The translations under genes and the position numbers were made by a program. The notes under the pieces were generated by a model that saw only the letters and a program-made list of their open reading frames with translations, had not been told where the DNA came from and did not search any database. A stretch of DNA of 64,000 nucleotides from Ostreococcus lucimarinus (Eukaryota): NCBI GenBank assembly GCA_000092065.1, contig CP000590.1. One strand, written 5' to 3'. Of this stretch, positions 1 to 64,000 are shown in pieces. The number at the start of each line of letters is the position of its first letter. Within the stretch, counting starts at the first letter, position 1.

Positions 1-721
1 ACGCCGCGACCTCGCGTCCTGTGCGCAAATCGGGCTCGGTGACGATCTCCAGCAGCGCCACGCCCGCTCGATTAAAGTCGGCGTACGAGTACTTTTTCCC
101 ATCCTCGCCCTTCGCGTGCGTCAATTTTCCCGCATCTTCCTCCAAGTGCGCGCGCGTGATCCCCACCCGCTTCACCTCTCCGCCGTCTTCCACTGGTAAA
201 ACCACGTCGATGGATCCGTCGTAACACAGCGGCTCGTCAAACTGCGAAATCTGATACCCTTTCGGCAAATCCGGGTAAAAGTACTGCTTACGATCGAACT
301 TGCTCGTCCTTCGTATCTTCGCCCCGAGCGCGGTCCCGATCGCGATCCCCTTCTTCACCACCGCCGAGTTCAGCACCGGAAGCGTCCCCGGATGTCCCAT
401 GCACGTCGGACACACCCTCGTGTTCGGTTCCGCGCCGTACTCGTACGCGCACCGACAAAACGCCTTCGTCCTCGAGTTCAGCTGCACGTGCGTCTCGATC
501 CCGATCACCGCCTCGAACCTCGTCTCCGGCGTGATCTCGATGTCCGCCTTTCCCTCGTCGTTCTCCACGCGCACGCTCGCCGCGCGCGCGCGTCGCGCGC
601 CCTCGCGTCGCGCGCCCTCGCGCGTCCCCGTCCCCGGGCGTCGTCCTCGTCGTCGCGTCGTCGACGCGCTCGCCGCGCGCGATCGCGCCGCGCGCGACGC
701 GACCGGGGACGCGACCGTCAT
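1..721 (-). CDS. GATB: Glu-tRNA(Gln)/Asp-tRNA(Asn) amidotransferase subunit B (GatB), organellar; partial, C-terminus continues beyond window start
   Basis: Hand translation of minus strand in a frame not listed in ORF track (runs off window): ...[69 protein letters not shown]...[35 protein letters not shown]...[21 protein letters not shown]; canonical GatB motifs ([29 protein letters not shown]). In-frame ATG at 719-721 followed by R/S/A/T-rich presequence ([24 protein letters not shown]...) and upstream stop at 803-805. Confidence 0.8.
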
Positions 722-1276
722 CGACGTCGTTCCGCGCGCGCGCGCCGCCGTCGCGTCGCGCGCGTCGAGCTCTCGCGTCGCGCGCGCGCGCAAACCCTCT
801 CGTCACTTTCTCGGCACTTTTGTATGGGCAAACAGTGAGACGGCAATGTCCCGGAGCCAATGCGTCGCGCGCGATGGCGCGGCGCCGCACACGCCGTCGC
901 GCGATGGCGACGACGGCGCCGATGGCGCGCGCGATCCGCGGCGTCGCGCCGCGCGCGCGCGCGACGCGCGCGGCGTCGGCGACGCGCGCGACGACGACGA
1001 CGACGCGACGCGGCGGCGCGCGAGCGGTGCGTTTGAACGCGCGAGACGCTTCGAGGACGCGCGCGTCGACGACGCGCGCGGACGCGCGCGAGGGAGGAGG
1101 GAAAAAGACGCGCGAACGATCGACGCGCTCGAACGCGGACGCCGAGGACGGCGCGCGCGGACGCGGCGGCGCGGAAACGGCGATCGCGGACGACGCGCGA
1201 GGCGTTTGAACGCGCGGGACGGGACGCGTCGACGAAAAAGAGATCGCGGAGACTGACGACGCGCGGAATCGAACAG

Positions 1277-2380
1277 GTGCGGACGGTGGTGCGCGCCGCG
1301 GCGGGCGAAGACGTGTTCTCGCGAGGAAACTTCCGACCGGGAGCGACGTCGGGGGTGTTTAACGAGATGGCGAACTCGAGGTTCGGCGCGCGCGACGACG
1401 AGCACGAAGATCAAGGCGGTGAGGCGGTGCTGCGCCGTCGGTTGAAGGTGTTTTCGGGAACGGCGCACACGTCGCTGAGTGAGGAGATTGCGAATTATTT
1501 AGGGATAGAGCTCGGGAAGTCGACGATTAAGCGTTTCGCCGACGGGGAGATTTACGTTCAAATAAAAGAGTCGATTCGCGGTTGCGACGTCTTCATCGTC
1601 CAGCCCACGTGTCCGCCGACGAACGACAGCTTGATGGAGTTGTTGGTGATGATTGATGCGTGCAGACGCGCGTCTTGCCGATCGATCACGACTGTGATTC
1701 CGTACTTTGGTTACGCGCGCGCCGACCGAAGGACGTCTGGACGCGAATCCATCGCCGCTAAGCTCGTCGCCAACTTGCTCACCGAGGCGGGCGCGACGCG
1801 ATGCGTGTTGATGGATATTCACTCGTTGCAAACGATCGGGTACTACGACATTCCCGTCGATCACATTTACGGCGAGTCGGTCATCTTGGACTATCTCACG
1901 TCGAAGGACTTTCATCCAGACGACATCGTCATCGTCTCTCCGGATGTCGGTGGCGTCCCGCGCGCTCGCGCGTTCGCGAAAAAGCTCAACGATGCGCCGT
2001 TGGCCATCATCGATAAGCGACGCACCGGTCATAACAAGGCACAAGTGATGAACTTGATTGGCGAAGTCGATGGCAAAATCGCCGTGCTCCTCGACGACAT
2101 GATTGACACCGGAGGTACCTTGCTCGCGGGCGCCGAGCTGTTGCGCGAACGTGGCGCGCGTGAGGTCTACGCGTGCGCGACGCACGCGGTGTTTTCCCCA
2201 CCCGCTGTTGATCGACTTTCCAACAGTGCGTTCACCGAAGTCATCGTCACGAATTCCATTCCGCACACGCCGGAGCGCGATTTCCCGCAGCTCACGGTTT
2301 TGAGCGTCGGTAACCTTCTGGGAGAGACGATCTGGCGAGTACACAACGACTTTCGCGTTGGGAACTCTACCCTAAGCTAG
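1277..2380 (+). CDS. PRS: Ribose-phosphate pyrophosphokinase (PRPP synthetase) with N-terminal extension (possible organellar presequence)
   Basis: ORF 367 aa; motifs VFSGTAHTSLSEEIANYLGIELGKSTIKRFADGEIYVQIKESIRGCDVFIVQPTC, PYFGYARADRR, DLHS-like MDIHSLQ, VLLDDMIDTGGTL (PRPP-binding loop). Confidence 0.9.
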   Translation: MRTVVRAAAGEDVFSRGNFRPGATSGVFNEMANSRFGARDDEHEDQGGEAVLRRRLKVFSGTAHTSLSEEIANYLGIELGKSTIKRFADGEIYVQIKESIRGCDVFIVQPTCPPTNDSLMELLVMIDACRRASCRSITTVIPYFGYARADRRTSGRESIAAKLVANLLTEAGATRCVLMDIHSLQTIGYYDIPVDHIYGESVILDYLTSKDFHPDDIVIVSPDVGGVPRARAFAKKLNDAPLAIIDKRRTGHNKAQVMNLIGEVDGKIAVLLDDMIDTGGTLLAGAELLRERGAREVYACATHAVFSPPAVDRLSNSAFTEVIVTNSIPHTPERDFPQLTVLSVGNLLGETIWRVHNDFRVGNSTLS

Positions 2381-2694
2381 GCGGCGGGAGCTCGTCTGTT
2401 TTCTCCCGGGAAAACAGACTCTGAACATCGTACGTCGACGTCCCTCTTGTTCAACACGACGCGCGCCGCGAGGACGTGGCCGTTTTGACCTTTGTTGACA
2501 AAAGTAAACATAGCATCAGCCGAGTACAGTTTTGTTTTGTAACGCAAATTGTTCTACTCAAAGTCTGCGGACCAAGGATTTATGGAAAGTCGTCCTCGAA
2601 CGACGTCTAATCGCGACGCCTTGATTTTTGTATGTAACGCACAAAGAAGACTTTTGTCCACCCGCGGCGCGACTTCACGCGGCGACGCGCGGGA

Positions 2695-3915
2695 ATGCCT
2701 CGCGTTCCCGACGCCGTGTCCTACGTCGGGCGAAACGTCAGCGACTGCGGGTACTGCGCGTCGCCCGACGCGTCCGTGAGCGACGGCGCCGTCGCGCACG
2801 GGCTGTCGACGAAGAGGTACGGCGAATTGATTGACGACGGCTGGAGACGCAGCGGAACGTGGATTTACAAGCCCGCGATCGACGTCTCGTGCTGCGCGCA
2901 GCACACGATTCGCGTCAGCGTGGACGCGTTCAGGCCGTCCAAAAAGCAGCGGCAGGTGCTGCGCAGATTGGACGCGTATCTGCGGCGCGAGAGAGATGAG
3001 GGAAGCGACGGCGGCGACGAGGACGGCGCGCGAGCGGCGCGAAAGTTGGAGATAACGACGGCGCGTTCGACGTTCGTGCGCGAGGAATTTGAATTGTGGA
3101 AAAGGTATCAAGCCGCCGTGCACGGAGACGAGGCGTCGGAACTCAAGGAAGCGAGTTTTAGAAGATTTTTAGTGGACTCGCCATTCGTCGAGGACGAGAC
3201 GCCGAACGAGACGTCTGCGCCGAGCATCGGACTCGGCGCGTTTCATCAGCAGTACAGGATCGATGGGAAGCTCGTCGCCGTGGGTGTGGTCGACATTTTG
3301 CCGAAAGGTTTGAGTTCGAAGTACTTTTTCTGGGACCCCGAGTACGCGAAGTTGAGTCTGGGCAAAGTCAGCGCGCTGAAAGAAATTGAGTTCGTCGCGG
3401 ACGAGCGACGTCGACGGCCAGAGGCGACGCGAGAGTTTGAGTTCTACTACATGGGGTATTACATTCACGATTGTCAAAAGATGAAATATAAAGCGGACTA
3501 CGCGCCGAGCGAGCTGCGGTGCTCGACGACGAATCGATGGGTTCCCGTCGACGACGCCGACGTTCAGAAGAAGCTCGACGCTCGCGAACACTGTCGGCTG
3601 AGCGACGAAGCAGCCTTGCCGCGCGAGTGTTGCGAACCATTGAAGTCCATGGTAGGTCTAGCGCTTCGCGGCCAGCTCGTGAGCGTTACCACGTTGGGTG
3701 ATTTGCCCGGTTTACTCGAAAGCATCGGCGTGAACTTGGGCTCCAGCCGCGGCGTGCGTCGATTCGCGGACGAGCAAGCCGAGTGGTGCGAGCGGAGCGG
3801 GCGAGCGGGGATGACCATCATGAATTTAGTCGACATTGAACGGAATTTACTCGCTTACGAAGATAGCGACGAAGTAGACGAGCATTCGGATGATGAACTA
3901 GCAGGTATAGCATAG
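2695..3915 (+). CDS. ATE1: Arginyl-tRNA--protein transferase (ATE1), N-end rule pathway
   Basis: N-terminal CGYC...YGELIDDGWRRSGTWIYKP...CCAQHTIRV and C-domain FHQQYRIDGKLVAVGVVDILPKGLSSKYFFWDPEY are the conserved ATE N and C domain signatures. Confidence 0.85.
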   Translation: MPRVPDAVSYVGRNVSDCGYCASPDASVSDGAVAHGLSTKRYGELIDDGWRRSGTWIYKPAIDVSCCAQHTIRVSVDAFRPSKKQRQVLRRLDAYLRRERDEGSDGGDEDGARAARKLEITTARSTFVREEFELWKRYQAAVHGDEASELKEASFRRFLVDSPFVEDETPNETSAPSIGLGAFHQQYRIDGKLVAVGVVDILPKGLSSKYFFWDPEYAKLSLGKVSALKEIEFVADERRRRPEATREFEFYYMGYYIHDCQKMKYKADYAPSELRCSTTNRWVPVDDADVQKKLDAREHCRLSDEAALPRECCEPLKSMVGLALRGQLVSVTTLGDLPGLLESIGVNLGSSRGVRRFADEQAEWCERSGRAGMTIMNLVDIERNLLAYEDSDEVDEHSDDELAGIA

Positions 3916-3971
3916 CTTAGATGAAAGAATGAACCGCTTGATTTTACAACAAAGCTCGCCGCCCATTACTG

Positions 3972-6900
3972 TTAGACATTTTCGCTGTTGTCTCGCGCCG
4001 TCACCGTCGCCGTTCGTTTCGCCGCCGGGAGCGTGAACGGTATTTTCGCGGGAAACGATGTGTTCGCCATCGCCACCGGTTGTTTCGTCGTCATGGCGAC
4101 CGCGATTGCGGACTCGCGTTCTTCTTCGAGTCTTTCGAATTCGCCCACGCAGTGAATCTGTTTCAACTCCTCGCGATTGTTTCGCTCGCGCAAGATGCTC
4201 ATACCGTTGAAAATAACCAAAAGAGCTGTTCCAACGTCTACCGCGATCGCTTGCCACAAGCCCGTGTAGCCGAGGATGGAGAGAACGAGGACCACGAGCT
4301 TGGTAGTGACGGAGAAGATGACGTTTTGTCGAATCTTGCGCACACACTCGCGACCGAGCACGATGGTGTCCACCAGTAAACTCAGATCGTTTGTCATCAA
4401 CGCCACGTCGGCGGTTTCCATCGCCGCAGCCGTACCGGCGACGCCCATAGCGACGCCAACGTCCGCCGCAGTCAACGCTGGAGCGTCGTTGATTCCGTCG
4501 CCCACCATCGCCACCGTGCCTCGGCCGAAGAGCTTCAAGGCGATTTTGGACGACTTATTCTCTAACGCCTCGATCGCTTCGCCGATGATACGGAGTTTGT
4601 CTTGCGGTTTGAGTGAAGCACGTACGTGCGTTGGATTGACGCCTACTCGCGCTCGCAAGTACTCGGCCGACCCAGGATTGTCTCCAGTGATCATCTCCAC
4701 CTCTGCGCCTATTTTTCTCAAGTCATCCACCGCTTTCGCCGCCGTAGGGCGAACGACGTCATCACATCGAATGATGCCCGCGAGACGACCGTCGACCCCG
4801 ACCCATACCACGGTACCTCCTTCGCTTTCCCACGTATTCGCCATGTTCGTCAGCTCGACATCGTTCGCGTCCCACGCGTTCTCCAACGCGAGCTCGCCGT
4901 TGCCGACTTCGACGCGCCTGCCGTCGACGATAGCTTTCGCGCCTTGCCCGTCGATAGTTTCAAAGTCTTCTACGACACATTGTTCCGAAGCTACGCGGAC
5001 TGCCGCACCGGCGCCACGCAAGACAGCGTGCGCGAGCGGATGTGACGAACGCGATTCCAGGGCGCAAAGCCATCGAAGGAGGGCGCCGACGCCGAGCGCC
5101 GGACGTTGGTTCTCGTCGCCGTTTCTCGCCGGACGCACCAAACGCACCGCAGTGAGCGTGAAAGAACCGCGCGTGAGCGTGCCCGTTTTATCCATGAACA
5201 CGCGCTCGATGCGGCCGAGTCTTTCGAGGTGCGCAGAGCCCTTGACCAAGACGCCGCGTTGCGCGCACACCGTGAGTGCGCTCACGGCAACGACGGGAGT
5301 GCTCAATACGAGCGCACATGGACACGCGATGACAAGTAAGACGCACGCCAAATACGCCGGCTCGTTCCCTTTGACCCCAGAACTGTACTGTACGATCATG
5401 ACGAGCGCGGCGGCGATGATGACGACCGGCGTGTAGACCCTCGCGAATCTCTCAATGGCGAGCTCGCTCGAGCTCCGCGACGCTTGCGCTTCTTCGATGA
5501 GACGGACGAGCCGCGAGACTGCTGAATCCGCGGCGACGCACGAGACACGAATCTCTAAGATCCCACCTTGATTCAGTGTGCCGCCGTACACGACGTCACC
5601 GACACGTTTAGGCACGGGCATGGACTCGCCCGTGAGCGCGCTTTCGTCAATCGCGCTCGCGCCGGCGACGATTTCGCCGTCGAGTGGCACCTTCTCTCCA
5701 GGCTTGACGAGGACGACTTCACGCACTTTAACCTCTTCCACCGCCACGAGTGCCGTATCGCCTCGACGCCGCGCCGTTTCCGGTCGAAGCGCCAGCACTG
5801 CGCCTATCGCGCGCGACGTTTTCGCCATAGCGCGCGCCTCGAGCCATTCTGAGAGCGCAAAGAGCGCCACCACCGCGGCGGCTTCGCCGAAATCTTGAAG
5901 CGCACAAGCGCCGACGATGGCGATCCCCATCAGCGTGTTAATATCGACGATACCATTTCGTAAGCTCCCGAACGCTTTCAGGGCGATTTCGGGAATACCA
6001 ACCGCAACGGACGCCAGAGCGACGTAGCGTAAATGTCGCGCGTCTCCGCCCAAGTAGTGAAACAGCGACACGACGAAGAAGAAGCACGCCAACGTGATTC
6101 GAAACGGTGGCCTCGCGAACGCATCGCTCGATTGCGCGTCATCGCGAGCTGAGGTACCGTCGCTCGGACCTTTCGTATCGCTCACGTGCGCCTGCAAACG
6201 CACCGCGTTCAAAGCGTCCACGATGGTCTCCGCGCTCACCGCCGACGCCGCGTGCTCGACGAGCACCGTCTTCGTGGGCACGACGACTTTGACGTCTCGC
6301 ACGCCCTCCATCTTATCTAAAACCCTATGAATCAGCGGTACCTCACTCGGACAGCATATTCCGTTCACGAGCAAGCGCGTGTGCGTGCTCTGTTCCGTCC
6401 CGCCCTTTGATTCCAGCGCCCATCTCGCGACGACGGCGTCGGAATCGTCCGCGTCGTTCGCGCCCTCCCGCGTCGACGGAAACGGCTTGTAATCCCCCCC
6501 ATCCACCCCACCGCGTCGATGTCGCAACACCTTCACCCACCCGTGATCTTCCACGTGCGTCTTCGTCTTTAACGCGCACCCGTCGCCGCAACAGTCCGCG
6601 TTTGAAAAATGCACCAACCGCTCGCCCACGAGAAAATCGACGTGGTCGTCGTGCGGCACCGTCTCGCACTTCCTCGCCACCAACCGCGCCCGCGCCTCTT
6701 CCACGTCCGGCGGGCACCCGATCGCGCCGAACAGCTCCACCATCCTCTCGCGTTCCTCGCGCGCCGCGCCCTCCGCCTTCGCCCCGCGTCCCGTCGTCGT
6801 CGTCGTCGTCGTCGCGCTCGTCGCCCGCGCCGCCGCCCACGACCCATCCTCTCGCGCCACCACGAGCGCGCCCTCGATCAGGAACGCATCGAGAGGCGCG

Positions 6901-7148
6901 CTTCCGTCGCTCGCGCCGCTCGCCGCGCCGCCGTCGACGCGCTCGACGCTCGTCGCGCAAATCTTCGTCGGGTCCAGGCACAAGCCTTGCTCCGCGCACG
7001 GCGTCGTCTCGCCGCACCACGCGCATCGCGCGTCGCGAAACGCCGCGGCGACGCGCGCGGGCATCGACGCGCGCCGCGTCGCGACGCCGCGCGAGCTGGA
7101 CGCGCGAGCGCGACGGCGAGCGCGACGCGAACTGCGGTCGTCACTCAT
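3972..7148 (-). CDS. HMA: P1B-type heavy-metal transporting ATPase (Zn/Cd HMA2/HMA4-like) with long Cys/His-containing N-terminal extension
   Basis: 1058 aa; HMA domain with plant-type GICCPSE metal-binding motif, TM CPC motif ([11 protein letters not shown]), DKTGTLT phosphorylation site, TGES actuator motif, [10 protein letters not shown] hinge. ORFs 3898..4347, 4276..5436 etc. on the opposite strand are antisense artefacts. Confidence 0.9.
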
Positions 7149-7162
7149 CGACGCGCCGCGGC

Positions 7163-8650
7163 ATGGCGCCGGCGCGCGACGCGGCGACGGCGTCGACGAG
7201 CGCGGCCGACGGCGCGTTCGTCGCGTTTCTGTGCGCGCTCGCGCCGCGCGAGCTGGACGCGCTGTACGCGTCGTCGCCGTGGAGCGCGCTCGCGGTGCTG
7301 CGCGCGTGCGATTCGATCGCGAAACAAATCATCCTGCGCCTGGCGTACGTCGACGACGGCGCGGACGCGCGCGAGTGCGCGAAGTGGTGCGGCGACGGCG
7401 CGAGCGATGCGCGCGCGCTGGAGCGCGCGATGGCGCGGTTGGCGCGGTTGAGGGTGACGACGGCGCTGGGCGAGGGCGAAGACGCGCGCGTCGTCGCGAA
7501 CGAGGCGTTCGCGAATAATCTGCGACGCGCGCTCGAGCGAGGATTCGTGAATTTGGACGATGGCGACGGGGCAGACGCGCGGGAGGACGCGGGCGTGGCG
7601 GCCAAGGTGCCGGATCGAGCGACGCTGAACGCGTACGCGAAGGCGAAGTGGGAAGACTTGCTGCTCACGCTCACGGGGGCGTCGAACGCGTTCTCGAGGC
7701 CGGGGGCCAAGGTGAAGGGACGATTGGACGCGCAGGCGCTGTTTCGAGCCGCGGGGCTGACGACGGCGACGACGGCGGCGCTGAAGAAGGGCGGACAGAA
7801 GCGGTTGAAGAACGCGGGCGTCACCGCGGAGGGATTCGCGTTTTTGTTGCAGACGGCGCAAGAGCAAATATGGGTGCTGTTGACGCAGTACATACGCGAT
7901 TCGCAGAAGACGTCGGCGACGAGCGCGATCAGTTTCTTGCTCAGGCTGACGTTTCAGGAACCGGGGCGCGCGTACGCGATGACGGGGGTGCTGAGCGACA
8001 CGGAGCAAGACGTCGTGCTCGATTTGACGCATCTCGGGTTGCTGTACACGTTTGAGGTGAAGAAAAAGTTCTACTACGTCCCCACGCTCCTCGCCAGTGG
8101 CTTGTCCGGCGGATTCACCGGGGATGACGGCGATACCAAGGCGGCGGCGGCGGCGGCGGAAGGACACATCATAGTCGAGACGAATTATCGCGTGTACGCG
8201 TACACGTCCAGCGCCGTGGAGATGGAGATTTTGCGGCTGTTCACGCGCGCGGATTATCGCTTGCCCAACTTGTACGTCGGTATGTTGACGCGCGAGAGCG
8301 TGCAAAACGCACTTCGCGCGGGTGTGGACGCAGAACAGATCGTGGGGTACATTCGCGCGCACGCGCACAAGCAAGTTCGCCGAAAAAAGCCGAGTGTACC
8401 GAGCACGGTGTGCGACCAAATTCGTCTTTGGGCGCGCGACATGGAACGCATGGAAGCAGAGGAATGCGTGCTGTACTGCGATTTCCCGCAGGCCGGTACT
8501 TTTTACGGCGCCGTCGTGAGCGAGGCGGAAAAACGAGGCGCGCTGTTGTGGCGAGACGACGCGTCGAGGCGGTTGACTGTCCGCGCGTCGGCGCACGACG
8601 AGATGAAAGCCGTCGTCGGCGCGCTGAAGCAAAAGTTAGACGCGGTGTAA
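7163..8650 (+). CDS. GTF2H4: General transcription factor TFIIH subunit p52 (Tfb2/GTF2H4)
   Basis: Real gene is the C-terminal 495 aa of listed ORF 6407..8650 (first 252 aa are P/R/S low-complexity antisense to the HMA gene). Starts [11 protein letters not shown]...; p52 motifs [57 protein letters not shown]. Confidence 0.8.
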
Positions 8651-8688
8651 AATCAATGAATAGTTTAGCAGCATATTATTCCATCACG

Positions 8689-9957
8689 TCACGGCGGGAT
8701 CGCGATGCGCGCTTGTAACGGAAGGTGGTCGCTCGGAAATCCAAACGTCGGCAATCCGACGTCGCTCGGGATTTCGCTCTCGTCCGGTAGCTTGGCCACG
8801 CTCACCACTTTGCTTCCTCGATGGGCCGAGTAGAGGATGTAATCGATCGTGTGTTTGACTTCTCCGGTCTTGAACAACCCGGTGCGCGTCTTCCACGTCG
8901 AAAATCTGTTTGAGTTTTTATCGCCGAGGGCCGCGCTCATGTCCTCGTACGCGTTGCGCATGCCGCGTCCGCGCAAGTGCACCACGCACGCCTCGTTGGG
9001 CGTCGCGTTCAAATCTCCGGCGATGATGATTTGGACTTTATCCACGTCCGCGCACAAACTCGTGGCGAACGCGTTCAAGTGTCGGCACAACTCTTTCGTT
9101 TGCTCCAGTCGAGTGATGATGCCGTCGACGGTTTTCGCCGACTCGAGATGGGTGGTGACGACGACGATTTCTTGGAGATCCTCTCCCGAGAACACGGGCT
9201 TGGCGTTGCCGCGAATGAGCGTACCGATCGCGTTGCGGATTCCAGACTCGCTTCGAGGATCCTTCTTCAACCGAAACCTCGCCATTAACGTCTTCCCGGC
9301 GTTGAGCGCCGGGTCGTCCTTGCGCGCGCGCGGCGTCCCCGGCGCGTGCGACGACAACAGCTCGAGTTTGTCAGTTTTGTAAAAGATGCACACGCCATCG
9401 CACGGCGCGCCGAATTTACGACAAGGCGACCACTGATCTTCCTTGTACAACCCCGCGTACCCGAGTTTCTTCAGCTCGGGCTCGAAGAAATCGTAGTAGT
9501 GATCGCACTCTTGCATGCAAATGACGTCCGGCGCCGTCGTCGAATCATTCGACGTGATCGCTCGAAGCAAATCCTTCGACCGTTTCGTCCAATTCAAATC
9601 ATACATTTCCTCGTTCGCCTCGGCGTCGTCCTCGCCGTAGTACGCGCTCGCGAACGCGTCGTTCAGCGCCAACGCGTCGGCGAGCGCGTTGTACTGGCAC
9701 ACCTGAATCGTCCTCGCGCCCGACGTCGACGTCGTCATCGACGCGTCGTCCCGGTTCGGGTCGTACACGTACCTCGACGCGTCGTCGTCCGTTTCGCTCG
9801 ACGCCTCGCGCGCGCGCCGTCGCGCGTCGTCGTCGTCGTCACCGGTCTTTTCGTCGTCACCGGTCGTCGCGGGCGCGTCGACGCGCGTCGCGCGCGCGTC
9901 GTCGGCGTCGTCGCGCGCGCCGTTCGCGGCGGCGCCGTTCGCGGTCTCGGCGAACAT
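8689..9957 (-). CDS. CCR4: CCR4/nocturnin-family deadenylase (endonuclease/exonuclease/phosphatase, EEP domain)
   Basis: EEP motifs: QVCQYNALADALA, VICMQECDHYYDFFEPELKKLGYAGLYK, IAGDLNATPNE, LFKTGEVKHTIDYILYS, SDHLPLQARIA. Start moved to internal Met (MFAETANG...) because the first 276 nt of the listed ORF (to 10233) overlap an intron-containing tRNA gene. Confidence 0.75.
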   Translation of the reverse strand: MFAETANGAAANGARDDADDARATRVDAPATTGDDEKTGDDDDDARRRAREASSETDDDASRYVYDPNRDDASMTTSTSGARTIQVCQYNALADALALNDAFASAYYGEDDAEANEEMYDLNWTKRSKDLLRAITSNDSTTAPDVICMQECDHYYDFFEPELKKLGYAGLYKEDQWSPCRKFGAPCDGVCIFYKTDKLELLSSHAPGTPRARKDDPALNAGKTLMARFRLKKDPRSESGIRNAIGTLIRGNAKPVFSGEDLQEIVVVTTHLESAKTVDGIITRLEQTKELCRHLNAFATSLCADVDKVQIIIAGDLNATPNEACVVHLRGRGMRNAYEDMSAALGDKNSNRFSTWKTRTGLFKTGEVKHTIDYILYSAHRGSKVVSVAKLPDESEIPSDVGLPTFGFPSDHLPLQARIAIPP

Positions 9958-10100
9958 CGCGCGCGTCGACGCGAACTCGCGATCGGCGCGACGCGCGGCG
10001 CGGTGTGGCGCGCGCACGGATCGGCGATTCGGCGATTCGACGCGCGCGAACGATGGGCGACAGGCGCGGGCAAAAAGAGCGCGACACGACAAAAAGAAAC

Positions 10101-10247
10101 GAGGTCCTACCTGGATTCGAACCAGAGTCGCTGGATTACTGCGTGCGCAATCCGAGGGCGAGAGCGCGCCGTTCGACCGGCGCTCGCGTATGGACACTTT
10201 GCGTGTGAATTCAAAGTCCAGAGTGATAACCAACTACACTATAAGAC
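10101..10247 (-). tRNA. tRNA-Gln (anticodon UUG) with a ~75-nt intron after position 37
   Basis: Minus-strand read: GGTCTTA-TA-GTGT-AGTTGGTTA-TCAC-T-CTGGA-CTTTGAA | intron | (A)TCCAG-CGAC-TCTGG-TTCGAAT-CCAGG-TAGGACC-T. Acceptor stem pairs 7/7 (one G-U), canonical GGTTCGAATCC T-arm, D-arm TAGTGTAGTTGGTTATCAC typical of eukaryotic tRNA-Gln; intron contains CAAAGTGTCC complementary to anticodon-loop GGAC(T)TTG (anticodon-intron helix). Approx exons 10211..10247 and 10101..10135. Confidence 0.8.
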
Positions 10248-10375
10248 CGTGACGGAAACTGATGGGCTTCACGTCGCCTTAACTACTCCACATGCCAAAC
10301 GATGTCGCCGTCGCCCCCGTAAAGTTGGCGGCGCCAAAGTTATGGGTTTTCCGCGCGCCGCGCGGGCGGCCGCGC

Positions 10376-10696
10376 TCACAGCGCGAGGTCCGCGAGCGCC
10401 TCCGCGACGGCGCCGTCGCTCGAGACCTCGCACGACGCGCGCTGGATCTCGGACAGGAGAATCATGTTGATCGTGCGCTGCGGCGCGGTGGCCTCGGAAC
10501 CGTCGTCCGCGATCGCGGCGTCGAGCGAGGCGTACTCGCGCGCGTCGGAGACGACGATGTTCCTCTGCTTGTCGACGCACCGAAGGGTGCCGACGAAGCA
10601 GCGCCCGTCGCGCGTGGTGGTGCGTATCGTCGCTCCGATGTAGTTTTCACGAAACGAGGACGAAGACGGGGACGAGGACGCCGGTGGAATCATCAC
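10376..10696 (-). CDS. LSM: Sm-like (LSm) protein
   Basis: 106 aa; Sm1 motif IRTTTRDGRCFVGTLRCVDKQRNIVVSDAREY (hydrophobic-x-V-x-L-x-DGR-x-x-G-x-L-x-x-D-x-x-N-hydrophobic-VL-x-D) followed by Sm2-like RTINMILLSEI. Confidence 0.5.
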   Translation of the reverse strand: MMIPPASSSPSSSSFRENYIGATIRTTTRDGRCFVGTLRCVDKQRNIVVSDAREYASLDAAIADDGSEATAPQRTINMILLSEIQRASCEVSSDGAVAEALADLAL

Positions 10697-10777
10697 CGAG
10701 CGTCAAAGTGAGGCGAACGCGGCGGTCGATTTACACGCGAGCTAATAATTTTCCAAAGGGCGCCGACGCCGCGCGCG

Positions 10778-11989
10778 TCACCGCACGTCGCGGTAACACC
10801 AGTCGTACAGTTTACGCAATTTCTCCGGACCGACGCCAAAGTTCCAGCTGCACGCGATCAAGACGTGTATGCACGTCGCCTTGAAGTTGCCGAGTTGCTC
10901 TATACGTCGGCCCGAGGTGGTGACGACGCGGTCCAAGAGCTTCACTCGTCCGCGGTACCGCCCGCGACCTTTGACGTGCATGCGCACGCATAAATCCGCG
11001 TCTTCCATGATGGACAGCGAACCGTCGAAGCCGCCGACGGCGTTAAAATCGTCGAGGCGACAAAACATGGCTTGGTCGCCGAACAGGATGCGAAAGCCTC
11101 GAAGGTAGCCAAAAGGGCGACTAATCACAGCGCAATACGTCGTCTTGACGACGTTGTGATACGACATCGCCCAAAACGTGCGCGACTTGGTCTCTATGAG
11201 CGACACGAACCCGCCCACGACGGTCTTTTGATCGCGAAGCTGTCGACGAATGACGTCCACGACGTCCGCCGGCGGCGTCGTATCCGCGTGCAAAAACAAT
11301 ACGTAATCCCCAGTCGCGATTCGCGCGCCCGCGTTCATCTGATTCCCTCGTCCCTTTGCTCCCGAAACCACGATCGCGCCGTGCGCGGCGGCGATCGCCG
11401 CCGTGTCATCCACCGAGTCGCCGACGCTGACTATAACCTCCGCCGCCTCGGGCTCGAGCGCGCGTCGCAGTTGCTTCAACAACCGCCCGATCGCCTTGCT
11501 TTCGTTCCGAGCCGGGACCACGATCGAGACGCGTTTTTGCTCCCACGCGTCGTCATCGGGCGCGTCGTGCGCCGGTCGATCGTTCCACGCGATGACCTCG
11601 TGCGTCGTCCAGTTGAGCGCCACCGCCCCCGCGAACAACCTCATCCACGCGTTAAACTTCCTCGACGCCCCGTCGTGGTCGGGATCGTCGTCGTCGTCGC
11701 GCCAACGCCGCGCGCCGTCGTCGTCGTTCCCACCGAACCCACCGAGCCCGCCGCCGTCGAGCGCGGCGGCGGCGACGCGCGAAGCCTCGCGACGGCGCGA
11801 GGCCCGAGGCGCGGCGCGCGCGCTCGCGCGTCGTCCACCGCGCCGCCGCGCCGCCGCGTCCAACCGCGCGCGCGACGTCGACGTCGACGTCGATGTAGAC
11901 GTCGACGCGAAAGCCGCGGACATCGCGACGCGCGTCGCGCGACCGAATGTGCGGCGGACGCGCTTCGCGTCGAGTCGTCCCGTCGTCAC
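10778..11989 (-). CDS. Glycosyltransferase family 2 protein (N-terminal Arg/Ser-rich extension)
   Basis: GT2 core: VSIVVPARNESKAIGRLLKQL, EVIVSVGDSVDDTAAIAAAHGAIVVSGAKGRGNQMNAGARIATGDYVLFLHADTTPP (DxD/nucleotide-binding fold). Confidence 0.65.
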   Translation of the reverse strand: MTTGRLDAKRVRRTFGRATRVAMSAAFASTSTSTSTSTSRARLDAAARRRGGRRASARAAPRASRRREASRVAAAALDGGGLGGFGGNDDDGARRWRDDDDDPDHDGASRKFNAWMRLFAGAVALNWTTHEVIAWNDRPAHDAPDDDAWEQKRVSIVVPARNESKAIGRLLKQLRRALEPEAAEVIVSVGDSVDDTAAIAAAHGAIVVSGAKGRGNQMNAGARIATGDYVLFLHADTTPPADVVDVIRRQLRDQKTVVGGFVSLIETKSRTFWAMSYHNVVKTTYCAVISRPFGYLRGFRILFGDQAMFCRLDDFNAVGGFDGSLSIMEDADLCVRMHVKGRGRYRGRVKLLDRVVTTSGRRIEQLGNFKATCIHVLIACSWNFGVGPEKLRKLYDWCYRDVR

Positions 11990-12889
11990 GCCGACGTCGC
12001 CTCGACACCGCGCGCGCGCGCCTCGTCATCGTCGTCCTCGACGCGCGCGCGCGCGTCCTCGTCCGCGCGCGCGTCAACCGCGCGCCGCCGCTCTCTCGAC
12101 CCGCCGTCCCGTCGCTCGACGTACTCGCAATACTCTGCGTAAAAGGCGTCCTCGCGCGGCGCGCGCGTCGTCGTCGCCTCTCGCGCCTCGCCCCAATCCC
12201 GCTCGACGCCCGGCATCCCTCGACGATCCCACACCTTTCGCCCGCGTTCCAGCGCCCGCGTGTGCTCGCGCACGCGCTCCAGCGCCGCCATCTGCGCGGC
12301 GTCGTCGCGATCGCACTTCGCCTCGAACGCGCGCAGCGCGTCTCGCAGCGCGTCGCGCCCGTCGTCGACCCGCGCTTCGCCGTACACCGCCGCGCCGCGA
12401 CTCGCGCCCGTGTCCGCGCGCGCGCGCACGTTTCGTCGCGCGACGCCCGCGCGCGTCGCGCCCTTCGCGTCGTCGTCGTCGCGCGTCGCCATCTCGCGTC
12501 GTCGTCGCGCGTCTCGGCGAGCGTTTTTTTTTCCGTTTTCACCGTCGCGACGACGTCGCGTCCGACGCGTCGCGACGCGCGGTCGCGACGACGACGGACG
12601 TCGACGACGACGCGACGACGACGACGCGAGGGGCGACGCCTCGACGCGCGCGCGTCGATTCGCGAAAGAGCGAACGCGCGTTCGCACCGCGCGCGACGGC
12701 GACCGCGCGCGACGCCTCGAGGCGCGACCGCGCGGTCGCCCTCGCGACGCGCGCGCGCGACTTACGGGTTTTTCGCGCCGTCGCGCGTCGCGCGTCGCGC
12801 GTCATTCGTCACTCGTCGGCGCGCGTCGACGCGCGTCGGGCTTCGTCGACGCCCGTCGCGTCGATCGATCGTACATTGAAGCGCGCGGC

Positions 12890-15505
12890 ATGCTCGCGCG
12901 CGTCGCGGTGCGCGCGCCCGCGCGCGACGCGCGACGCGACGCGACGAGGACGAGGACGAGGACGACGAAGCGTTCGAAGATGACGATGACGACGACGACG
13001 ACGACGACGACGCGCGCGATGGCGCGCGCGATGACGACGACGACGACGCGCGCGACGCGCGGGACGGTCGTCGTCGTCGGTGGGCGCGCGCGCGCGCGCG
13101 AGGGACGCGAGGGCGCGCGCTCGGGACGGACGCGAAGGGAGGCGCGAGGGCGCGAGGACGAGGACGAGACGGGCGAGGACGAGGCGCGAGGCGCGAGCGC
13201 GGAGGGATCGAGCGAAACGACGACGGGAGGCTCGGAAACGTCGACGTCCGAGACGGCGGCGACGGCGACGGGACGCGAGGGGGGGAAAGCGTCGTGGATA
13301 AGGGCGAAGGCGAAGGCGTTCGCGGACGGTTTACCCTTCGCGGCGAATAAAAAGAAGTGGGACGCGCTCTTCGCCGACGCCGACGCGAGTCCGCTGGACG
13401 CGGCGAAGCAGGACGTGTTGATGCGAGAGCTGTTGGCGTACGATAGGAACGATGATTTGATGAAGCGGTTCGAGACGAGACGGTACGCGAGCGGGCCGGT
13501 GTCGGTGCTCGCGTACGTCACGGCGCTCGTGCGGACGAATAGATTGGAACACTTCGTCGCGGGCGGCGATGCGGGATTCGGGAAGCCGTTGCCGAGCTTC
13601 GACGAGTCCACGGCGTATCGCAAGCTTCCGGATTTGTTGGGCGATCTCTCCGAACGCTCGAAAGGCGCGGACGCGCTCGTGCCTTTGGAGACGGGGAAGA
13701 GCGCGCAGGCGCCGTTGCACGTCGCCTTTGTCGGTGGTGTCGGTGGATTGGCGCCGCCGCAAAGCGCGGGGCGGCGATTGTTGAATGCGTTTTTAGGTTT
13801 CATGCTCTTCATCGCGAGTTTAAGCTTCTTGAGCACGCTGGCGTTGCGTCACATCGCGGTTCGCGTCATCGAGAGCGGGCCGAGTCACAGTTCGAGTCAC
13901 TCGTTGCCGGCGCCGCGAGACGAATCGGGCTCGTCTGCGTCTTCGAGCTTGGGGCCGGGTTCGAACGGTGGTGGACCGAACTTTGACCCGAAGCAGTTCA
14001 ACAAAGACACGATGCCGGAGAAGAGTTTGAAGACGTTCGACGACGTCAAAGGGTGCGACGAGGCCAAGGACGAGCTCGCGGAAATCGTCGAGTATTTGAG
14101 AAATCCGGAAAAGTTTACGCGACTCGGTGGCAAGTTGCCGAAGGGCGTCTTACTCACGGGTCCACCGGGAACGGGTAAGACCTTGCTCGCGCGCGCGGTC
14201 GCGGGCGAGGCGGACGTGCCATTCTTTTATCGAAGCGGGAGCGAGTTCGAAGAAATGTTCGTGGGCGTGGGGTCCAAGCGCGTTCGCCAGCTCTTCGCCG
14301 CGGCGAAGAAGAAGACGCCGTGCATCGTCTTCATCGACGAAATCGATTCCATCGGTACGTCGCGCAAGTCCATCGAGAACCAGCACCGAAAGACGCTGAA
14401 CCAGTTGTTGACGGAGATGGATGGGTTCGAGCAAAACGACGGCATCATCGTCCTGGCGGCGACGAACATCCCGGAGTCGCTCGACCCCGCGCTCACGCGT
14501 CCGGGGCGATTCGATCGCATGGTGCACGTGCCTAATCCCGATATCGGTGGCCGCCGCGAGATCCTCGAGCATTACTTGGACGACAAGCCGACGACGAGCG
14601 ACGTGGACGTCGACAAAATCGCGCGCGGCACCGCCGGATTTAGCGGCGCCGAGTTGTTCAACCTGGTGAACATGGCGGCGGTGCAAGCGGCGATGGCAGA
14701 CGCGCCGGCGATCACCGCCGCGGATCTTGATTGGGCGCGCGATCGCGTGTTGATGGGTGCCGAGCGCAAATCCGCGGTATTGAGCGAAGAAAACCGAAAG
14801 TTGACGGCGTACCACGAAGCCGGACACGCGCTCGTGGCGTTGAAATCCGACGCGGCGCTTCCGATTCATAAAGCCACCATCATGCCTCGAGGGTCGGCGC
14901 TGGGGATGGTGATGCAACTTCCCGACAAGGACGAGACAAGCGTGAATCGCAAGCAACTCATGGCGCGTTTGGACGTGTGCATGGGCGGTCGCTTGGCCGA
15001 GGAGCTCATCTTTGGCTCGGACGAAGTCACCACGGGGGCGAGCGGGGATCTGCAGCAAGCCACACGTTTGGCGTTTTACATGATTAGCGACGTCGGCATG
15101 AACACCAACTTAGGTCCGGTGCATCTTTCGAGCATTCGCGGTGGAAACGCCGGACGCGGTGCTTCTGGGTCCACGGAGTCCGCCGTCGACGGCGAAGTCA
15201 TCAAGCTCTTGAAGGATTCGCAAACGCGCGTGCAAAAGCTGTTAAAATCCAACCTGAGCGATTTGCACACCATCGCCAAGGCGTTGATGGAGAAGGAAAC
15301 GCTCACGGGGAACGAAATCCGCGCGCTCATCGGGATGCCTCCGGCGAAAGAACCGGTGGCCGTCGTATCGCGCGCCAAGCCCAAGGCGCCGAAGCCCAAG
15401 GCGCCCGAGGCCAAGGCGGAAAAACCGAGCGAAGACGCGGCGGAGGAGGACGAAACGACGATCATCGTCATTCAGCTCAAGGACGAGGACGATTCGCCCA
15501 AGTAG
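12890..15505 (+). CDS. FTSH: ATP-dependent zinc metalloprotease FtsH / YME1-like (i-AAA protease), single TM
   Basis: AAA Walker [24 protein letters not shown], Walker [13 protein letters not shown] region, zinc site HEAGHALVA (HEXXH), [25 protein letters not shown]. First 210 aa of listed ORF 12260..15505 are low-complexity and lie in a GC-rich intergenic region; start placed at Met211 (12890), uncertain. Confidence 0.8.
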
Positions 15506-15610
15506 TTTACGCCCGAGGACGAGGAGCGACGAGGAGCGACGATGTACGACGGACACACTATGACTAGCTATCTTTCACATTACGAATACAGTACCAACAC
15601 GACGTTTCCT

Positions 15611-16612
15611 TCACGACGACCGCAGCCTGGCCAACTCGCACGCGATGTCCGCGCCGATTTTAGCGTTGTTCATCACCAACGCGATGTTCGCCTTCAAACT
15701 CGCCCCGCCCGTGAGCTCGGCGACGCGTTTCAGGACGTACGGCGTGACGTCGCGGCCCGCGACGCCTCGTTCTTCGGTTTCGCGCAACGCGCGCGCCGTC
15801 GCGCTCTCGATGCTCGCCCCCAGCGCCTCGTGCTCGAGCGGTATCGGCACCGCGAAAACGCTTCCGCTGTTTAGATTCAGCCGCAGTCCCGCGTCGATGA
15901 CCTTCGCCGCCTCCAGAGGCGTGTCCACGCGCGCCGGCGCCTCGCATCCGCTCGATCTCGTGAAAAAAGCTGGAAATTCGTCGACGCCGTACGCGCACAC
16001 CGTCACCCCGTTCGTCTCCAGCACCTCCAGCGTCCTCGGAATGTCCAGAATCGACTTCGCCCCCGCGCACACCACCGCCACCGGCGTTCTTCCGAGCTCC
16101 ATCAGATCCGCGCTCACGTCCATCGTGTCCTGCCCCCCCACGTGCACGCCACCGATCCCTCCCGTGACGAACACGTCCACGCCCGCCGCGCGCGCCAGCA
16201 CCATCGTCCCGCTCACCGTCGTCGCCGCCGTCTTTCCCGTCCCGCACGCCGCGCTCAGGTCTCGTCTCGACGCCTTCGCGCACGCCGTCCCCATGCGCGC
16301 CACGCGCTCGAGTTCACCGTCCGTCGCGCCGACGACGCAGACGCCGTCCACGATCGCCACCGTCGCCGGCGTCGCGCCTCGCGCGCGCACCGCGCGCTCG
16401 ACCGCGCGCGCCGTTTCGAGATTTTCTGGATGCGGCATCCCGTGCGCGACGATGGTGCTCTCGAGCGCGACGACGGCGCCGCCGCGCGCCAGCGTCGCGC
16501 GCACCTCGTCCGAGACGCGCACGGCGACGTCGGCGCGCGCCGTCGGCGCGACGTGCGTCGAGAGACGCGCGATGCGTCGCCGCGGGGCGTCGGCATCGCC
16601 GACGCGCGGCAT
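15611..16612 (-). CDS. PSUG: Pseudouridine-5'-phosphate glycosidase (PsuG/IndA-like)
   Basis: 333 aa; VALESTIVAHGMPHPENLETA, GATTVSGTMVLARAAGVDVFVTGGIGGVH, PVAVVCAGAKSILDIPRTLEVLETNGVTVCAYG are PsuG family signatures. Confidence 0.85.
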   Translation of the reverse strand: MPRVGDADAPRRRIARLSTHVAPTARADVAVRVSDEVRATLARGGAVVALESTIVAHGMPHPENLETARAVERAVRARGATPATVAIVDGVCVVGATDGELERVARMGTACAKASRRDLSAACGTGKTAATTVSGTMVLARAAGVDVFVTGGIGGVHVGGQDTMDVSADLMELGRTPVAVVCAGAKSILDIPRTLEVLETNGVTVCAYGVDEFPAFFTRSSGCEAPARVDTPLEAAKVIDAGLRLNLNSGSVFAVPIPLEHEALGASIESATARALRETEERGVAGRDVTPYVLKRVAELTGGASLKANIALVMNNAKIGADIACELARLRSS

Positions 16613-16679
16613 CGCGACGCGAAGTGTCGCCGCACTCCGACCCGCAGCGCGCGCCGATCGCGCGACGCGACGCGACGCG

Positions 16680-17762
16680 ATGCCCGCGGTGACGCTGTAC
16701 GCGCGCCAGCGCTCGATCGGGGACGCGCCGACGCACGACGGCGTGGAGAGCGCGCACGTCGCGGCGCTGCTGCTGACGTCGAGCGTCGAACATCGCGTCG
16801 AGCGGTGCGCGACGGCGGCGAGCTCGCCCTCGGGCGCGCTGCCGTGCGTGGAGATCGATGGTGACGTCGACGGGGACGCCTCGGGGGCGGGACCGGCGCC
16901 GCGGAGCGCGCGAGAGGCGGCGCACAGATGCGCGACGGCGACGCGGACGCGGACGCGAGACTGCGACGGCGACGCGAGCGCGGATGAACGCGCGATGATC
17001 GCGGGATTGCACGCGCTGGCGCGAGAAAATTTGAGACTGGCGAGCGAATACTTTGCGTACGTCGACGCGGTGGGATACGAGGCGCGAAAGGAGGAATTGG
17101 CGAAGACGCTGCCGTGGCCGCTGAGCGCGTGGACGGCGCGAAGCGCGGCGAAGGAGGCGAAGCGAGAGCTCGATAGGGCGGGCGTGGACGGCGAACGGGC
17201 GTGCGCGATGGCGGTGGAGGCGTATGGGGCGTTGAATAATCGATTGGTGAACTCGAACGCGAGGCACGGAGATGGGTATTGGTTGTGCGGGGCGAAACCG
17301 AGGAGCTGCGACGCGGCGGCGTACGCGCAGTTGAGTTATCACGCGCGGTCGCCCTCGTGCGGGCCGCTGCGAGCGGAGATGAAGCGGTATCCGCGGTTGA
17401 TACAGTACGTGAACGATGTCACGGAACGATTGGTGGAGATGGAGAAGACGCTGGTGCAGAACGCGGACGACGTCGAGCCCTCGCGAGGAACGGCGCCGAC
17501 GGTGGATCCGAGCGCGTGGGGCGACAGGTACGACTCGAATCACGCCGAGCGTCGAACGGGATGGAAACCGCGCACGACCAAGGCGAAGAAAATGAGCGAG
17601 AAAGATAAGGATATGCGCAGGAAGGCGTGGTACTCGGTCGGTTTCGCCGCGGCGTCGGTGATTTCGTACATGTTTCTCGGCGGCTTCATTCAACTCGATT
17701 TCGACGACGAAGACGACGAAGACGAAGATCACGCGGCGGACGACGTCGACGACGACGAATGA
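16680..17762 (+). CDS. MTX: Metaxin-like mitochondrial outer-membrane protein (GST-like fold, C-terminal TM anchor and acidic tail)
   Basis: C-terminal 360 aa of listed ORF 15645..17762 (upstream part is antisense to PsuG). N-term TLYARQ..GDAP....VAALLL.....SPSGALPCVEIDG resembles metaxin/GST-N; GST-C-like CDAAAYAQLSYH; C-terminal TM WYSVGFAAASVISYMFLGGFI then DFDDEDDEDEDH. Confidence 0.5.
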   Translation: MPAVTLYARQRSIGDAPTHDGVESAHVAALLLTSSVEHRVERCATAASSPSGALPCVEIDGDVDGDASGAGPAPRSAREAAHRCATATRTRTRDCDGDASADERAMIAGLHALARENLRLASEYFAYVDAVGYEARKEELAKTLPWPLSAWTARSAAKEAKRELDRAGVDGERACAMAVEAYGALNNRLVNSNARHGDGYWLCGAKPRSCDAAAYAQLSYHARSPSCGPLRAEMKRYPRLIQYVNDVTERLVEMEKTLVQNADDVEPSRGTAPTVDPSAWGDRYDSNHAERRTGWKPRTTKAKKMSEKDKDMRRKAWYSVGFAAASVISYMFLGGFIQLDFDDEDDEDEDHAADDVDDDE

Positions 17763-17816
17763 GTGCGTTCGCTACAAACTAAAAGATATATGCAATACAA
17801 AACGCTAATCGTGCCT

Positions 17817-18746
17817 TCAACGATGCATACAGCAGCCAAAGAGGGCGCCGGAGAGGCGCTCAAAAAACGTCGCCGGCGGTTTTTTCGCGTTCGCCAGACG
17901 CGCCGCCTTTTTCCGATACACCGCGGTGTTCTTGTAGTCCATCCTCTGGCGCACCTTGCGCTGATCGTCCTCGTGCGAGAACGATATCGCCCTTTGGAAT
18001 TCCTTGGCGAGAGCATCCACCGACGACGACGCGTTTTCCTTCTTCGCCGCCGCCGCCGCCTCGGCGGCTTCGCGTCGCAGTCTATCCTTCTTATCCTTCT
18101 TCGCCTTGAGTGCGGCCTCGTAATCTTTCCGCGCCTTGTCGTATTTCTCCACAACTTTCTGCGGCACCACGGCGGAGCCGATGTGATGGGCGCCTTGTCG
18201 CTTCTTCGTAGCTTCGTCGTCCAAGTCCTCGTCGTCCCAAATCTTTGGGGTTTCCCCTCCCAACGCGTTTAATAAACCGTTCACGCCCACGTTCACGGAG
18301 CTCCCATCTTGCGTGCTTCGCTCGTCCGCGAAATCCGGATCCACGCTCTCCGTGCTCGCGAGCATCGACCCTCCGCGCGGCCCTCGACTCGAGTGCCTCG
18401 AGCTCGCGCGCGACCCCCGTCGACTCGACCGCGCGCTCGAGCTCGAGTACCCAGCCTCGCTCCTCGCCTGATCGATCTTCTCCCGCAATTTCTCCAGCTC
18501 CGCCCGCGTGATCTCGATCGCCTCGTTCTCGGCTTCGTATTCGCTGTGTCGCGACGCCGACCGTCCCGCGTACACCGCGCCGAGCGCGTCGCGTCGGTTC
18601 AATCGCTTCGTCGACCGTCCCCGTCGACCGTCGTCGCTCGCGTCGCCCTCGTCCTCGCTCAACCACGCGTGCGCGTCGCCCGAGTCATCGTTCGCGCGCG
18701 CGCGCGCGTCGAACGACGCGAGACGTCCCGCCGCGGCGCGCGACAT
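17817..18746 (-). CDS. Hypothetical coiled-coil/Lys-rich protein
   Basis: 309 aa ORF, non-repetitive C-terminal half (KVVEKYDKARKDYEAALKAKKDKKDRLRREAAEAAAAAKK...DYKNTAVYRKKAARLANAKKPPATFFERLSGALFGCCMHR); no family recognised by eye. Confidence 0.4.
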   Translation of the reverse strand: MSRAAAGRLASFDARARANDDSGDAHAWLSEDEGDASDDGRRGRSTKRLNRRDALGAVYAGRSASRHSEYEAENEAIEITRAELEKLREKIDQARSEAGYSSSSARSSRRGSRASSRHSSRGPRGGSMLASTESVDPDFADERSTQDGSSVNVGVNGLLNALGGETPKIWDDEDLDDEATKKRQGAHHIGSAVVPQKVVEKYDKARKDYEAALKAKKDKKDRLRREAAEAAAAAKKENASSSVDALAKEFQRAISFSHEDDQRKVRQRMDYKNTAVYRKKAARLANAKKPPATFFERLSGALFGCCMHR

Positions 18747-19078
18747 TCCGGAGGGTGTTACGAGTGCGAACGCGCGCGCGTCGCGCGCGCGTCGCGCGCG
18801 CGTCGCGAGCGCGTCGCGCGTCGAGCGTCGCGGTCGGCGCGCGTTCGAGCGTCGGGACGAACCGGCGCGGCGTCGCGGCGCGCGGCGTCGTGACGCGCGG
18901 GCGGGCGGTCGTGAATGTCGAGGGGCGCGCGTCGACGCGCGCGCGCTCGAGTCCCCTCGCTCGAGTCCTGAACCGTCGATGGAGCGTTTTTTGAGCGTTT
19001 TTCGTCGGGAACGACGACGACGCGGGACCGAGGCGCGACAGAGCGACGCGCGACGCGACGCGCGAGGCGTCGAACGAC

Positions 19079-19489
19079 ATGGCGAAGATCACCGAAGTCG
19101 ACGACGGGCGCGATGGGGACGCGACGCTGGGAAAGGCGCGCACGAGGCACGAAGAGATGAAGGAATTGCAAGCGCTGGCGGATGAAATCACCGAGGACGC
19201 GCGCGATGGTTCGGGGGACGACGAGGACGAGGACGACGACGGCGAGAGCGAGAGCGAGGAGGAAATCGTGAACGGGGAGTTCGTCACCGGACCGACGGTG
19301 TGGGAAGCCGCGGCGGACGAAGAAATTCCGGAAAACCATTGGGAGTATCACATGCGCAAGAATATGAACGACGGGCGCGGCGACTCGGTGGCTCGAAACT
19401 TGGCGTACGTACCTGTGTGTAACTGCATGCCGGTGTGCGCGGGGGAGGAGTGCAGAAATCCTTATTTCATGTGGACGAAGAAGAAGTGA
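19079..19489 (+). CDS. Hypothetical small acidic protein with C-terminal Cys cluster
   Basis: 136 aa; acidic stretch DDEDEDDDGESESEEE, then NHWEYHMRKNMNDGRGDSVARNLAYVPVCNCMPVCAGEECRNPYFMWTKKK; no family recognised. Confidence 0.35.
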   Translation: MAKITEVDDGRDGDATLGKARTRHEEMKELQALADEITEDARDGSGDDEDEDDDGESESEEEIVNGEFVTGPTVWEAAADEEIPENHWEYHMRKNMNDGRGDSVARNLAYVPVCNCMPVCAGEECRNPYFMWTKKK

Positions 19490-19548
19490 ACGACGTTATT
19501 GCTGTATGAAATGAAATAAATACATTTACAACACTCGAGCGCTCGACG

Positions 19549-21187
19549 CTAAAAATTCGTCGGCGTCGCCTCGACGGGGTCGCCGCGATCGTTTCTTCGC
19601 ATGATCTCGCGCGCCAGACGCACTTGTCGACCGAGCACGAGAACAGACACGCGCCCTTCGCCCAACGCGCCGCGCGCGGTGCGCCCGACTCGTCGAACGT
19701 ACTCGCTCGGGTCGCGCGGGAAATCAAACAAGATGACGTGCTTGACTCGCGAAGCGTCCAAACCTCGAGACGCGCGGTCCGTGCACACGAGAATGTGCGG
19801 CATCTTCGACGGCGACGTGATGAACTCTTTCAGGTTTCTCTGCTGCTGCTCGCGCGACAGCGCGGCGTGGTACGGTAGTATCTTGTACTTGTCGCCGTCG
19901 CGATCGGCGCGCGTGAGCATGTTTTCGAGCTTTCTGCACGTCTCGATTTTGTTGCAAAACAGCAACGCCCGGTCGGCTTTGTCGACCTCGAGCAAATCGA
20001 GCAAGGCTTTGAACTTGCGATAAAATCCCGATTGGTCATCGAAGACGTCACCACCGCTACAATCGATGAGACGCTCGAGCATACCAGCCGAAGGACGATG
20101 AAGACCCGGGCCTTGCACGACGCGAATATCGCGCTCGAAAAACTTTTTCAGTTGCTTCAACACTTCGTCCGGGATCGTGGCGGTGACGAGCACGAACTGC
20201 GTGTCTGATTTCACCGCGTTTCGAATCGGCGCGACTTGTTCGGCGAACTCAAAGCTTTCACCGAGCAAGACGTCGCACTCGTCCAAAACCACCGCGTCGA
20301 CGTCGTCCGTGAACATTTTGCCTTCCTCGATGAGCCTCGCCACGCGCCCGGGAGTGCCGACGACGATGTCTACGCCGTCTACGAGAGCTTCAATTTGCGT
20401 TCGCGACTTACTGACGTTGTTTGCCAGGAGCGAGCGCGAGCGAAGGCCGCCGAAAGAGAGTTGCTTTACGACGTCTCGCACTTGCGTCGCGAGCTCGCTC
20501 GTCGGCGTCAAAACCAAAAGCCGCGGCTTTTTCGATTTGCTTCGCCCTTGCTCGACTTCGATCTTTTGCACGCGCTGCAGCAGCGGCAACAAGTACGCCA
20601 ACGTCTTTCCACTTCCCGCTTGATCGGCCAACAAAACGTGGCCGTCGTAGCGCGGCGCGGACGCGCCCGCGACGTCGCCGCTGAGCACGCGGTACGATTG
20701 CGCTTGAATGTGCGACGGACGATCTATTTTGAAACTCTCCTTCAACGCCGCGCGCACCTCGTCGCTCGCGCCGAGCTGGTTGAACCGCGCGCCGGAAAAG
20801 AACGAGTACTCGTCCAAATCATCCGGCTCGCGCGTGTACACCATGGGTTCGAAGTCGTCCTCGACGTACTTGCTCAAGAGTTCGGGGAGGTACTGTTTTC
20901 TCTCCTCGCCCCATCGACGTCCGTCCTCGAGTTCGTCCTCCAGCCCTCGCAACAACCAATCGTCATCGTCGTCATCGAACGCGCGATCGTCTTCGTCCAT
21001 CACGTCGTCACCTCCCTCGTACTCGCTCCTCGCGTCGTAATACCGATCCCGCCGCTCGTACGCGTCGTCGCCATCGCCTCGAAACCCTCGCGCGCCGCCC
21101 TCGCGTCCGCGCGCGCCGTCGTCACCGACCGCTCCGCGTCCAAATCGTCCCCGCCCGCGTTCGCCGTCCCGCTCGGCGCCGTCGAAC

Positions 21188-21230
<43 letters not shown>

Positions 21231-21726
21231 CCTCGCGCGCGCCGCCGCGACCGCCGCGACCCCGCCGTCCTCCCTCGCGCGCGCGTCCACCGCCGTCCGC
21301 CTCGAACCTCGACCCGAACCGCGCGTCGTCTCTTTCTCTCCGCGCGAATCCGTCGTCTCTTTCTCTCCGCGCTCGCCGCGCGTCGTCGCCGTCGTCGCCG
21401 TCGTCGCCGCGCCTCGCGTCCGCGTCGCCCGGCCGCGAGCCGTCGCCGCGCTCGATGATTCGAAACCCGCCTCGCCGCTCGGCGTCGCGCTCGCGCGCGT
21501 CGCGCTGGTGCGCGCGCTCGTCGGCGTCGTCGCGCCGATGCGTCCCTCGCGCGCGAGACGCGCGCGCGTCGTCGTCGTCGCGAAACGCGGCGGCGGCGGC
21601 GCGACGGGGCGCGCGCGCGCGCGCGAGGGACGCGCGCGAGACGCGCGAGGACGCGCGACGCGCGAGGGCGACGACGCCGACGCGCGTCGCGCGCGCGCGC
21701 GAGGGCGCGGTCGCGGCGGAGGTCAT
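19549..21726 (-). CDS. DEAD-box ATP-dependent RNA helicase with N-terminal presequence and GR/RGG-repeat region
   Basis: Motifs Q, I (ADQAGSGKTLAYLLP), Ia (VLTPTSELATQV), II (VLDECDVLL, a DECD box), III, V (LVCTDRASRGLD), VI (HRVGRTARG). N-term contains (GR)n encoded by (cgtcct)7 at ~21188..21229. Confidence 0.9.
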
Positions 21727-21980
21727 CGCGCGGCGGGGTGTGAGGATGCGCGACGACGACTGGCGTTACAAGAGCGTCCGGGCGCGGACGACGCGCGCGG
21801 GACGGCGCGGCTCGCGAAGCCGGCGCTCGCGAGATTTAAAACACAACAACAACGCGCGTGAGGGAAACCTCGCGCGAGGGATAACGACGGGGGAGAAAAT
21901 TTGACCGGGAGCGGCGGCGCCGACGAGACGCGGGACGCGCGCCGCGCGCGTTTCGGCGGCGGCGCGAGAACGCGTCGCGA

Positions 21981-22847
21981 TCAAGACGTCGCGGATTCGG
22001 ACAAGCCGAAAACGCCGATCTCGACGTTGAAGGCGCTGGGATCGTCCTCGCGCGCGAGGTCCATCGTCACGGATTCCGCGCGCGACGCCTCCTCGGCGTC
22101 GACGGCGACGAATCTGTAAAAGCCTTCCATCGTACCGCGCTTGGTCTTCAAAGGCGTCGACGACGCGTACTCGAAGCTCGCGCCCGGTTTGATCGTCGGT
22201 TGCTTGCCCACGACCCCGGCTCCGCGCACGGCTTCCGTTCGTCCCTCGTCGTCCGTGATCAACCAGCTTCGACTCAACAACTTGACGCTGGAGTCGGAGA
22301 CGTTTGTAATCGTCACGACGTACTGGAAAAACCACATAGATTCCTTTGGCGAGCTTCGATCGATCACGCATCGCGATTTCACCCGCACGCGCACGCCGCG
22401 CGTCGTGCGATCGCTCTCGCACGGCGACAGCCCGTCCACGACGGCGTCTCGCTCGAGTTCCTCGATCAACATCTTCACGCTCGCCGCCTTTTCGTAGTCT
22501 TCGCGCAAAATCAGCTCCGCCAAGTCGTCCTCCGCCCGCGCCAGCGGATCGCGTCGTCGCAGCGCGCGCAGCTCGTCCCGCACGTTCGCCGCCGCCGCAA
22601 AATTCTCACACGCGATCGCGTCCGCCAACCTCTCGTCCAGCCGCATCGCTCGTCTCCTGAGCGCGGGATCCGTGAACGCCTCCGCCGTCGTCCTCAACCG
22701 TTTCGTGTTCCCGTCCTCCCCCGCGCCGCCCGCGCGCGCCGCGCACCGCGCCGCGCGCCGCGCGCGCGCGCCCCCGCGACGATCCCGCGTCCGCGTCACC
22801 GCCCGCGACGCCCGCGCGTCGCCCGAACGCATCGCACGCGTCGCCAT
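21981..22847 (-). CDS. ApaG-domain (DUF525) protein with UVR-like motif
   Basis: C-terminal RVRVKSRCVIDRSSPKESMWFFQYVVTITNVSDSSVKLLSRSWLITDDEGRTEAVRGAGVVGKQPTIKPGASFEYASSTPL matches ApaG/FBXO3-PDIP38 ApaG fold; upstream DDLAELILREDYEKAASVKMLIEEL UVR-like helix. Confidence 0.7.
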   Translation of the reverse strand: MATRAMRSGDARASRAVTRTRDRRGGARARRAARCAARAGGAGEDGNTKRLRTTAEAFTDPALRRRAMRLDERLADAIACENFAAAANVRDELRALRRRDPLARAEDDLAELILREDYEKAASVKMLIEELERDAVVDGLSPCESDRTTRGVRVRVKSRCVIDRSSPKESMWFFQYVVTITNVSDSSVKLLSRSWLITDDEGRTEAVRGAGVVGKQPTIKPGASFEYASSTPLKTKRGTMEGFYRFVAVDAEEASRAESVTMDLAREDDPSAFNVEIGVFGLSESATS

Positions 22848-23074
22848 CGCGAATCAGATCGCTGATCGCGAAAAAGCGATCAATCCAATCGCGCGATCGA
22901 TGGATGAATCGACGCCGTCGTCGTTCGTCGCGATCGACCGAATCCGGCGTTCGCGACGAAGCGCGCGCGCGATGAAGAGCCGCACCGACGCCCGAAGTCG
23001 CGCGCCGAGCGCGTCGCGGTCGCGTCGCGCTTCTGTGACGCGCGAACGCCGCGTCGGATCGTCGCGCGCGCGAT

Positions 23075-23094
23075 CGCTTTTTCGCGAAAAAGCG
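23075..23094. promoter_or_regulatory. 20-bp perfect palindrome CGCTTTTTCGCGAAAAAGCG in ApaG / GOS1 divergent promoter; related hairpin GATCGCGAAAAAGCGATC at 22864..22881
   Basis: Read directly; the 12-mer CGCGAAAAAGCG occurs twice (22868-22879, 23083-23094) within 230 bp, embedded in GATCGATCG-rich sequence. Confidence 0.5.
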
Positions 23095-23188
23095 CCTCGA
23101 GCGGCGCGATCGACGCGTCCGACGCCCGCGTCGATCGATCGCGCGGTCGATCGATCGATCGCGCGATCGTCGCGCGGTCGATCGCGCG

Positions 23189-24137
23189 ATGGTTTCGCGA
23201 TCGATCGATCGCGCGCGCGGCGCGCGGGCGCGAGGACGCGACGCGCGGATGGCGACGACGGCGACGACGCGGGCGTGGGAGGATCTGCGCAAGGATGCGC
23301 GACGGACGGAGAGCGCGATAGAGCGCGAGCTCGGGGAGCTGAGCGCGCTCGGTGCGCGCGCGACGCGACGCGACGCGACCATCCGACGACGCGGGCGATT
23401 CGCGCGCGACGCGACCATCCGACGACGCGACGCGACGCGACGCGACGCGATGGCGCGAGCGGGCGATTGACGAGCGGCGACGGTGACGGACGATAGGAGC
23501 GAAAGCGCGGTACGGCGGCGCGGACGCGCGCGCGGCGACGCGGGACGCGGTCGAGACGATGGAAAGGGTGGAGCGAGAGATCGCGCGACTGCGAGCGATC
23601 GACGAGGACATGGCGCGCGCGCTGGAGGCGGATGACGAACGGGCGAGAAGCGCGAGCGGACGGGAGGGGGAGGGCGCGACGAGCGCGGGGTATCGAGACT
23701 CGCGGAGACACACGCTGCAGAGACATCGAGACGTGCTGCAGGAATACGCGGACGAGCTGCGGCGGTTGAGAAGAGACGCCGAGGACGCGGCGGAGCGGGA
23801 GAGTTTGTTGGGAGGACGCGCGGGGTCGAGCGCTTCGGGCGGACCCGACGAGAGCGCGGAGGCGAGGTTGATTCGTGAGCGCGCGCGCATAGCGGGGAGC
23901 GCGAGCGCGATGGACGATATCATCAGCGTGGCGCAGAACACGGCGCGAGAGCTCTTCGCGCAACGCGGAATTTTACAAAACGCCGGGGCGAAAATTTTAA
24001 CCATGACGAGCAAGTTTCCGGTGTTGAATAACTTGGTGCTGGCGATCAAGCGGAAAAAGAATAAAGATGCGATGATTTTAGCCGCCGTCGTCGCCGCGTG
24101 CACGACGTTCGTCCTGCTCTACTACTTGTCTAAATAG
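23189..24137 (+). CDS. GOS1: Golgi Qb-SNARE GOS1/GOSR1 (two exons: 23189..23351 and 23497..24137, intron 23352..23496)
   Basis: Exon 1 (ORF 23189..23470, first 54 aa) MATTATTRAWEDLRKDARRTESAIERELGELSAL matches GOS1 N-terminus (W..LRKQAR..E..LD); exon 2 (ORF 23559..24137 frame, open from 23487) RHTLQRHRDVLQEYADELRRL..., C-terminal TM LAAVVAACTTFVLLYYLSK. Donor G|GTGCGCG, acceptor GATAG|GA, phase 1, joins to ...LSAL-G-AKARYGG.... Confidence 0.7.
23352..23496 (+). other. Spliceosomal intron of GOS1 (GT..AG, phase 1) containing a ~33-bp direct repeat
   Basis: Donor CTCG|GTGCGCG, acceptor GACGATAG|GA; contains two copies of CGCGACGCGACCATCCGACGACGCG. Confidence 0.65.
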
Positions 24138-24202
24138 CCGTGTCATCGAAAGCCGAGAAATTGTTCGCGCTCGCGAGGGACTTCACGTCACACGCCGGCG
24201 CG

Positions 24203-25609
24203 ATGCGTCGCCCCGTGTTTTGCGTGGTCGTATGCATCGCCTTTTCGTCGTTCCACGTCGGCGACGCCGCGGAGTCATCGTGCCAAACGCTCGTGTTCTC
24301 CGGGCTTTCCACGTCGTGCAACTTGAACGGCGGACAGAGCTCGAGCGAGGACGCGTGTTGTCGAGCGCTCGACAAAGCGAACGCAAAACGCTGTTTTTGC
24401 GACAATCAACTTATGACGACGATTCAGTTAGTGATTGGAGAAAACGGCATCCAGTTTTTTCGAGACTTCGCGATTGGTTCGTGCTCTGGAGAACTCACGG
24501 AGGGTGAGGCGTGCGACGACGTCGCCGGCGACGACGGATCCGAGTGGGACGGCGTCATCGCGCCGCCGCCGCCGATGGACCACACACACACACATCGCGA
24601 TTTGGAGTTATCCGAGATTGAGTATTACACGCAAGACGTGCGAGGTTCGCCACCACCCGATCGTCGGCCGACGCCGCTGTTCCCAACGCGAGCGCCTCCG
24701 GAACGAGAAACCATCGCAAATTTCATACTCGATCCCAGACGCGACGCGGAGATTGGATTTACGGCGGACGCTCTCACGCTCACCGGCGTTCGGAACGACT
24801 TGGATTCCAATCAAACTTCAACGGTTTTCGTACCGACAAACGAGGCGTGGTACGCCCTGCTCTTTCGTCTCGGCGTCACGAAGGAGGAACTGTTCGCCGA
24901 CACGATTTGGCTGGCCGACGCGCTTCGATACCACATCGTCCGCGACATCGCGCACACCTCAAACATGGGTTTCGGAACTTCGCTTATGACTGATCTCGAC
25001 GACGAAGAGTTGCATGTGGAGAAGTATACCGATAGCAGGCGTTCGAACGTTCCCGTTCGCGTCAACGGATGCTTTGTTCATCCCGCGGCGAATCGCCGCG
25101 ACGTCAGAGTCGGCGACCACGGCGTCGTACACTATATCGATTGTGTTTTACTACCACCGCGGCACCCATTACCCACGTCGCGCACGCTGGCGCAATATAT
25201 TTCGTCAGAGCCGAGCGTGTCGATGTTCGCCAACGCGTTGGCGGGCTCGACGTTGATGTCCGAGCTCTGGAACGAATCCCGTAGGTTCACCGTCTTCGCG
25301 CCGACGAACGATGCGTTCGTGCGATTCTTGGGAGATCCACGCGTCGGGGCGACATTTTACGACGACGGCGTCTTTCGAGACATGCTGTCTCGCCACGTCG
25401 CGCTCGGATTCCACGAAATCTCTGAACTTGCCACCGGGCGCGCCTTGAAATCGCTCACCACCGTCGCCGGCGACGACGATCAAAGTCGCGTGTACGTGGA
25501 GACGCGACGACGAGGCGAAGTCTTCGTAAACGGATGCGCCGTCATCGGTGAACAAATTTTCGCGCGCGACGGCGCCGTACACTTCATCGACTGCGTGCTG
25601 ACTGACTGA
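24203..25609 (+). CDS. Fasciclin (FAS1)-domain protein, secreted (two FAS1 domains)
   Basis: Signal peptide MRRPVFCVVVCIAFSSFHVGDAAE; FAS1 signatures TVFVPTNEAW...LRYHIV...NGCFVHPAANRRDVRVGDHGVVHYIDCVL and FTVFAPTNDAF...LSRHVALG...NGCAVIGEQIFARDGAVHFIDCVL. Listed ORF starts 63 nt earlier (24140). Confidence 0.75.
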   Translation: MRRPVFCVVVCIAFSSFHVGDAAESSCQTLVFSGLSTSCNLNGGQSSSEDACCRALDKANAKRCFCDNQLMTTIQLVIGENGIQFFRDFAIGSCSGELTEGEACDDVAGDDGSEWDGVIAPPPPMDHTHTHRDLELSEIEYYTQDVRGSPPPDRRPTPLFPTRAPPERETIANFILDPRRDAEIGFTADALTLTGVRNDLDSNQTSTVFVPTNEAWYALLFRLGVTKEELFADTIWLADALRYHIVRDIAHTSNMGFGTSLMTDLDDEELHVEKYTDSRRSNVPVRVNGCFVHPAANRRDVRVGDHGVVHYIDCVLLPPRHPLPTSRTLAQYISSEPSVSMFANALAGSTLMSELWNESRRFTVFAPTNDAFVRFLGDPRVGATFYDDGVFRDMLSRHVALGFHEISELATGRALKSLTTVAGDDDQSRVYVETRRRGEVFVNGCAVIGEQIFARDGAVHFIDCVLTD

Positions 25610-25649
25610 AGACTGTATACGTAATGATACAACGTAATGATACAACAAA

Positions 25650-26369
25650 CTAAAACTCGAGCGAAGCGTCGCCGCCACCGTAATGAATCATCTCTGCCAT
25701 CGCGCACGCCACGCACAACGCAGCCACGCCGCCGAACACGCGATAAAACTCCCCCCACTCCACGTCGTCGCTCGCCGCGTTGTCGCTCGATCGACTCGGC
25801 GCCAACAACGAAAACACCTTGGCGTAACACCGCCACCCGAGCATCACCCCCAGCGCGGTGAGCGTCGACACCAGCAGCCCGTGAGATGCCTCTTGCGCTA
25901 ATCCGCCTTTCGTCGCGAACACGACCCCGACCGCTTGCAACGGCGCCCACACCGCCCACGTTTGGACGACTTCGCTCGTCGCGCGCCGCACCGACGGCGT
26001 CTCGTCCCAGTCGATTTCGTAACTCTTCGTCAAAACCGCGCTCACCACCACCCACAAGATCAGCGACCACGCCGCGTCGATCGAAAACGCCGCCGCGCTC
26101 CGCGCCGTGACCTCGATCGGGGCCAACCATCCTGGGAAATCCGCCGCCGCGCTCACCGCGGAGACTTTTTTATACAACAGAAACAGCCACAGCACCGTCA
26201 CGTCGCCGAGGACGAGCAGCCCGTCCTCGAGCGCGCGTCCTCGGTCGCGCGCGTCCTCTCGCGGGCGCGCGTCGTCGTCGCGCGCGTCGTCCGCGTCGTC
26301 GTCCAGCGCGCGCGTCGTTCGCGCGCGCGACGAACGCGCGCGCGCGGGTCTCGAGCGCCACGTCAGCAT
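25650..26369 (-). CDS. Hypothetical multi-pass membrane protein (about 5 TM) with R/S-rich presequence
   Basis: C-terminal 239 aa of ORF 25650..27146 (N-terminal 260 aa are Arg-rich and antisense to the FGGY kinase gene). TM segments LLVLGDVTVLWLFLLY, AWSLILWVVVSAVL, AVWAPLQAVGVVFA, LLVSTLTALGVMLGW, VFGGVAALCVACAMAEM. Alternative start 26504. Confidence 0.45.
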   Translation of the reverse strand: MLTWRSRPARARSSRARTTRALDDDADDARDDDARPREDARDRGRALEDGLLVLGDVTVLWLFLLYKKVSAVSAAADFPGWLAPIEVTARSAAAFSIDAAWSLILWVVVSAVLTKSYEIDWDETPSVRRATSEVVQTWAVWAPLQAVGVVFATKGGLAQEASHGLLVSTLTALGVMLGWRCYAKVFSLLAPSRSSDNAASDDVEWGEFYRVFGGVAALCVACAMAEMIHYGGGDASLEF

Positions 26370-26651
26370 CGAGACCGCCTCGCGCGCGCGCGCGCGGCGC
26401 GCGGGGCGCGCGGGGCGCGCGCGCGCGATCCACGCGCGCGTCGCGCGATCGGCGACCGCGCCGCGCGTCGCGCGACCGCGCGCCGCGACGCGCGCGAGCG
26501 CCATCGGCGACGACGCGTCAGTCTGTGCCGCGCCTCGCGCATGCGCTCGACGTCGACGCGGTCGACGAACGCGACGCGCGGCGCGCGACGCGACGCGACG
26601 CGCGAGAGCGCGCGCGTCTCGAGGCGCGGAACGGCGCGCGACGCGCGCGCG

Positions 26652-27980
26652 ATGCGGCGCGCGCGCGCGAGCGCGAGCGATGGGTGGTTGTACTGCGGCT
26701 TGGACTTTGGGACGTCGAGCGCGCGCCTGGCGCTCGTGGACGATCGAGGCGCGCTCGTCGGCGTGCGAACGAGGGCGTACGACGACGCGAACGCGAGCGT
26801 CGCGCGGGCGTGGGAGCGCGCGCTGTTCGAGCTGCTCGAGGACGCGATGGACGCGGAGGAGCGCGAGCGGTGCCAAGGCGTGGCGGTGGACGGCACGAGC
26901 GGGACGGTGGTCATCGTCGACGCGCGCGACGGGCGAGCGCTGCGAGAACCGTACATGTATAACGAAACGTTTCCAGACGAAGTAGAACGCGTGCGAGCGC
27001 TGAGGAACGGGCCGGGGAAGGATTCGACGGAGAGCGCGTCGAGCGCGGCGTGTAAACTTTCGAGATGGTTTCGCGTGGACGCGGAGGGAGACAGAGAGCA
27101 CGCGGCGCTGTTGCATCACGCGGATTGGTTGGCGTATCTGCTGCACAAGAAGATGGGCATGAGTGATTTCAATAACGCGTTGAAGCTTGGGTTCGATCCA
27201 GCGCCGGGGGTGGAGGCGTTTCCGGGATGGTTGCGAGACGCGCCGTTTGGGTACATGTTGCCGACGGACGTTCGCGCGCCGGGAACGTCGTTCGGCGTCA
27301 TGGACGCCGATGTGGCGAAGCGGTTAGGATTTCCGTCGACGTGTGAAGTCATCGCAGGGACGACGGATAGCGTCGCCGCGTTCGTGGCGTCGAAGGCGGC
27401 CGAATCGGGAGAGTGCGCGACGAGTCTCGGGAGCACGCTCGCGTTGAAACTCATCTCCGACACGCGCGTCGACGACCTGAGCTCGGGCGTGTACTCGCAC
27501 CGTCTCAACGGTCGGTGGCTCGTGGGCGGGGCGTCGAATCTGGGAGGATGGATTTTACGCAGATTCTTTTCCAACGACGCCCTCGAGTCGCTGAGCGAGA
27601 AAATAGCAAACGAAGGTTACGTCGCGACGGAGGATTATTTCGACGGGGTGATGCTAGGTTTCGGTCTGAGCGTCGACGAGGCGTCGGCGATCGTGGAAAA
27701 GTCACGACCGGCGGACGACGCGCAATTCGTGGTGAACATTCTCAGTTCCATCGCCAACGTCGAGGCGAGATGCTACGAGCGCATGCGAACGCTCGGGGCG
27801 TCGCACGGCGCGCGCAAAGTGTACACCGCGGGAGGTGGGGCGAAGAACGGCGTGTGGAGTGGCATGCGCTCGAAAGCCATGGGAGATATCCCTGTCGAAC
27901 GATCGGCGTGCGACGAAGCCGCGTACGGCGCGGCGCTCCTCGCTCGACAGGGAAGGAAACGGTTATCCGGCTACATTTAA
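26652..27980 (+). CDS. FGGY-family carbohydrate kinase (D-ribulose/xylulose kinase-like)
   Basis: C-terminal 443 aa of ORF 25935..27980: GLDFGTSSARLALVD (N-terminal ATPase motif), AGTTDSVAAFVAS, VYTAGGGAKNGVWSGMRSKAMG (C-terminal FGGY motif). Confidence 0.8.
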   Translation: MRRARASASDGWLYCGLDFGTSSARLALVDDRGALVGVRTRAYDDANASVARAWERALFELLEDAMDAEERERCQGVAVDGTSGTVVIVDARDGRALREPYMYNETFPDEVERVRALRNGPGKDSTESASSAACKLSRWFRVDAEGDREHAALLHHADWLAYLLHKKMGMSDFNNALKLGFDPAPGVEAFPGWLRDAPFGYMLPTDVRAPGTSFGVMDADVAKRLGFPSTCEVIAGTTDSVAAFVASKAAESGECATSLGSTLALKLISDTRVDDLSSGVYSHRLNGRWLVGGASNLGGWILRRFFSNDALESLSEKIANEGYVATEDYFDGVMLGFGLSVDEASAIVEKSRPADDAQFVVNILSSIANVEARCYERMRTLGASHGARKVYTAGGGAKNGVWSGMRSKAMGDIPVERSACDEAAYGAALLARQGRKRLSGYI

Positions 27981-28061
27981 CGCTGCGAGCCTTTCGCCGT
28001 TCGCTCGGCGGTGAGTGCCTACATTTAATAGAATTCGATATCGCAACGCTGACTAAGCCAA

Positions 28062-28775
28062 TTAGTTATCGTACGGGTTCAGCATCTTTTTGAACTTGGA
28101 CAACAAGTCATTCTCTTCCGCGCCCGCCGTCGTCGAATCGTCATCCTTGGTGAGTAAAATGACGTCGTCGAACGGATTCTTCTGACCTTGCTTTTCACGA
28201 ATTTGTTCCTCGGTGATCTTAGAGCTTTCGTCACGCTCGCGATAACCGTACTCAACTCTTCCGAACGCCGGCGGTTTCGCCAACGCGGGATACATCTTAA
28301 ACGCCGCCTCCTTCAAAGGCTTCTCCGCCGCCCAAATTTCCTTCTTGATATTACGCGGGCTCTCGCTCGCGAGAGGTCCCACGGGGAACCATTGATTAGG
28401 CCCAGCGGCGCGCACGAACACTTCGAAGATCGCTCCACCCTTCGCGACGATGGCGTCGAAGCGTTCCGCCGCCGCGACTTCCTCCGCGCTCGGCGGTTTC
28501 GCCTTCATCTGCTCCCCTTGCTTCCCACCGGTCTTCGCCTTACGCCTTTGAGGCTTTTGCGGTTTCGGCATCGGTTTGCCTCGTTTCGTCAACGCCGGCG
28601 CCTCGCTCGGCGCGACGAACGGCGATGGCGCGGCGCCATCGTTCGCGGCATCATCGTTCGCGGCGCGGCGAACGCACGCGACGCGACGCTCGTTCTTCGC
28701 CGCGCGCCGCGTCGTCGTCGTTCGCGTCGTCATTCGCGTCGTCGTTCGCGTCGCCGTCGCCATCGTCGTCGCCAT
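28062..28775 (-). CDS. Conserved hypothetical protein with S/T-rich plastid-like transit peptide
   Basis: 237 aa; N-term MATTMATATRTTTRMTTRTTTTRR; conserved-looking core FDAIVAKGGAIFEVFVRAAGPNQWFPVGPLASESPRNIKKEIWAAEKPLKEAAFKMYPALAKPPAFGRVEYGYRERDE; family not identified with certainty. Confidence 0.5.
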   Translation of the reverse strand: MATTMATATRTTTRMTTRTTTTRRAAKNERRVACVRRAANDDAANDGAAPSPFVAPSEAPALTKRGKPMPKPQKPQRRKAKTGGKQGEQMKAKPPSAEEVAAAERFDAIVAKGGAIFEVFVRAAGPNQWFPVGPLASESPRNIKKEIWAAEKPLKEAAFKMYPALAKPPAFGRVEYGYRERDESSKITEEQIREKQGQKNPFDDVILLTKDDDSTTAGAEENDLLSKFKKMLNPYDN

Positions 28776-28920
28776 CGCGTCGCGAGTCGGCGTGAGTATA
28801 TGTGACGTCAGATGTGACGTCGTTATCCACTGAAAAAGGTCGGGACGCGTTTCGATTCAGTTTGGTTCGGTTCGGTTCGGTTCGATTCAGTGCTACGCTA
28901 CGCTACGTGTACGTTCATCG

Positions 28921-31900
28921 TTAATGCGTCAAGCGCTGAAGCTCTTCGACGCGACGAATGATTTCGGCGCGATCGCACTTCATGTCAGCGGCGACGACGT
29001 CGGCTTGCTCGACTTTTAAGTCGAGAAACGATTCGACGAGGTCGCCGTCGACGAAATTCCTCGAAGGATCGCTCTTGCGGCGAAGCGTGTGGCGGAATGA
29101 ACGCCACTCCGCGTGTTTCAAGCCACCGACGCCTTGGATGTGCTTGTTCATGGAGGTTTGAAGGCGCTCGGCGAAATCGTAGGCGTCCTTCGGCAGACTG
29201 GCCAAGACGCCGATGACGCCGTTACCAGTGCCGAAGAGCAAAGTGGGGACTTCTAAACTGTCGCCATCTTTGAGGCTCATGACGAGTGAACCAGGAGAGA
29301 ACACGTTGACGAACTCACCTAGGTGATACTCGCCCGTGATTTCCAAACGACTACGCTCTTCGTCCGTCATAGCGTTCATGTTGCGAGCGACGGTAAACAG
29401 GTTCAAGCTGTTCTCGGCGCCGAGATAGGTTTCGTCATCGTCTAACATCGCCACCGCAGTCATCCAATTTGCGTTAAAGTCTCTCGCGATCTCGTCGATC
29501 GCGCCTTCTTCGGGCTTGTACTGTAACAGCGACATGGACTTAAGCAAATCGCCGACGAGAATCCAATCGCCTCTCGTCTTGACGGAGAACGTGATGATTT
29601 GGCCGTGGTGCGAGCACTCGCTCACCAGCTCGTGCGCGTCGTCTTCGCGCGGTGTCCATTTGAATAGCTCTAGCTTAGAATTGATCCCCGCGAGAAGTTT
29701 ACCCTTGAATGCGTTCAAGTTGTACACGGCGCCTCGAACTTCTTTCTCGGATACGAGTTCAAGGGCGTCCGCCTCAACGCGTAAGACGAGAATGCGCCCG
29801 CGCGACGGTTCATCTTCTTGCTCGTAAGCAAACCCCGTACCGACGACGTAGTACTCTCTCGAATCGCCCGCGAACGAGCACGACATCAAGGAACTCGCCA
29901 ATTCGTGCTCTTCTAATCGAAACTGGTGGAGCGTGTCAAACGAACCGTCGTCGATGAGTCTGATGAAGAGTTCTTGATCACCCTTCGACATCAAATGCTC
30001 GACCGCGACCGCGAATGTGTTCGTGTCGACCTGATGCGCGATCCTACGCGGGTGACCACCGAGTGGGATCGTGCGAATGTGCAGCTTTTGAATGTCGTCA
30101 ATCCCGCCGATGGTTAAATCTTCGTCGCCCGCCAACGCGAGAGCGTCCGGGAACGCTTCGCTGCTGAACGGACAGACATGCAACACCTCTTGCACGTTGA
30201 CGTTGGAGTAGATTAGCTTTTTGTTGTTGCTGAAGATCACCGTCGGCCTATCCGACGCCGCGAACACACTACTCACATTCGTCGCATGGCTCTTAAACGT
30301 TTGCAACGTAATCGGCTTGGTACCGAGGCTCAATTTTTTGCGCCCGCTCAAAGCCCCAGTGTTCTGATCTAAAACGTACGTGATCAACTGACCGTCACCT
30401 AAGCCTACGAACAAGTATGGAATGTCTTCGAACGAACACAGCAACGTCGATCGAGGGATGATGTCTTCATCTGTACTTTCTTTCGTGATGACGCTCAAGT
30501 CACTCATTGACGCGAGCACGATATCCATGGACCACAAACCAACCGCGCACACCGGCGAGCTCATCCCATCGCCCATGGGCGTGCAATCTAAGCAAGCTAT
30601 TTCGTTCTCGAATGTCTTACTCGCCAAGAGGACGATTTTGCCCTTCGCCACGTTCAAGCAGTGTAACTGCCCGCCCGCCGCTGCAACAAGAATTTGAGTC
30701 GGGTTGCACTTCGCCGAAAGAATCTCCGCACCGTCCTTTGGCTTCCATTCATCGAGTAAGTCGCCACCTCTTGAGACGAGGCGGACGCCCCTGTGCGTCA
30801 CTTGAAGGAAAACATTGCCTTGCATGTTGCCACAGCACAAAGTTTGCGCTTCAGCGTCGAAACCCGCAATTTCTGTCTCGTCCAACGTGTCCCCTTCGTC
30901 CCCGACAAAGCCCAAGATGCGAGTTTCGTTTATGAATGTGACGACCAAGTACTTATCCATTTGGCTATCGTCGCTATCGCGAAGTGAAAACAAGCCTTTG
31001 ACACCGGGAAGCTGAATCACCGCTTGCTCGTCAATGCCTATGCCGTTGCGCACTACGCGTAAACTCCCATCTTTTAACGCCCCGCTACACGTAACCACTT
31101 GCCCTTGACCGTGCCGCTCTAAGTCAACGAATGCAAAGTCTACAATGGGACCGAGATTGGTGAACTCTTCTAAAATTTGCACGTACGTCGGGTTGCCGTC
31201 TTTATCGATGCTCGTCTTCTCCGCGTGCAGCTTGATGAGTTGCGAGTCGCCGTACGTGCTACCGACGAATACCACGCCGTTATCGAGATAGCTAAGCGTA
31301 CTCGCGATTGACGTGTCGCCAAGTCTCTCAATTTTAAGCTCTCGAACGCGCTTGCCGTCGTGTAAGATGACGAGCAAGTAGAGCATGCCGTCCGCGTCGC
31401 CCAGCAGGTAGCGCGAGCCGTCCGGATCAATAGCGCCGTAGCACGTGATGTTCGTCCGATCGGGGATGTTGGGGATGTTGATCGCTTTGAGAAACACATC
31501 TGCGTCGTCTTCGAACTTGTTCAAGTACACGATAATTTCCTGCCCCAAGACGACGACACCGCCGATGGGCGCGGGGACCGGAATTATTTTATTCGAGCCA
31601 CCCTCTAAATCGTTCTGCGCCCAAGGCGACGACACGAATTCCTTCTCGCGAATGCCGATCTCGTACGTCTTAATGTGTACCGCATCTTTAGTGTCTCGGT
31701 AAAGCACCGCGATCGTCGGCTTGGGCGTGCCGTGCAAGAACTTGATGTCCTCCACGCGCAACTCCTCGAGGCGAATGTTAAACGCCTCCTTCACCCCGCC
31801 CTTTTCGTCGCACGGAATCACCTTGAATAATCCGTCGTACAGCCGCAACCCGATCGCTCGACACGTGTCATCCACGATCCCAATCTGTCCATCATCCGCC

Positions 31901-32413
31901 GGTCGACCGATATTATCCTGCACGTCCCCGAACGCCTCCGTCTTCAACTCTTCGTTCGCCTCGTCGTACGACAGCACCGTAAACCCATACCTCTCCGTCG
32001 TCAGGTACAACCGCGCCTTCCCATCGCCCGATCCCGTTTGGCACAGCGACATCGTCGCGATTCGACCATTTATCGGCACATCCAGCACCGGTTTCAGCCC
32101 CTCCGCGTGCAAGCGATACACCTCCAGTCGCGTGCTCTTCGCGACGATTAAATCAGTCGCCTCGCTCGACGTAAACTTTCCCACGGCCGAGTGCGTGACC
32201 ACGGTGGGTTTGTGCGCCTGCGGAAACCACGCGTCGTCGTCGTCGTCGTCGTCAGTCGATCGCTCGTCATCGCGCAGAGCGTCGCGCAGTCGGTCGTTCG
32301 CTCGGTCGTCAACGATCGAGCGTCGCGTCGCTTCGCGTCGTACGCGCGCGCGCGCACCGTGACGACGTAATTGTGCTGACACCGCGCGCCTGAACCGCTC
32401 TCGCGCGCGTCCT
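28921..32413 (-). CDS. DDB1: DNA damage-binding protein 1 (DDB1; CUL4 adaptor) - two exons: 32348..32413 and 28921..32217, intron 32218..32347
   Basis: Three beta-propeller architecture; exon 2 begins AHKPTVVTHSAVGKFTSSEATDLIVAKSTRLEVYRL (human [34 protein letters not shown]); exon 1 found by hand: ATG ACG AAC GAG ... AAT TAC GTC GTC ACG = MTNEDARESGSGARCQHNYVVT (human MSYNYVVT) followed by GTGCGCG donor; acceptor TTTCCGCAG|GCGCAC. The first ~100 aa of listed ORF 28921..32520 are intron/5'-region read-through. Confidence 0.85.
32218..32347 (-). other. Spliceosomal intron of DDB1 (130 nt, GTGCGCG...TTTCCGCAG, phase 0)
   Basis: See DDB1 feature; splice restores the conserved NYVVT-A(Q/H)KPT N-terminus. 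Confidence 0.75.
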
Positions 32414-32709
32414 CGTTCGTCATCGCGTCGAGGTCTTCGCGCGTCGCCGAGTGCGGATTGGCAGCTTGGATTGGGCGGCGACGGCGAGACGCGGCCGCGG
32501 CGCGCGCTTCGCGAGGGCATTCGGTCGTTCGAGGATCGAGCGGTGCGCGAGTTCGAGAAACGCAGATGCGCATATTTTGTGGCGTTGCAAAGGCAGGCTG
32601 GCGGCGGGGTGATGTCGATTTCGCGAAGCGCGAGGCGTGGGTGCGGGAAGCGCCGCGTCTGCGGCTGGCGGGAATAAAACGCGACGCGAGATGAGAACGC
32701 GGCGCGAGA

Positions 32710-33354
32710 TCACGACGCCACGGGACTCGGTTCGGCGTCTCGACGCTCCTGCTCGGTCATCTCCTCTAACTCTCGCAAATCGTCCACGTCGTCGTACTCC
32801 ACGCGCGCGCCCTCCACGACGGCGCACCGCTCCGCGGAGTGTTCGTTGAGCGCCGCGCGTAAAATCTTAATCTTCGCGATCGACGCCGAGAACTGCGCCA
32901 CGCACCCTTCGGTGCCGCGATAAAACTTAAAATACGGCAGCACCTTCACCCCCAGCGATTTGCACAGATCCTTATTCGCGTCGAAGTTCACCTTCACGAA
33001 GACGACGTCCGGGTACTCGGCCGCGATTTTACACAGCTTTGGATACAGCGCTCGGCACGCCCCGCACCATCGCGCGTACACGTCCACGACGACCAGTTTA
33101 TCGCTGTGTTCGTTCAGCACGCCCAGGAACGCCATCGTGTCGTCGCACTCGATCATGTTTTCTCCGCCGCCCTTCTCCCACCAGGGGTCTTTCGACGAGA
33201 TCCTCGCGCGCGCGCGCGTCCTCGCACCGCGCGCGTCCTCGCGCGCGCGTCCTCGCGCGCGCACCGCGACGTTCGCCGTCGCGAGCGTCGTCGCGCGCAT
33301 CGTCGTCGTCCGCGCGCCGTTCGCGCGTCGTCGCGTGCCGCGCACTTCACTCAT
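32710..33354 (-). CDS. TRX: Thioredoxin-like protein with atypical WCGAC active site and N-terminal transit peptide
   Basis: LVVVDVYARWCGACRALYPKLCKIAAEYPDVVFVKVNFDANKDLCKSLGVKVLPYFKFY thioredoxin fold; CGAC instead of CGPC resembles atypical plastid thioredoxins. Confidence 0.8.
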   Translation of the reverse strand: MSEVRGTRRRANGARTTTMRATTLATANVAVRARGRAREDARGARTRARARISSKDPWWEKGGGENMIECDDTMAFLGVLNEHSDKLVVVDVYARWCGACRALYPKLCKIAAEYPDVVFVKVNFDANKDLCKSLGVKVLPYFKFYRGTEGCVAQFSASIAKIKILRAALNEHSAERCAVVEGARVEYDDVDDLRELEEMTEQERRDAEPSPVAS

Positions 33355-33385
33355 TCATTCACTCACTCACTCACTCACTCATTCG
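33343..33385. repeat. (CACT)n/(CATT) microsatellite in thioredoxin / Dus divergent promoter
   Basis: cacttcactcattcattcactcactcactcactcactcattc read directly. Confidence 0.8.
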
Positions 33386-33561
33386 CGCGCGTCTCGGTCG
33401 AGACACCGCGACGCGACGCGACGCGACGCGCGATGACGACGACGTTCGAACGCGACGCGTCGTGAGCGCCTCGGTTCGAGCGACCTCGGCGCGAGCGACC
33501 TCGGCGCGAGCGACGACGCCGCCTCGACGACGCCGCCGCCGGAAGAGGCGCGACGGCACCG

Positions 33562-34839
33562 ATGGCGCGCGCGTCGCGAGGGAAATCGCGCGCGAGCGAG
33601 GGATCGACGCTGGCGATCGCGCCCGGATTGGACGTGACGACGCCGTATTATCGCGCGCTCGCGCGAGCGATGACGAAACGGGCGCGGGTGTGGACGGAGA
33701 TGGCGCATCACGACGCGGTGGAACGCTTAAAGTCAAACACGCTGACGCGCGGCGAAACGCTGGCGACGGCGCAGCTGGGAGGGGCGGATCCGAGCGGATT
33801 GGCGCGCGCGGTGGAGGTGTGCGAGGGTGAGTACGGATACGATGAGGTGAATTTAAATTGTGGGTGCCCGAGCGATCGAGTGTGCGGGAAGGGGGAGACG
33901 GAAAAACGGTTCGGGGCGTCGATGATGCTGGACGTCGAACGCGCGGCGGAGTGCGCGAGACGCATGGCGGAGGCGTCGGATCGAGCGAAGATTACGATTA
34001 AACACAGACTCGGGGTGCGGTACGATAAGACGATGATGAAACACGAAGAGACGGACTGTTACGATTACGTCGTGAACTTTGTCGAGGCCATACACGAGGC
34101 GGCGGGAGTGGAGCATTTCATCGTGCACGCGCGAAGCGCGGTGATGGGCGGATTGAATCCCGACGCCAATCGAAAGATTCCGCCTTTGCGATACGACGAA
34201 GTGTTCGCGCTGTGCGACGAGTTCGGAAGATGTGATTTCACGCTAAACGGTGGCGTAAACTCGCTGGCGCAGGCGAAAGAGCTTCTCGATCGCGAAGACG
34301 GCAAGTTGGCGGGCGTGATGATGGGTCGGGCGTTTTACAAGCATCCGTGCATGCTCGCCGACGTCGATCGAGTCATCTTCGGTGACGCCGCGTGCGAGCC
34401 AGCGCTGACGCGCCGGTCGGTGATTCAGCGTTACGGTGAATTCGGCGACGGTGTGTACGCCGCCAGAGGCGCGGACATCGACGTAAAATCTCGCAAAGCC
34501 GTCGCGCGTAAGCTCTTCAAAGCCGTCTCCGGCGTCACCTTTGGCACGTCGACGGGGTCGAAAATGTTCCATCGCGCCGGCGACGCCATGCTCGCCGCGC
34601 GCTACGACGCCATTCCACCCGACCCATCGGATGACCGTCCATTCAGCGTCAACCTCATGGAGTGTTGCGTCGACGTCATGGACGCCGCCGTCTTGGACAA
34701 GCCTCTCGTCGACGTGAAGCCCGAGGGAGATCAGACGTTTTACGTCTCGCCGCGCGAGGACGGCTGGGACCGACGAAACCGAGGCGAAGACGGCGCTCCC
34801 GACGCGTGCGCGCGCGCGTTGAAAACCATCACGATTTAG
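33562..34839 (+). CDS. DUS: tRNA-dihydrouridine synthase (Dus family, DusA-like)
   Basis: YDEVNLNCGCPSDRV (Dus catalytic Cys motif), TIKHRLGV, FIVHARSAVMGGLNP, TLNGGVNSLAQAKELL. Confidence 0.85.
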   Translation: MARASRGKSRASEGSTLAIAPGLDVTTPYYRALARAMTKRARVWTEMAHHDAVERLKSNTLTRGETLATAQLGGADPSGLARAVEVCEGEYGYDEVNLNCGCPSDRVCGKGETEKRFGASMMLDVERAAECARRMAEASDRAKITIKHRLGVRYDKTMMKHEETDCYDYVVNFVEAIHEAAGVEHFIVHARSAVMGGLNPDANRKIPPLRYDEVFALCDEFGRCDFTLNGGVNSLAQAKELLDREDGKLAGVMMGRAFYKHPCMLADVDRVIFGDAACEPALTRRSVIQRYGEFGDGVYAARGADIDVKSRKAVARKLFKAVSGVTFGTSTGSKMFHRAGDAMLAARYDAIPPDPSDDRPFSVNLMECCVDVMDAAVLDKPLVDVKPEGDQTFYVSPREDGWDRRNRGEDGAPDACARALKTITI

Positions 34840-34957
34840 TTCACGATTCATTTGTCTCGCCAAACGCGCGTTGTAGTCATAGCCTTAGATGTTCGCAAAT
34901 GCCGAGCGCGTCGCGCTGAAGATTTGAAAGATCCTCACACTCGGACGCGCGCGCGCC

Positions 34958-35992
34958 ATGCCGCCGTCGTCGTACCGCACCGTCGGGTTCAACGGCTACG
35001 CTGTGAAGTTTTCCCCGTTCGTGCCGCACAGAATCGCGATATCGGCGTCGCAAAACTTTGGAATCATCGGTAACGGCGCGCAAATCATCGGCGATGTCGA
35101 CCCGCTGACGGGAAATTTCATCGAATTGTGCCGGTTTCACACGCGCGATGGGGTGTACGACTGCGCGTGGAGCGAAGGACACGAAAATGTCATCATCAGC
35201 GCGTGCGGAGACGGGAGCGTGAAGGTTTGGGACATCGCGAACGGGCCGCAGGCGAACCCGCTGCGAAGCCTGCACGAACACACGCACGAGGTGTACGCGG
35301 CGTCTTGGAATTTGGCGGGCGGAAGAGACACGTTCTTGACGGCGTCATGGGATGATACGATTAAGTTGTGGAATTTAGAGCGCGGTGAGAGCATGCGGAC
35401 GTTCGCGGAACACGCGTATTGCGTGTACGCGGCGGAGTGGAGCCCGCACCACGCGGATATTTTCGCGAGCGCGTCGGGGGATTGTTTGCTGAAGATTTGG
35501 GATCTTCGACAGCCGCACGCGACGCTGAGCGTACCTGTGCACGATTATGAGACGTTGTGTTGCGATTGGAACAAGTGGAACGACTGCGTGATCGCCACGG
35601 GGAGCGTGGACAAGACGGTGCGGTTGTGGGATATTCGGAACCCGTCGCGAGAGTTGCACACTTTGGTCGGGCACGATTACGCCGTGCGTCGGGTGAAGTG
35701 CTCGCCGCACGCGGAAAACGTCGTGTACACGTGTTCGTACGACATGACGGTGGGAATGTGGGATTGGAAGTCACCCGCGCCGCTGCTGAATCGTTGGGGG
35801 CATCACACCGAGTTCGCCGTCGGGCTAGACACGTCGTGTTTGGTGGAGGGATTAGTGGCGTCGTGTGGGTGGGATGAGATGGTACACGCTTGGAACACGG
35901 TTGATGGAAGCCCGCCACCGATTGCGGCGATGATGCGCGCGCCTCAGGCTTATCCTCCCATGGCGACGGCGTCGCCGGCTCCCGTGGCGTGA
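34958..35992 (+). CDS. PEX7: Peroxisomal targeting signal 2 receptor PEX7 (WD40)
   Basis: YRTVGFNGYAVKFSPFVPHRIAISASQNFGIIGNGAQIIGDV... six WD repeats (SWDDTIKLWN, SGDCLLKIWDL, GSVDKTVRLWDIR, SYDMTVGMWDW); hallmark PEX7 N-terminus. Confidence 0.9.
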   Translation: MPPSSYRTVGFNGYAVKFSPFVPHRIAISASQNFGIIGNGAQIIGDVDPLTGNFIELCRFHTRDGVYDCAWSEGHENVIISACGDGSVKVWDIANGPQANPLRSLHEHTHEVYAASWNLAGGRDTFLTASWDDTIKLWNLERGESMRTFAEHAYCVYAAEWSPHHADIFASASGDCLLKIWDLRQPHATLSVPVHDYETLCCDWNKWNDCVIATGSVDKTVRLWDIRNPSRELHTLVGHDYAVRRVKCSPHAENVVYTCSYDMTVGMWDWKSPAPLLNRWGHHTEFAVGLDTSCLVEGLVASCGWDEMVHAWNTVDGSPPPIAAMMRAPQAYPPMATASPAPVA

Positions 35993-36167
35993 AAAAGTAG
36001 CGAAATATAGATGTATGTACGGCGCCGAACATGAGAGCGAAACATATTCCCTCGGGCGCAATTGAGTTTCGGTAGCAACTATATTGTGAGAAGATGTAGA
36101 TTTAGATTGTAAGAAGAATGATAAATAACAAAAGTGCAACTGTCTAATCAAATCTCGTCGAGGCGGA

Positions 36168-37368
<1,201 letters not shown>

Positions 37369-37463
37369 ACGGACCGCATCGATCGCGCGACGACGCGACG
37401 ACGCGACGACGCGACGACGCGACGACGCGACGCGCGAACGCGCGAACGCGCGAACGCGCGACG

Positions 37464-38375
37464 ATGTCGCGACGCGACGACGACGATCGCGATCGACGCG
37501 ACGCGCGCGAACGCGCGACGTCGCGCGAACGCGATCGAGACGACGGACGACGACGGGACGGCGGCGACGGCGCGCGATTCGGATCGAACGGCGGCGACGG
37601 CGAGCGACGGGACGAACGACGCGCGCGCGATGAGGACGAACGAGGACGAGGCGAACGACGGGATGGCGATAGGTTCGGGCGACGGGACGAGCGCGAGCGC
37701 GATCGAGGCGGGGGAGGCGGACGGGGGGGAGGGGAACGCTTCGACCCGGACGCGGATTGGAGGTGCGCGGAGTGTAATAATTCGAATTTTTCGTGGCGGA
37801 AGAGCTGTAAGCGATGCGGGGCTGGGAAATCGAAGGAATTGAAAGAGCGCGAGCGCGCGGCGCAGGCTGGGTGGTTGTTGGATGGGTTGGAGGACACGAC
37901 GAATCGAATCTTTATTAAAGGTTTCGACGCCGCGAGCACGAGCGAGGACGATTTGCGAGAGGTGTTCTCGGGGATCGGGATCATCTCCAGGGTGCGGCAG
38001 CGCACGGGATTCCCAGATCAATGGCCGTATGCGGTGCGCATATACCTGGATGAACGAGGACAAAAGAAGGACGAGGCGGTGATTACGTACGACGACCCGC
38101 ACGCCGCGCAGTCGGCGCCGAGCTTTTACGACGGGTACGAGTTGAACGGGAAGAAGCTCCACGTATCCATCGCGCAAAGTAAGCCGAAATCTGCGCCACC
38201 ACCGTCTTCGGGTGGTGGTGGTGGTGGCGGCGGTGGCGGCTACGGCGGCGGCGGCTACGGCGGCGGCGGTGGACGTGGCTACGGCGGCGGTGGACGCTCG
38301 TACGGGGGTGACCGACGCGACGATCGAGGCGGATATCGCGACGATAGAGGTGGATATCGCTCGCGGCCGTACTAA
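37464..38375 (+). CDS. FUS/TAF15-like RNA-binding protein: RD/RE-rich N-term, RanBP2-type zinc finger, RRM, C-terminal GGY/RGG repeats
   Basis: C-terminal 303 aa of ORF 36213..38375 (upstream 417 aa are antisense to ADK). DWRCAECNNSNFSWRKSCKRCG (RanBP2 ZnF W-x-C-x2-C...C-x2-C), RRM RIFIKGFDAASTSEDDLREVFSGIGII...DEAVITYDDPHAAQSAPSFYDGYELNGKKLHVSIA, then GGGGGGGGGGYGGGGYGGGGGRGYGGGG...RDDRGGY. Confidence 0.7.
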   Translation: MSRRDDDDRDRRDARERATSRERDRDDGRRRDGGDGARFGSNGGDGERRDERRARDEDERGRGERRDGDRFGRRDERERDRGGGGGRGGGERFDPDADWRCAECNNSNFSWRKSCKRCGAGKSKELKERERAAQAGWLLDGLEDTTNRIFIKGFDAASTSEDDLREVFSGIGIISRVRQRTGFPDQWPYAVRIYLDERGQKKDEAVITYDDPHAAQSAPSFYDGYELNGKKLHVSIAQSKPKSAPPPSSGGGGGGGGGGYGGGGYGGGGGRGYGGGGRSYGGDRRDDRGGYRDDRGGYRSRPY

Positions 38376-38544
38376 CTTTTTAGCGAGTTTTGATAATAAT
38401 CGACGTTTTTGGTGTCTGTGTTCTACAATGTAATAAAATCGCTTCTAAAGCAATATATTTTGCTACTAAAGTTAGGAGTGTTCGGACGCTCGAACATAAA
38501 TGTAATCAATCGAGTAATGGCTCGGGAAAAAATCTTTGGCAACT

Positions 38545-41500
38545 CTACGAAGCCTTGTTGAGGGAGAGAATCTTCAGATGGCCGCGGGAATTGGCGGCGA
38601 GAAGGTGTTTGGAGTTCGGAGACCACACGACAGATGAGATAAATCCACCCTTGTCGCGTCTGTTGTGCGACATCGGCGTCGGCTTGTCGGCGAAGCCGTA
38701 GTGCGCAACGGGAGAGGATGCATGTTTCGCGTACACGTGCACGATGTTGTCTTCCGAACCGCACGCGATGTACCCATCAGCGTTGGTGCTCAACCCGACG
38801 AAGTTCTTCTCGTTGGTGTGGCCCACGTACGTTCGCACGCACGCCGTTCTGGGATCGTTTCTCTTGATGTCCCAAAGCTTGAGCGTGTTATCCGTCGACG
38901 CCGAAACCAACTCATCGCCGACCCAGTGCACGTAAGAAACGGCCTTACGATGGCCTTGCAGCGTCATCAAAGGCGTGCTCGGCTGGCGAAGGTCGTACAC
39001 ATGGATCCTGTGATCGGCGCTTCCGATGGCGAGCATATGTGCCGACGTCGGGTGGAATTTCACCGAGCACACGTTGGCGCGGTTTTGAAGCGTGCACACG
39101 CCTTCCTTCGTCGTCGTGGAAAAGATGCGAACCGTACCGTCGTCAGACGCGCTGGCAAGCTTAGTCGGGTCGATGTGGCTAAAGTCGATACTCCACACTC
39201 GTCTTCTGTGGGTGGTGTTCTCCCAGGTGGACGTTTCTTTCTGCACATCCCAAAGTTGTACGACGCCTTGATAATCACCAGACGCGATGGATTGCTTCAC
39301 GTACGGGTTGTAGCACAACGCCGAAACCTTGGAGTGCGCTTCAAACTCCACCGCTGGGCAGTGCACGCGCGCTCCTAAAGTCATCACCGCACTCGTCTCG
39401 TATACGCAAATGGACTTGCTCGTACCCGCCGTAGCGAACAGCTCGCCATCCCGATCCCAGCTCGCGCAACACACCATGGAATTATTTGCCGCGAAATCGG
39501 CGAAGTCGCCGCCTATCGAGGCGCACCGCTTGATGGAAACCGCGCGAGTCACCAAACATATTTCGTTCTCAAACTCTTCCAGAGCGTCACGAACGGCCGT
39601 AGTATCGACGCCATCCGCTCGAACGCGTTTCAACCAAGCGGCGTCCGAATCGCCCTTAGTGCCGCCCTCCTTTATCGCCACGGCGCACTTGTCGAAGAGA
39701 CCGCGCTCTAAATCCGCGAACACGGCCGGTTCGAGCGATTTGGGCGACTTGAACGCCGTGTGTACGACTGAATCAAGATCCTTGAGCGTCAGAGTCTCGT
39801 CGTCGTAGCACTCCATCGCGTGTTCGACGACTCTCGCGCGTTTGCGATCAGGCGAATCAGAGTGCTCTGAAGCGCTCCCTTTGGCGACTCCTGCTTCGGC
39901 GAGCAAAACGTCGAGCATTCCGTGAGATTGCGTCAACTCGCGCAGTTGAGAATCTCTGGCCGTTCGTAAAGTCTCCAACACTGTCTCAAGACGCTTCAAA
40001 GTCTCCAAGCGTCGCTCAGTCTCCACGCCGTGCGCGCGCGCATCACCCGCCACCGTTCGCAACCGCTCGCTCGCGTCTCTCGCGGTGGCGCGATCTTTTT
40101 GTCTAAGGAGGGAGACGACAACCTTGGCGGCGGCGAGCTCGCCCGTCATCGCGCGCTTTGCGAATCCACTCATGGTGATGACTTTCTCCAGCGCCTTGGC
40201 CGGGTAGTCAGCTTCGTACATCGTGACGAAGACGTCGGGCCAGAACATGTTGAGAATCACCAAGCCGACAACAAACAGAGGGTCTTGATCGCCGAGCTCT
40301 TGCGCGAGCTCCACGAATGTGTACTCGTCTTGGTCCGCTGCCACTTGAGAACGCGCTGCGAATGAGATCGCACCTTGAGGACTGATGTCGAGGCAGTTGG
40401 CGTCGAATAGCTCGTAAGACGCGTACCCGCAACCGTTGACGGCGTCGACGAAGGCGAGAATCTGGCCGGCGACGTGCCAACGCTCCTCTTTTTGCGTCGC
40501 TTGCGCCCCCGCGGATTCGTCGTCAAGCCATTCCCTCAGTCGTCGGGAGCCGTTTTCTAATCCCGACAACGGCGCGGGCAACGGCCGCACGATGGACTCG
40601 GGGACGACGCGACTTCGCGCCTCGTCGCCTTTGCCGGCGTCGGCGGCGTCGATGACCATTTTCACCACGCTCCCTTGCGACACATTATCCATCTGCTGCG
40701 CCGCAGTAGGCGCCGCAAACGGATACGCGGCGACATCCGCCTTGACACTCGCTCCAGTCGCGGCGAAACTCAGCGTGGAGTTGTTTCTAGGCAAAGTCGG
40801 CGACGGCGTCGGCGACGGCGACTTGGCCGTGGCGTTGGCGTCTTCGCTACCCATCCCCTCCGGCACGTGCTCGGGCACCGCCGGCACGCCGTGCACTAAC
40901 TCCCCTCTATCTTCGTCTTCGTCTTCTAAAATCTCTTCCCCGTTTTCAAACCGCGGCACCGCGCGCGACGACTGTATCTGCGACTTTCTCCACACGTGCT
41001 GCCACATGTGCTTGACGGCTTTTCTACTCACGGGTTTAAGCAAATAGTCTTCCGCCCCGTATTGAATGCACCTAAACACCGTATCGCTGTGCTCGTTCGC
41101 ACTCATCATGATAACCGGCATGTCTCGCAATCGCTCGTCGTTGCGCACTATTTGCAACAGCGCCGGTCCGTCGATGCCCGGCATCATGACGTCGGTGAGC
41201 AACAAGTGAAACTCCGTCCCTCGTCTCAACAGCTCCAGCGCCTCTTCTCCCGATTCCGCCGTCGTCACGCGATACCCACACTTTCGCAATAACGACGACG
41301 TTACCGTCCGGCATATCCTCTCGTCGTCCACGACGAGCACGTGCACGTCCGAAGTCGCCGTCGGTCCGTCGCCGCCGCTCGTCGCGCTCGTTCGCCGCGT
41401 CCGCGTCTCCATCGTCCCGTGTCGTCTTCGCTCGTTCATCTCCGTCATCGACTGCGCGCGTCGTCGCGAGGTATCCACGCTCGTCGTCCGCGTCGCCGCG

Positions 41501-41745
41501 CGCGTCGACGCCTCCGCGTCCCTCGACGACGTCGCCGCCATCGGTGCGCGCCCTCGCGTCGACGTCACGCCGTCTCCAGCGCTGCCGCCCCGCGCGCGTC
41601 GTCGTCGCGACGCCGTCCGCGCCGAGCCGTCGAGGACGCGCGGGCGACGATCGCGCGTCGTCGCGATCGAGCGCGCGCGCGGTGACGCGCGCGCGTCGTC
41701 GTGTGGCGTCGGCGCCGACGCCCCGACACCCGGCCGCGCGGCCAC
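38545..41745 (-). CDS. Receiver-domain / kinase-like / coiled-coil / COP1-SPA-type WD40 fusion protein
   Basis: 1066 aa. N-terminal REC domain HVLVVDDERICRTVTSSLLRKCGYRVTTAESGEEALELL...HLLLTDVMMPGIDGPALLQIV...MPVIMMSANEHSD...AEDYLLKP (phospho-acceptor Asp in LLLTDVMMP). Middle degenerate kinase-like segment (ILAFVDAVNGCGYASYELFDANCLDISPQGAISF) and coiled coil (RLETLKRLETVLETLRTARDSQLRELTQ). C-terminal 7-blade WD40 closely matching COP1/SPA (DRDGELFATAGTSKSICVYE; SKVSALCYNPYVKQSIASGDYQGVVQLWDV; GSADHRIHVYDLRQPSTPLMTLQGHRKAVSYVHWV..ELVSASTDNTLKLWD; YVGHTNEKNFVGLSTNADGYIACGSEDNIVHVY; LLAANSRGHLKILSL). Confidence 0.75.
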   Translation of the reverse strand: MAARPGVGASAPTPHDDARASPRARSIATTRDRRPRVLDGSARTASRRRRARGGSAGDGVTSTRGRAPMAATSSRDAEASTRAATRTTSVDTSRRRAQSMTEMNERRRHGTMETRTRRTSATSGGDGPTATSDVHVLVVDDERICRTVTSSLLRKCGYRVTTAESGEEALELLRRGTEFHLLLTDVMMPGIDGPALLQIVRNDERLRDMPVIMMSANEHSDTVFRCIQYGAEDYLLKPVSRKAVKHMWQHVWRKSQIQSSRAVPRFENGEEILEDEDEDRGELVHGVPAVPEHVPEGMGSEDANATAKSPSPTPSPTLPRNNSTLSFAATGASVKADVAAYPFAAPTAAQQMDNVSQGSVVKMVIDAADAGKGDEARSRVVPESIVRPLPAPLSGLENGSRRLREWLDDESAGAQATQKEERWHVAGQILAFVDAVNGCGYASYELFDANCLDISPQGAISFAARSQVAADQDEYTFVELAQELGDQDPLFVVGLVILNMFWPDVFVTMYEADYPAKALEKVITMSGFAKRAMTGELAAAKVVVSLLRQKDRATARDASERLRTVAGDARAHGVETERRLETLKRLETVLETLRTARDSQLRELTQSHGMLDVLLAEAGVAKGSASEHSDSPDRKRARVVEHAMECYDDETLTLKDLDSVVHTAFKSPKSLEPAVFADLERGLFDKCAVAIKEGGTKGDSDAAWLKRVRADGVDTTAVRDALEEFENEICLVTRAVSIKRCASIGGDFADFAANNSMVCCASWDRDGELFATAGTSKSICVYETSAVMTLGARVHCPAVEFEAHSKVSALCYNPYVKQSIASGDYQGVVQLWDVQKETSTWENTTHRRRVWSIDFSHIDPTKLASASDDGTVRIFSTTTKEGVCTLQNRANVCSVKFHPTSAHMLAIGSADHRIHVYDLRQPSTPLMTLQGHRKAVSYVHWVGDELVSASTDNTLKLWDIKRNDPRTACVRTYVGHTNEKNFVGLSTNADGYIACGSEDNIVHVYAKHASSPVAHYGFADKPTPMSHNRRDKGGFISSVVWSPNSKHLLAANSRGHLKILSLNKAS

Positions 41746-41966
41746 GTCACGGGGCGATCGTGGATTTCACATTTACGCGCGAGCGTCCCGTGCGCATGGG
41801 ACTCAGAACGACCCGAATACGCATCGTGGACGACGCGCACGCCACCAAAACCGCGATCGCGCGATCGCCACGCCCGCGCGTCGGCCGTCGCGCGCGCGTC
41901 GGCCGCGCGACGCGATCGCGTCGTCACTTCACGCATCGACGAAGCCAATGGTGCGCGCGATGCGAT

Positions 41967-42001
<35 letters not shown>

Positions 42002-42604
42002 GGACGAGGACGATCGAGGGCGCGCGCGCGAGACCGCGCGCGGGGCGCCGCGGCGGGGTTCGGGACGGGACGACGCGGGACGAGGATGTCGCGTTATCCG
42101 ACGTGGGCGATCGAGCGCGACGATCGGGACGCGCGATGGCGTCGCGCGCGACGCCGTGGGGGTCGCGATGCGCGCGAATGATGGGGAAAAAATTCGCGCG
42201 TCGAGTGACGCCGCGTCGAGGGCGAACGCGGGCGCGAGGACGCGAGGACGCGCGCGCGATGGGGCGTCGGGGACACCGCCACGGGGACATCGCGATCGAG
42301 CGCGCCGTCGGCGTCCGACGCCGCGCGAACGAAAGACGGCGCGGGGGCGACGCGACGCGGACGCGCGGCGCGACGAACGGGGCTCGTCTCGCGCTCTCGG
42401 AGCGTCGAACGGCCGCGCGGCGTGGGCGACGACGCGCGGGCGCCGCCGATCGCGCGCGCGCGGGGTGGATAAACCACCCGCGCGCGCGTCGAGGGGGTCG
42501 GGGCTGGGTCGCGACTCCTCGTCCACGACGAATAGTGTTGAATCGACCGCGAGAAGCGCCGAGACTGACCGAACGCGCGCGCGTGTTTTTCGTGTTGTTT
42601 ACAG

Positions 42605-43744
42605 TCGTTCACTGGCCTCACCTCTACCGCGCTCCCCACCAAGGCGGAGCAAACCTTCACCGGTCGCGTCGCGCGCCAAACCGCCACCAAGGCGACTGGC
42701 GCGAAGACCGTCGCGGCGATGAAGGGTAAGCAATGCAAGGTTGCCATCAACGGTTTCGGCCGCATCGGCCGCAACTTCTTGCGATGCTGGCACGGACGCG
42801 CCAACACCATGCTCGACATCGTCGCCATCAACGACTCGGGCGGAGTGAAGCAAGCGAGCCACTTGGTCAAGTACGACTCCGTCCTCGGCACGTTCGAGGC
42901 GGATGTCAAGATCATCGACGACACGCACATCTCCATCGACGGCAAGTCCATCGAGATTGTGTCTTCCCGTGACCCGCTCCAGTTGCCGTGGAAGGCTCTC
43001 GGCGTCGACATCGTCATTGAAGGTACCGGCGTCTTCATCGACACCCCGGGCGCCTCCAAGCACTTGACCGCGGGCGCCAAGAAGGTTGTCATCACGGCCC
43101 CGGCCAAGGGTGACGACATCCCGACCTACGTCCTCGGTGTCAACGCCGACCAGTACAAGAACACCGACAAGATCGTCTCCAACGCGTCGTGCACGACCAA
43201 CGGCCTCGCGCCGTTCGTCAAGGTTCTCGACGACCGATTCGGCATCGTCAAGGGTTTGATGACCACCACGCACTCCTACACCGGTGACCAGCGCATTTTG
43301 GATGCGTCTCACCGTGACTTGCGCCGCGCTCGCGCCGCCGCCTTGAACATCGTGCCGACCTCCACCGGCGCCGCCAAGGCTGTCGCGCTCGTCTTGCCGC
43401 AACTCAAGGGCAAGCTCAACGGCATCGCGCTCCGCGTCCCGACGCCGAACGTGTCCGTCGTCGATCTCGTCATCCAAACCTCCAAGAAGGTCACCGCCGA
43501 CGAAGTCAACGCCGCGTTCCGTGAAGAAGCCGCCGGCAAGCTCAAGGGTATCCTCGCCGTCGCCGACGAGCCGCTCGTGTCTTGCGATTTCAAGTGCTCC
43601 GACGTCTCCACGTCCATCGACGCCGCGCTCACCATGGTCATGGGTGACGACATGTTGAAGGTTGTCGCGTGGTATGACAACGAGTGGGGCTATTCGCAAC
43701 GCGTAGTGGACTTGGCGGAATTATGCGCAGCAAACTGGGAATGA
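42605..43744 (+). CDS. GAPA: Glyceraldehyde-3-phosphate dehydrogenase A, plastid NADP-type (GapA); exon 2 (transit peptide tail plus mature protein)
   Basis: Frame open from 42569; [65 protein letters not shown]...[23 protein letters not shown]...SCTTNCLAP-like [11 protein letters not shown]...[16 protein letters not shown]. Strong acceptor TGTTGTTTACAG|TCG at 42604/42605; no in-frame ATG before MKGK, so an upstream exon is required (see findings for ATG-only exon candidate at 41948..41950). Listed ORF is 42719..43744. Confidence 0.9.
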
Positions 43745-44019
43745 TCAGTTCTGTTCGTTCCCGTTGAGAAGAACGCGATCGCCGCGTCGCGCCGCGCGAC
43801 GCTCTCGTCGTGGTTTAGTCGCGGAGAATTTCCGCGTTTGGCCGCTCATTCGTATCAGTAATACACTACAGTGAAACACTTTTATCGATCTTGTCCTCGT
43901 GCACGCTCGAACCGTCGCTCGAACCGCGCGCTCGATGAATGATGTTGGGTCATATTGACAACGGCTTGATTGAACAACTTTTTCTGGTTCGCGAGACTCG
44001 CTATAGGCCTCCTAAATGC

Positions 44020-46050
<2,031 letters not shown>

Positions 46051-46065
46051 CTATCACGAAAAAAT

Positions 46066-46845
46066 CTACTCGGAATCGCCGCGCGCGGCGCGGAGGGCGT
46101 CGCGAATCAACGGCGAGGCGACGTCGCGCGCGAGCGCGTACGGCGCCCGCTTGCTCGGCCACACGTCGCGAACCATCTCGTCGAAATCTATCCAGCGCAA
46201 GCGATCGAACTCGCGACTTTCGCCGTTTTCGCCCGCTAAATTCACCGCCGGGTGCGTCGTGGGGTCGGCGTCGCAGTCCACGCCCGGCCAGTGAAAGAGC
46301 GCGAACTCGAGTCTCTGTCCCGCGAGTCCGCGCTCGGCGAGCCACGTGTTTTCTTCCACGCGATAGCAGTACCCATCGCTCTCCGGCAGCGCCCCGATCA
46401 ATCGCACGACACCGCTCGAGCTCGGCGTCGTCGCGTCCATCGCGCGCACGCCCGTCTCCTCGAACAGTTCTCGCGCCGCCGCGTCCTCGACGCGTTCGCC
46501 CGCCTCGACGCCGCCCTGCGGCGCGTTCCACGACCCCGCTCGATCGCTCCTCTCGCCGCACAGAATCTCGCCTCGATCGTTGAACACGAGCGCGGCGGCG
46601 CACCTTCGGTATTTTTCCCCGTTCACCGTCACCGAGCGCGCGTCGGGGTACGGCTTCGCCTTCGCCTTCGCCTTGGTCTTCGCCTTCGTCCTCTTCGCCT
46701 TTGCCTTTGCCGTCTCGGTCGTCGTCGTCTCGGTCGTCTTCGCGCGCGCGCCGGTCGCGCCCTTGCGCTTGCCCCGGTCAGCGCTCGCGAGCGTCATGAC
46801 GGCGCGACGGCCCGCGACGCGCGCGACGCGCGCTCGAGTCGACAT
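46066..46845 (-). CDS. NUDT: Nudix hydrolase with Lys/Ala-repeat N-terminal region
   Basis: Nudix box [23 protein letters not shown] (G-x5-E-x7-REUxEExGU); C-terminal 259 aa of ORF 46066..47316 (upstream part antisense to the cyclophilin gene). [18 protein letters not shown] encoded by imperfect (gccttc)n. Confidence 0.7.
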
Positions 46846-47065
46846 GCACCGCGCGCGCGCGCGTGCGGCGAATCGAATTGGCGCGCGCGGGGACGCGATT
46901 GGCCGGCGCGACGCGATTCGCCGCACACGACGACGCGCCGACGCGCGACGATCGCGCGAGGAGCTCGGGCGCGCGTGTCGCGTTTCCACGGTCCCGACGA
47001 AGGCGATGACGCGAGTCGAACGCGCGCGAAACGGACGACGAACGACGACGACGACGACGATCAAG

Positions 47066-47650
47066 ATGATGCTCGTCGTCGCGCTGGGCGCGCTGGCGTG
47101 CGCGTTCGTCGCGACGCCGGTGCTCGCGGAAAAGCGCGCGCCGAAAGTCACCGATAAGGTGTTCTTCGACGTGACGATCGACGGTGAACCCGCGGGGCGA
47201 ATCGTCATGGGGCTGTACGGGAAGACGGTGCCGAAGACGGCGGAAAACTTCAAGCAACTCGCGACGGGGGAGAACGGATTCGGGTACAAAGGCTCGGGAT
47301 TCCATCGAGTGATCAAGAACTTTATGATTCAGGGTGGTGATTTCACCAATCACGACGGCACCGGGGGGAAGTCGATCTACGGCGCGCGATTCCCGGATGA
47401 AAACTTCAAGCTCAAGCACGAGGGGCCGGGGACGCTGTCCATGGCCAACGCCGGGCCGGACACGAACGGGTCGCAGTTTTTCATCTGCACCGTCAAGACG
47501 AGCTGGCTGGACGGCCGACACACCGTCTTCGGGCGCGTGCTCGAGGGCATGGACGTCGTGACGGCGATCGAAAACCTCGAGGGGACGCCGCCGCAAAAGC
47601 CGGTGCTGATTGCCGACTCGGGCGTCTTACCGATGGACGCCGAACTTTAA
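47066..47650 (+). CDS. CYP: Cyclophilin B-type peptidyl-prolyl cis-trans isomerase (secretory, signal peptide)
   Basis: C-terminal 194 aa of ORF 46580..47650: signal peptide [21 protein letters not shown]; [63 protein letters not shown]. Confidence 0.9.
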
Positions 47651-47733
47651 ATCGACGCGTCACTTTAATTATCTATGCGCGCGCGCGTGCATACGTTGTC
47701 AATGCTGCTAAAATAAAATTACATTCGCTCGAT

Positions 47734-50700
47734 CTAATCGTCGCGATTGATCGTCGCGAGCATCGCCTCGACGTCGGCGTGTGTCTCCGGAACGACGACG
47801 CCGAATTCCTCGGCGACGACTTGTTCTATCACGTTCGATACAGAAGCCAGGAGTCGTGGAAAGTCGGCGCTGGAACCACCGCGTGCGATGATGGCTGACT
47901 TGATTCTTTCCTCCGCCAAACGCGCGCGAAGACGCAGGGCGAAAAATTCTCGCGACGTCTCCCAGGGGATGACAGCCTTGATCGCCTTCTTGTGCAGCAT
48001 CACGCCCGGAGTGTCGTGCAAAGCGGCAAAGTGCACGGCGAGCTGTTTGAATGTCGGCATGAGTGCTTTTTTCTTCGCCTCGTCTTCGTGCGAGTCACCG
48101 ATGCCTCCGGGAATCGTGCGCTTCATCGTCGACAGCAAATCTTGACGCCTGAATTTGATATCGACGATGCCCTCGGGCTCGAGGACGCCGCCCTTGGCGC
48201 CTTCGGCGGCGTAGAATTCCATTTGCTCCGGATTGATGGAGCTATCGATGACCACCCAAGCGCCTCCGCGAAGTTCTCCGCCTTGAGGAATGTACACAAA
48301 CACCGGCTGTTTGTACTCGCGAAGCGCGTCGACGATGTAGGCGCCGTACTTTAAAACTTCGCCGTACATATCTCGCAAACCGCCGGCGAAACCGCGCCAG
48401 TTGGCAAAGATTATGAGAGGTAGTCCTTCGCGATTCATGTCGCCGATCGCTTGCGCGGTTTTGAACGCGCTGTCGGGGAACCAGACTTGACCAGCTTGAG
48501 ACTCTTCCGCGATTTGTGCGCTCGCAAACGCCGGATCTGCGGGAATCGTCTTGTCCACGGTTCGCGTCTCCACGGCGACGGCGCCGATGGGCACGCCGCC
48601 GAGACGCGCGCGACCTGTGATGACAGTTCGTCCCCAGTCGGGCATGACTTCCATGAACGAATCAGTGTCGAAGAATGAGTGCAGTAGCTCACGTGGATCG
48701 TGCGGAGAGGAAGGAGGATTGAACGTCACGTAACGTCGCACCGGATCGACGCACGGGACGCAGGGGAGCGGCGCGCCGCGCCGGCTGGGTACGTATGACA
48801 ACCATTGAAGAATATTCTTCACACCGTGCACGTCATCGGGTACGGTAAGATGAGATACCCCGTTGGCGCCCATGACTTTAGGACCGCCTATTTGCGAGTT
48901 GCTCGTGTAAACTTCGCGACCGAGCACCTTATTCAATGCGCTCGCGCCGGTTAAAATCAACGGCGCGTCGACGTGCTGAACCACACGTTGGCATAGACGA
49001 GAGCAATACGCACCGATACCGACGCTCCTACCGGTGACGTAGGCCATCGTCACTGTGTGTTTGTACGCACGACTCGTCGCCGCGGCAATCTCACCGGATC
49101 CTTGTAAGCACTCGACGCTCTGTCCTCCGCACACATCCGTCAGCGCGTAATGAATCTCGTCGCGGTAAACGATTCGCTTCGCCTTGACCCGACCCTTCGC
49201 GGACAAGATCTCGTAGTCATCTTCGCTGAGGTAAATGTACTTGAAACCTTTAGAGACGTCATCATCGTCGACCCACTTCACTCTGAACGCCGCCTTGACG
49301 GCTTCGTCGAGACCGATGCGCGCGCCACTATTGGAGCTGATGTAAACGCACGGCAAACCTTCAGCCACAGCGAGATCAAACGCGGCGCGGTAGACACTGT
49401 CTTCCGGCGGAGACAAAGAACCGGACATGTGCGTGATATCATTCGCAACGAGAATGATTTCACGTCCTTTCGGATACTCTGTTGTCGCCAACTTGACGCG
49501 CCAGCAAACCATGCCAACTTCGTTCAGCCCTGGCGCACGATCGCTGCAAACGAGCGCTCGCGTCCTTGGGTCAAAGATGAGCTCCATGAGATCGATGATG
49601 TCGCCTACGCCAGGGTTGATTTCGGCAAGGACATTCGCAAATATTTCTGGAATGTCGTATACGTACGTCGAGGACAAGTTTTGGCACGCCATTCGCTTGC
49701 GCTGAATCTTGTTCAACCGAGGGTGCACGTCACGCGCGGCGCAATCCAGCGTCTTCGTGATTTTAAATCGTAAGCCACTGGTGTTCATCGCGATGACTGA
49801 ACCCGTGCCGACGCGCACTTCGACACATGCAACCTTCAACCGCTTCAAATCGTTGAACGCAGTGTGAATGAACGAAGCTATCGCCGCTTCAACGCTCGGC
49901 AAATCGTCCTCGGCGTCGGCGCCGACGAGATTAATGAAGACGTGGTTCGCGGCAGTGCGATGACGACCCACCGCAAGCTCAAGAGAGCCGAGAACATCAG
50001 CGAACACGCTATCATCGTGCACGCCGCTCGAACTACCACCTATCGTCGTTCGAGCCAACTCTGAGTCCATGGTCACACTTCCCAAAGCTGTGCGGCGCGG
50101 CGTTCCTTCAGACGGGCTGTTTTCAAACAGCAAGTCCTTGTTGTAAACCGCTGCTCGCAAAAACACGCGACGATCGCGCTGGGGTTGCTTGTGCCCAGGC
50201 TTGACATTCGGTTCCTCAGCGAGAAATACACCGACAGTGTACTCAGACGGTGTCACAAAATTCGTGTGACGATGATGGGAACGAGAGCTCAAAACGCCTA
50301 CGCACTCGACCCGGAAGAGTGCGAGCCGTTCGACCTCCATCTGATCGGCAATGTGAGGCCAAAACCCACGTGCGCTCGACATTTCACAAAAACCTTCGAC
50401 TGTGGAATCTTCAGAAGTACGCTTAAACGCGAAATGATGCGGCTTGGCGTCGAGCGCCAGCAACGTGACCACGACGTATTCGAGGCCTTCGCACTTGAGG
50501 GCACCAGCCAGGTACTGTCCAGTCACAAAAGCCTCCGCGGCGGCTCGAATATCGGTGTCGTTCCTACCCACAAGTCTATGATACGAGATGATGAAGTGCA
50601 ACTTCTTCGGTTTGTTCGCCGTCGCATCGGGAAGCGCCGCCACCGCGTGTCCAAGAGATGGGGCAAAGAGATGAATGGTGTCGTCGAGCCAGACTCGCAT

Positions 50701-53700
50701 GACTTCTGGTTCGCATGCGCACGGTTCGGGCTGAGCGTTCGGAATCATGTACGTATCTACGCCAGTCGCGCCGAATAGAGTCTCAATCGCTGTAGTTCGC
50801 GACGTTTCGGACGTACTGTCGAACAAGCTCTCCCAAGTGTGCGCGTCCAAAATCTCATCCGTGGCTTCGTCGATGTTGCTGTACGACTGATACCGTGTGA
50901 TGGAGTTGTGCCGATCGAGGTAAATGTTACCGACGTATCTCTTGAACGAAGGATTGCTGTCCGACGCCTCGTTGTCACTCGCAGCGTTACTCATGAGATC
51001 TGACTCGCTACCGGCACTCGTCTTTGACAGAGACGCCGAGCGCTTCTTGCGCTTGGCGTCGTCAAGGGAAATTTGCGCGAAGGCAGAAAAGGACTCGTCG
51101 CGAGACATGCGGTTGGCCCGAGAAGCCGCAGCCATGCGTTCGCGTCTCGACTTACGTGTCATCTCTTGCTTACGCACGATGATTTCGCGCGCTGTCTGGG
51201 AAACCAATTCGTAGTCGCGCCCAGAAAGATTCATACAACGCACCACGGCGGCGTTGCACGACGGTATGTCGATCATATCGTGCAACGAAATTTGTTCGAG
51301 GATCTTCAAAACCAAATCCGATCTACGCTTGAGTTTGGCGTTTGCATGTGCATACTTTGCGACGACTGAAACATCGTTGCGGTAGCGATCGCGTAAGAAC
51401 ATGATGGCGTCCTCGGTCGACGCGCAGCTCGAGAAGGGCTCTTCCGTGTCCAAGAACGATTCCAAGTATCGCGTCAACACGCGCGCCCTACTCTGCGCCA
51501 ATCCGCCGTCATGACGTTCGCAAAATGCCGCTAGCGGTGCAAAGTCAGCGCCGTACTCGTTGATCAAGGCTCTAACGCGCATGACCGCAGCAGATACGGC
51601 GTCTGTCGTGTTTTCTCCATTCGCCTCGCCGACGATGGACGCCGACATCGCTTCGGCGATCTCGCGCAGCTCGAGTCGCGCCGACGGACGAGCACGCGAA
51701 ATCACGGCTTCTCGCGACTCCATAAAATCATCCACGACGAGTGGTAGCGTGCCGAGCACGTCAAATAACACTTCGGTCGGATCACCATTGTAATCGTAAC
51801 CAGCCAAAATTTGGTCGACACCAGTGCTTGTGCGCGAGAATCGAACCAGCGGAGAGTCATCCGGTAACATGCCTGTTAACGAACGCGTGTGCATTTTCGT
51901 AAACTCTCCCGTGAACGGCGCACACCTACGCACACCGGTAGCGTCTTCGACGGCAACATCACACAAAACATCGCCTGCTTCTAAAATCGCGCCTACACGC
52001 GCCACGTGCCGAATCGTCCCCGTGCTCGTCGCAATCAGAGGCATCACCGTCTTCATAACCTCGATCTCGCAGTAAGGTTGATTGGATTCCACGCGCTCGC
52101 CGTCGCAAATCAAGTACTTGAGCAGTTTTCCAGGACCTTGGGCGATGAGCTTGGTGGCGTCAAAATCATCGGGGAAGAAACACGGCAACCCGTTGACGTG
52201 AATCTTCATTCCAACTTTCGTTTCCTCGGGGTGGACCAAGTACGCGCGACCGTCCAAGAGCACCTTCAAAGCGCCGTCTTGCAACACAAGAACTTCGGCT
52301 TCGATGAGACCTCCGTTTATGTGAAGATAAAACAGCTTCTCACTCCCCATGGTTACGCGCAAGTTATACTTGATGTCGTTGTAAATCAGCTCAAAGTTGT
52401 GTTCGCTGAGATTCGTCATCCACGTCTCAGGCGGGACGCCTCGATTCAGATACGAGGCGACTTCGGCCTCGAGTTTTTGATGCCTCGTCGATGATCTAAG
52501 CACAGCCCCACACGCGACTACGATGTGCTCGTGCAACGTCTCTGCTCTGTCGCTCGCCGCGATAAGACCATCCAGCCAAGCGGTGTCGTGTTCGTCGGCT
52601 AAGAATTCTGGCTTCTCCAACAACTTCCCCAAGTACTTTTTGTTGCAGTGAATCTCCCCGCGGACGCTTAACTCGCTCAGCGCGTGCGTGAGTAAAGTGA
52701 TGGCTTCCGCCCGACTTGGCTTGAAAGCGAAGATGTGTCCAAACTGCGAGTCGGCGAATTGATGAACTCCGCCCGAGGTGCCGACGGAAAATGATCCATT
52801 CACGCCCGGGAGCGAACGGAAATGAAGCTCGTGAATGGCACCAGACGTAGGCTTGAAACCGCTGTCGGGATCTTCAGCGGTGATTCTTCCCGCCACGCAA
52901 TGACCGAGCGGCGGAATCGGCGTAGTGTTATCGAAATCGATAGAAGAAACCCCGCGTACGTCGCTTTGCTGGAAGAATCGACGGACGTCCGGAATCTTGT
53001 TCAACGGTATCCCCATCGCGAGCTGCAGCTGTACTGCGGGCAAGTTCACCCCAGTTATCTGCTCTGTCACTGGATGTTCCACTTGTAGACGAGGATTGAC
53101 TTCGAGAAACGAGTATTCGCCAGTCTTGATGTTGTACAAGTACTCCACGGTACCGACGCCACAGTAGCCAACCTTTTTCGCCAGTCGCACGGCGCCGCGC
53201 TCGAGCTCTTCACACAATGCCCTCGGCGCCACGGTGATTGGACCTTCTTCAATGATCTTTTGATGTCGGCGCTGAACGGAACAGTCACGACCATACAGCG
53301 CGATCGCTTGACCGTGCGCGTCGGCAACCATTTGAACTTCTAAATGTCTTGAATCCACGCTAAGCTTTTGGATGAAAATCGGCGAACCCGGGACTTCGGC
53401 CTGGACCTGGGCGAAACCAGTTTTGAGTTCCTCGATCGAGTTCACCTTGCGAATACCTTTCCCACCACCCCCTTCCGAAGCCTTGATCATGACCGGAAAA
53501 CCAATCTTTCCCACTCGCTGCACCGCGTCGGCGACGTCTGTGAGCGTCGCTTGCTTCAAGACGTCCTCCGGAATGCTCGTGCCGGGTACCGTGAGACCGC
53601 TACCAGACCAAGGGATGACATTCACGTCACACGATTGCGCGAGGATGTTCGCACAAATCTTGTCTCCAACGGCGTCCATGGCAGATGCTGGTGGACCCAA

Positions 53701-54734
53701 AAATGCAATATCGTGATACGCCAACTGCGACGGCAGCTGCGGATTTTCGCTCGCGTGTCCCCAACCCGGCCACACCGCGTCTGCGCCGCACGTTCGCGCC
53801 ACTTTGACGATCAAATCCACGTTTGCGTAATTGTTTCTATTGCTCCCCCCCTCCACGGTGATGAATTCATCGGCTAACCGGATGTATCTATGTTTAGAAT
53901 GGGACGTCGTTATCATCCGAGCCTGTCAGTCTCGTCGAAACGCGAAAACGCTTCGAGCGCGAATTCGCCGCCGACGATCGCGAGATGAGCGCCAATCACG
54001 CGACGTTCGCATCGCACGCACTCTGCATTCGCCGCTAAATCGTCTGGCGTCGCCATGCACACCAAATGCAAAACTTCGTGCGACTTGAACGTCTCGTACG
54101 CCCACAGACGCATCGACCGAATCGCCTTCACCGCGCCCACTGCGTGTCGAAAAATTCGCACTCGCGTCAGTCATTATCGCGCGCGCGCTTCACTTTTACG
54201 ATTTCGCGCGCGCCATCTCCCACGACCGCGTCGTCGGCGACGAAATTCGTCTCGAACGCGTCGGACCCTCGTCGGGACGAGCGTTACGACGACTCGGATA
54301 ACGACGTCCCCGTCGCGCCTTCGTCGGCGCCGCGCGCGTCGCGCGCGCGTCGCGCATCACGCACATCCATTATTCGCGATTAAAACCTTCCGTATCGATC
54401 GCACGCCTCCCCGCGAGAGGACGTACGCCTCGTACGCCGCGTCGAGGTCCTCGCGCGGACTCGCGCGCACGAGACCTCGGTCCATCGAACGTCGCGGCAG
54501 CCGCTCGCGCGCGGCGCCGTCGTCCGCGTCGCGCATCTCGCGCGCGGCGCTCGTTCGCGCTCGTTCGCGCGCGCGATCGCCGTCGACGGCCGTCGTCGAC
54601 GCGTCGCGCTGTGTCGGACGACGCGCGCGGCGTGGGAGACCGCGAGACATGACAGGAGGGACGCGAAACACCCGGGAGATCGCCGCCCGTTCGAACGCCC
54701 CGACCGACCGAAAGGACGCCGCTCGTCGACACAC
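47734..54734 (-). CDS. ACC1: Homomeric (multidomain) acetyl-CoA carboxylase; three exons: 54365..54734, 54022..54139, 47734..53887
   Basis: Main ORF 47734..53916 (2060 aa): biotin carboxylase (NNYANVDLIV, GGGGKGIR, RDCSVQRRHQKIIEEGPITVAP, LEVNPRLQVEHPVTE), BCCP biotinyl-Lys motif CEIEVMKTVMPL, carboxyltransferase domain. BC N-terminus is split over two upstream ORFs in other frames: 54357..54734 (...SIRKVLIANNG) and 53913..54161 (AVKAIRSMRLWAYETFKSHEVLHLVCMATPDDLAANAE). Introns placed by hand: donors GGAT|GTGCGTG and GCAGA|GTGCGTG, acceptors CACGCAG|TG and AAACATAG|ATAC; spliced product ...IANNG-L-GAVKAIRSMRLWAYETF...LAANAE-YIRLADEFITVEGG matches plant/yeast ACC (IANNGMAAVK...ANAEYIRMADQYIEVPGG). 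Confidence 0.9.
53888..54021 (-). other. ACCase intron 2 (134 nt, GTGCGTG...CATAG)
   Basis: Joins ...LAANAE to YIRLADEFITVEGG; phase 2. Confidence 0.75.
54140..54364 (-). other. ACCase intron 1 (225 nt, GTGCGTG...CACGCAG)
   Basis: Joins ...KVLIANNG to (L)GAVKAIRSMRLWAYETF; phase 1; exact junction less certain than intron 2. Confidence 0.55.
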
Positions 54735-54962
54735 GACGACGCTGTCCGGTCGACGAACGAACGAGGACGCGCGCGACGAACGAACGCGCGCGATCGAAGC
54801 GCGCCGATCACGAATACGCGTCGGATTCGCGCGTCGCGCGACGCACGATCGAGCCGTCGACGCGCGTCGCGACGCGAAAGCTTTCCCGCCAAAAGGACAA
54901 ATCTTATTCCGCGGACATCGCGCGCGTGATTCCCTCGCGTCTCGCGGCGTCGCGAGCGTGCG

Positions 54963-57428
54963 ATGGCGACTGAAACCGCGTTAGCGAAGGGACAAAGCCG
55001 CGTGTTGAGCAAACCGTCGTCGCCGCGATCGAACGATGGAAGAGACAACGCGAACGACGACTTAATCATTCGCACCGGCGAAGAGCTCGGCGAGCGCGTC
55101 GGGTCGGCGGCGAACGCCACGACGACTGGGCACCATCACAAAGGGCACCATCCGAGGGATGACGAAGACATGTCGGATGAGAGTACGACGTACACTGTGC
55201 TCGACTCTCTCGGATCCGGTACGTTCGGGCAAGTCGTCGCCGCGGCGTCTAGCGCCGACGGTCAGACGAGAGCTCTCAAGGTGATTAAGAATCACCCCGC
55301 GTATTTTCACCAAGCGCACGTCGAAATCGGCATCTTACGAACGTTGAACACAAAGTGCGGCGATCGACCGTCGGGGTCGGTGATCGTGGACTTGATGGAT
55401 TACTTTGTCTGCCACAACCACCTCTGTCTGGTTTTTGAGCTGTTGGGAATGAACCTCTACGAGCTGCTGAGGAAGAACAAGTTTAAAGGATTACATCTCG
55501 GGGCGATTCGTGGGATGATGAAACAATTGCTCGGCGCTTTGGATTTGCTCAGAGACGCCCACGTGGTCCACTGCGACATCAAGCCCGAGAACATTTTGTT
55601 GTGCCGCGACGACTCGTTTCAAGTCAAACTAGTTGATTTCGGCAGCGCGTGTTTTCAAAACAGGACGGTGTATCAGTACATCCAAAGTCGTTTCTACCGC
55701 TCGCCGGAAGTGTTTTTGGGGATGTCGTATGGAATGCCCATCGATATGTGGTCTCTAGGGTGCGTCGCCGCGGAATTGTTTTTAGGCTTACCGATCTTTC
55801 CGGGTTCGAGCGAGTATGACTTGCTGAGCCGCATTTGCGAAACGATAGGAACGCCCCCGGCGGACATGCTCGCCAAGGCGCCGAACACCAACAAGTTTTT
55901 CACGCGAGTAGATATCGGGTTCGACGAGAGCTCGTCTTCGTTGGCGTCTTCTTCCGGCGGTGGTACGTCGCGATACAAGCTTCTCTCGCTACGAGAATTC
56001 GAGGCGCGCTCTGGCAGGCGCGCGGCGATGGGGAAAAAGTATTTCAAGTACACTGAGTTTTCGGACATCATAGCGAGTATACCGTACCAGTCATCCAAAG
56101 TGGATCCTAACGACCACGCCGCCGTAGACGCGGAGAAGAAAGCTCGAATGGTCGAGCGTTCGGCGTTCTACGATTTACTCACCGGCATGATGGAGATCGA
56201 TCCCGCGGTGCGCTGGACGCCGGCGCAGGCGTTGAAACATCCGTTCATAACGGGCGAGCCATTCGACGAGCCGTTTGCGCCGAAGCCAATTCCTGAGCGC
56301 ACGACACCAGAAGAGCGCGAAGAGTTGCAGCGCGTGGCGGCGAAGGAAGCGGCCAAGATTTCTTCGGGCGAGCCAGTCAAGAAGAAGAAGAAGCCCATCC
56401 CGCGCGACGTTCCGCCGATGGCCGACGTCGTGCCGCCGACGCCGCCGGCGATTCCAGTCGGTGGTTTGGCCGCCGCTTTCGCCGCAAGTTCTGCGTCTGG
56501 ATCAGCACCGCCGATACAACCAATCACGCCGAATGTTGTCAATCCCGTTGTCGCCGAAGCGTTCAACGGAGCGATGCTGCAAGCGCAAGCGGCGGCGCAC
56601 GCGCACGCCGCCGCGGCCATCGCGGCGATGTCTCCCGGAAGCATCCCGATGTCGCCGGGCGGTGGACTTGGCGGTGGTTATCCACCTTTCGTCGTCGGTT
56701 CATCCGGAGGGTCGTTCAATTCGCCCTCGTCCTTGCTGTCCGGCTCCTTCATTGGTTCGCCGCACGCCACGAACAGCGCGGCGATGCACCCGCTTCACTT
56801 TGGCGTCTCGCCGCCGACACACCAATTGTCGAGTATGGGTTTGTCGACATCACACGCGGCACGCGCGGCACAGGCAGCGGCAGCGGTGCAGCTCCCGCCT
56901 GCAAGTCCACTCGGCCCGCGCGGCGTGGCTTTCGCGCGCGGTATGGACGCTCGTCACGCCAAGCCGGGGACGTCCTTCCACGGCGTGGGCGGCGGGATGT
57001 GGAGCGCTTCAGCGTCGGCGTCGGCGTCGCGCGATAGTTTGAAAACGCTTCAAACAGTACACGAGTCCATGATCTCGCCACCGGTTGCATCGCCGAGTCC
57101 GATCGACGACGATCACGCAGAGGGCGCGGATTGGGATCCAACGTTCGGCGAGATGGACGATTTAGAGATGGAAGACGCGCCGACGAAGAAACAGGCGAAC
57201 TCGACGACGACGATAGCGATGCCCACGCGTCAAGCGATACCACCTGTCGTCAACTCACTCTCCAGCGTAGCCGCCGCGTTTTCCGTCGGGAGCGCACCGA
57301 ATTTTGCGAGCGCGAGTCAGTTCAGCGTCTCGCCAAACTCAGCGTTTGCGACGAATCAAACCAAACCGACGCGACAAAAGTCTAGCAAGGACAAAGCACC
57401 GGCGAGCGACGAGGACGGCAAAACCTAG
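54963..57428 (+). CDS. DYRK: DYRK-family dual-specificity protein kinase (YAK1/DYRK-like)
   Basis: LGSGTFGQVV, ALKVIK, HCDIKPENILL, KLVDFGSA, activation-loop YQYIQSRFYRSPEV (DYRK Y-x-Y signature), DMWSLGCV; long S/A/P-rich C-terminal tail. Confidence 0.85.
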   Translation: MATETALAKGQSRVLSKPSSPRSNDGRDNANDDLIIRTGEELGERVGSAANATTTGHHHKGHHPRDDEDMSDESTTYTVLDSLGSGTFGQVVAAASSADGQTRALKVIKNHPAYFHQAHVEIGILRTLNTKCGDRPSGSVIVDLMDYFVCHNHLCLVFELLGMNLYELLRKNKFKGLHLGAIRGMMKQLLGALDLLRDAHVVHCDIKPENILLCRDDSFQVKLVDFGSACFQNRTVYQYIQSRFYRSPEVFLGMSYGMPIDMWSLGCVAAELFLGLPIFPGSSEYDLLSRICETIGTPPADMLAKAPNTNKFFTRVDIGFDESSSSLASSSGGGTSRYKLLSLREFEARSGRRAAMGKKYFKYTEFSDIIASIPYQSSKVDPNDHAAVDAEKKARMVERSAFYDLLTGMMEIDPAVRWTPAQALKHPFITGEPFDEPFAPKPIPERTTPEEREELQRVAAKEAAKISSGEPVKKKKKPIPRDVPPMADVVPPTPPAIPVGGLAAAFAASSASGSAPPIQPITPNVVNPVVAEAFNGAMLQAQAAAHAHAAAAIAAMSPGSIPMSPGGGLGGGYPPFVVGSSGGSFNSPSSLLSGSFIGSPHATNSAAMHPLHFGVSPPTHQLSSMGLSTSHAARAAQAAAAVQLPPASPLGPRGVAFARGMDARHAKPGTSFHGVGGGMWSASASASASRDSLKTLQTVHESMISPPVASPSPIDDDHAEGADWDPTFGEMDDLEMEDAPTKKQANSTTTIAMPTRQAIPPVVNSLSSVAAAFSVGSAPNFASASQFSVSPNSAFATNQTKPTRQKSSKDKAPASDEDGKT

Positions 57429-57500
57429 ATGCAGCATACAACGACATTGTAGATTACAGCAACACTTCTAGCGAGCGCGTGGCCAACTAACTTCGAAACA

Positions 57501-58604
57501 CTACGACCCCTTGTCCACCTCTTCGTCGGCCTCTTCGTCGACGAAGAATGAGGCGAGCGACGCGACGAGAATCACTGCGCCTCCGATTATCGTTGACTTT
57601 GTGAGCGTCTCACCGAGCGCCAACACGGACACCAGAGCGTTGAACGCGGGGGTGCTCGCATAAATGACTTGTGCCTCAGACGCCGACACGCCCGCCTGTC
57701 CTTTCAACTGAATGTAATTCGCCAACGCGCCCGGGATGAAGGCGCTGTACACGACGGCGGCGGCGACGATGGGCGAAGCTAAAAACGCAAACGACGCGTC
57801 TTCGGCGGATCCACCGCCGAAAACAGTGCGTGCATACCACGTACCCATGAACATCAGCATGACCAACGTCTTCGTACCCATCAACTCCGAAGCACTGAAC
57901 TCCTTGGCGTACTTGCCCGCGCGCAGCGTCAGCGCCGCGTAACACGCCGCCGACGCAAACGCCGCGCCGTCACCTTGCACGGCCAACTCCGACGCCGTCG
58001 TACCGTCACCGCTCGAGACTGAATCCAAGCCGATCACGAGTACGCCGACGAATGTCATCAAGCACGCCGCCCACGTCTCTCGACTCACTCTATCGCCCTG
58101 AAGCACGGCGAGCGCCGGAACGAGGACGTTGACCGAGCCCATGATGAAGCCGCTGTGCGTCGACGACGTATGCTCTAATCCCCACGCCTGTAACGACGTT
58201 CCGAGGGCGTTGAACAACCCGAGCTCGACTGCGGCGCTAATCGCGCGATCGGCCTCGACTTTTTCCCCTGGGCGCGCCGATTTCGATCGCTCCATCGTCG
58301 AGAGCAGCGCCGGAACGAACGGCAACTGCGCCAAGCCGATGCGCGCGAGCGAAAGCGCCGCCGAACCAGGCGGTGTCTCCGAAACGAACACGTAGCGCAG
58401 CGCGGGCGCGTACGTGGCCCACAACAATGGCACACAAAATAAAAGCAATCTCGCCGTCGCGGGATCGATCGCACCTTCGTCCTCGCCTTTGCCTCGGTCC
58501 TCGCCGCCTTCGTCGTCCCGCTCCGTCTCCGTCCCCGTCTCCGTCCCCGTCCCCGTCGCTCGAGCTCGCGGTGCGTCGCGTCGACGCCGTCCGCGCGCGG
58601 ACAT
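57501..58604 (-). CDS. Drug/metabolite transporter (DMT/EamA-like) family membrane protein
   Basis: C-terminal 367 aa of ORF 57501..58967; about 10 TM segments, duplicated EamA-like halves (LLLFCVPLLWATYAPALRYV...; FNALVSVLALGETLTKSTIIGGAVILVASLASFF); N-terminal part of listed ORF is low-complexity. Confidence 0.65.
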   Translation of the reverse strand: MSARGRRRRDAPRARATGTGTETGTETERDDEGGEDRGKGEDEGAIDPATARLLLFCVPLLWATYAPALRYVFVSETPPGSAALSLARIGLAQLPFVPALLSTMERSKSARPGEKVEADRAISAAVELGLFNALGTSLQAWGLEHTSSTHSGFIMGSVNVLVPALAVLQGDRVSRETWAACLMTFVGVLVIGLDSVSSGDGTTASELAVQGDGAAFASAACYAALTLRAGKYAKEFSASELMGTKTLVMLMFMGTWYARTVFGGGSAEDASFAFLASPIVAAAVVYSAFIPGALANYIQLKGQAGVSASEAQVIYASTPAFNALVSVLALGETLTKSTIIGGAVILVASLASFFVDEEADEEVDKGS

Positions 58605-58911
58605 CGCGTGATGACGACGATCGCGCTCGCGCTCGTCTCGTCCGCTCGTCGACGGTGTCTCCGACGCCCACGTCTCTCGCGCGTGCGTCGCGACGCGAAC
58701 AGCACCGACACCGCGACGATGTCGATGTCGACGTCGACGTCGATGTCGATGTCGAAGCGCCGTCGTCCCGGTCATCGTCATCGCCGTCCCGGTCGTCGTC
58801 ATCGCGCGCGTCGTCATCGCGCGCGCGACCGCACCGTCGTCGCCGAATGCGGAATGCGTCGCGTCGTGCTGGGCGCGATGGGCGCGCGCGAACCAACCGT
58901 CACACTGCGAC

Positions 58912-60192
58912 ATGGTGGTGCGCGCCATCGCGCCTCGCGTCATCGCGCGCGCGACCGCGGCGCGCACCGCGCGGTGCGCATCGACGACGTCGGCGTCTAC
59001 TTCGGGCGCGCGCGCCGCGATCGACGTCGAAGGCGACGACGACGGGACGACGGAACGTGGCCAGGAGCGCGCGCTTGTGCACTACTGCAAGGGACTACGA
59101 GAAGCGTTGCGCGCGTGCGACGACGACGGAGCGACGATCGCACGCGAGAGGGAGTCGTTAGTTCGCGCGTGCGAGCGACTGAAAGCGACGCTGCCCGTGA
59201 AGTATCGCTCAGGCGCGTTCATGTCTGCTGGCGCGCTTGCGACGGCGTTTGGGTACGAGCTCGAACGCGCGCGGAGCGCGGAGCACCTCGCGGCGATCAC
59301 AAACGTGAAAGTACGCGCCGCCGAAAAAGGTTTAGTGCCGTATCACAGCGCGCGCGAGAGCTATGCGCGAGTGAGAGAGTTATTGGACGGATCCATCGAG
59401 CTTCGACACCTCGATTTCTCCGCCAACCGCATCGAAGACGCAAAAAGTGCGACGCCGTGGACACTGACTCATAACACGCCCGCGCTCGACGCCAAGCTCG
59501 TAGCGGCGGCGATTGAGGTCAGACGTACTGGATACGCTATCGTGGATGGACTCGTCGGCGAGCCGATGGCGAGCGCGATTCGGCACGCGCTCGCGAATTT
59601 CGTCGACGAGGACGAGGACGCGAGGACTTTCAGCAAAGGAGAGCTCGATCAGAGCGAAAGGCGCATCCTAGGCGATGCAACGGTAGATAAAATACGCGAT
59701 GACACCATCGCTTGGCTCAAAGGAGATGAGCGAGATATGGTTGGAGCGTTCGCGCAATTTTTACGCGTGACCGTGTTGCGTCCGCTCTTCAGCGCCTTCG
59801 CGACGACATCGCATGGATTATCGTCGGCGCCACCGCTTGCGCCGGTGGATTCGTACGTGAGTAATGCCATGCTGAGCGTGTACGCCCCTGGTGCGCGTGG
59901 TTTTGTATCACACGTTGACAATTGCGGACCCGATATCGACCCGCGAGCGTTGTCCGTCGTGTACTATCCGATATCGTCGACGCCCGAAGAAGGAGGCGCG
60001 ATGGTCCTGTTCCCAGGTCACGAAACGAAAGAGGTTCGTTTAACGCCGACTCGCGATCGTTTAGTTCTGTTCGCGTCGGCACGCGTGCCACACGCCGTGG
60101 AACCGCGCGCGCGCGACGCTTCGCGTCGCATCGCGGCGAGCTTTTGGTTCGTCGGCCAGCCGCTCGCCGTGATGGCGGCAGCGGAAACGTAG
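58912..60192 (+). CDS. Fe(II)/2-oxoglutarate-dependent oxygenase (prolyl-4-hydroxylase/EGLN-like)
   Basis: C-terminal double-stranded beta-helix with HxD...H triad: FVSHVDN ... GGAMVLFPG ... RLVLFASARVPHAVEP ... RIAASFWF. Confidence 0.6.
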   Translation: MVVRAIAPRVIARATAARTARCASTTSASTSGARAAIDVEGDDDGTTERGQERALVHYCKGLREALRACDDDGATIARERESLVRACERLKATLPVKYRSGAFMSAGALATAFGYELERARSAEHLAAITNVKVRAAEKGLVPYHSARESYARVRELLDGSIELRHLDFSANRIEDAKSATPWTLTHNTPALDAKLVAAAIEVRRTGYAIVDGLVGEPMASAIRHALANFVDEDEDARTFSKGELDQSERRILGDATVDKIRDDTIAWLKGDERDMVGAFAQFLRVTVLRPLFSAFATTSHGLSSAPPLAPVDSYVSNAMLSVYAPGARGFVSHVDNCGPDIDPRALSVVYYPISSTPEEGGAMVLFPGHETKEVRLTPTRDRLVLFASARVPHAVEPRARDASRRIAASFWFVGQPLAVMAAAET

Positions 60193-60315
60193 CAAATCCA
60201 AATCATAGTAGCGCACGCGTTCAAACGCAACGACGACGACGCCGACGATATGCGCTTCTCGCATCATCACTACACGCTAATTCATCCCGCTACGCCGACG
60301 CTTCGTTTCGCGTCG

Positions 60316-60660
60316 CTATTTCCCTCCTCGCAACCCGGCGATGCGCGGCGCCTCGTCGTCCGTTTTTGCCTCGTTCGCCTCCTTCGCCGTCGTCTCGCGC
60401 GCGCGCGCCGCGCTCGAACGCGCGTGCTCGCTTCGAAACCCCAATTGCGTCAAATCCTCTCGCGCCATGAGCTCTCGCGCCATTCTACACTCTAAGTACG
60501 CCTTGGACAGCGTCGCGCACGCCGTCGCGTCGCGCTCGCGTCGCGCCAAACACTCCAAGTATCGCGTCTTGCTCGCGTCGCACTCGTGGAAGTGGTCGAG
60601 CGGGAACACCCCGCGCTCGGGGGCGTAACTCGTCGACGCGCGGTGCGAGGGCGTGGACAT
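60316..60660 (-). CDS. COX19: Cytochrome c oxidase assembly protein COX19 (twin Cx9C, CHCH domain)
   Basis: PERGVFPLDHFHECDASKTRYLECL...TACATLSKAYLECRMARELMA: two CX9C pairs and the COX19 PPxRGSFPLDHxGEC / YLxCRM signature. Confidence 0.8.
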   Translation of the reverse strand: MSTPSHRASTSYAPERGVFPLDHFHECDASKTRYLECLARRERDATACATLSKAYLECRMARELMAREDLTQLGFRSEHARSSAARARETTAKEANEAKTDDEAPRIAGLRGGK

Positions 60661-60793
60661 GGCGTCGCGATATCACGGGCGACGTCGCGCGAACCAAGCC
60701 CATCGCGAACCAGCCCAACCCATCGCGTCGCACGCGCGCGCGCCATTCGACCGCGCGTGCGCGCCGTCGCGCGGCGATAGCGACAACGCTTTC

Positions 60794-62713
60794 ATGCGCG
60801 TCGACGGCGATGACTCGGCCCGCGTCGTCGCGCGTCGTCGTCGTCGTCGCGCGCGCTCGAGCGACAAAATGCGCGCCGACACCGAGGTCGTTGCGTCGTC
60901 GTCGTCGCGCGTCGTCGTGCGCGTCTTCGTGCCGCACGATCATCTGCGACGGACGTGGATGCGACAGTCGCGAACGGGTGATACCGCGGCGCCGGTGCCG
61001 CTGGACGTGTACGGGACGCGACGGGCGAGGGGAGATGGTCGAGGCGCGGATGTCGTGGCGTGGCGGGCGACGGAACGACCGCGTCGGAGACGACGCGATC
61101 GAGGCGCGCATGGAGCGCAGGAAGAAGGCGGGCGTGTGAAAAAGCTCGTTCGTGTCATGGAAATCGTGTTCGGGGACGACGACGACGACGATGACGAAAT
61201 GGGTGACGACGACGACGAGTGCGCGTGCTTCGTGACGATGCGCGTGGGACGCGCGTGGGATGAGGCGCCTCGCGCGTCTGCGCGCGTTCGGCGACCGGAC
61301 GGACGGTGGGTGCGCGCGGATAACGCGGTAGTGATATTGTGTCCAATGCCGGACCCACCGTTGATGGTGATGACATTGGGAGGGGATTATGTCTCCGAGG
61401 ACGGCGCGGCGTGCGCGTTCGAGCTCGCGTTGGCGGATTTGAACGACGCTGGCCGAGCGGCGAACGGATTCGTGGAGCACGACGTTGGGTCCAGCTCGTC
61501 TGCGCCCTCATCATTGTCGATCGTGTCGCGCGCGATCGTCGCCGTGATCGATGCGGCGTTGCGAGGCTTGGATTACAAGTGCATCAAAAGTCTCGGCACC
61601 GAGGCGCGATGGGGCGGCGGCGTGACGACGCGAAGCGTGTGCGAGGTGTCCGCCAGCGCGTGCGTCTTGCGCGCGCGTTTAGTGCTCGCTCGCTCGCTTC
61701 TCGTCCGTGATGGTATGGATTGGCGACGATCTAGTAGACTTGATAAGCGCCGTCTCGTGGCGCGCGCGGTGCAAGTTGCCGTCGACATCTTCGCGGGCGT
61801 TTGCGTCGCACGCGTGCGCGACTCGCGTGATGTGTCGTTCGCGCTCGAGCGTGTCGCCGTCGGTGGCTGGGGCACTCGACCGGGATCGCGAGATCTTCTC
61901 GGCACACGAGTCATAGAGACTAACGCGCGATGGATCTCCCACGGCGATCCGCTCGGCGTCAAGTTGCACGTGCCGTTGGCTCGGGCTCTGGGATCGCTCG
62001 GCGTCGGCTTCGCGAGCACGCTCTCCGGCGCCTATGAATCCAGCAGCGCGGTCAAAGCGTACCTCGGTTTCGTGTCGTTTTCGCTTCGACACGGCGGTAT
62101 ATTCGGAGCTTCCATGGTGTTCGCCATCGCCGCGGACACGATGACGATATTTACCTCGCACATCAGCGCCCTGCACGTGTACAGCTCGCTCTTCATCACC
62201 GCCCAGCTGCGATGCGTGCGATTTCTCTATCGACGCTTCATCAACCCGAAGCTACCACCGAAAGGTTTCAAGGCCCCGCTCGCGGATGCCCGACCGCGCA
62301 CGGTCGAAGAAGTCGTCGTGGGCACACTCACGTTACCACCGCTCTTGCTGCTCTTTCCCACGGTATTCTTCTATTACATGTCGTACTTGGTTCTCCACGC
62401 GGGCACCGTGCTCGTGCGCTTGGTCATGGTATTCGCTGCGTCGACGCTTCTCGCGTTCCCGACCGACGACGTCCTCGTGCGTCTGTGGACCCCCTACGCG
62501 TTTCCGCAGAGCGTTGACTTGCGCACTCGAGCCTTGCACGGCGTCGAATTCGCCACAATCGTCCCCACCTGTCGATCCTTCGGCGACGTCTTGCAACCGT
62601 TCGCTCGCCAAGCGGGCGCTTGGCTTGGCGCGGTGGCCGTCGCCGTCGCTCGAGCGTGCGCGACGTGCGGACGATTTCCCCTGGCACTAGTTCCGTTCTC
62701 TCGAGCGTATTGA
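60794..62713 (+). CDS. PIGQ: GPI-GlcNAc transferase complex subunit PIG-Q/GPI1
   Basis: C-terminal multi-TM region colinear with PIG-Q: RWISHGDPLGVKLHVPLARALG (PAGLKLN.EL), TIFTSHISALHVYSSLFITAQLRCVRFLYRRFINPK ([36 protein letters not shown]), LTLPPLLLLFPTVFFYYMSYLVLHAGTVLVRLV. Listed ORF starts at 60653, overlapping the COX19 start on the other strand; start moved to Met48 (60794), uncertain. Confidence 0.6.
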   Translation: MRVDGDDSARVVARRRRRRARSSDKMRADTEVVASSSSRVVVRVFVPHDHLRRTWMRQSRTGDTAAPVPLDVYGTRRARGDGRGADVVAWRATERPRRRRRDRGAHGAQEEGGRVKKLVRVMEIVFGDDDDDDDEMGDDDDECACFVTMRVGRAWDEAPRASARVRRPDGRWVRADNAVVILCPMPDPPLMVMTLGGDYVSEDGAACAFELALADLNDAGRAANGFVEHDVGSSSSAPSSLSIVSRAIVAVIDAALRGLDYKCIKSLGTEARWGGGVTTRSVCEVSASACVLRARLVLARSLLVRDGMDWRRSSRLDKRRLVARAVQVAVDIFAGVCVARVRDSRDVSFALERVAVGGWGTRPGSRDLLGTRVIETNARWISHGDPLGVKLHVPLARALGSLGVGFASTLSGAYESSSAVKAYLGFVSFSLRHGGIFGASMVFAIAADTMTIFTSHISALHVYSSLFITAQLRCVRFLYRRFINPKLPPKGFKAPLADARPRTVEEVVVGTLTLPPLLLLFPTVFFYYMSYLVLHAGTVLVRLVMVFAASTLLAFPTDDVLVRLWTPYAFPQSVDLRTRALHGVEFATIVPTCRSFGDVLQPFARQAGAWLGAVAVAVARACATCGRFPLALVPFSRAY

Positions 62714-62948
62714 TTTATTAGCCATCGTAGCGCGTTGTAGTCGTAGTCAACGTCAATCGCCGCCGCGTTCGCCGCAAGCCGCGCGAGCGAGCACCCTGTC
62801 CTCAGTGCTCGACGCCCGCGAGTTCGCGCGCGAGGCGAAAAGTCGTTCGTCCGAACGCGCTCGACTTGAACGCGAGTGCGTGCGTGCTCGAGCGCCGTCT
62901 GTGTCGCCCTCCGCGCGCGCGCGCGACGTAACACCCCCGTCGAGCGCG

Positions 62949-64000
62949 ATGGACGGGGCGTTGGGCTTTTTGTCATCCCTGCTCGATCGTGGACTTGGTC
63001 GAGGGCAAGAGACGACGGATCCGATCACCACGCGGCCGGTGAATACGTACGGGAGCGACGGGAGCGACGGGAGCGATGGAGCGAAGACGCGGCGGCGAGC
63101 GCGACCGGCGGCGCCGAAACCGACGCTGAGCGAAGAAGACGAGCGACGGTCGACGTACATTGAGAACGCGAAATACTTGTTGATCACGTGCGTGGTGTGG
63201 GTGCACGCTTTGGATGACTTTTTAGCGACAGCCACGATCGTGAATGCCGAGAGCGCGAGCGTGCGGCGAACTAAACTCGACGTGATGGAGCCGGCGTTGC
63301 CGTGGATTCGAGCGCTCTATCTCACGCTGGCGACGTTTAGCATGCCTCTTTTTACCGCTCTGGCGGGATTCCAGAGCAAGTCGTGGTTGGAAATCGCGAG
63401 AGGATACGACGCCAACGCCTCGGTGATGCTCGCGCGCGTGCAAAAGTCGACGTCCACGCTGATAGGAGGGTGGGTGTTTTGGCAAGCGTTGTACGTCGCG
63501 GTGTCGTATTCAGACGTATCACCGCTGCAATGGTGGTCACCCGTCGGCGTCACGTGGTTCCTGATCGCACTGTGGGTGTGGCGAAACAGCGTATTACTCC
63601 TTGGGGCGCTGAGAGATAGCACAATCTACGCAATCGTGTGCGTATTAGCCATCGCCGTCGGTTTCACTGATACGCCGTCGACGAAGAATGGATTGGCGTT
63701 TTTGGATTGGCAACGCGTGTGCGCATACGCCATATACTTCTACGCTGGGTTAGTTTTAGTAAAGCGTGAGCACGTGGACGAGATTTTGAGGCGATTCATG
63801 CATCTTAGCAGGCCTTGGATGCGCTTCGCCGCGGGATATGGCGTTCTCGGCGTCGTTTTTGGCGCGTTTATGCTGTCGGATGTTCTCGGCGAGCCTTTCG
63901 GCGAAGTGCAAGAGTGGCTGCTCGTCGTCTCTCCTTATGGGGTAACCAAGTGGTACCATCCGATCATCGAGGCCCTTTGGCGCGTCGTGCTTTATCTCGT
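62949..64000 (+). CDS. Putative membrane acyltransferase (acyltransferase-3-like), 3'-partial (runs off window)
   Basis: Hand-translated open frame from ATG ~62949: MDGALGFLSSLLDRGLGRGQETTDP...RSTYIENAKYLLITCVVWVHALDDFL...LPWIRALYLTLATFSMPLFTALAGF... multiple TM helices; ENAKYLLI..VV..H resembles the N-terminal motif of acyltransferase-3/OafA-like proteins. Not in ORF track because no stop inside window. Confidence 0.45.
   Translation, partial: MDGALGFLSSLLDRGLGRGQETTDPITTRPVNTYGSDGSDGSDGAKTRRRARPAAPKPTLSEEDERRSTYIENAKYLLITCVVWVHALDDFLATATIVNAESASVRRTKLDVMEPALPWIRALYLTLATFSMPLFTALAGFQSKSWLEIARGYDANASVMLARVQKSTSTLIGGWVFWQALYVAVSYSDVSPLQWWSPVGVTWFLIALWVWRNSVLLLGALRDSTIYAIVCVLAIAVGFTDTPSTKNGLAFLDWQRVCAYAIYFYAGLVLVKREHVDEILRRFMHLSRPWMRFAAGYGVLGVVFGAFMLSDVLGEPFGEVQEWLLVVSPYGVTKWYHPIIEALWRVVLYL

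Follow-up and report, generated by a model that had tools for sequence, protein, structure and literature searches.

The four short intervals that interrupt the GOS1, DDB1 and acetyl-CoA carboxylase (ACC) genes in a 64,000-nucleotide stretch of Ostreococcus lucimarinus DNA (contig CP000590.1; hereafter the window) are almost certainly ordinary GT-AG spliceosomal introns, presumably of the U2 type, in a nuclear region of Ostreococcus (Mamiellophyceae) that belongs to the normal portion of the genome, high in GC and poor in introns. The GTGCG(C/T)G with which they all begin is the published standard splice signal of Ostreococcus and no mark of a mobile introner family. An earlier note on this DNA had reported four introns, two with a GTGCGCG and two with a GTGCGTG donor, and all four can indeed be read in the sequence as intervals running from GT to AG, whose removal leaves proteins free of stop codons of 247 (GOS1), 1120 (DDB1) and 2185 (ACC) amino acids upon translation. 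From the sequence, we infer that they would be removed from transcripts in O. lucimarinus. The introns follow codon 34 of 247 in GOS1, codon 22 of 1120 in DDB1, and codons 95 and 134 of 2185 in ACC, and their GC content is 0.57–0.74, in line with the description of GC-rich introns near 5' ends in an intron-poor, compact green-algal genome; they are also short, as had been claimed, although the measured lengths are 134–225 nt rather than 130–225 nt. The GC content of the window is 0.54–0.70 throughout, placing the introns outside the low-GC, intron-dense outlier region of the genome, and its gene order matches that of O. tauri chromosome 10 (CAID01000010.2) gene for gene. The junctions agree with O. 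tauri gene models, in which introns were reconstructed from gene range and product length, as well as with other Ostreococcus lineages and an intron-free relative.

GOS1, which encodes a Golgi SNARE, lies on the plus strand. Its first exon (23249..23351) is translated as MATTATTRAWEDLRKDARRTESAIERELGELSAL plus the first base of a glycine codon, and its WEDLRK..AR motif aligns with GOSR1 homologues. The 145-nt phase 1 intron (23352..23496) runs from GTGCGCG to GACGATAG, with a branch-like GATTGACG at 23465..23472, a branch A that precedes the 3' end by 26 nt and the acceptor GATAG; the second exon (23497..24137) then completes the glycine codon with GA and continues as AKARYGG to the stop codon. 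The donor at 23352 is the only frame-compatible one within 45 nt on either side, while the acceptor could be placed at 23496, 23499 or 23505. Locus L004 has an intron at the same GOS1 position and in the same phase, whereas the O. tauri intron has an identical phase but is offset by one codon in the alignment; the O. tauri orthologue also shares GATTGACG, which is a one-base variant of the branch motif. Internal direct repeats can be seen by eye within the GOS1 intron, away from its ends.

On the minus strand, DDB1 consists of a first exon at 32358..32423 (MTNEDARESGSGARCQHNYVVT), a 140-nt phase 0 intron at 32218..32357 (donor GTGCGCG, acceptor TTTCCGCAG) and a second exon at 28921..32217 that extends to the stop codon and shares 99% identity with metagenome cluster P0121 and 84% with O. 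tauri. The intron had previously been given as 32218..32347 (130 nt), but its 5' end is at 32357. Its branch sequence is GACTGACG, with GACTGAC at 32251..32257. The O. tauri protein (CEF99488.1) reads ...GRCRFNYVVT|AHKPT and that of L004 reads GRCQHNYVVT, and both have an intron at the identical codon boundary: 172 nt in O. tauri (GTGCGTT..GACTGACG..CACGCAG), and GTGCGCG..AGACTGACC..TGTAG in L004. The unspliced DDB1 reading frame remains open across the intron, and metagenome gene callers have produced a 1198-residue DDB1 with a false N-terminus read through it, bearing out the assertion that open-reading-frame calls fragment such genes or start them at the wrong place.

ACC, also on the minus strand, carries two introns. 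Exon 1 (54365..54650; the start codon at 54650 is tentative, with alternatives at 54536 and 54485) ends ...IRKVLIANNG plus a T, and is followed by the 225-nt phase 1 intron 1 (54140..54364; donor GTGCGTG, branch GACTGACG at 54166..54172, acceptor CACGCAG). Exon 2 (54022..54139, 118 nt) encodes (L)GAVKAIRSMRLWAYETFKSHEVLHLVCMATPDDLAANA(E) and leads into the 134-nt phase 2 intron 2 (53888..54021; GTGCGTG...AAACATAG, branch GACTGACA at 53925..53931), after which exon 3 (47734..53887) completes the glutamate codon with an A and continues with YIRLADEFITVEGG to the stop codon. Splicing was said to restore conserved N-termini, and the NYVVT|AHKPT junction of DDB1 and the ANAE|YIRLADEF junction of ACC were both obtained and are matched by orthologues. 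In a relative (L001/L025), IANNGLGAVKAIRS...ANAEYIRLADEF is uninterrupted and equals what the spliced ACC model predicts. Exon 2 is 118 nt long in each of the four lineages set against the window, among them a 97% identical relative (L008) whose ACC introns are 215 and 132 nt long, as against 225 and 134 nt, and differ by indels that are not multiples of three.

These comparisons bear on whether the interruptions are instead frameshifts introduced by assembly or sequencing, or pseudogene lesions, given that the introns were originally placed by hand so as to mend reading frames and that the unspliced DDB1 frame is open through the interval. Intervals of 134–225 nt, however, are far beyond the size of frameshift errors; two independent metagenome contigs of the same species (L006 and L007) repeat both ACC introns at 100% and 98.5% identity; and several other species show corresponding intervals with GT..AG ends and a branch motif. 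Sequencing-error frameshifts, which the earlier note had named as the alternative to be faced, can therefore be set aside, and we give the whole explanation virtually no weight.

We determined that the positions of the introns are widely conserved. Five Ostreococcus lineages and Micromonas-like relatives have ACC intron 1 at an identical site, the latter including positional orthologues in two metagenome loci (L026 and L028) with donors GTGCGTC and GTGCGTT. Judging from the conserved exon-2 boundary in Bathycoccus-like loci, in which the intron 1 donor was not located, these relatives probably share it too. All five Ostreococcus lineages also have ACC intron 2, whose donor is GTGCGTG, GTACGTG or GTGAGTA and in which GAGACTGAC is invariant; it is absent from the Micromonas-like and Bathycoccus-like loci examined.

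The shared donor heptamer had been put forward as the sort of signature left by introner-like elements, that is, recently multiplied mobile elements that bring splice sites with them, as known from Micromonas pusilla CCMP1545. The similar short lengths (134–225 nt) and high GC content of the four introns fit such a family, as does a host among the Mamiellophyceae, in which a sister genus has introners (PMC3879977). Introners of M. pusilla, fungi and other protists (Worden 2009; Verhelst 2013; Simmons 2015, PMC4540971) likewise are short and have strong, uniform splice signals; they are, however, multi-copy, recognizably similar to one another and lineage-specific, whereas the four introns analyzed here are unrelated in sequence and positionally ancient. 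When their interiors were compared with one another, as had been proposed, the local alignments of all six pairs fell within the dinucleotide-shuffle distribution (z from −1.5 to +0.8). The search for further copies covered the 64-kb window and the fetched loci, and every BLAST match within the window was low-complexity sequence of the (GACGC)n or (CG)n kind. Moreover, the DDB1 position is kept in O. tauri and L004, the GOS1 position in L004 and to within one codon in O. tauri, and both ACC positions as described above; orthologous introns carry diverged donors (GTACGTG, GTGAGTA, GTAAGTC and GTACGGG); and for non-repeat introns the heptamer has been published as the canonical consensus (PMC2483917, PMC3879977). 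On the grounds of unlike interiors and conserved positions we rejected an introner family, which we regard as highly improbable.

Reading the four as ordinary introns, we identified a second shared signal that had been missed, a (G)A(C/T)TGAC branch site 26–38 nt before the 3' AG, which takes the form GACTGACG in DDB1 and ACC intron 1, GACTGACA in ACC intron 2 and GATTGACG in GOS1. Their 3' tails had been described as pyrimidine-rich, which is true only for DDB1 (TTTCCGCAG); the pyrimidine fraction of the last 20 nt is 0.35–0.60 in the four introns, and the 3' ends had been listed in an order that differs from gene order. The genome-wide 5' splice-site consensus, a suggested check, is available from the literature: EST-confirmed O. 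lucimarinus introns outside chromosome 2 have the consensus GTGCGTG (4.8 bits), with ACTGAC in 87% and GACTGACG in 66.5% of them (Irimia & Roy 2008, PMC2483917).

The heptamer by itself is not diagnostic in the CG-rich DNA of the window, which contains 109 GTGCGYG matches against 92 ± 9.6 expected, or 1.8 standard deviations above shuffles. The likeness of the donors might accordingly be laid to CG-rich composition combined with the reader's free choice of junctions. The heptamer is found at just 1.36% of GT sites, however, and constraints of frame and stop codons leave only 1, 3, 3 and 6 possible donors at the four junctions, so that the chance of all four being heptamers is about 2e-6 (a rough upper bound); in addition, an independently placed GAPDH intron and three further candidates start alike. 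Coincidence is thus a negligible prospect. GACTGAC occurs at nine sites in the window (9.5 expected by chance), three of them in the four introns and four in further confirmed or candidate 5' introns, and a scan of the window for GTGCGY, NCTGAC and AG in combination showed no enrichment (12 donors versus 28 ± 7 in second-order Markov simulations). As neither is enriched, introns cannot be predicted from motifs alone, and coding context and homology must be drawn on as well.

The uniformity of the splice sites is best explained by the unusually strict signals that the few introns left outside the outlier chromosome in Ostreococcus follow. These comprise the 5' splice site GTGCGTG (GTGCG[C/T]G in the window) and a branch sequence GACTGACG shortly upstream of the first usable AG, with a polypyrimidine tract scant or absent; on this reading, the 5' ends resemble each other because one strict spliceosome reads them all, and not through common descent from a mobile element. 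Hemiascomycete yeast introns (GTATGT and TACTAAC) provide the textbook example of how strict such signals can be where introns are few. They share with the window's introns near-invariant 5' and branch sites and a 5' bias, here exemplified by a GAPDH intron directly after the ATG, but the consensus sequences differ. Published Ostreococcus introns outside chromosome 2 (PMC2483917) are closer, having a GTGCGTG-type donor, ACTGAC or GACTGACG close to the 3' AG, a high-GC, intron-poor setting, about one intron per interrupted gene and lengths of roughly 100–250 nt. The differences are insubstantial: position +6 is C as often as T in the window (two of four introns, where the consensus has T), GTGCGCG being the donor in the GOS1, DDB1 and GAPDH introns, and GOS1 has GATTGACG as its branch sequence.

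Canonical singleton introns of Micromonas RCC299 and CCMP1545 (Verhelst et al. 2013, PMC3879977) are similar in their AG|GTGCGT donor and NCTGAC branch, although the window's introns show no exon-side AG| preference. The Micromonas-like introns are pyrimidine-rich at the 3' end (0.73–0.87 over the last 30 nt), whereas those of the window mostly lack a tract. The single Micromonas-like branch that could be located is 50 nt away from its acceptor, as against 26–38 nt in the window. A donor preference printed as 'GYGCGY', together with a standard U1 pairing region, has been described for Mamiellales in a 2022 bioRxiv preprint (10.1101/2022.06.08.495308). The +4 C of the Ostreococcus donor does not pair with this standard U1 5' end. 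Since the pairing sequence of U1 snRNA is reported to be unaltered in Mamiellales, a compensating U1 change does not explain recognition of the +4 C. Rfam detected no snRNA in the window; it called a tRNA there, where ARAGORN gave none.

At least one more such intron was recognized in the window, together with three candidates. GAPDH (plus strand) contains a 654-nt intron at 41951..42604, absent from the earlier note, that directly follows the ATG at 41948..41950 and has the donor GTGCGCG, the branch sequence GAGACTGACC (42563..42569) and a pyrimidine-rich tail ending ...TGTTGTTTACAG; the spliced product of 380 amino acids equals the O. tauri orthologue in length, and the O. tauri gene likewise begins ATG|GTAGGTG. 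Other O. tauri introns within the syntenic block bear the same signature. A 250-nt candidate intron in the 5' part of the gene for PRPP synthetase (1027..1276, plus strand; GTGCGTT...GACTGACG...AACAG) would splice in frame; internal direct repeats, away from the ends, are visible by eye here as well. On the minus strand, a gene for an NAD-dependent epimerase that may be SQD1-like has two candidates: intron 1, in its 5' part, at 45675..45865 (GTGCGCG...GACTGACC...GACGAG) and intron 2 at 45335..45623 (GTGCGCG...GACTGACG...TTTCGCGAG). Both are ambiguous, since the reading frame stays open without splicing.

It is conceivable, though we consider it rather unlikely, that some retained 5' introns persist owing to transcriptional or splicing control elements they carry. 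The GAPDH first introns of O. lucimarinus and O. tauri are unalignable except for a perfect 17-mer, TCGCGTTATCCGACGTG, the only block other than low-complexity sequence that they have in common, located 139 nt from the donor in the former and about 113 nt in the latter. Its core, GTTATCCGA, is also found in ACC intron 1 and has three sites in the window against 0.4 expected. A TAACGC hexamer is retained at a fixed 79–95 nt from the donor of ACC intron 1 in all five Ostreococcus lineages. GGATAA and ACGTG resemble the plant I-box and G-box light-response cores, a likeness that serves only as a lead, and the literature searched yielded nothing relevant on GTTATCC/GGATAA in Ostreococcus.

The four introns add nothing new to the biology of these algae: that the consensus is atypical, that it is strict where the genome is poor in introns and that U1 has no compensating change have all been published already. 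Their main use is in annotation, as gene calling based on open reading frames mis-starts or truncates genes with 5' introns in Ostreococcus-like genomes, and public metagenome protein sets hold, besides the falsely started DDB1, ACC fragments with exon 2 as their first part. The combined GTGCGYG and GACTGAC signature recovered one more well-supported intron, in GAPDH, and three candidates.

The four intervals that an earlier note had proposed as spliceosomal introns were read directly from the sequence. The intron of GOS1, a Golgi SNARE gene, occupies 23352..23496 (+) (145 nt, GTGCGCG...GACGATAG), while in the acetyl-CoA carboxylase (ACC) gene intron 1 lies at 54140..54364 (-) (225 nt, GTGCGTG...CACGCAG) and intron 2 at 53888..54021 (-) (134 nt, GTGCGTG...AAACATAG). 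These three intervals are borne out, but the end proposed for the DDB1 intron, 32347, was wrong: on the minus strand the donor, GTGCGCG, begins at 32357, giving an intron of 140 nt (32218..32357) with the 3' end TTTCCGCAG. As had been claimed, splicing restores the N-termini, in three stop-free products: GOS1 (247 aa, ATG 23249), DDB1 (1120 aa, ATG 32423, junction ...CQHNYVVT|AHKPTVVTH...) and ACC (2185 aa, junctions ...VLIANNG|LGAVKAIRS... and ...AANAE|YIRLADEF...). It was also right that the ORF list breaks or mis-starts all three genes; in DDB1 without splicing, the frame is open across the intron, producing a false ORF of 1199 aa. The reading of the intervals as introns is correct. Mis-called versions of DDB1 and ACC are also held in public metagenome protein sets (clusters P0121 and P0002-P0010; window 28921..32520 (-)), in which DDB1 carries a false 77-residue N-terminus produced by translation through the intron, and ACC fragments start at exon 2 or within it.

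Gene order is common to the window and the O. tauri chromosome 10 record CAID01000010.2 (GAPDH, response-regulator/WD40, PfkB, WD40, Dus, thioredoxin, DDB1, HHL1-like, FGGY, fasciclin, GOS1, DEAD helicase). A search with full-length DDB1 returned a 99% cluster consisting solely of marine-metagenome ORF calls, an 84% cluster including O. tauri CEF99488.1/XP_022839863.1, and Micromonas commoda at 56%. Given this match in gene order and these identities, the window is nuclear DNA from a species of Ostreococcus distinct from O. tauri, and it belongs to the ordinary high-GC portion of the genome.

The DDB1 and GOS1 junctions recur in relatives, the O. tauri introns being reconstructed from gene range and product length. 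The O. tauri DDB1 protein reads ...GRCRFNYVVT|AHKPT, and its 172-nt intron (GTGCGTT..GACTGACG..CACGCAG) falls at a codon boundary identical to that of the window; the O. tauri GOS1 intron (130 nt, GTGCGAT..GATTGACG..GCGCAG) is in phase 1, one codon off the window site in the protein alignment. A third Ostreococcus species (locus L004) has a DDB1 intron of the form GTGCGCG..AGACTGACC..TGTAG and a GOS1 intron, GTACGGG..GGACTGACGG..GAAG|GA, with the Gly codon and phase found in the window.

Relatives of the ACC gene, from a metagenome scan, were graded by identity. Both introns are present in five Ostreococcus lineages (100/97%, 93%, 91-92%, 89% and 88% identity), and exon 2 measures 118 nt in all four lineages checked. 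Across the five, the intron 1 donors are GTGCGTG, GTACGTG, GTACGTG, GTACGTC and GTGCGTG, with CGACTGACGC in every lineage; those of intron 2 are GTGCGTG, GTACGTG, GTACGTG, GTACGTG and GTGAGTA, with GAGACTGAC in every lineage. The possibility that the intervals are sequencing frameshifts is excluded, since contigs from the same species carry them too, at 100% and 98.5% identity, and since in the 97% relative they measure 215 and 132 nt and are 85% and 91% identical, below the flanking exons; the ACC intervals behave as non-coding DNA. A lineage without either intron (L001/L025) has contiguous coding IANNGLGAVKAIRS...ANAEYIRLADEF, exactly the product of the spliced model. More distant loci were grouped, by GC content and identity alone, as Micromonas-like (GC 0.59-0.69) or Bathycoccus-like (GC 0.44-0.48). 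Intron 2 is absent from both groups (L021-L041), which are uninterrupted through ANAE|YIRLADEF; intron 1 is retained at the identical site in the Micromonas-like loci, and the Bathycoccus-like loci show a frame break at the matching exon-2 boundary, with the donor not located. Among the loci compared, intron 2 is confined to the genus Ostreococcus, reflecting either a gain on the Ostreococcus stem or losses elsewhere, and intron 1 is the older of the two. The hexamer TAACGC (window about 54280..54290 (-), 79-95 nt from the donor) is common to intron 1 of all five lineages (L006, L009, L013, L016, L017), and is the sole word they share there besides the splice signals and a GCGCGCGA run of low complexity whose position varies.

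Taken by itself, GTGCGYG is common in this CG-rich DNA, at 109 window sites versus 92 +/- 9.6 in shuffles, and is carried by just 1.36% of window GT dinucleotides. At the four junctions, frame and stop constraints admit 1, 3, 3 and 6 donors in a range of +/-45 nt, so that the chance of heptamer donors at all four is roughly bounded at about 2e-6; the shared GTGCG(C/T)G donor of the earlier note is therefore real. The pyrimidine-rich 3' stretch described with it is untrue for three of the four introns (a fraction of 0.35-0.60 pyrimidines over the final 20 nt). A second common signal, previously missed, is a branch-like octamer 26-38 nt upstream of the intron 3' end: GACTGACG in DDB1 and ACC intron 1, GACTGACA in ACC intron 2 and GATTGACG in GOS1. 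For O. lucimarinus introns that have EST confirmation and lie outside chromosome 2, Irimia & Roy (2008; PMC2483917) reported 'the atypical consensus GTGCGTG' (4.8 bits), with ACTGAC in 87% and GACTGACG in 66.5%; canonical, non-repeat Micromonas introns use AG|GTGCGT and NCTGAC and are set apart from introner elements (Verhelst et al. 2013; PMC3879977); and the Mamiellales donor preference has been printed as 'GYGCGY' (Roy & Bowser 2022; bioRxiv 10.1101/2022.06.08.495308). The heptamer and branch motif are thus precisely the published Ostreococcus/Micromonas signature, and were already known.

The heptamer had also been taken as a hint of introner-like elements. Mutual local alignment of the four introns, however, gave no interior similarity, all six pairs falling inside the dinucleotide-shuffle distribution (z -1.5 to +0.8), and BLAST of the introns against the 64-kb window returned nothing but (GACGC)n and (CG)n low-complexity matches. 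The four positions are old, and orthologous donors vary between lineages. Unrelated interiors, old positions and differing donors contradict an introner family; the suggestion was wrong, the introner features looked at being absent from the 64 kb and the fetched loci, and the heptamer is the published canonical signal.

Nine GACTGAC sites occur in the window, three in the introns already described and four at the 5' ends of other genes. The clearest additional intron of this signature, missing from the earlier list, is in GAPDH (41951..42604 (+), 654 nt): it directly follows the ATG (41948..41950), has donor GTGCGCG, branch GAGACTGACC and a genuine pyrimidine-rich tail, and its removal leaves 380 aa, as many as in the O. 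tauri orthologue, whose gene likewise opens ATG|GTAGGTG. Low-complexity sequence aside, all that matches between the first introns of GAPDH in the two species is a perfect 17-mer, TCGCGTTATCCGACGTG (window 42089..42105 (+); O. tauri locus L003 586..602 (-)). Its core, GTTATCCGA, has three window sites versus 0.4 expected, one in ACC intron 1 (54294..54302 (-)) and a third within the fasciclin coding region; 17-mer and core may be an intronic control element. Candidate 5' introns with a GTGCG donor and GACTGAC branch lie in PRPP synthetase (1027..1276 (+), with an internal direct repeat of GCGTTTGAACGCGCG) and, twice, in a possibly SQD1-like NAD-dependent epimerase gene (45675..45865 (-) and 45335..45623 (-)); as the latter two total 480 nt, a multiple of 3, the unspliced epimerase frame is also open.

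The thioredoxin gene (32719..33201 (-)) is continuous at FL..LL|N.HSDKL, where O. tauri (190 nt, GTGCGTC..GACTGACG) and L004 (beginning GTGCGCG) have an intron: a precise intron loss in the window's lineage. A 70-nt intron of the neighbouring '255 aa' gene, found only in O. tauri, is absent from the window (25680..26231 (-)) and L004. The O. tauri '274 aa' gene model (L003 4275..5161 (-); window counterpart 37740..38207 (+)) contains a 62-nt non-consensus 'intron' that is probably an annotation artefact; at its site, coding sequence for 21 additional residues, (E/D)QCNNSNFSWRKSCKRCGAGKSK, is present in the window and in L004, and we take these residues to resemble a putative RanBP2-type zinc finger. 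Rfam places a tRNA, probably Gln-UUG, at 10102..10248 (-) (47.7 bits, anticodon loop CUUUG), interrupted by a ~76-nt insert; ARAGORN reports no tRNA at this site.

Donor position +4 is a C, to which the standard U1 5' end offers no pairing partner. The 64-kb window holds no snRNA genes, and the U1 pairing region is standard in every species with an identified candidate U1 (10.1101/2022.06.08.495308), so that the literature shows no compensating U1 change. The four are very probably standard spliceosomal introns under strict signals, with donor GTGCGYG, branch GACTGACG and, as acceptor, the first usable AG 20-40 nt 3' of the branch. Such strictness is characteristic of intron-poor genomes, for which yeast is the classic parallel.

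What the first reader, a model, noticed from the sequence alone, without database searches (positions are those of the whole stretch)
38545..41745. Unusual fusion: response-regulator receiver domain + pseudokinase + coiled coil + COP1/SPA-type WD40 propeller
One uninterrupted 1066-aa ORF combines two parts that are not usually found together. The N-terminus is a bona fide two-component receiver (REC) domain with the phospho-acceptor Asp context LLLTDVMMPGIDG and a conserved K in LLKP. Downstream is the architecture of plant SPA1/COP1 photomorphogenesis repressors: a degenerate kinase-like segment, a coiled coil, and a 7-blade WD40 almost colinear with the COP1/SPA WD domain. COP1 carries a RING at its N-terminus and SPA proteins a kinase-like domain; a REC domain in that position would make COP1/SPA-type substrate recruitment controllable by His-Asp phosphorelay, or could be a pseudo-receiver as in the circadian PRR/TOC1 proteins. 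I do not recall this architecture being described.
Basis: partly seen in the sequence, partly recalled or inferred. Interest (0 to 1): 0.7.

Follow-up and report, generated by a model that had tools for sequence, protein, structure and literature searches.

The report
Receiver-domain SPA1 homologue of Ostreococcus
This is the single SPA1-type light-signalling gene of the marine green alga Ostreococcus lucimarinus, which carries a bacterial-style "receiver" switch domain at its front end like SPA1 in other chlorophyte algae; the fusion is real, but it was reported in 2019 and this gene was catalogued in 2018 and 2025.

Summary
Window 38545-41745 (minus strand) is one uninterrupted ORF. It encodes a canonical receiver (REC) domain, a degenerate kinase-like domain, a long helix and a COP1/SPA-type WD40 propeller.

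The window is Ostreococcus lucimarinus chr10, and the gene is ORCAE model Ol10g03450 (CDS 38545-41448).

- Gabilly et al. [quoted passage not shown]
- An ISME J 2025 paper lists this gene as "Rec-WD40", conserved in all Mamiellales examined.
- A 2018 DWD survey paired its truncated NCBI model (XP_001420221.1) with Arabidopsis SPA4.

What I add:
- All five receiver active-site residues are invariant in 14 aligned family members, so this is probably a real phospho-acceptor and not a pseudo-receiver.
- The same architecture occurs in Volvocales, Trebouxiophyceae and Prasinodermophyta.
- A conserved VP-motif module follows the REC domain.
- DDB1 lies about 6 kb away, and that linkage is conserved in Ostreococcus and Bathycoccus-like contigs.

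Verdict: already known, low interest. What the receiver does remains untested.

The parts
38545..41745 (-). Uninterrupted 1066-codon ORF, listed from GTG; the end coordinate includes the stop codon
38545..41448 (-). Annotated single-exon CDS Ol10g03450 (967 aa, MTEMNERR...). An alternative upstream ATG at 41541 gives the 998-aa product called on Tara contigs
41008..41340 (-). Receiver (REC) domain, ORF aa 136-246. Active-site residues are D140, D141, D185 (phospho-acceptor, codon 41191-41193), S215 and K237, followed by a WQHVWR tail
40849..40962 (-). Conserved VP / acidic / VP-x-VP module just after REC (ORF aa 262-299; AVPRFENGEE...GVPAVPEHVPEGMG). It is an island of conservation (0.70 identity) in a linker that is otherwise 0.22
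   Evidence: M. pusilla orthologue
40048..40548 (-). Degenerate kinase-like domain, C-lobe fold only (ORF aa 400-566). It has no HRD or DFG catalytic motifs and no detectable N-lobe
39895..40035 (-). Long helix (ORF aa 571-617; extends to aa 555 in the full-length model), the candidate coiled coil. It aligns with the start of the SPA coiled coil through P0022
38560..39489 (-). COP1/SPA-type seven-blade WD40 propeller (ORF aa 753-1062). The equivalents of COP1 K422, Y441, W467 and F595 are ORF K806, Y825, W851 and F982
38863..38910 (-). DDB1-binding DWD box LVSASTDNTLKLWDIK (ORF aa 946-961). A second, looser box, LAIGSADHRIHVYDLR, lies 41 residues upstream

Best explanation
The ORF is the single SPA (SUPPRESSOR OF PHYA-105) homologue of Ostreococcus lucimarinus, in the 'chlorophyte SPA1' form: an N-terminal two-component receiver, then a kinase-like domain, a coiled coil and a COP1/SPA WD40.

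Shown here: the domains, their order, the conserved receiver active site, the conserved VP-peptide pocket and DWD box, the kinase C-lobe fold, and membership of a REC-bearing algal clade that is distinct from RING-bearing COP1.

Inferred:
- The WD40 recruits VP-motif substrates or photoreceptors.
- The helix pairs the protein with COP1 and/or itself.
- The DWD box docks it on CUL4-DDB1.
- The protein therefore acts as a substrate-receptor or regulatory subunit of a light-signalling E3 ligase, as was shown genetically for Chlamydomonas SPA1 (repression of photoprotection genes together with CUL4, upstream of CrCO).
- The receiver is phosphorylated on Asp185 (ORF numbering) by the alga's single HPT protein. 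HPT is fed by LOV-HK and Rhod-HK, which the literature reports as the only two histidine kinases in O. tauri. Blue and green light would thereby tune ligase activity.
For: REC: PF00072, 94.5 bits. All five active-site residues are invariant in 14 sequences.

WD40: E=3e-84 to the Arabidopsis COP1 WD40. The equivalents of K422, Y441, W467 and F595 are invariant. Their roles, and the requirement for the SPA1 equivalents K767 and W812, are in PMC6745501. A DWD box is present.

Kinase-like domain: a kinase C-lobe fold in the window protein. The relatives P0020 (Prasinoderma) and P0022 (Elliptochloris) carry sequence-detectable SPA-type kinase-like domains: E=1e-24 to a land-plant SPA outside the WD40, and the profile hits eIF2-alpha kinases at 3e-21.

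Phylogeny: in the WD40 tree the REC-bearing algal clade has 100% support, is separate from the RING-COP1 clade, and a chlorophyte RING protein groups with plant COP1.

Distribution: REC-bearing members are named in Chlamydomonas eustigma, Gonium, Astrephomene, Micractinium, Trebouxia, Prasinococcus and Prasinoderma.

Literature: chlorophyte SPA1 has an N-terminal CheY-like domain and acts with CUL4. Rec-WD40 (Ol10g03450), HPT, LOV-HK and Rhod-HK are present in all Mamiellales examined. XP_001420221.1 is paired with SPA4, and a different protein, XP_001417064.1, with COP1.
Against: The kinase-like domain of the window protein fails every sequence test: no Pfam hit, BLASTP to a plant SPA E=0.42, no PDB profile hits, and hhalign only 19% probability. 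That membership feature therefore rests on a predicted structure from an 8-sequence alignment and on colinearity with relatives.

The split that places the algal clade with plant SPA rather than with COP1 has only 57% bootstrap support in a simple NJ tree.

No phosphotransfer, COP1 binding, DDB1 binding or substrate has been shown for this protein or for any orthologue's receiver, and I found no follow-up paper on it. I did not verify the presence of COP1 in O. lucimarinus; that rests on a BLAST table in PMC5749748 (47% similarity).
Confidence: 0.75

Rival explanations
1. The receiver is a pseudo-receiver, as in plant PRR/TOC1 clock proteins. It would serve only as a protein-interaction module and would not be phosphorylated.
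For: Eukaryotic receivers fused to unusual outputs are sometimes degenerate. There is no experimental phosphorylation data for any SPA receiver.
Against: The DD pair, the phospho-acceptor Asp, the Ser and the Lys are invariant across 14 sequences from Mamiellophyceae, a trebouxiophyte and Prasinoderma. The domain aligns end to end with bona fide response regulators: ARR1 at 1e-25, and PhoB and CheY. A matching HPT and two histidine kinases are reported in all Mamiellales examined.
Confidence: 0.12
2. REC and WD40 are two adjacent genes, as the WD40-only NCBI model XP_001420221.1 implies, and the long ORF is an accident of high-GC sequence.
For: The NCBI model appears to cover only about the last 310 residues, because its DWD boxes are at positions 151 and 192. 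High-GC Ostreococcus DNA produces many long spurious ORFs.
Against: There is no stop in 1066 codons. The region between REC and WD40 is conserved and predicted to fold: C-lobe pLDDT 84-93 plus a long helix. The same colinear protein is encoded in other Ostreococcus clades, Bathycoccus-like contigs, Prasinoderma (one ORF), Elliptochloris (an annotated multi-exon gene) and Volvocales. The ORCAE models in seven Mamiellales genomes are Receiver-WD40.
Confidence: 0.03
3. It is the alga's COP1 orthologue, in which the RING was replaced by a receiver.
For: The best solved-structure matches are COP1 WD40 domains. JGI pipelines label some orthologues 'E3 ubiquitin-protein ligase RFWD2'.
Against: PDB holds COP1 and RUP2 but, among the matches returned, no SPA, so that ranking is biased. 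There is no RING hit among the 25 best of 39 Pfam families listed. A kinase-like domain is present. The WD40 lies outside the RING-COP1 clade, which contains a chlorophyte RING protein. A different O. lucimarinus protein is listed as the COP1 hit.
Confidence: 0.03
4. It works as a stand-alone DCAF, a CUL4-DDB1 substrate receptor that is independent of COP1 and switched directly by receiver phosphorylation.
For: DWD boxes are present. DDB1 is encoded about 6 kb away, and that linkage is kept in another Ostreococcus clade and in Bathycoccus-like contigs despite rearranged intervening genes. The reported O. lucimarinus COP1 hit is weak, at 47% similarity.
Against: Gene linkage in eukaryotes rarely indicates function, and the linkage is absent in Elliptochloris and Prasinoderma. 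The helix in the position of the COP1-binding coiled coil is retained. In Arabidopsis and Chlamydomonas, SPA acts with COP1.
Confidence: 0.2

Closest known systems
Chlorophyte SPA1 (Chlamydomonas reinhardtii SPA1; Gabilly et al. 2019, PMC6717296)
   Same: N-terminal canonical CheY-like receiver, kinase-like domain and C-terminal COP1/SPA WD40 in one protein, with a single SPA gene per alga. Volvocalean proteins (C. eustigma, Gonium, Astrephomene) are recovered by the family profile with REC plus kinase-like domain plus WD40.
   Different: In Ostreococcus the kinase-like domain has lost all recognisable sequence motifs and apparently the N-lobe. The protein is shorter (967-998 aa, against 1039-1647 in Volvocales). 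I could not obtain the CrSPA1 sequence itself, so orthology is inferred through its relatives.
Mamiellales 'Rec-WD40' putative response regulator (ISME J 2025, PMC12704426)
   Same: It is this gene: Ol10g03450, with identical start, length and strand.
   Different: [quoted passage not shown] Here it is identified as the SPA homologue.
Land-plant SPA1-SPA4
   Same: Kinase-like domain, coiled coil and COP1-like WD40 with conserved VP-pocket Lys and Trp and a DWD box. The family profile aligns as a single stretch from the C-lobe to the C terminus in about 40 REC-less representatives whose lengths suit SPA proteins.
   Different: Land-plant SPAs have no receiver. Their kinase-like domain is detectable by sequence, and they are regulated by direct binding of phytochromes and cryptochromes.
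COP1 / RFWD2
   Same: WD40 about 45% identical, the same VP pocket, the same two DWD boxes and a preceding coiled coil.
   Different: COP1 has an N-terminal RING and neither a receiver nor a kinase-like domain. It forms a separate clade in the tree.
Plant type-B ARR and PRR receivers
   Same: The receiver is most similar to ARR1 among solved structures (1e-25). From my own recollection, the WQHVWR tail resembles the ARR-B family.
   Different: The output is an E3-ligase substrate-receptor module, not a GARP/Myb or CCT domain. The phospho-acceptor Asp is retained here; its replacement in plant PRRs is established knowledge that I did not test.

Membership tests
SPA (SUPPRESSOR OF PHYA-105) family | C-terminal COP1/SPA-type WD40 propeller with the VP-peptide pocket (equivalents of COP1 K422, Y441 and W467; SPA1 K767 and W812) | tested here: met
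   E=3e-84 to the Arabidopsis COP1 WD40. The K, Y, W and F equivalents are invariant in 14 sequences. The residue roles come from PMC6745501.
SPA (SUPPRESSOR OF PHYA-105) family | Ser/Thr kinase-like domain N-terminal to the coiled coil | tested here: inconclusive
SPA (SUPPRESSOR OF PHYA-105) family | Central coiled coil that mediates COP1/SPA oligomerisation | tested here: inconclusive
   A helix of 47-63 residues is predicted in the right position, and it aligns to the start of the SPA coiled coil through P0022. The crude heptad score was not decisive. Oligomerisation cannot be tested with these tools.
SPA (SUPPRESSOR OF PHYA-105) family | The WD40 groups with SPA and not with RING-bearing COP1, and there is no RING | tested here: met
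   NJ tree: algal REC clade 100%, plant SPA 96%, COP1 clade 57%, with a chlorophyte RING protein inside COP1 at 84%. No RING among the Pfam families listed. Support for the deep split is only moderate.
SPA (SUPPRESSOR OF PHYA-105) family | Binds COP1 and CUL4-DDB1 and represses light responses | not testable with these tools
   Only the DWD boxes are visible. Genetic evidence exists for Chlamydomonas SPA1.
Chlorophyte SPA1 subtype (REC-SPA) | Canonical CheY-like receiver at the N terminus of the SPA protein | tested here: met
   PF00072, 94.5 bits at ORF aa 136-246, upstream of the kinase-like domain. The feature is described in PMC6717296.
Two-component response regulator (phospho-accepting receiver) | Receiver fold with the acidic pair, phospho-acceptor Asp, conserved Ser/Thr and Lys | tested here: met
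   D140, D141, D185, S215 and K237 (ORF numbering) are invariant. Model pLDDT is 82-91 with alternating strands and helices.
Two-component response regulator (phospho-accepting receiver) | Receives a phosphoryl group from a histidine kinase or HPt protein | not testable with these tools
   Candidate partners are reported in the genome: HPT Ol08g04140, LOV-HK and Rhod-HK. None lies in the window.
COP1 / RFWD2 E3 ligase | N-terminal RING finger | tested here: not met
   No RING family among the Pfam hits listed. My C3HC4 pattern search found RING only in REC-less representatives.
Pseudo-response regulator (PRR/TOC1 type) | Receiver lacking the phospho-acceptor Asp, plus a C-terminal CCT domain | tested here: not met
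   The phospho-acceptor Asp is present and invariant, and the C terminus is a WD40, not a CCT domain.

The most novel reading that the evidence does not exclude
The most novel reading has three linked parts.
(a) The N-terminal receiver is the ancestral state of SPA in green plants. It is present in Prasinodermophyta (Prasinoderma, Prasinococcus), which PMC7455551 places before the Chlorophyta/Streptophyta split, and would have been lost on the streptophyte line when phytochromes and cryptochromes took over SPA control.
(b) In Mamiellales the photoreceptor histidine kinases LOV-HK and Rhod-HK signal through HPT directly to this E3-ligase subunit.
(c) The conserved acidic VP...VP-x-VP module right after the receiver is a built-in pseudo-substrate for the VP pocket of the protein's own or COP1's WD40, and receiver phosphorylation sets its exposure.

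The full-length AlphaFold model gives no support for (c): the module has pLDDT 24-37.
Probability: 0.15. Interest if true: 0.6.

Novelty: already known. Interest (0 to 1): 0.2.

Why it matters
COP1/SPA is the central repressor of light signalling in plants, and in Chlamydomonas it controls photoprotection genes. A phospho-accepting receiver on SPA implies that in chlorophyte algae the ligase is wired to His-Asp phosphorelay rather than, or in addition to, direct photoreceptor binding.

Ostreococcus would be a very clean system for testing this. O. tauri is reported to have only two histidine kinases, both photoreceptors, plus one HPT and about five receiver proteins.

That idea is already in the literature (2019), and the gene is already listed (2018, 2025), so the finding itself adds little. 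The useful contributions here are:
- connecting the 'Rec-WD40' entry of the Mamiellales clock/light catalogue with SPA1;
- showing that the kinase-like domain survives only as a fold;
- flagging that the NCBI model of this gene appears to be truncated to the WD40.

Tried and rejected
- The third homologue search, with the kinase-like plus coiled-coil segment of P0022 alone, returned only unnamed metagenomic fragments. I suspect alanine-rich words filled the candidate list. I used named land-plant SPA isoforms instead.
- BLASTP of the window's middle region against a plant SPA N-terminal segment was not significant (E=0.42).
- The Mamiellophyceae-only profile found no solved structure at E<=10.
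- Profile-profile comparison gave only a 51-column match at 19% probability.
- My first attempt at the window comparison was out of frame.
- The first bootstrapped tree timed out and was redone with numpy distances.
- Foldseek against AFDB50 was unavailable, so I could not ask whether the closest predicted folds are SPA proteins.
- A full-text search for ostta10g03410 found no paper, and I found no follow-up on the SPA1 receiver.
- The bacterial promoter/terminator scan of the intergenic region is irrelevant for a eukaryote.
- The crude heptad score did not single out the long helix.
- The full-length AlphaFold model did not dock the VP module onto anything.
- DDB1 linkage as evidence of function was considered and set aside. 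It is conserved only in Ostreococcus and Bathycoccus-like contigs and travels with a wider syntenic block (PfkB, WD40 gene).
Full report
**Observation**

The window carries an uninterrupted ORF on the minus strand at 38545-41745, 1066 codons as listed from a GTG. A eukaryote will not start at GTG. The in-frame ATGs are at 41541 and 41448. The first gives the 998-aa product that gene callers report on Tara Oceans contigs with identical flanking genes. The second is the start of the curated ORCAE model.

Pfam finds Response_reg PF00072 at ORF aa 136-246 (E=5.7e-27; 94.5 bits against a cutoff of 30.2), plus WD40 repeats. Against solved structures, aa 753-1062 match the Arabidopsis COP1 WD40 at E=3e-84 and human COP1 at about 1e-76. 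RUP2 scores 4.5e-44 and generic WD40 proteins 1e-26 or weaker. The receiver matches ARR1 at 1e-25.

**Organism and gene identity**

The neighbouring GAPDH (42719-43741) is identical to Ostreococcus lucimarinus CCE9901 XP_001420043.1. Table S3 of PMC12704426 gives the O. lucimarinus 'REC-WD40' gene Ol10g03450 as chr10 585,448 -> 582,545, starting ATGACGGAGATGAACGAG / MTEMNERRRHGTMETRT. That is exactly window 41448 -> 38545, so the window corresponds to chr10:544,001-608,000.

The full-length product is absent from NCBI and UniRef. The NCBI model XP_001420221.1 has its DWD boxes at residues 151 and 192, whereas the second box is at residue 878 of the 998-aa product. It therefore appears to cover only about the last 310 residues, and no other domain is recorded for it.

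**Prior art**

- Gabilly et al. [quoted passage not shown] They show genetically that CrSPA1 and CUL4 repress photoprotection genes upstream of CrCO.
- PMC12704426 (ISME J 2025) lists Rec-WD40 as one of four additional putative response regulators of O. tauri. It is present in all Mamiellales genomes examined and co-expressed with CRY-DASH in all three genera. [quoted passage not shown]
- PMC5749748 (2018) pairs XP_001420221.1 with Arabidopsis SPA4 and a different protein, XP_001417064.1, with COP1. It states that each microalga has one SPA homologue.
- I found no later paper that tests the receiver.

The architecture and the gene are therefore both already known.

**Receiver**

I aligned 14 family members: four or five Ostreococcus clades, Bathycoccus-like sequences, Prasinoderma coloniale, Elliptochloris bilobata and one unassigned sequence. 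In that alignment the acidic pair (VLVVDDE), the phospho-acceptor Asp (LLLTDVMMPG), the Ser (MMSAN) and the Lys (LLKP) are invariant, as is a WQHVWR tail. The domain aligns end to end with bona fide response regulators, and it is modelled with pLDDT 82-91. This favours a real phospho-acceptor over a PRR-like pseudo-receiver. Phosphotransfer itself cannot be tested here.

**Kinase-like domain**

The window's middle region has no Pfam hit. It shows no significant BLASTP similarity to a land-plant SPA N-terminal segment (E=0.42). A profile of Mamiellophyceae sequences finds no solved structure at E<=10.

The more distant family members are clearly SPA-like outside the WD40:
- The Elliptochloris segment matches a land-plant SPA at E=1e-24 over 164 residues, including the LRHRILP...EA.FC..LLHP.P..RP signature and the start of the coiled coil.
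- A profile of these segments hits eIF2-alpha kinases at 3e-21.
- Prasinoderma has a near-threshold Pkinase match (29.3 bits against 31.7).

Profile-profile comparison links the two groups only weakly, over the helix-E / catalytic-loop region (E=1.2e-3, probability 19%).

Reading alignment A1, the positions aligned to the catalytic loop and the DFG motif carry no catalytic residues. In the full-length model nothing folds between the receiver and the C-lobe (model residues 191-322 have pLDDT below 50), so no N-lobe is visible.

The erosion looks graded. M. pusilla keeps '...LGAMRPSALTISPQGEV'. The Bathycoccus-like sequences keep 'LYETLPSE', 'SELVSLGALVSEMF' and 'LVSRDPRHRIS'. Ostreococcus keeps almost nothing.

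**Helix and WD40**

A helix of 47-63 residues follows the C-lobe. It has a 3/4 leucine spacing and aligns with the start of the SPA coiled coil, but my crude heptad test was inconclusive.

In the WD40, the equivalents of COP1 K422, Y441, W467 and F595 are invariant in the family. PMC6745501 shows that K422, Y441 and W467 line the VP-peptide pocket, and that the SPA1 equivalents K767 and W812 are required for function. The DDB1-binding DWD box LVSASTDNTLKLWDIK is present, and a second box, LAIGSADHRIHVYDLR, matches those of COP1 and SPA1.

**SPA or COP1?**

I built a neighbour-joining tree of 33 WD40 domains (336 columns, 200 bootstraps). It gives:
- a REC-bearing algal clade at 100%, which also holds Volvox, Asterochloris and Mesostigma fragments;
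- land-plant SPA at 96%;
- a RING-bearing COP1 clade at 57%, within which a chlorophyte RING protein groups with plant COP1 at 84%.

The window protein is thus not the alga's COP1. Combined with the kinase-like domain, it is best filed as SPA, although the deep split has only moderate support.

**Distribution**

An exhaustive profile search of 1.84 billion representatives returned 150 best hits. With home-made HMMs and a RING pattern these sort into:
- about 23 further REC-bearing clusters, most with a strong SPA-type kinase-like segment;
- about 40 REC-less proteins of 800-1270 aa with a strong kinase-like segment, matched colinearly from the C-lobe to the C terminus (the land-plant SPA pattern);
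- 36 RING proteins.

Named REC-bearing members come from Chlamydomonas eustigma, Gonium pectorale, Astrephomene gubernaculifera, Micractinium, Trebouxia, Prasinococcus capsulatus and Prasinoderma coloniale. None of the named ones is a streptophyte. PMC7455551 describes Prasinodermophyta as diverging before the Chlorophyta/Streptophyta split. Parsimony therefore suggests that REC-SPA is ancestral and that the receiver was lost on the streptophyte line. This is an inference. The Mesostigma sequence available is only a WD40 fragment.

**Mechanism**

Shown:
- a receiver with an intact active site;
- a kinase-fold remnant;
- a long helix;
- a COP1/SPA propeller with an intact VP pocket and DWD boxes, all in one gene that is conserved across green-algal classes.

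Inferred from what is established for Arabidopsis and Chlamydomonas COP1/SPA: the protein is a substrate-receptor or regulatory subunit of a CUL4-DDB1(-COP1) ligase that targets VP-motif transcription factors such as CO-like proteins.

Inferred from the two-component inventory reported for Mamiellales (two photoreceptor histidine kinases, LOV-HK and Rhod-HK, and one HPT): Asp185 is phosphorylated through HPT in a light-quality-dependent way, and this tunes ligase activity. I put the gene's identity at about 0.9 and the full mechanism at about 0.5.

**Things noticed**

(i) Right after the receiver there is a conserved module: AVPRFENGEE, then an acidic run, then GVPAVPEH(VPEG). V195, P196, E199, G201, E203, E214, G218, V219, P220, V222 and P223 (998-aa numbering) are invariant in Ostreococcus and Bathycoccus-like sequences. 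Mean identity is 0.70, against 0.22 for the linker that follows. M. pusilla has QMVPRFENGRE...LPVPETEEY. VP motifs with upstream acidic residues are the ligands of the COP1/SPA pocket, so a pseudo-substrate role is conceivable. The full-length model leaves the module disordered (pLDDT 24-37), so the idea remains speculative.

(ii) DDB1 is encoded at 28924-32520 (1031 bits to human DDB1, against 169 for SF3B3), about 6 kb from the SPA gene. The linkage is kept in another Ostreococcus clade (75% identity) and in Bathycoccus-like contigs (44% identity, inverted, with different intervening genes). It is absent in Elliptochloris and Prasinoderma. Conserved synteny is the most likely explanation.

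**Verdict**

Interest is low (0.2). The open question, what the receiver does to COP1/SPA, is real and testable in Ostreococcus, but others posed it in 2019.

Noticed in passing
window 28924-32520 (-): A 1199-aa gene is DDB1 (1031 bits to human DDB1, against 169 bits for SF3B3). DDB1 is the CUL4 adaptor that DWD-box proteins such as COP1 and SPA bind, and it lies about 6 kb from the SPA-like gene. The linkage recurs in another Ostreococcus clade (L007, 75% identity) and in Bathycoccus-like contigs (L005/L006, 44% identity, inverted, with different intervening genes). It is absent in Elliptochloris (L009) and Prasinoderma (L010).
   Followed up: yes
window 40849-40962 (-): A conserved acidic VP...VP-x-VP module sits immediately after the receiver (AVPRFENGEE...GVPAVPEHVPEGMG). 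Its identity is 0.70, against 0.22 for the rest of the linker, and it is also present in M. pusilla. It resembles the VP peptides that bind the COP1/SPA WD40 pocket. The full-length AlphaFold model leaves it disordered, so a pseudo-substrate role is unsupported so far.
   Followed up: partly
window 38545-39490 (-) versus NCBI XP_001420221.1: The NCBI protein model for this locus appears to be truncated to the WD40. Its DWD boxes are at residues 151 and 192, against residue 878 for the second box in the 998-aa product, and no other domain is listed. This would explain why the full-length product is missing from NCBI and UniRef. The ORCAE model Ol10g03450 is full length.
   Followed up: partly
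window 40048-40548 (-) and orthologues P0015, P0020-P0022, Mipuc01g07200: The kinase-like sequence motifs erode in a graded way across the family. They are clear in Prasinoderma, Elliptochloris and Volvocales, partial in Micromonas and the Bathycoccus-like sequences, and essentially erased in Ostreococcus, although the C-lobe fold is still predicted with confidence.
   Followed up: partly
window 37304-37373: A perfect 13-bp tandem repeat, ACGGATCAAAAAC x5.4, followed by imperfect CG-rich repeats up to about 37660. It lies between the PfkB-family gene and the RRM gene. Translated, it gives the '[13 protein letters not shown]' repeats seen in spurious ORFs.
   Followed up: no
window 37350-38372 (+): The downstream neighbour encodes an RRM (33.7 bits) and a below-cutoff RanBP2-type zinc ribbon, with RGG/GGY-rich tails. 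From memory this resembles a FUS/TAF15-like RNA-binding protein.
   Followed up: no
window 41544-43699, both strands: Several overlapping 340-390-aa ORFs rich in Arg and Ala run on both strands between the SPA gene and GAPDH and across GAPDH. Metagenome gene callers even call one of them as a 341-aa protein (L001). They have no Pfam hits and look like high-GC artefacts.
   Followed up: partly
P0225 (Trebouxia sp. C0006, 579 aa): This annotated protein has REC joined almost directly to the WD40, with no kinase-like domain or coiled coil. Trebouxia sp. C0004 (P0372, 941 aa) has all the parts. A mis-modelled gene is more likely than a real short isoform.
   Followed up: no
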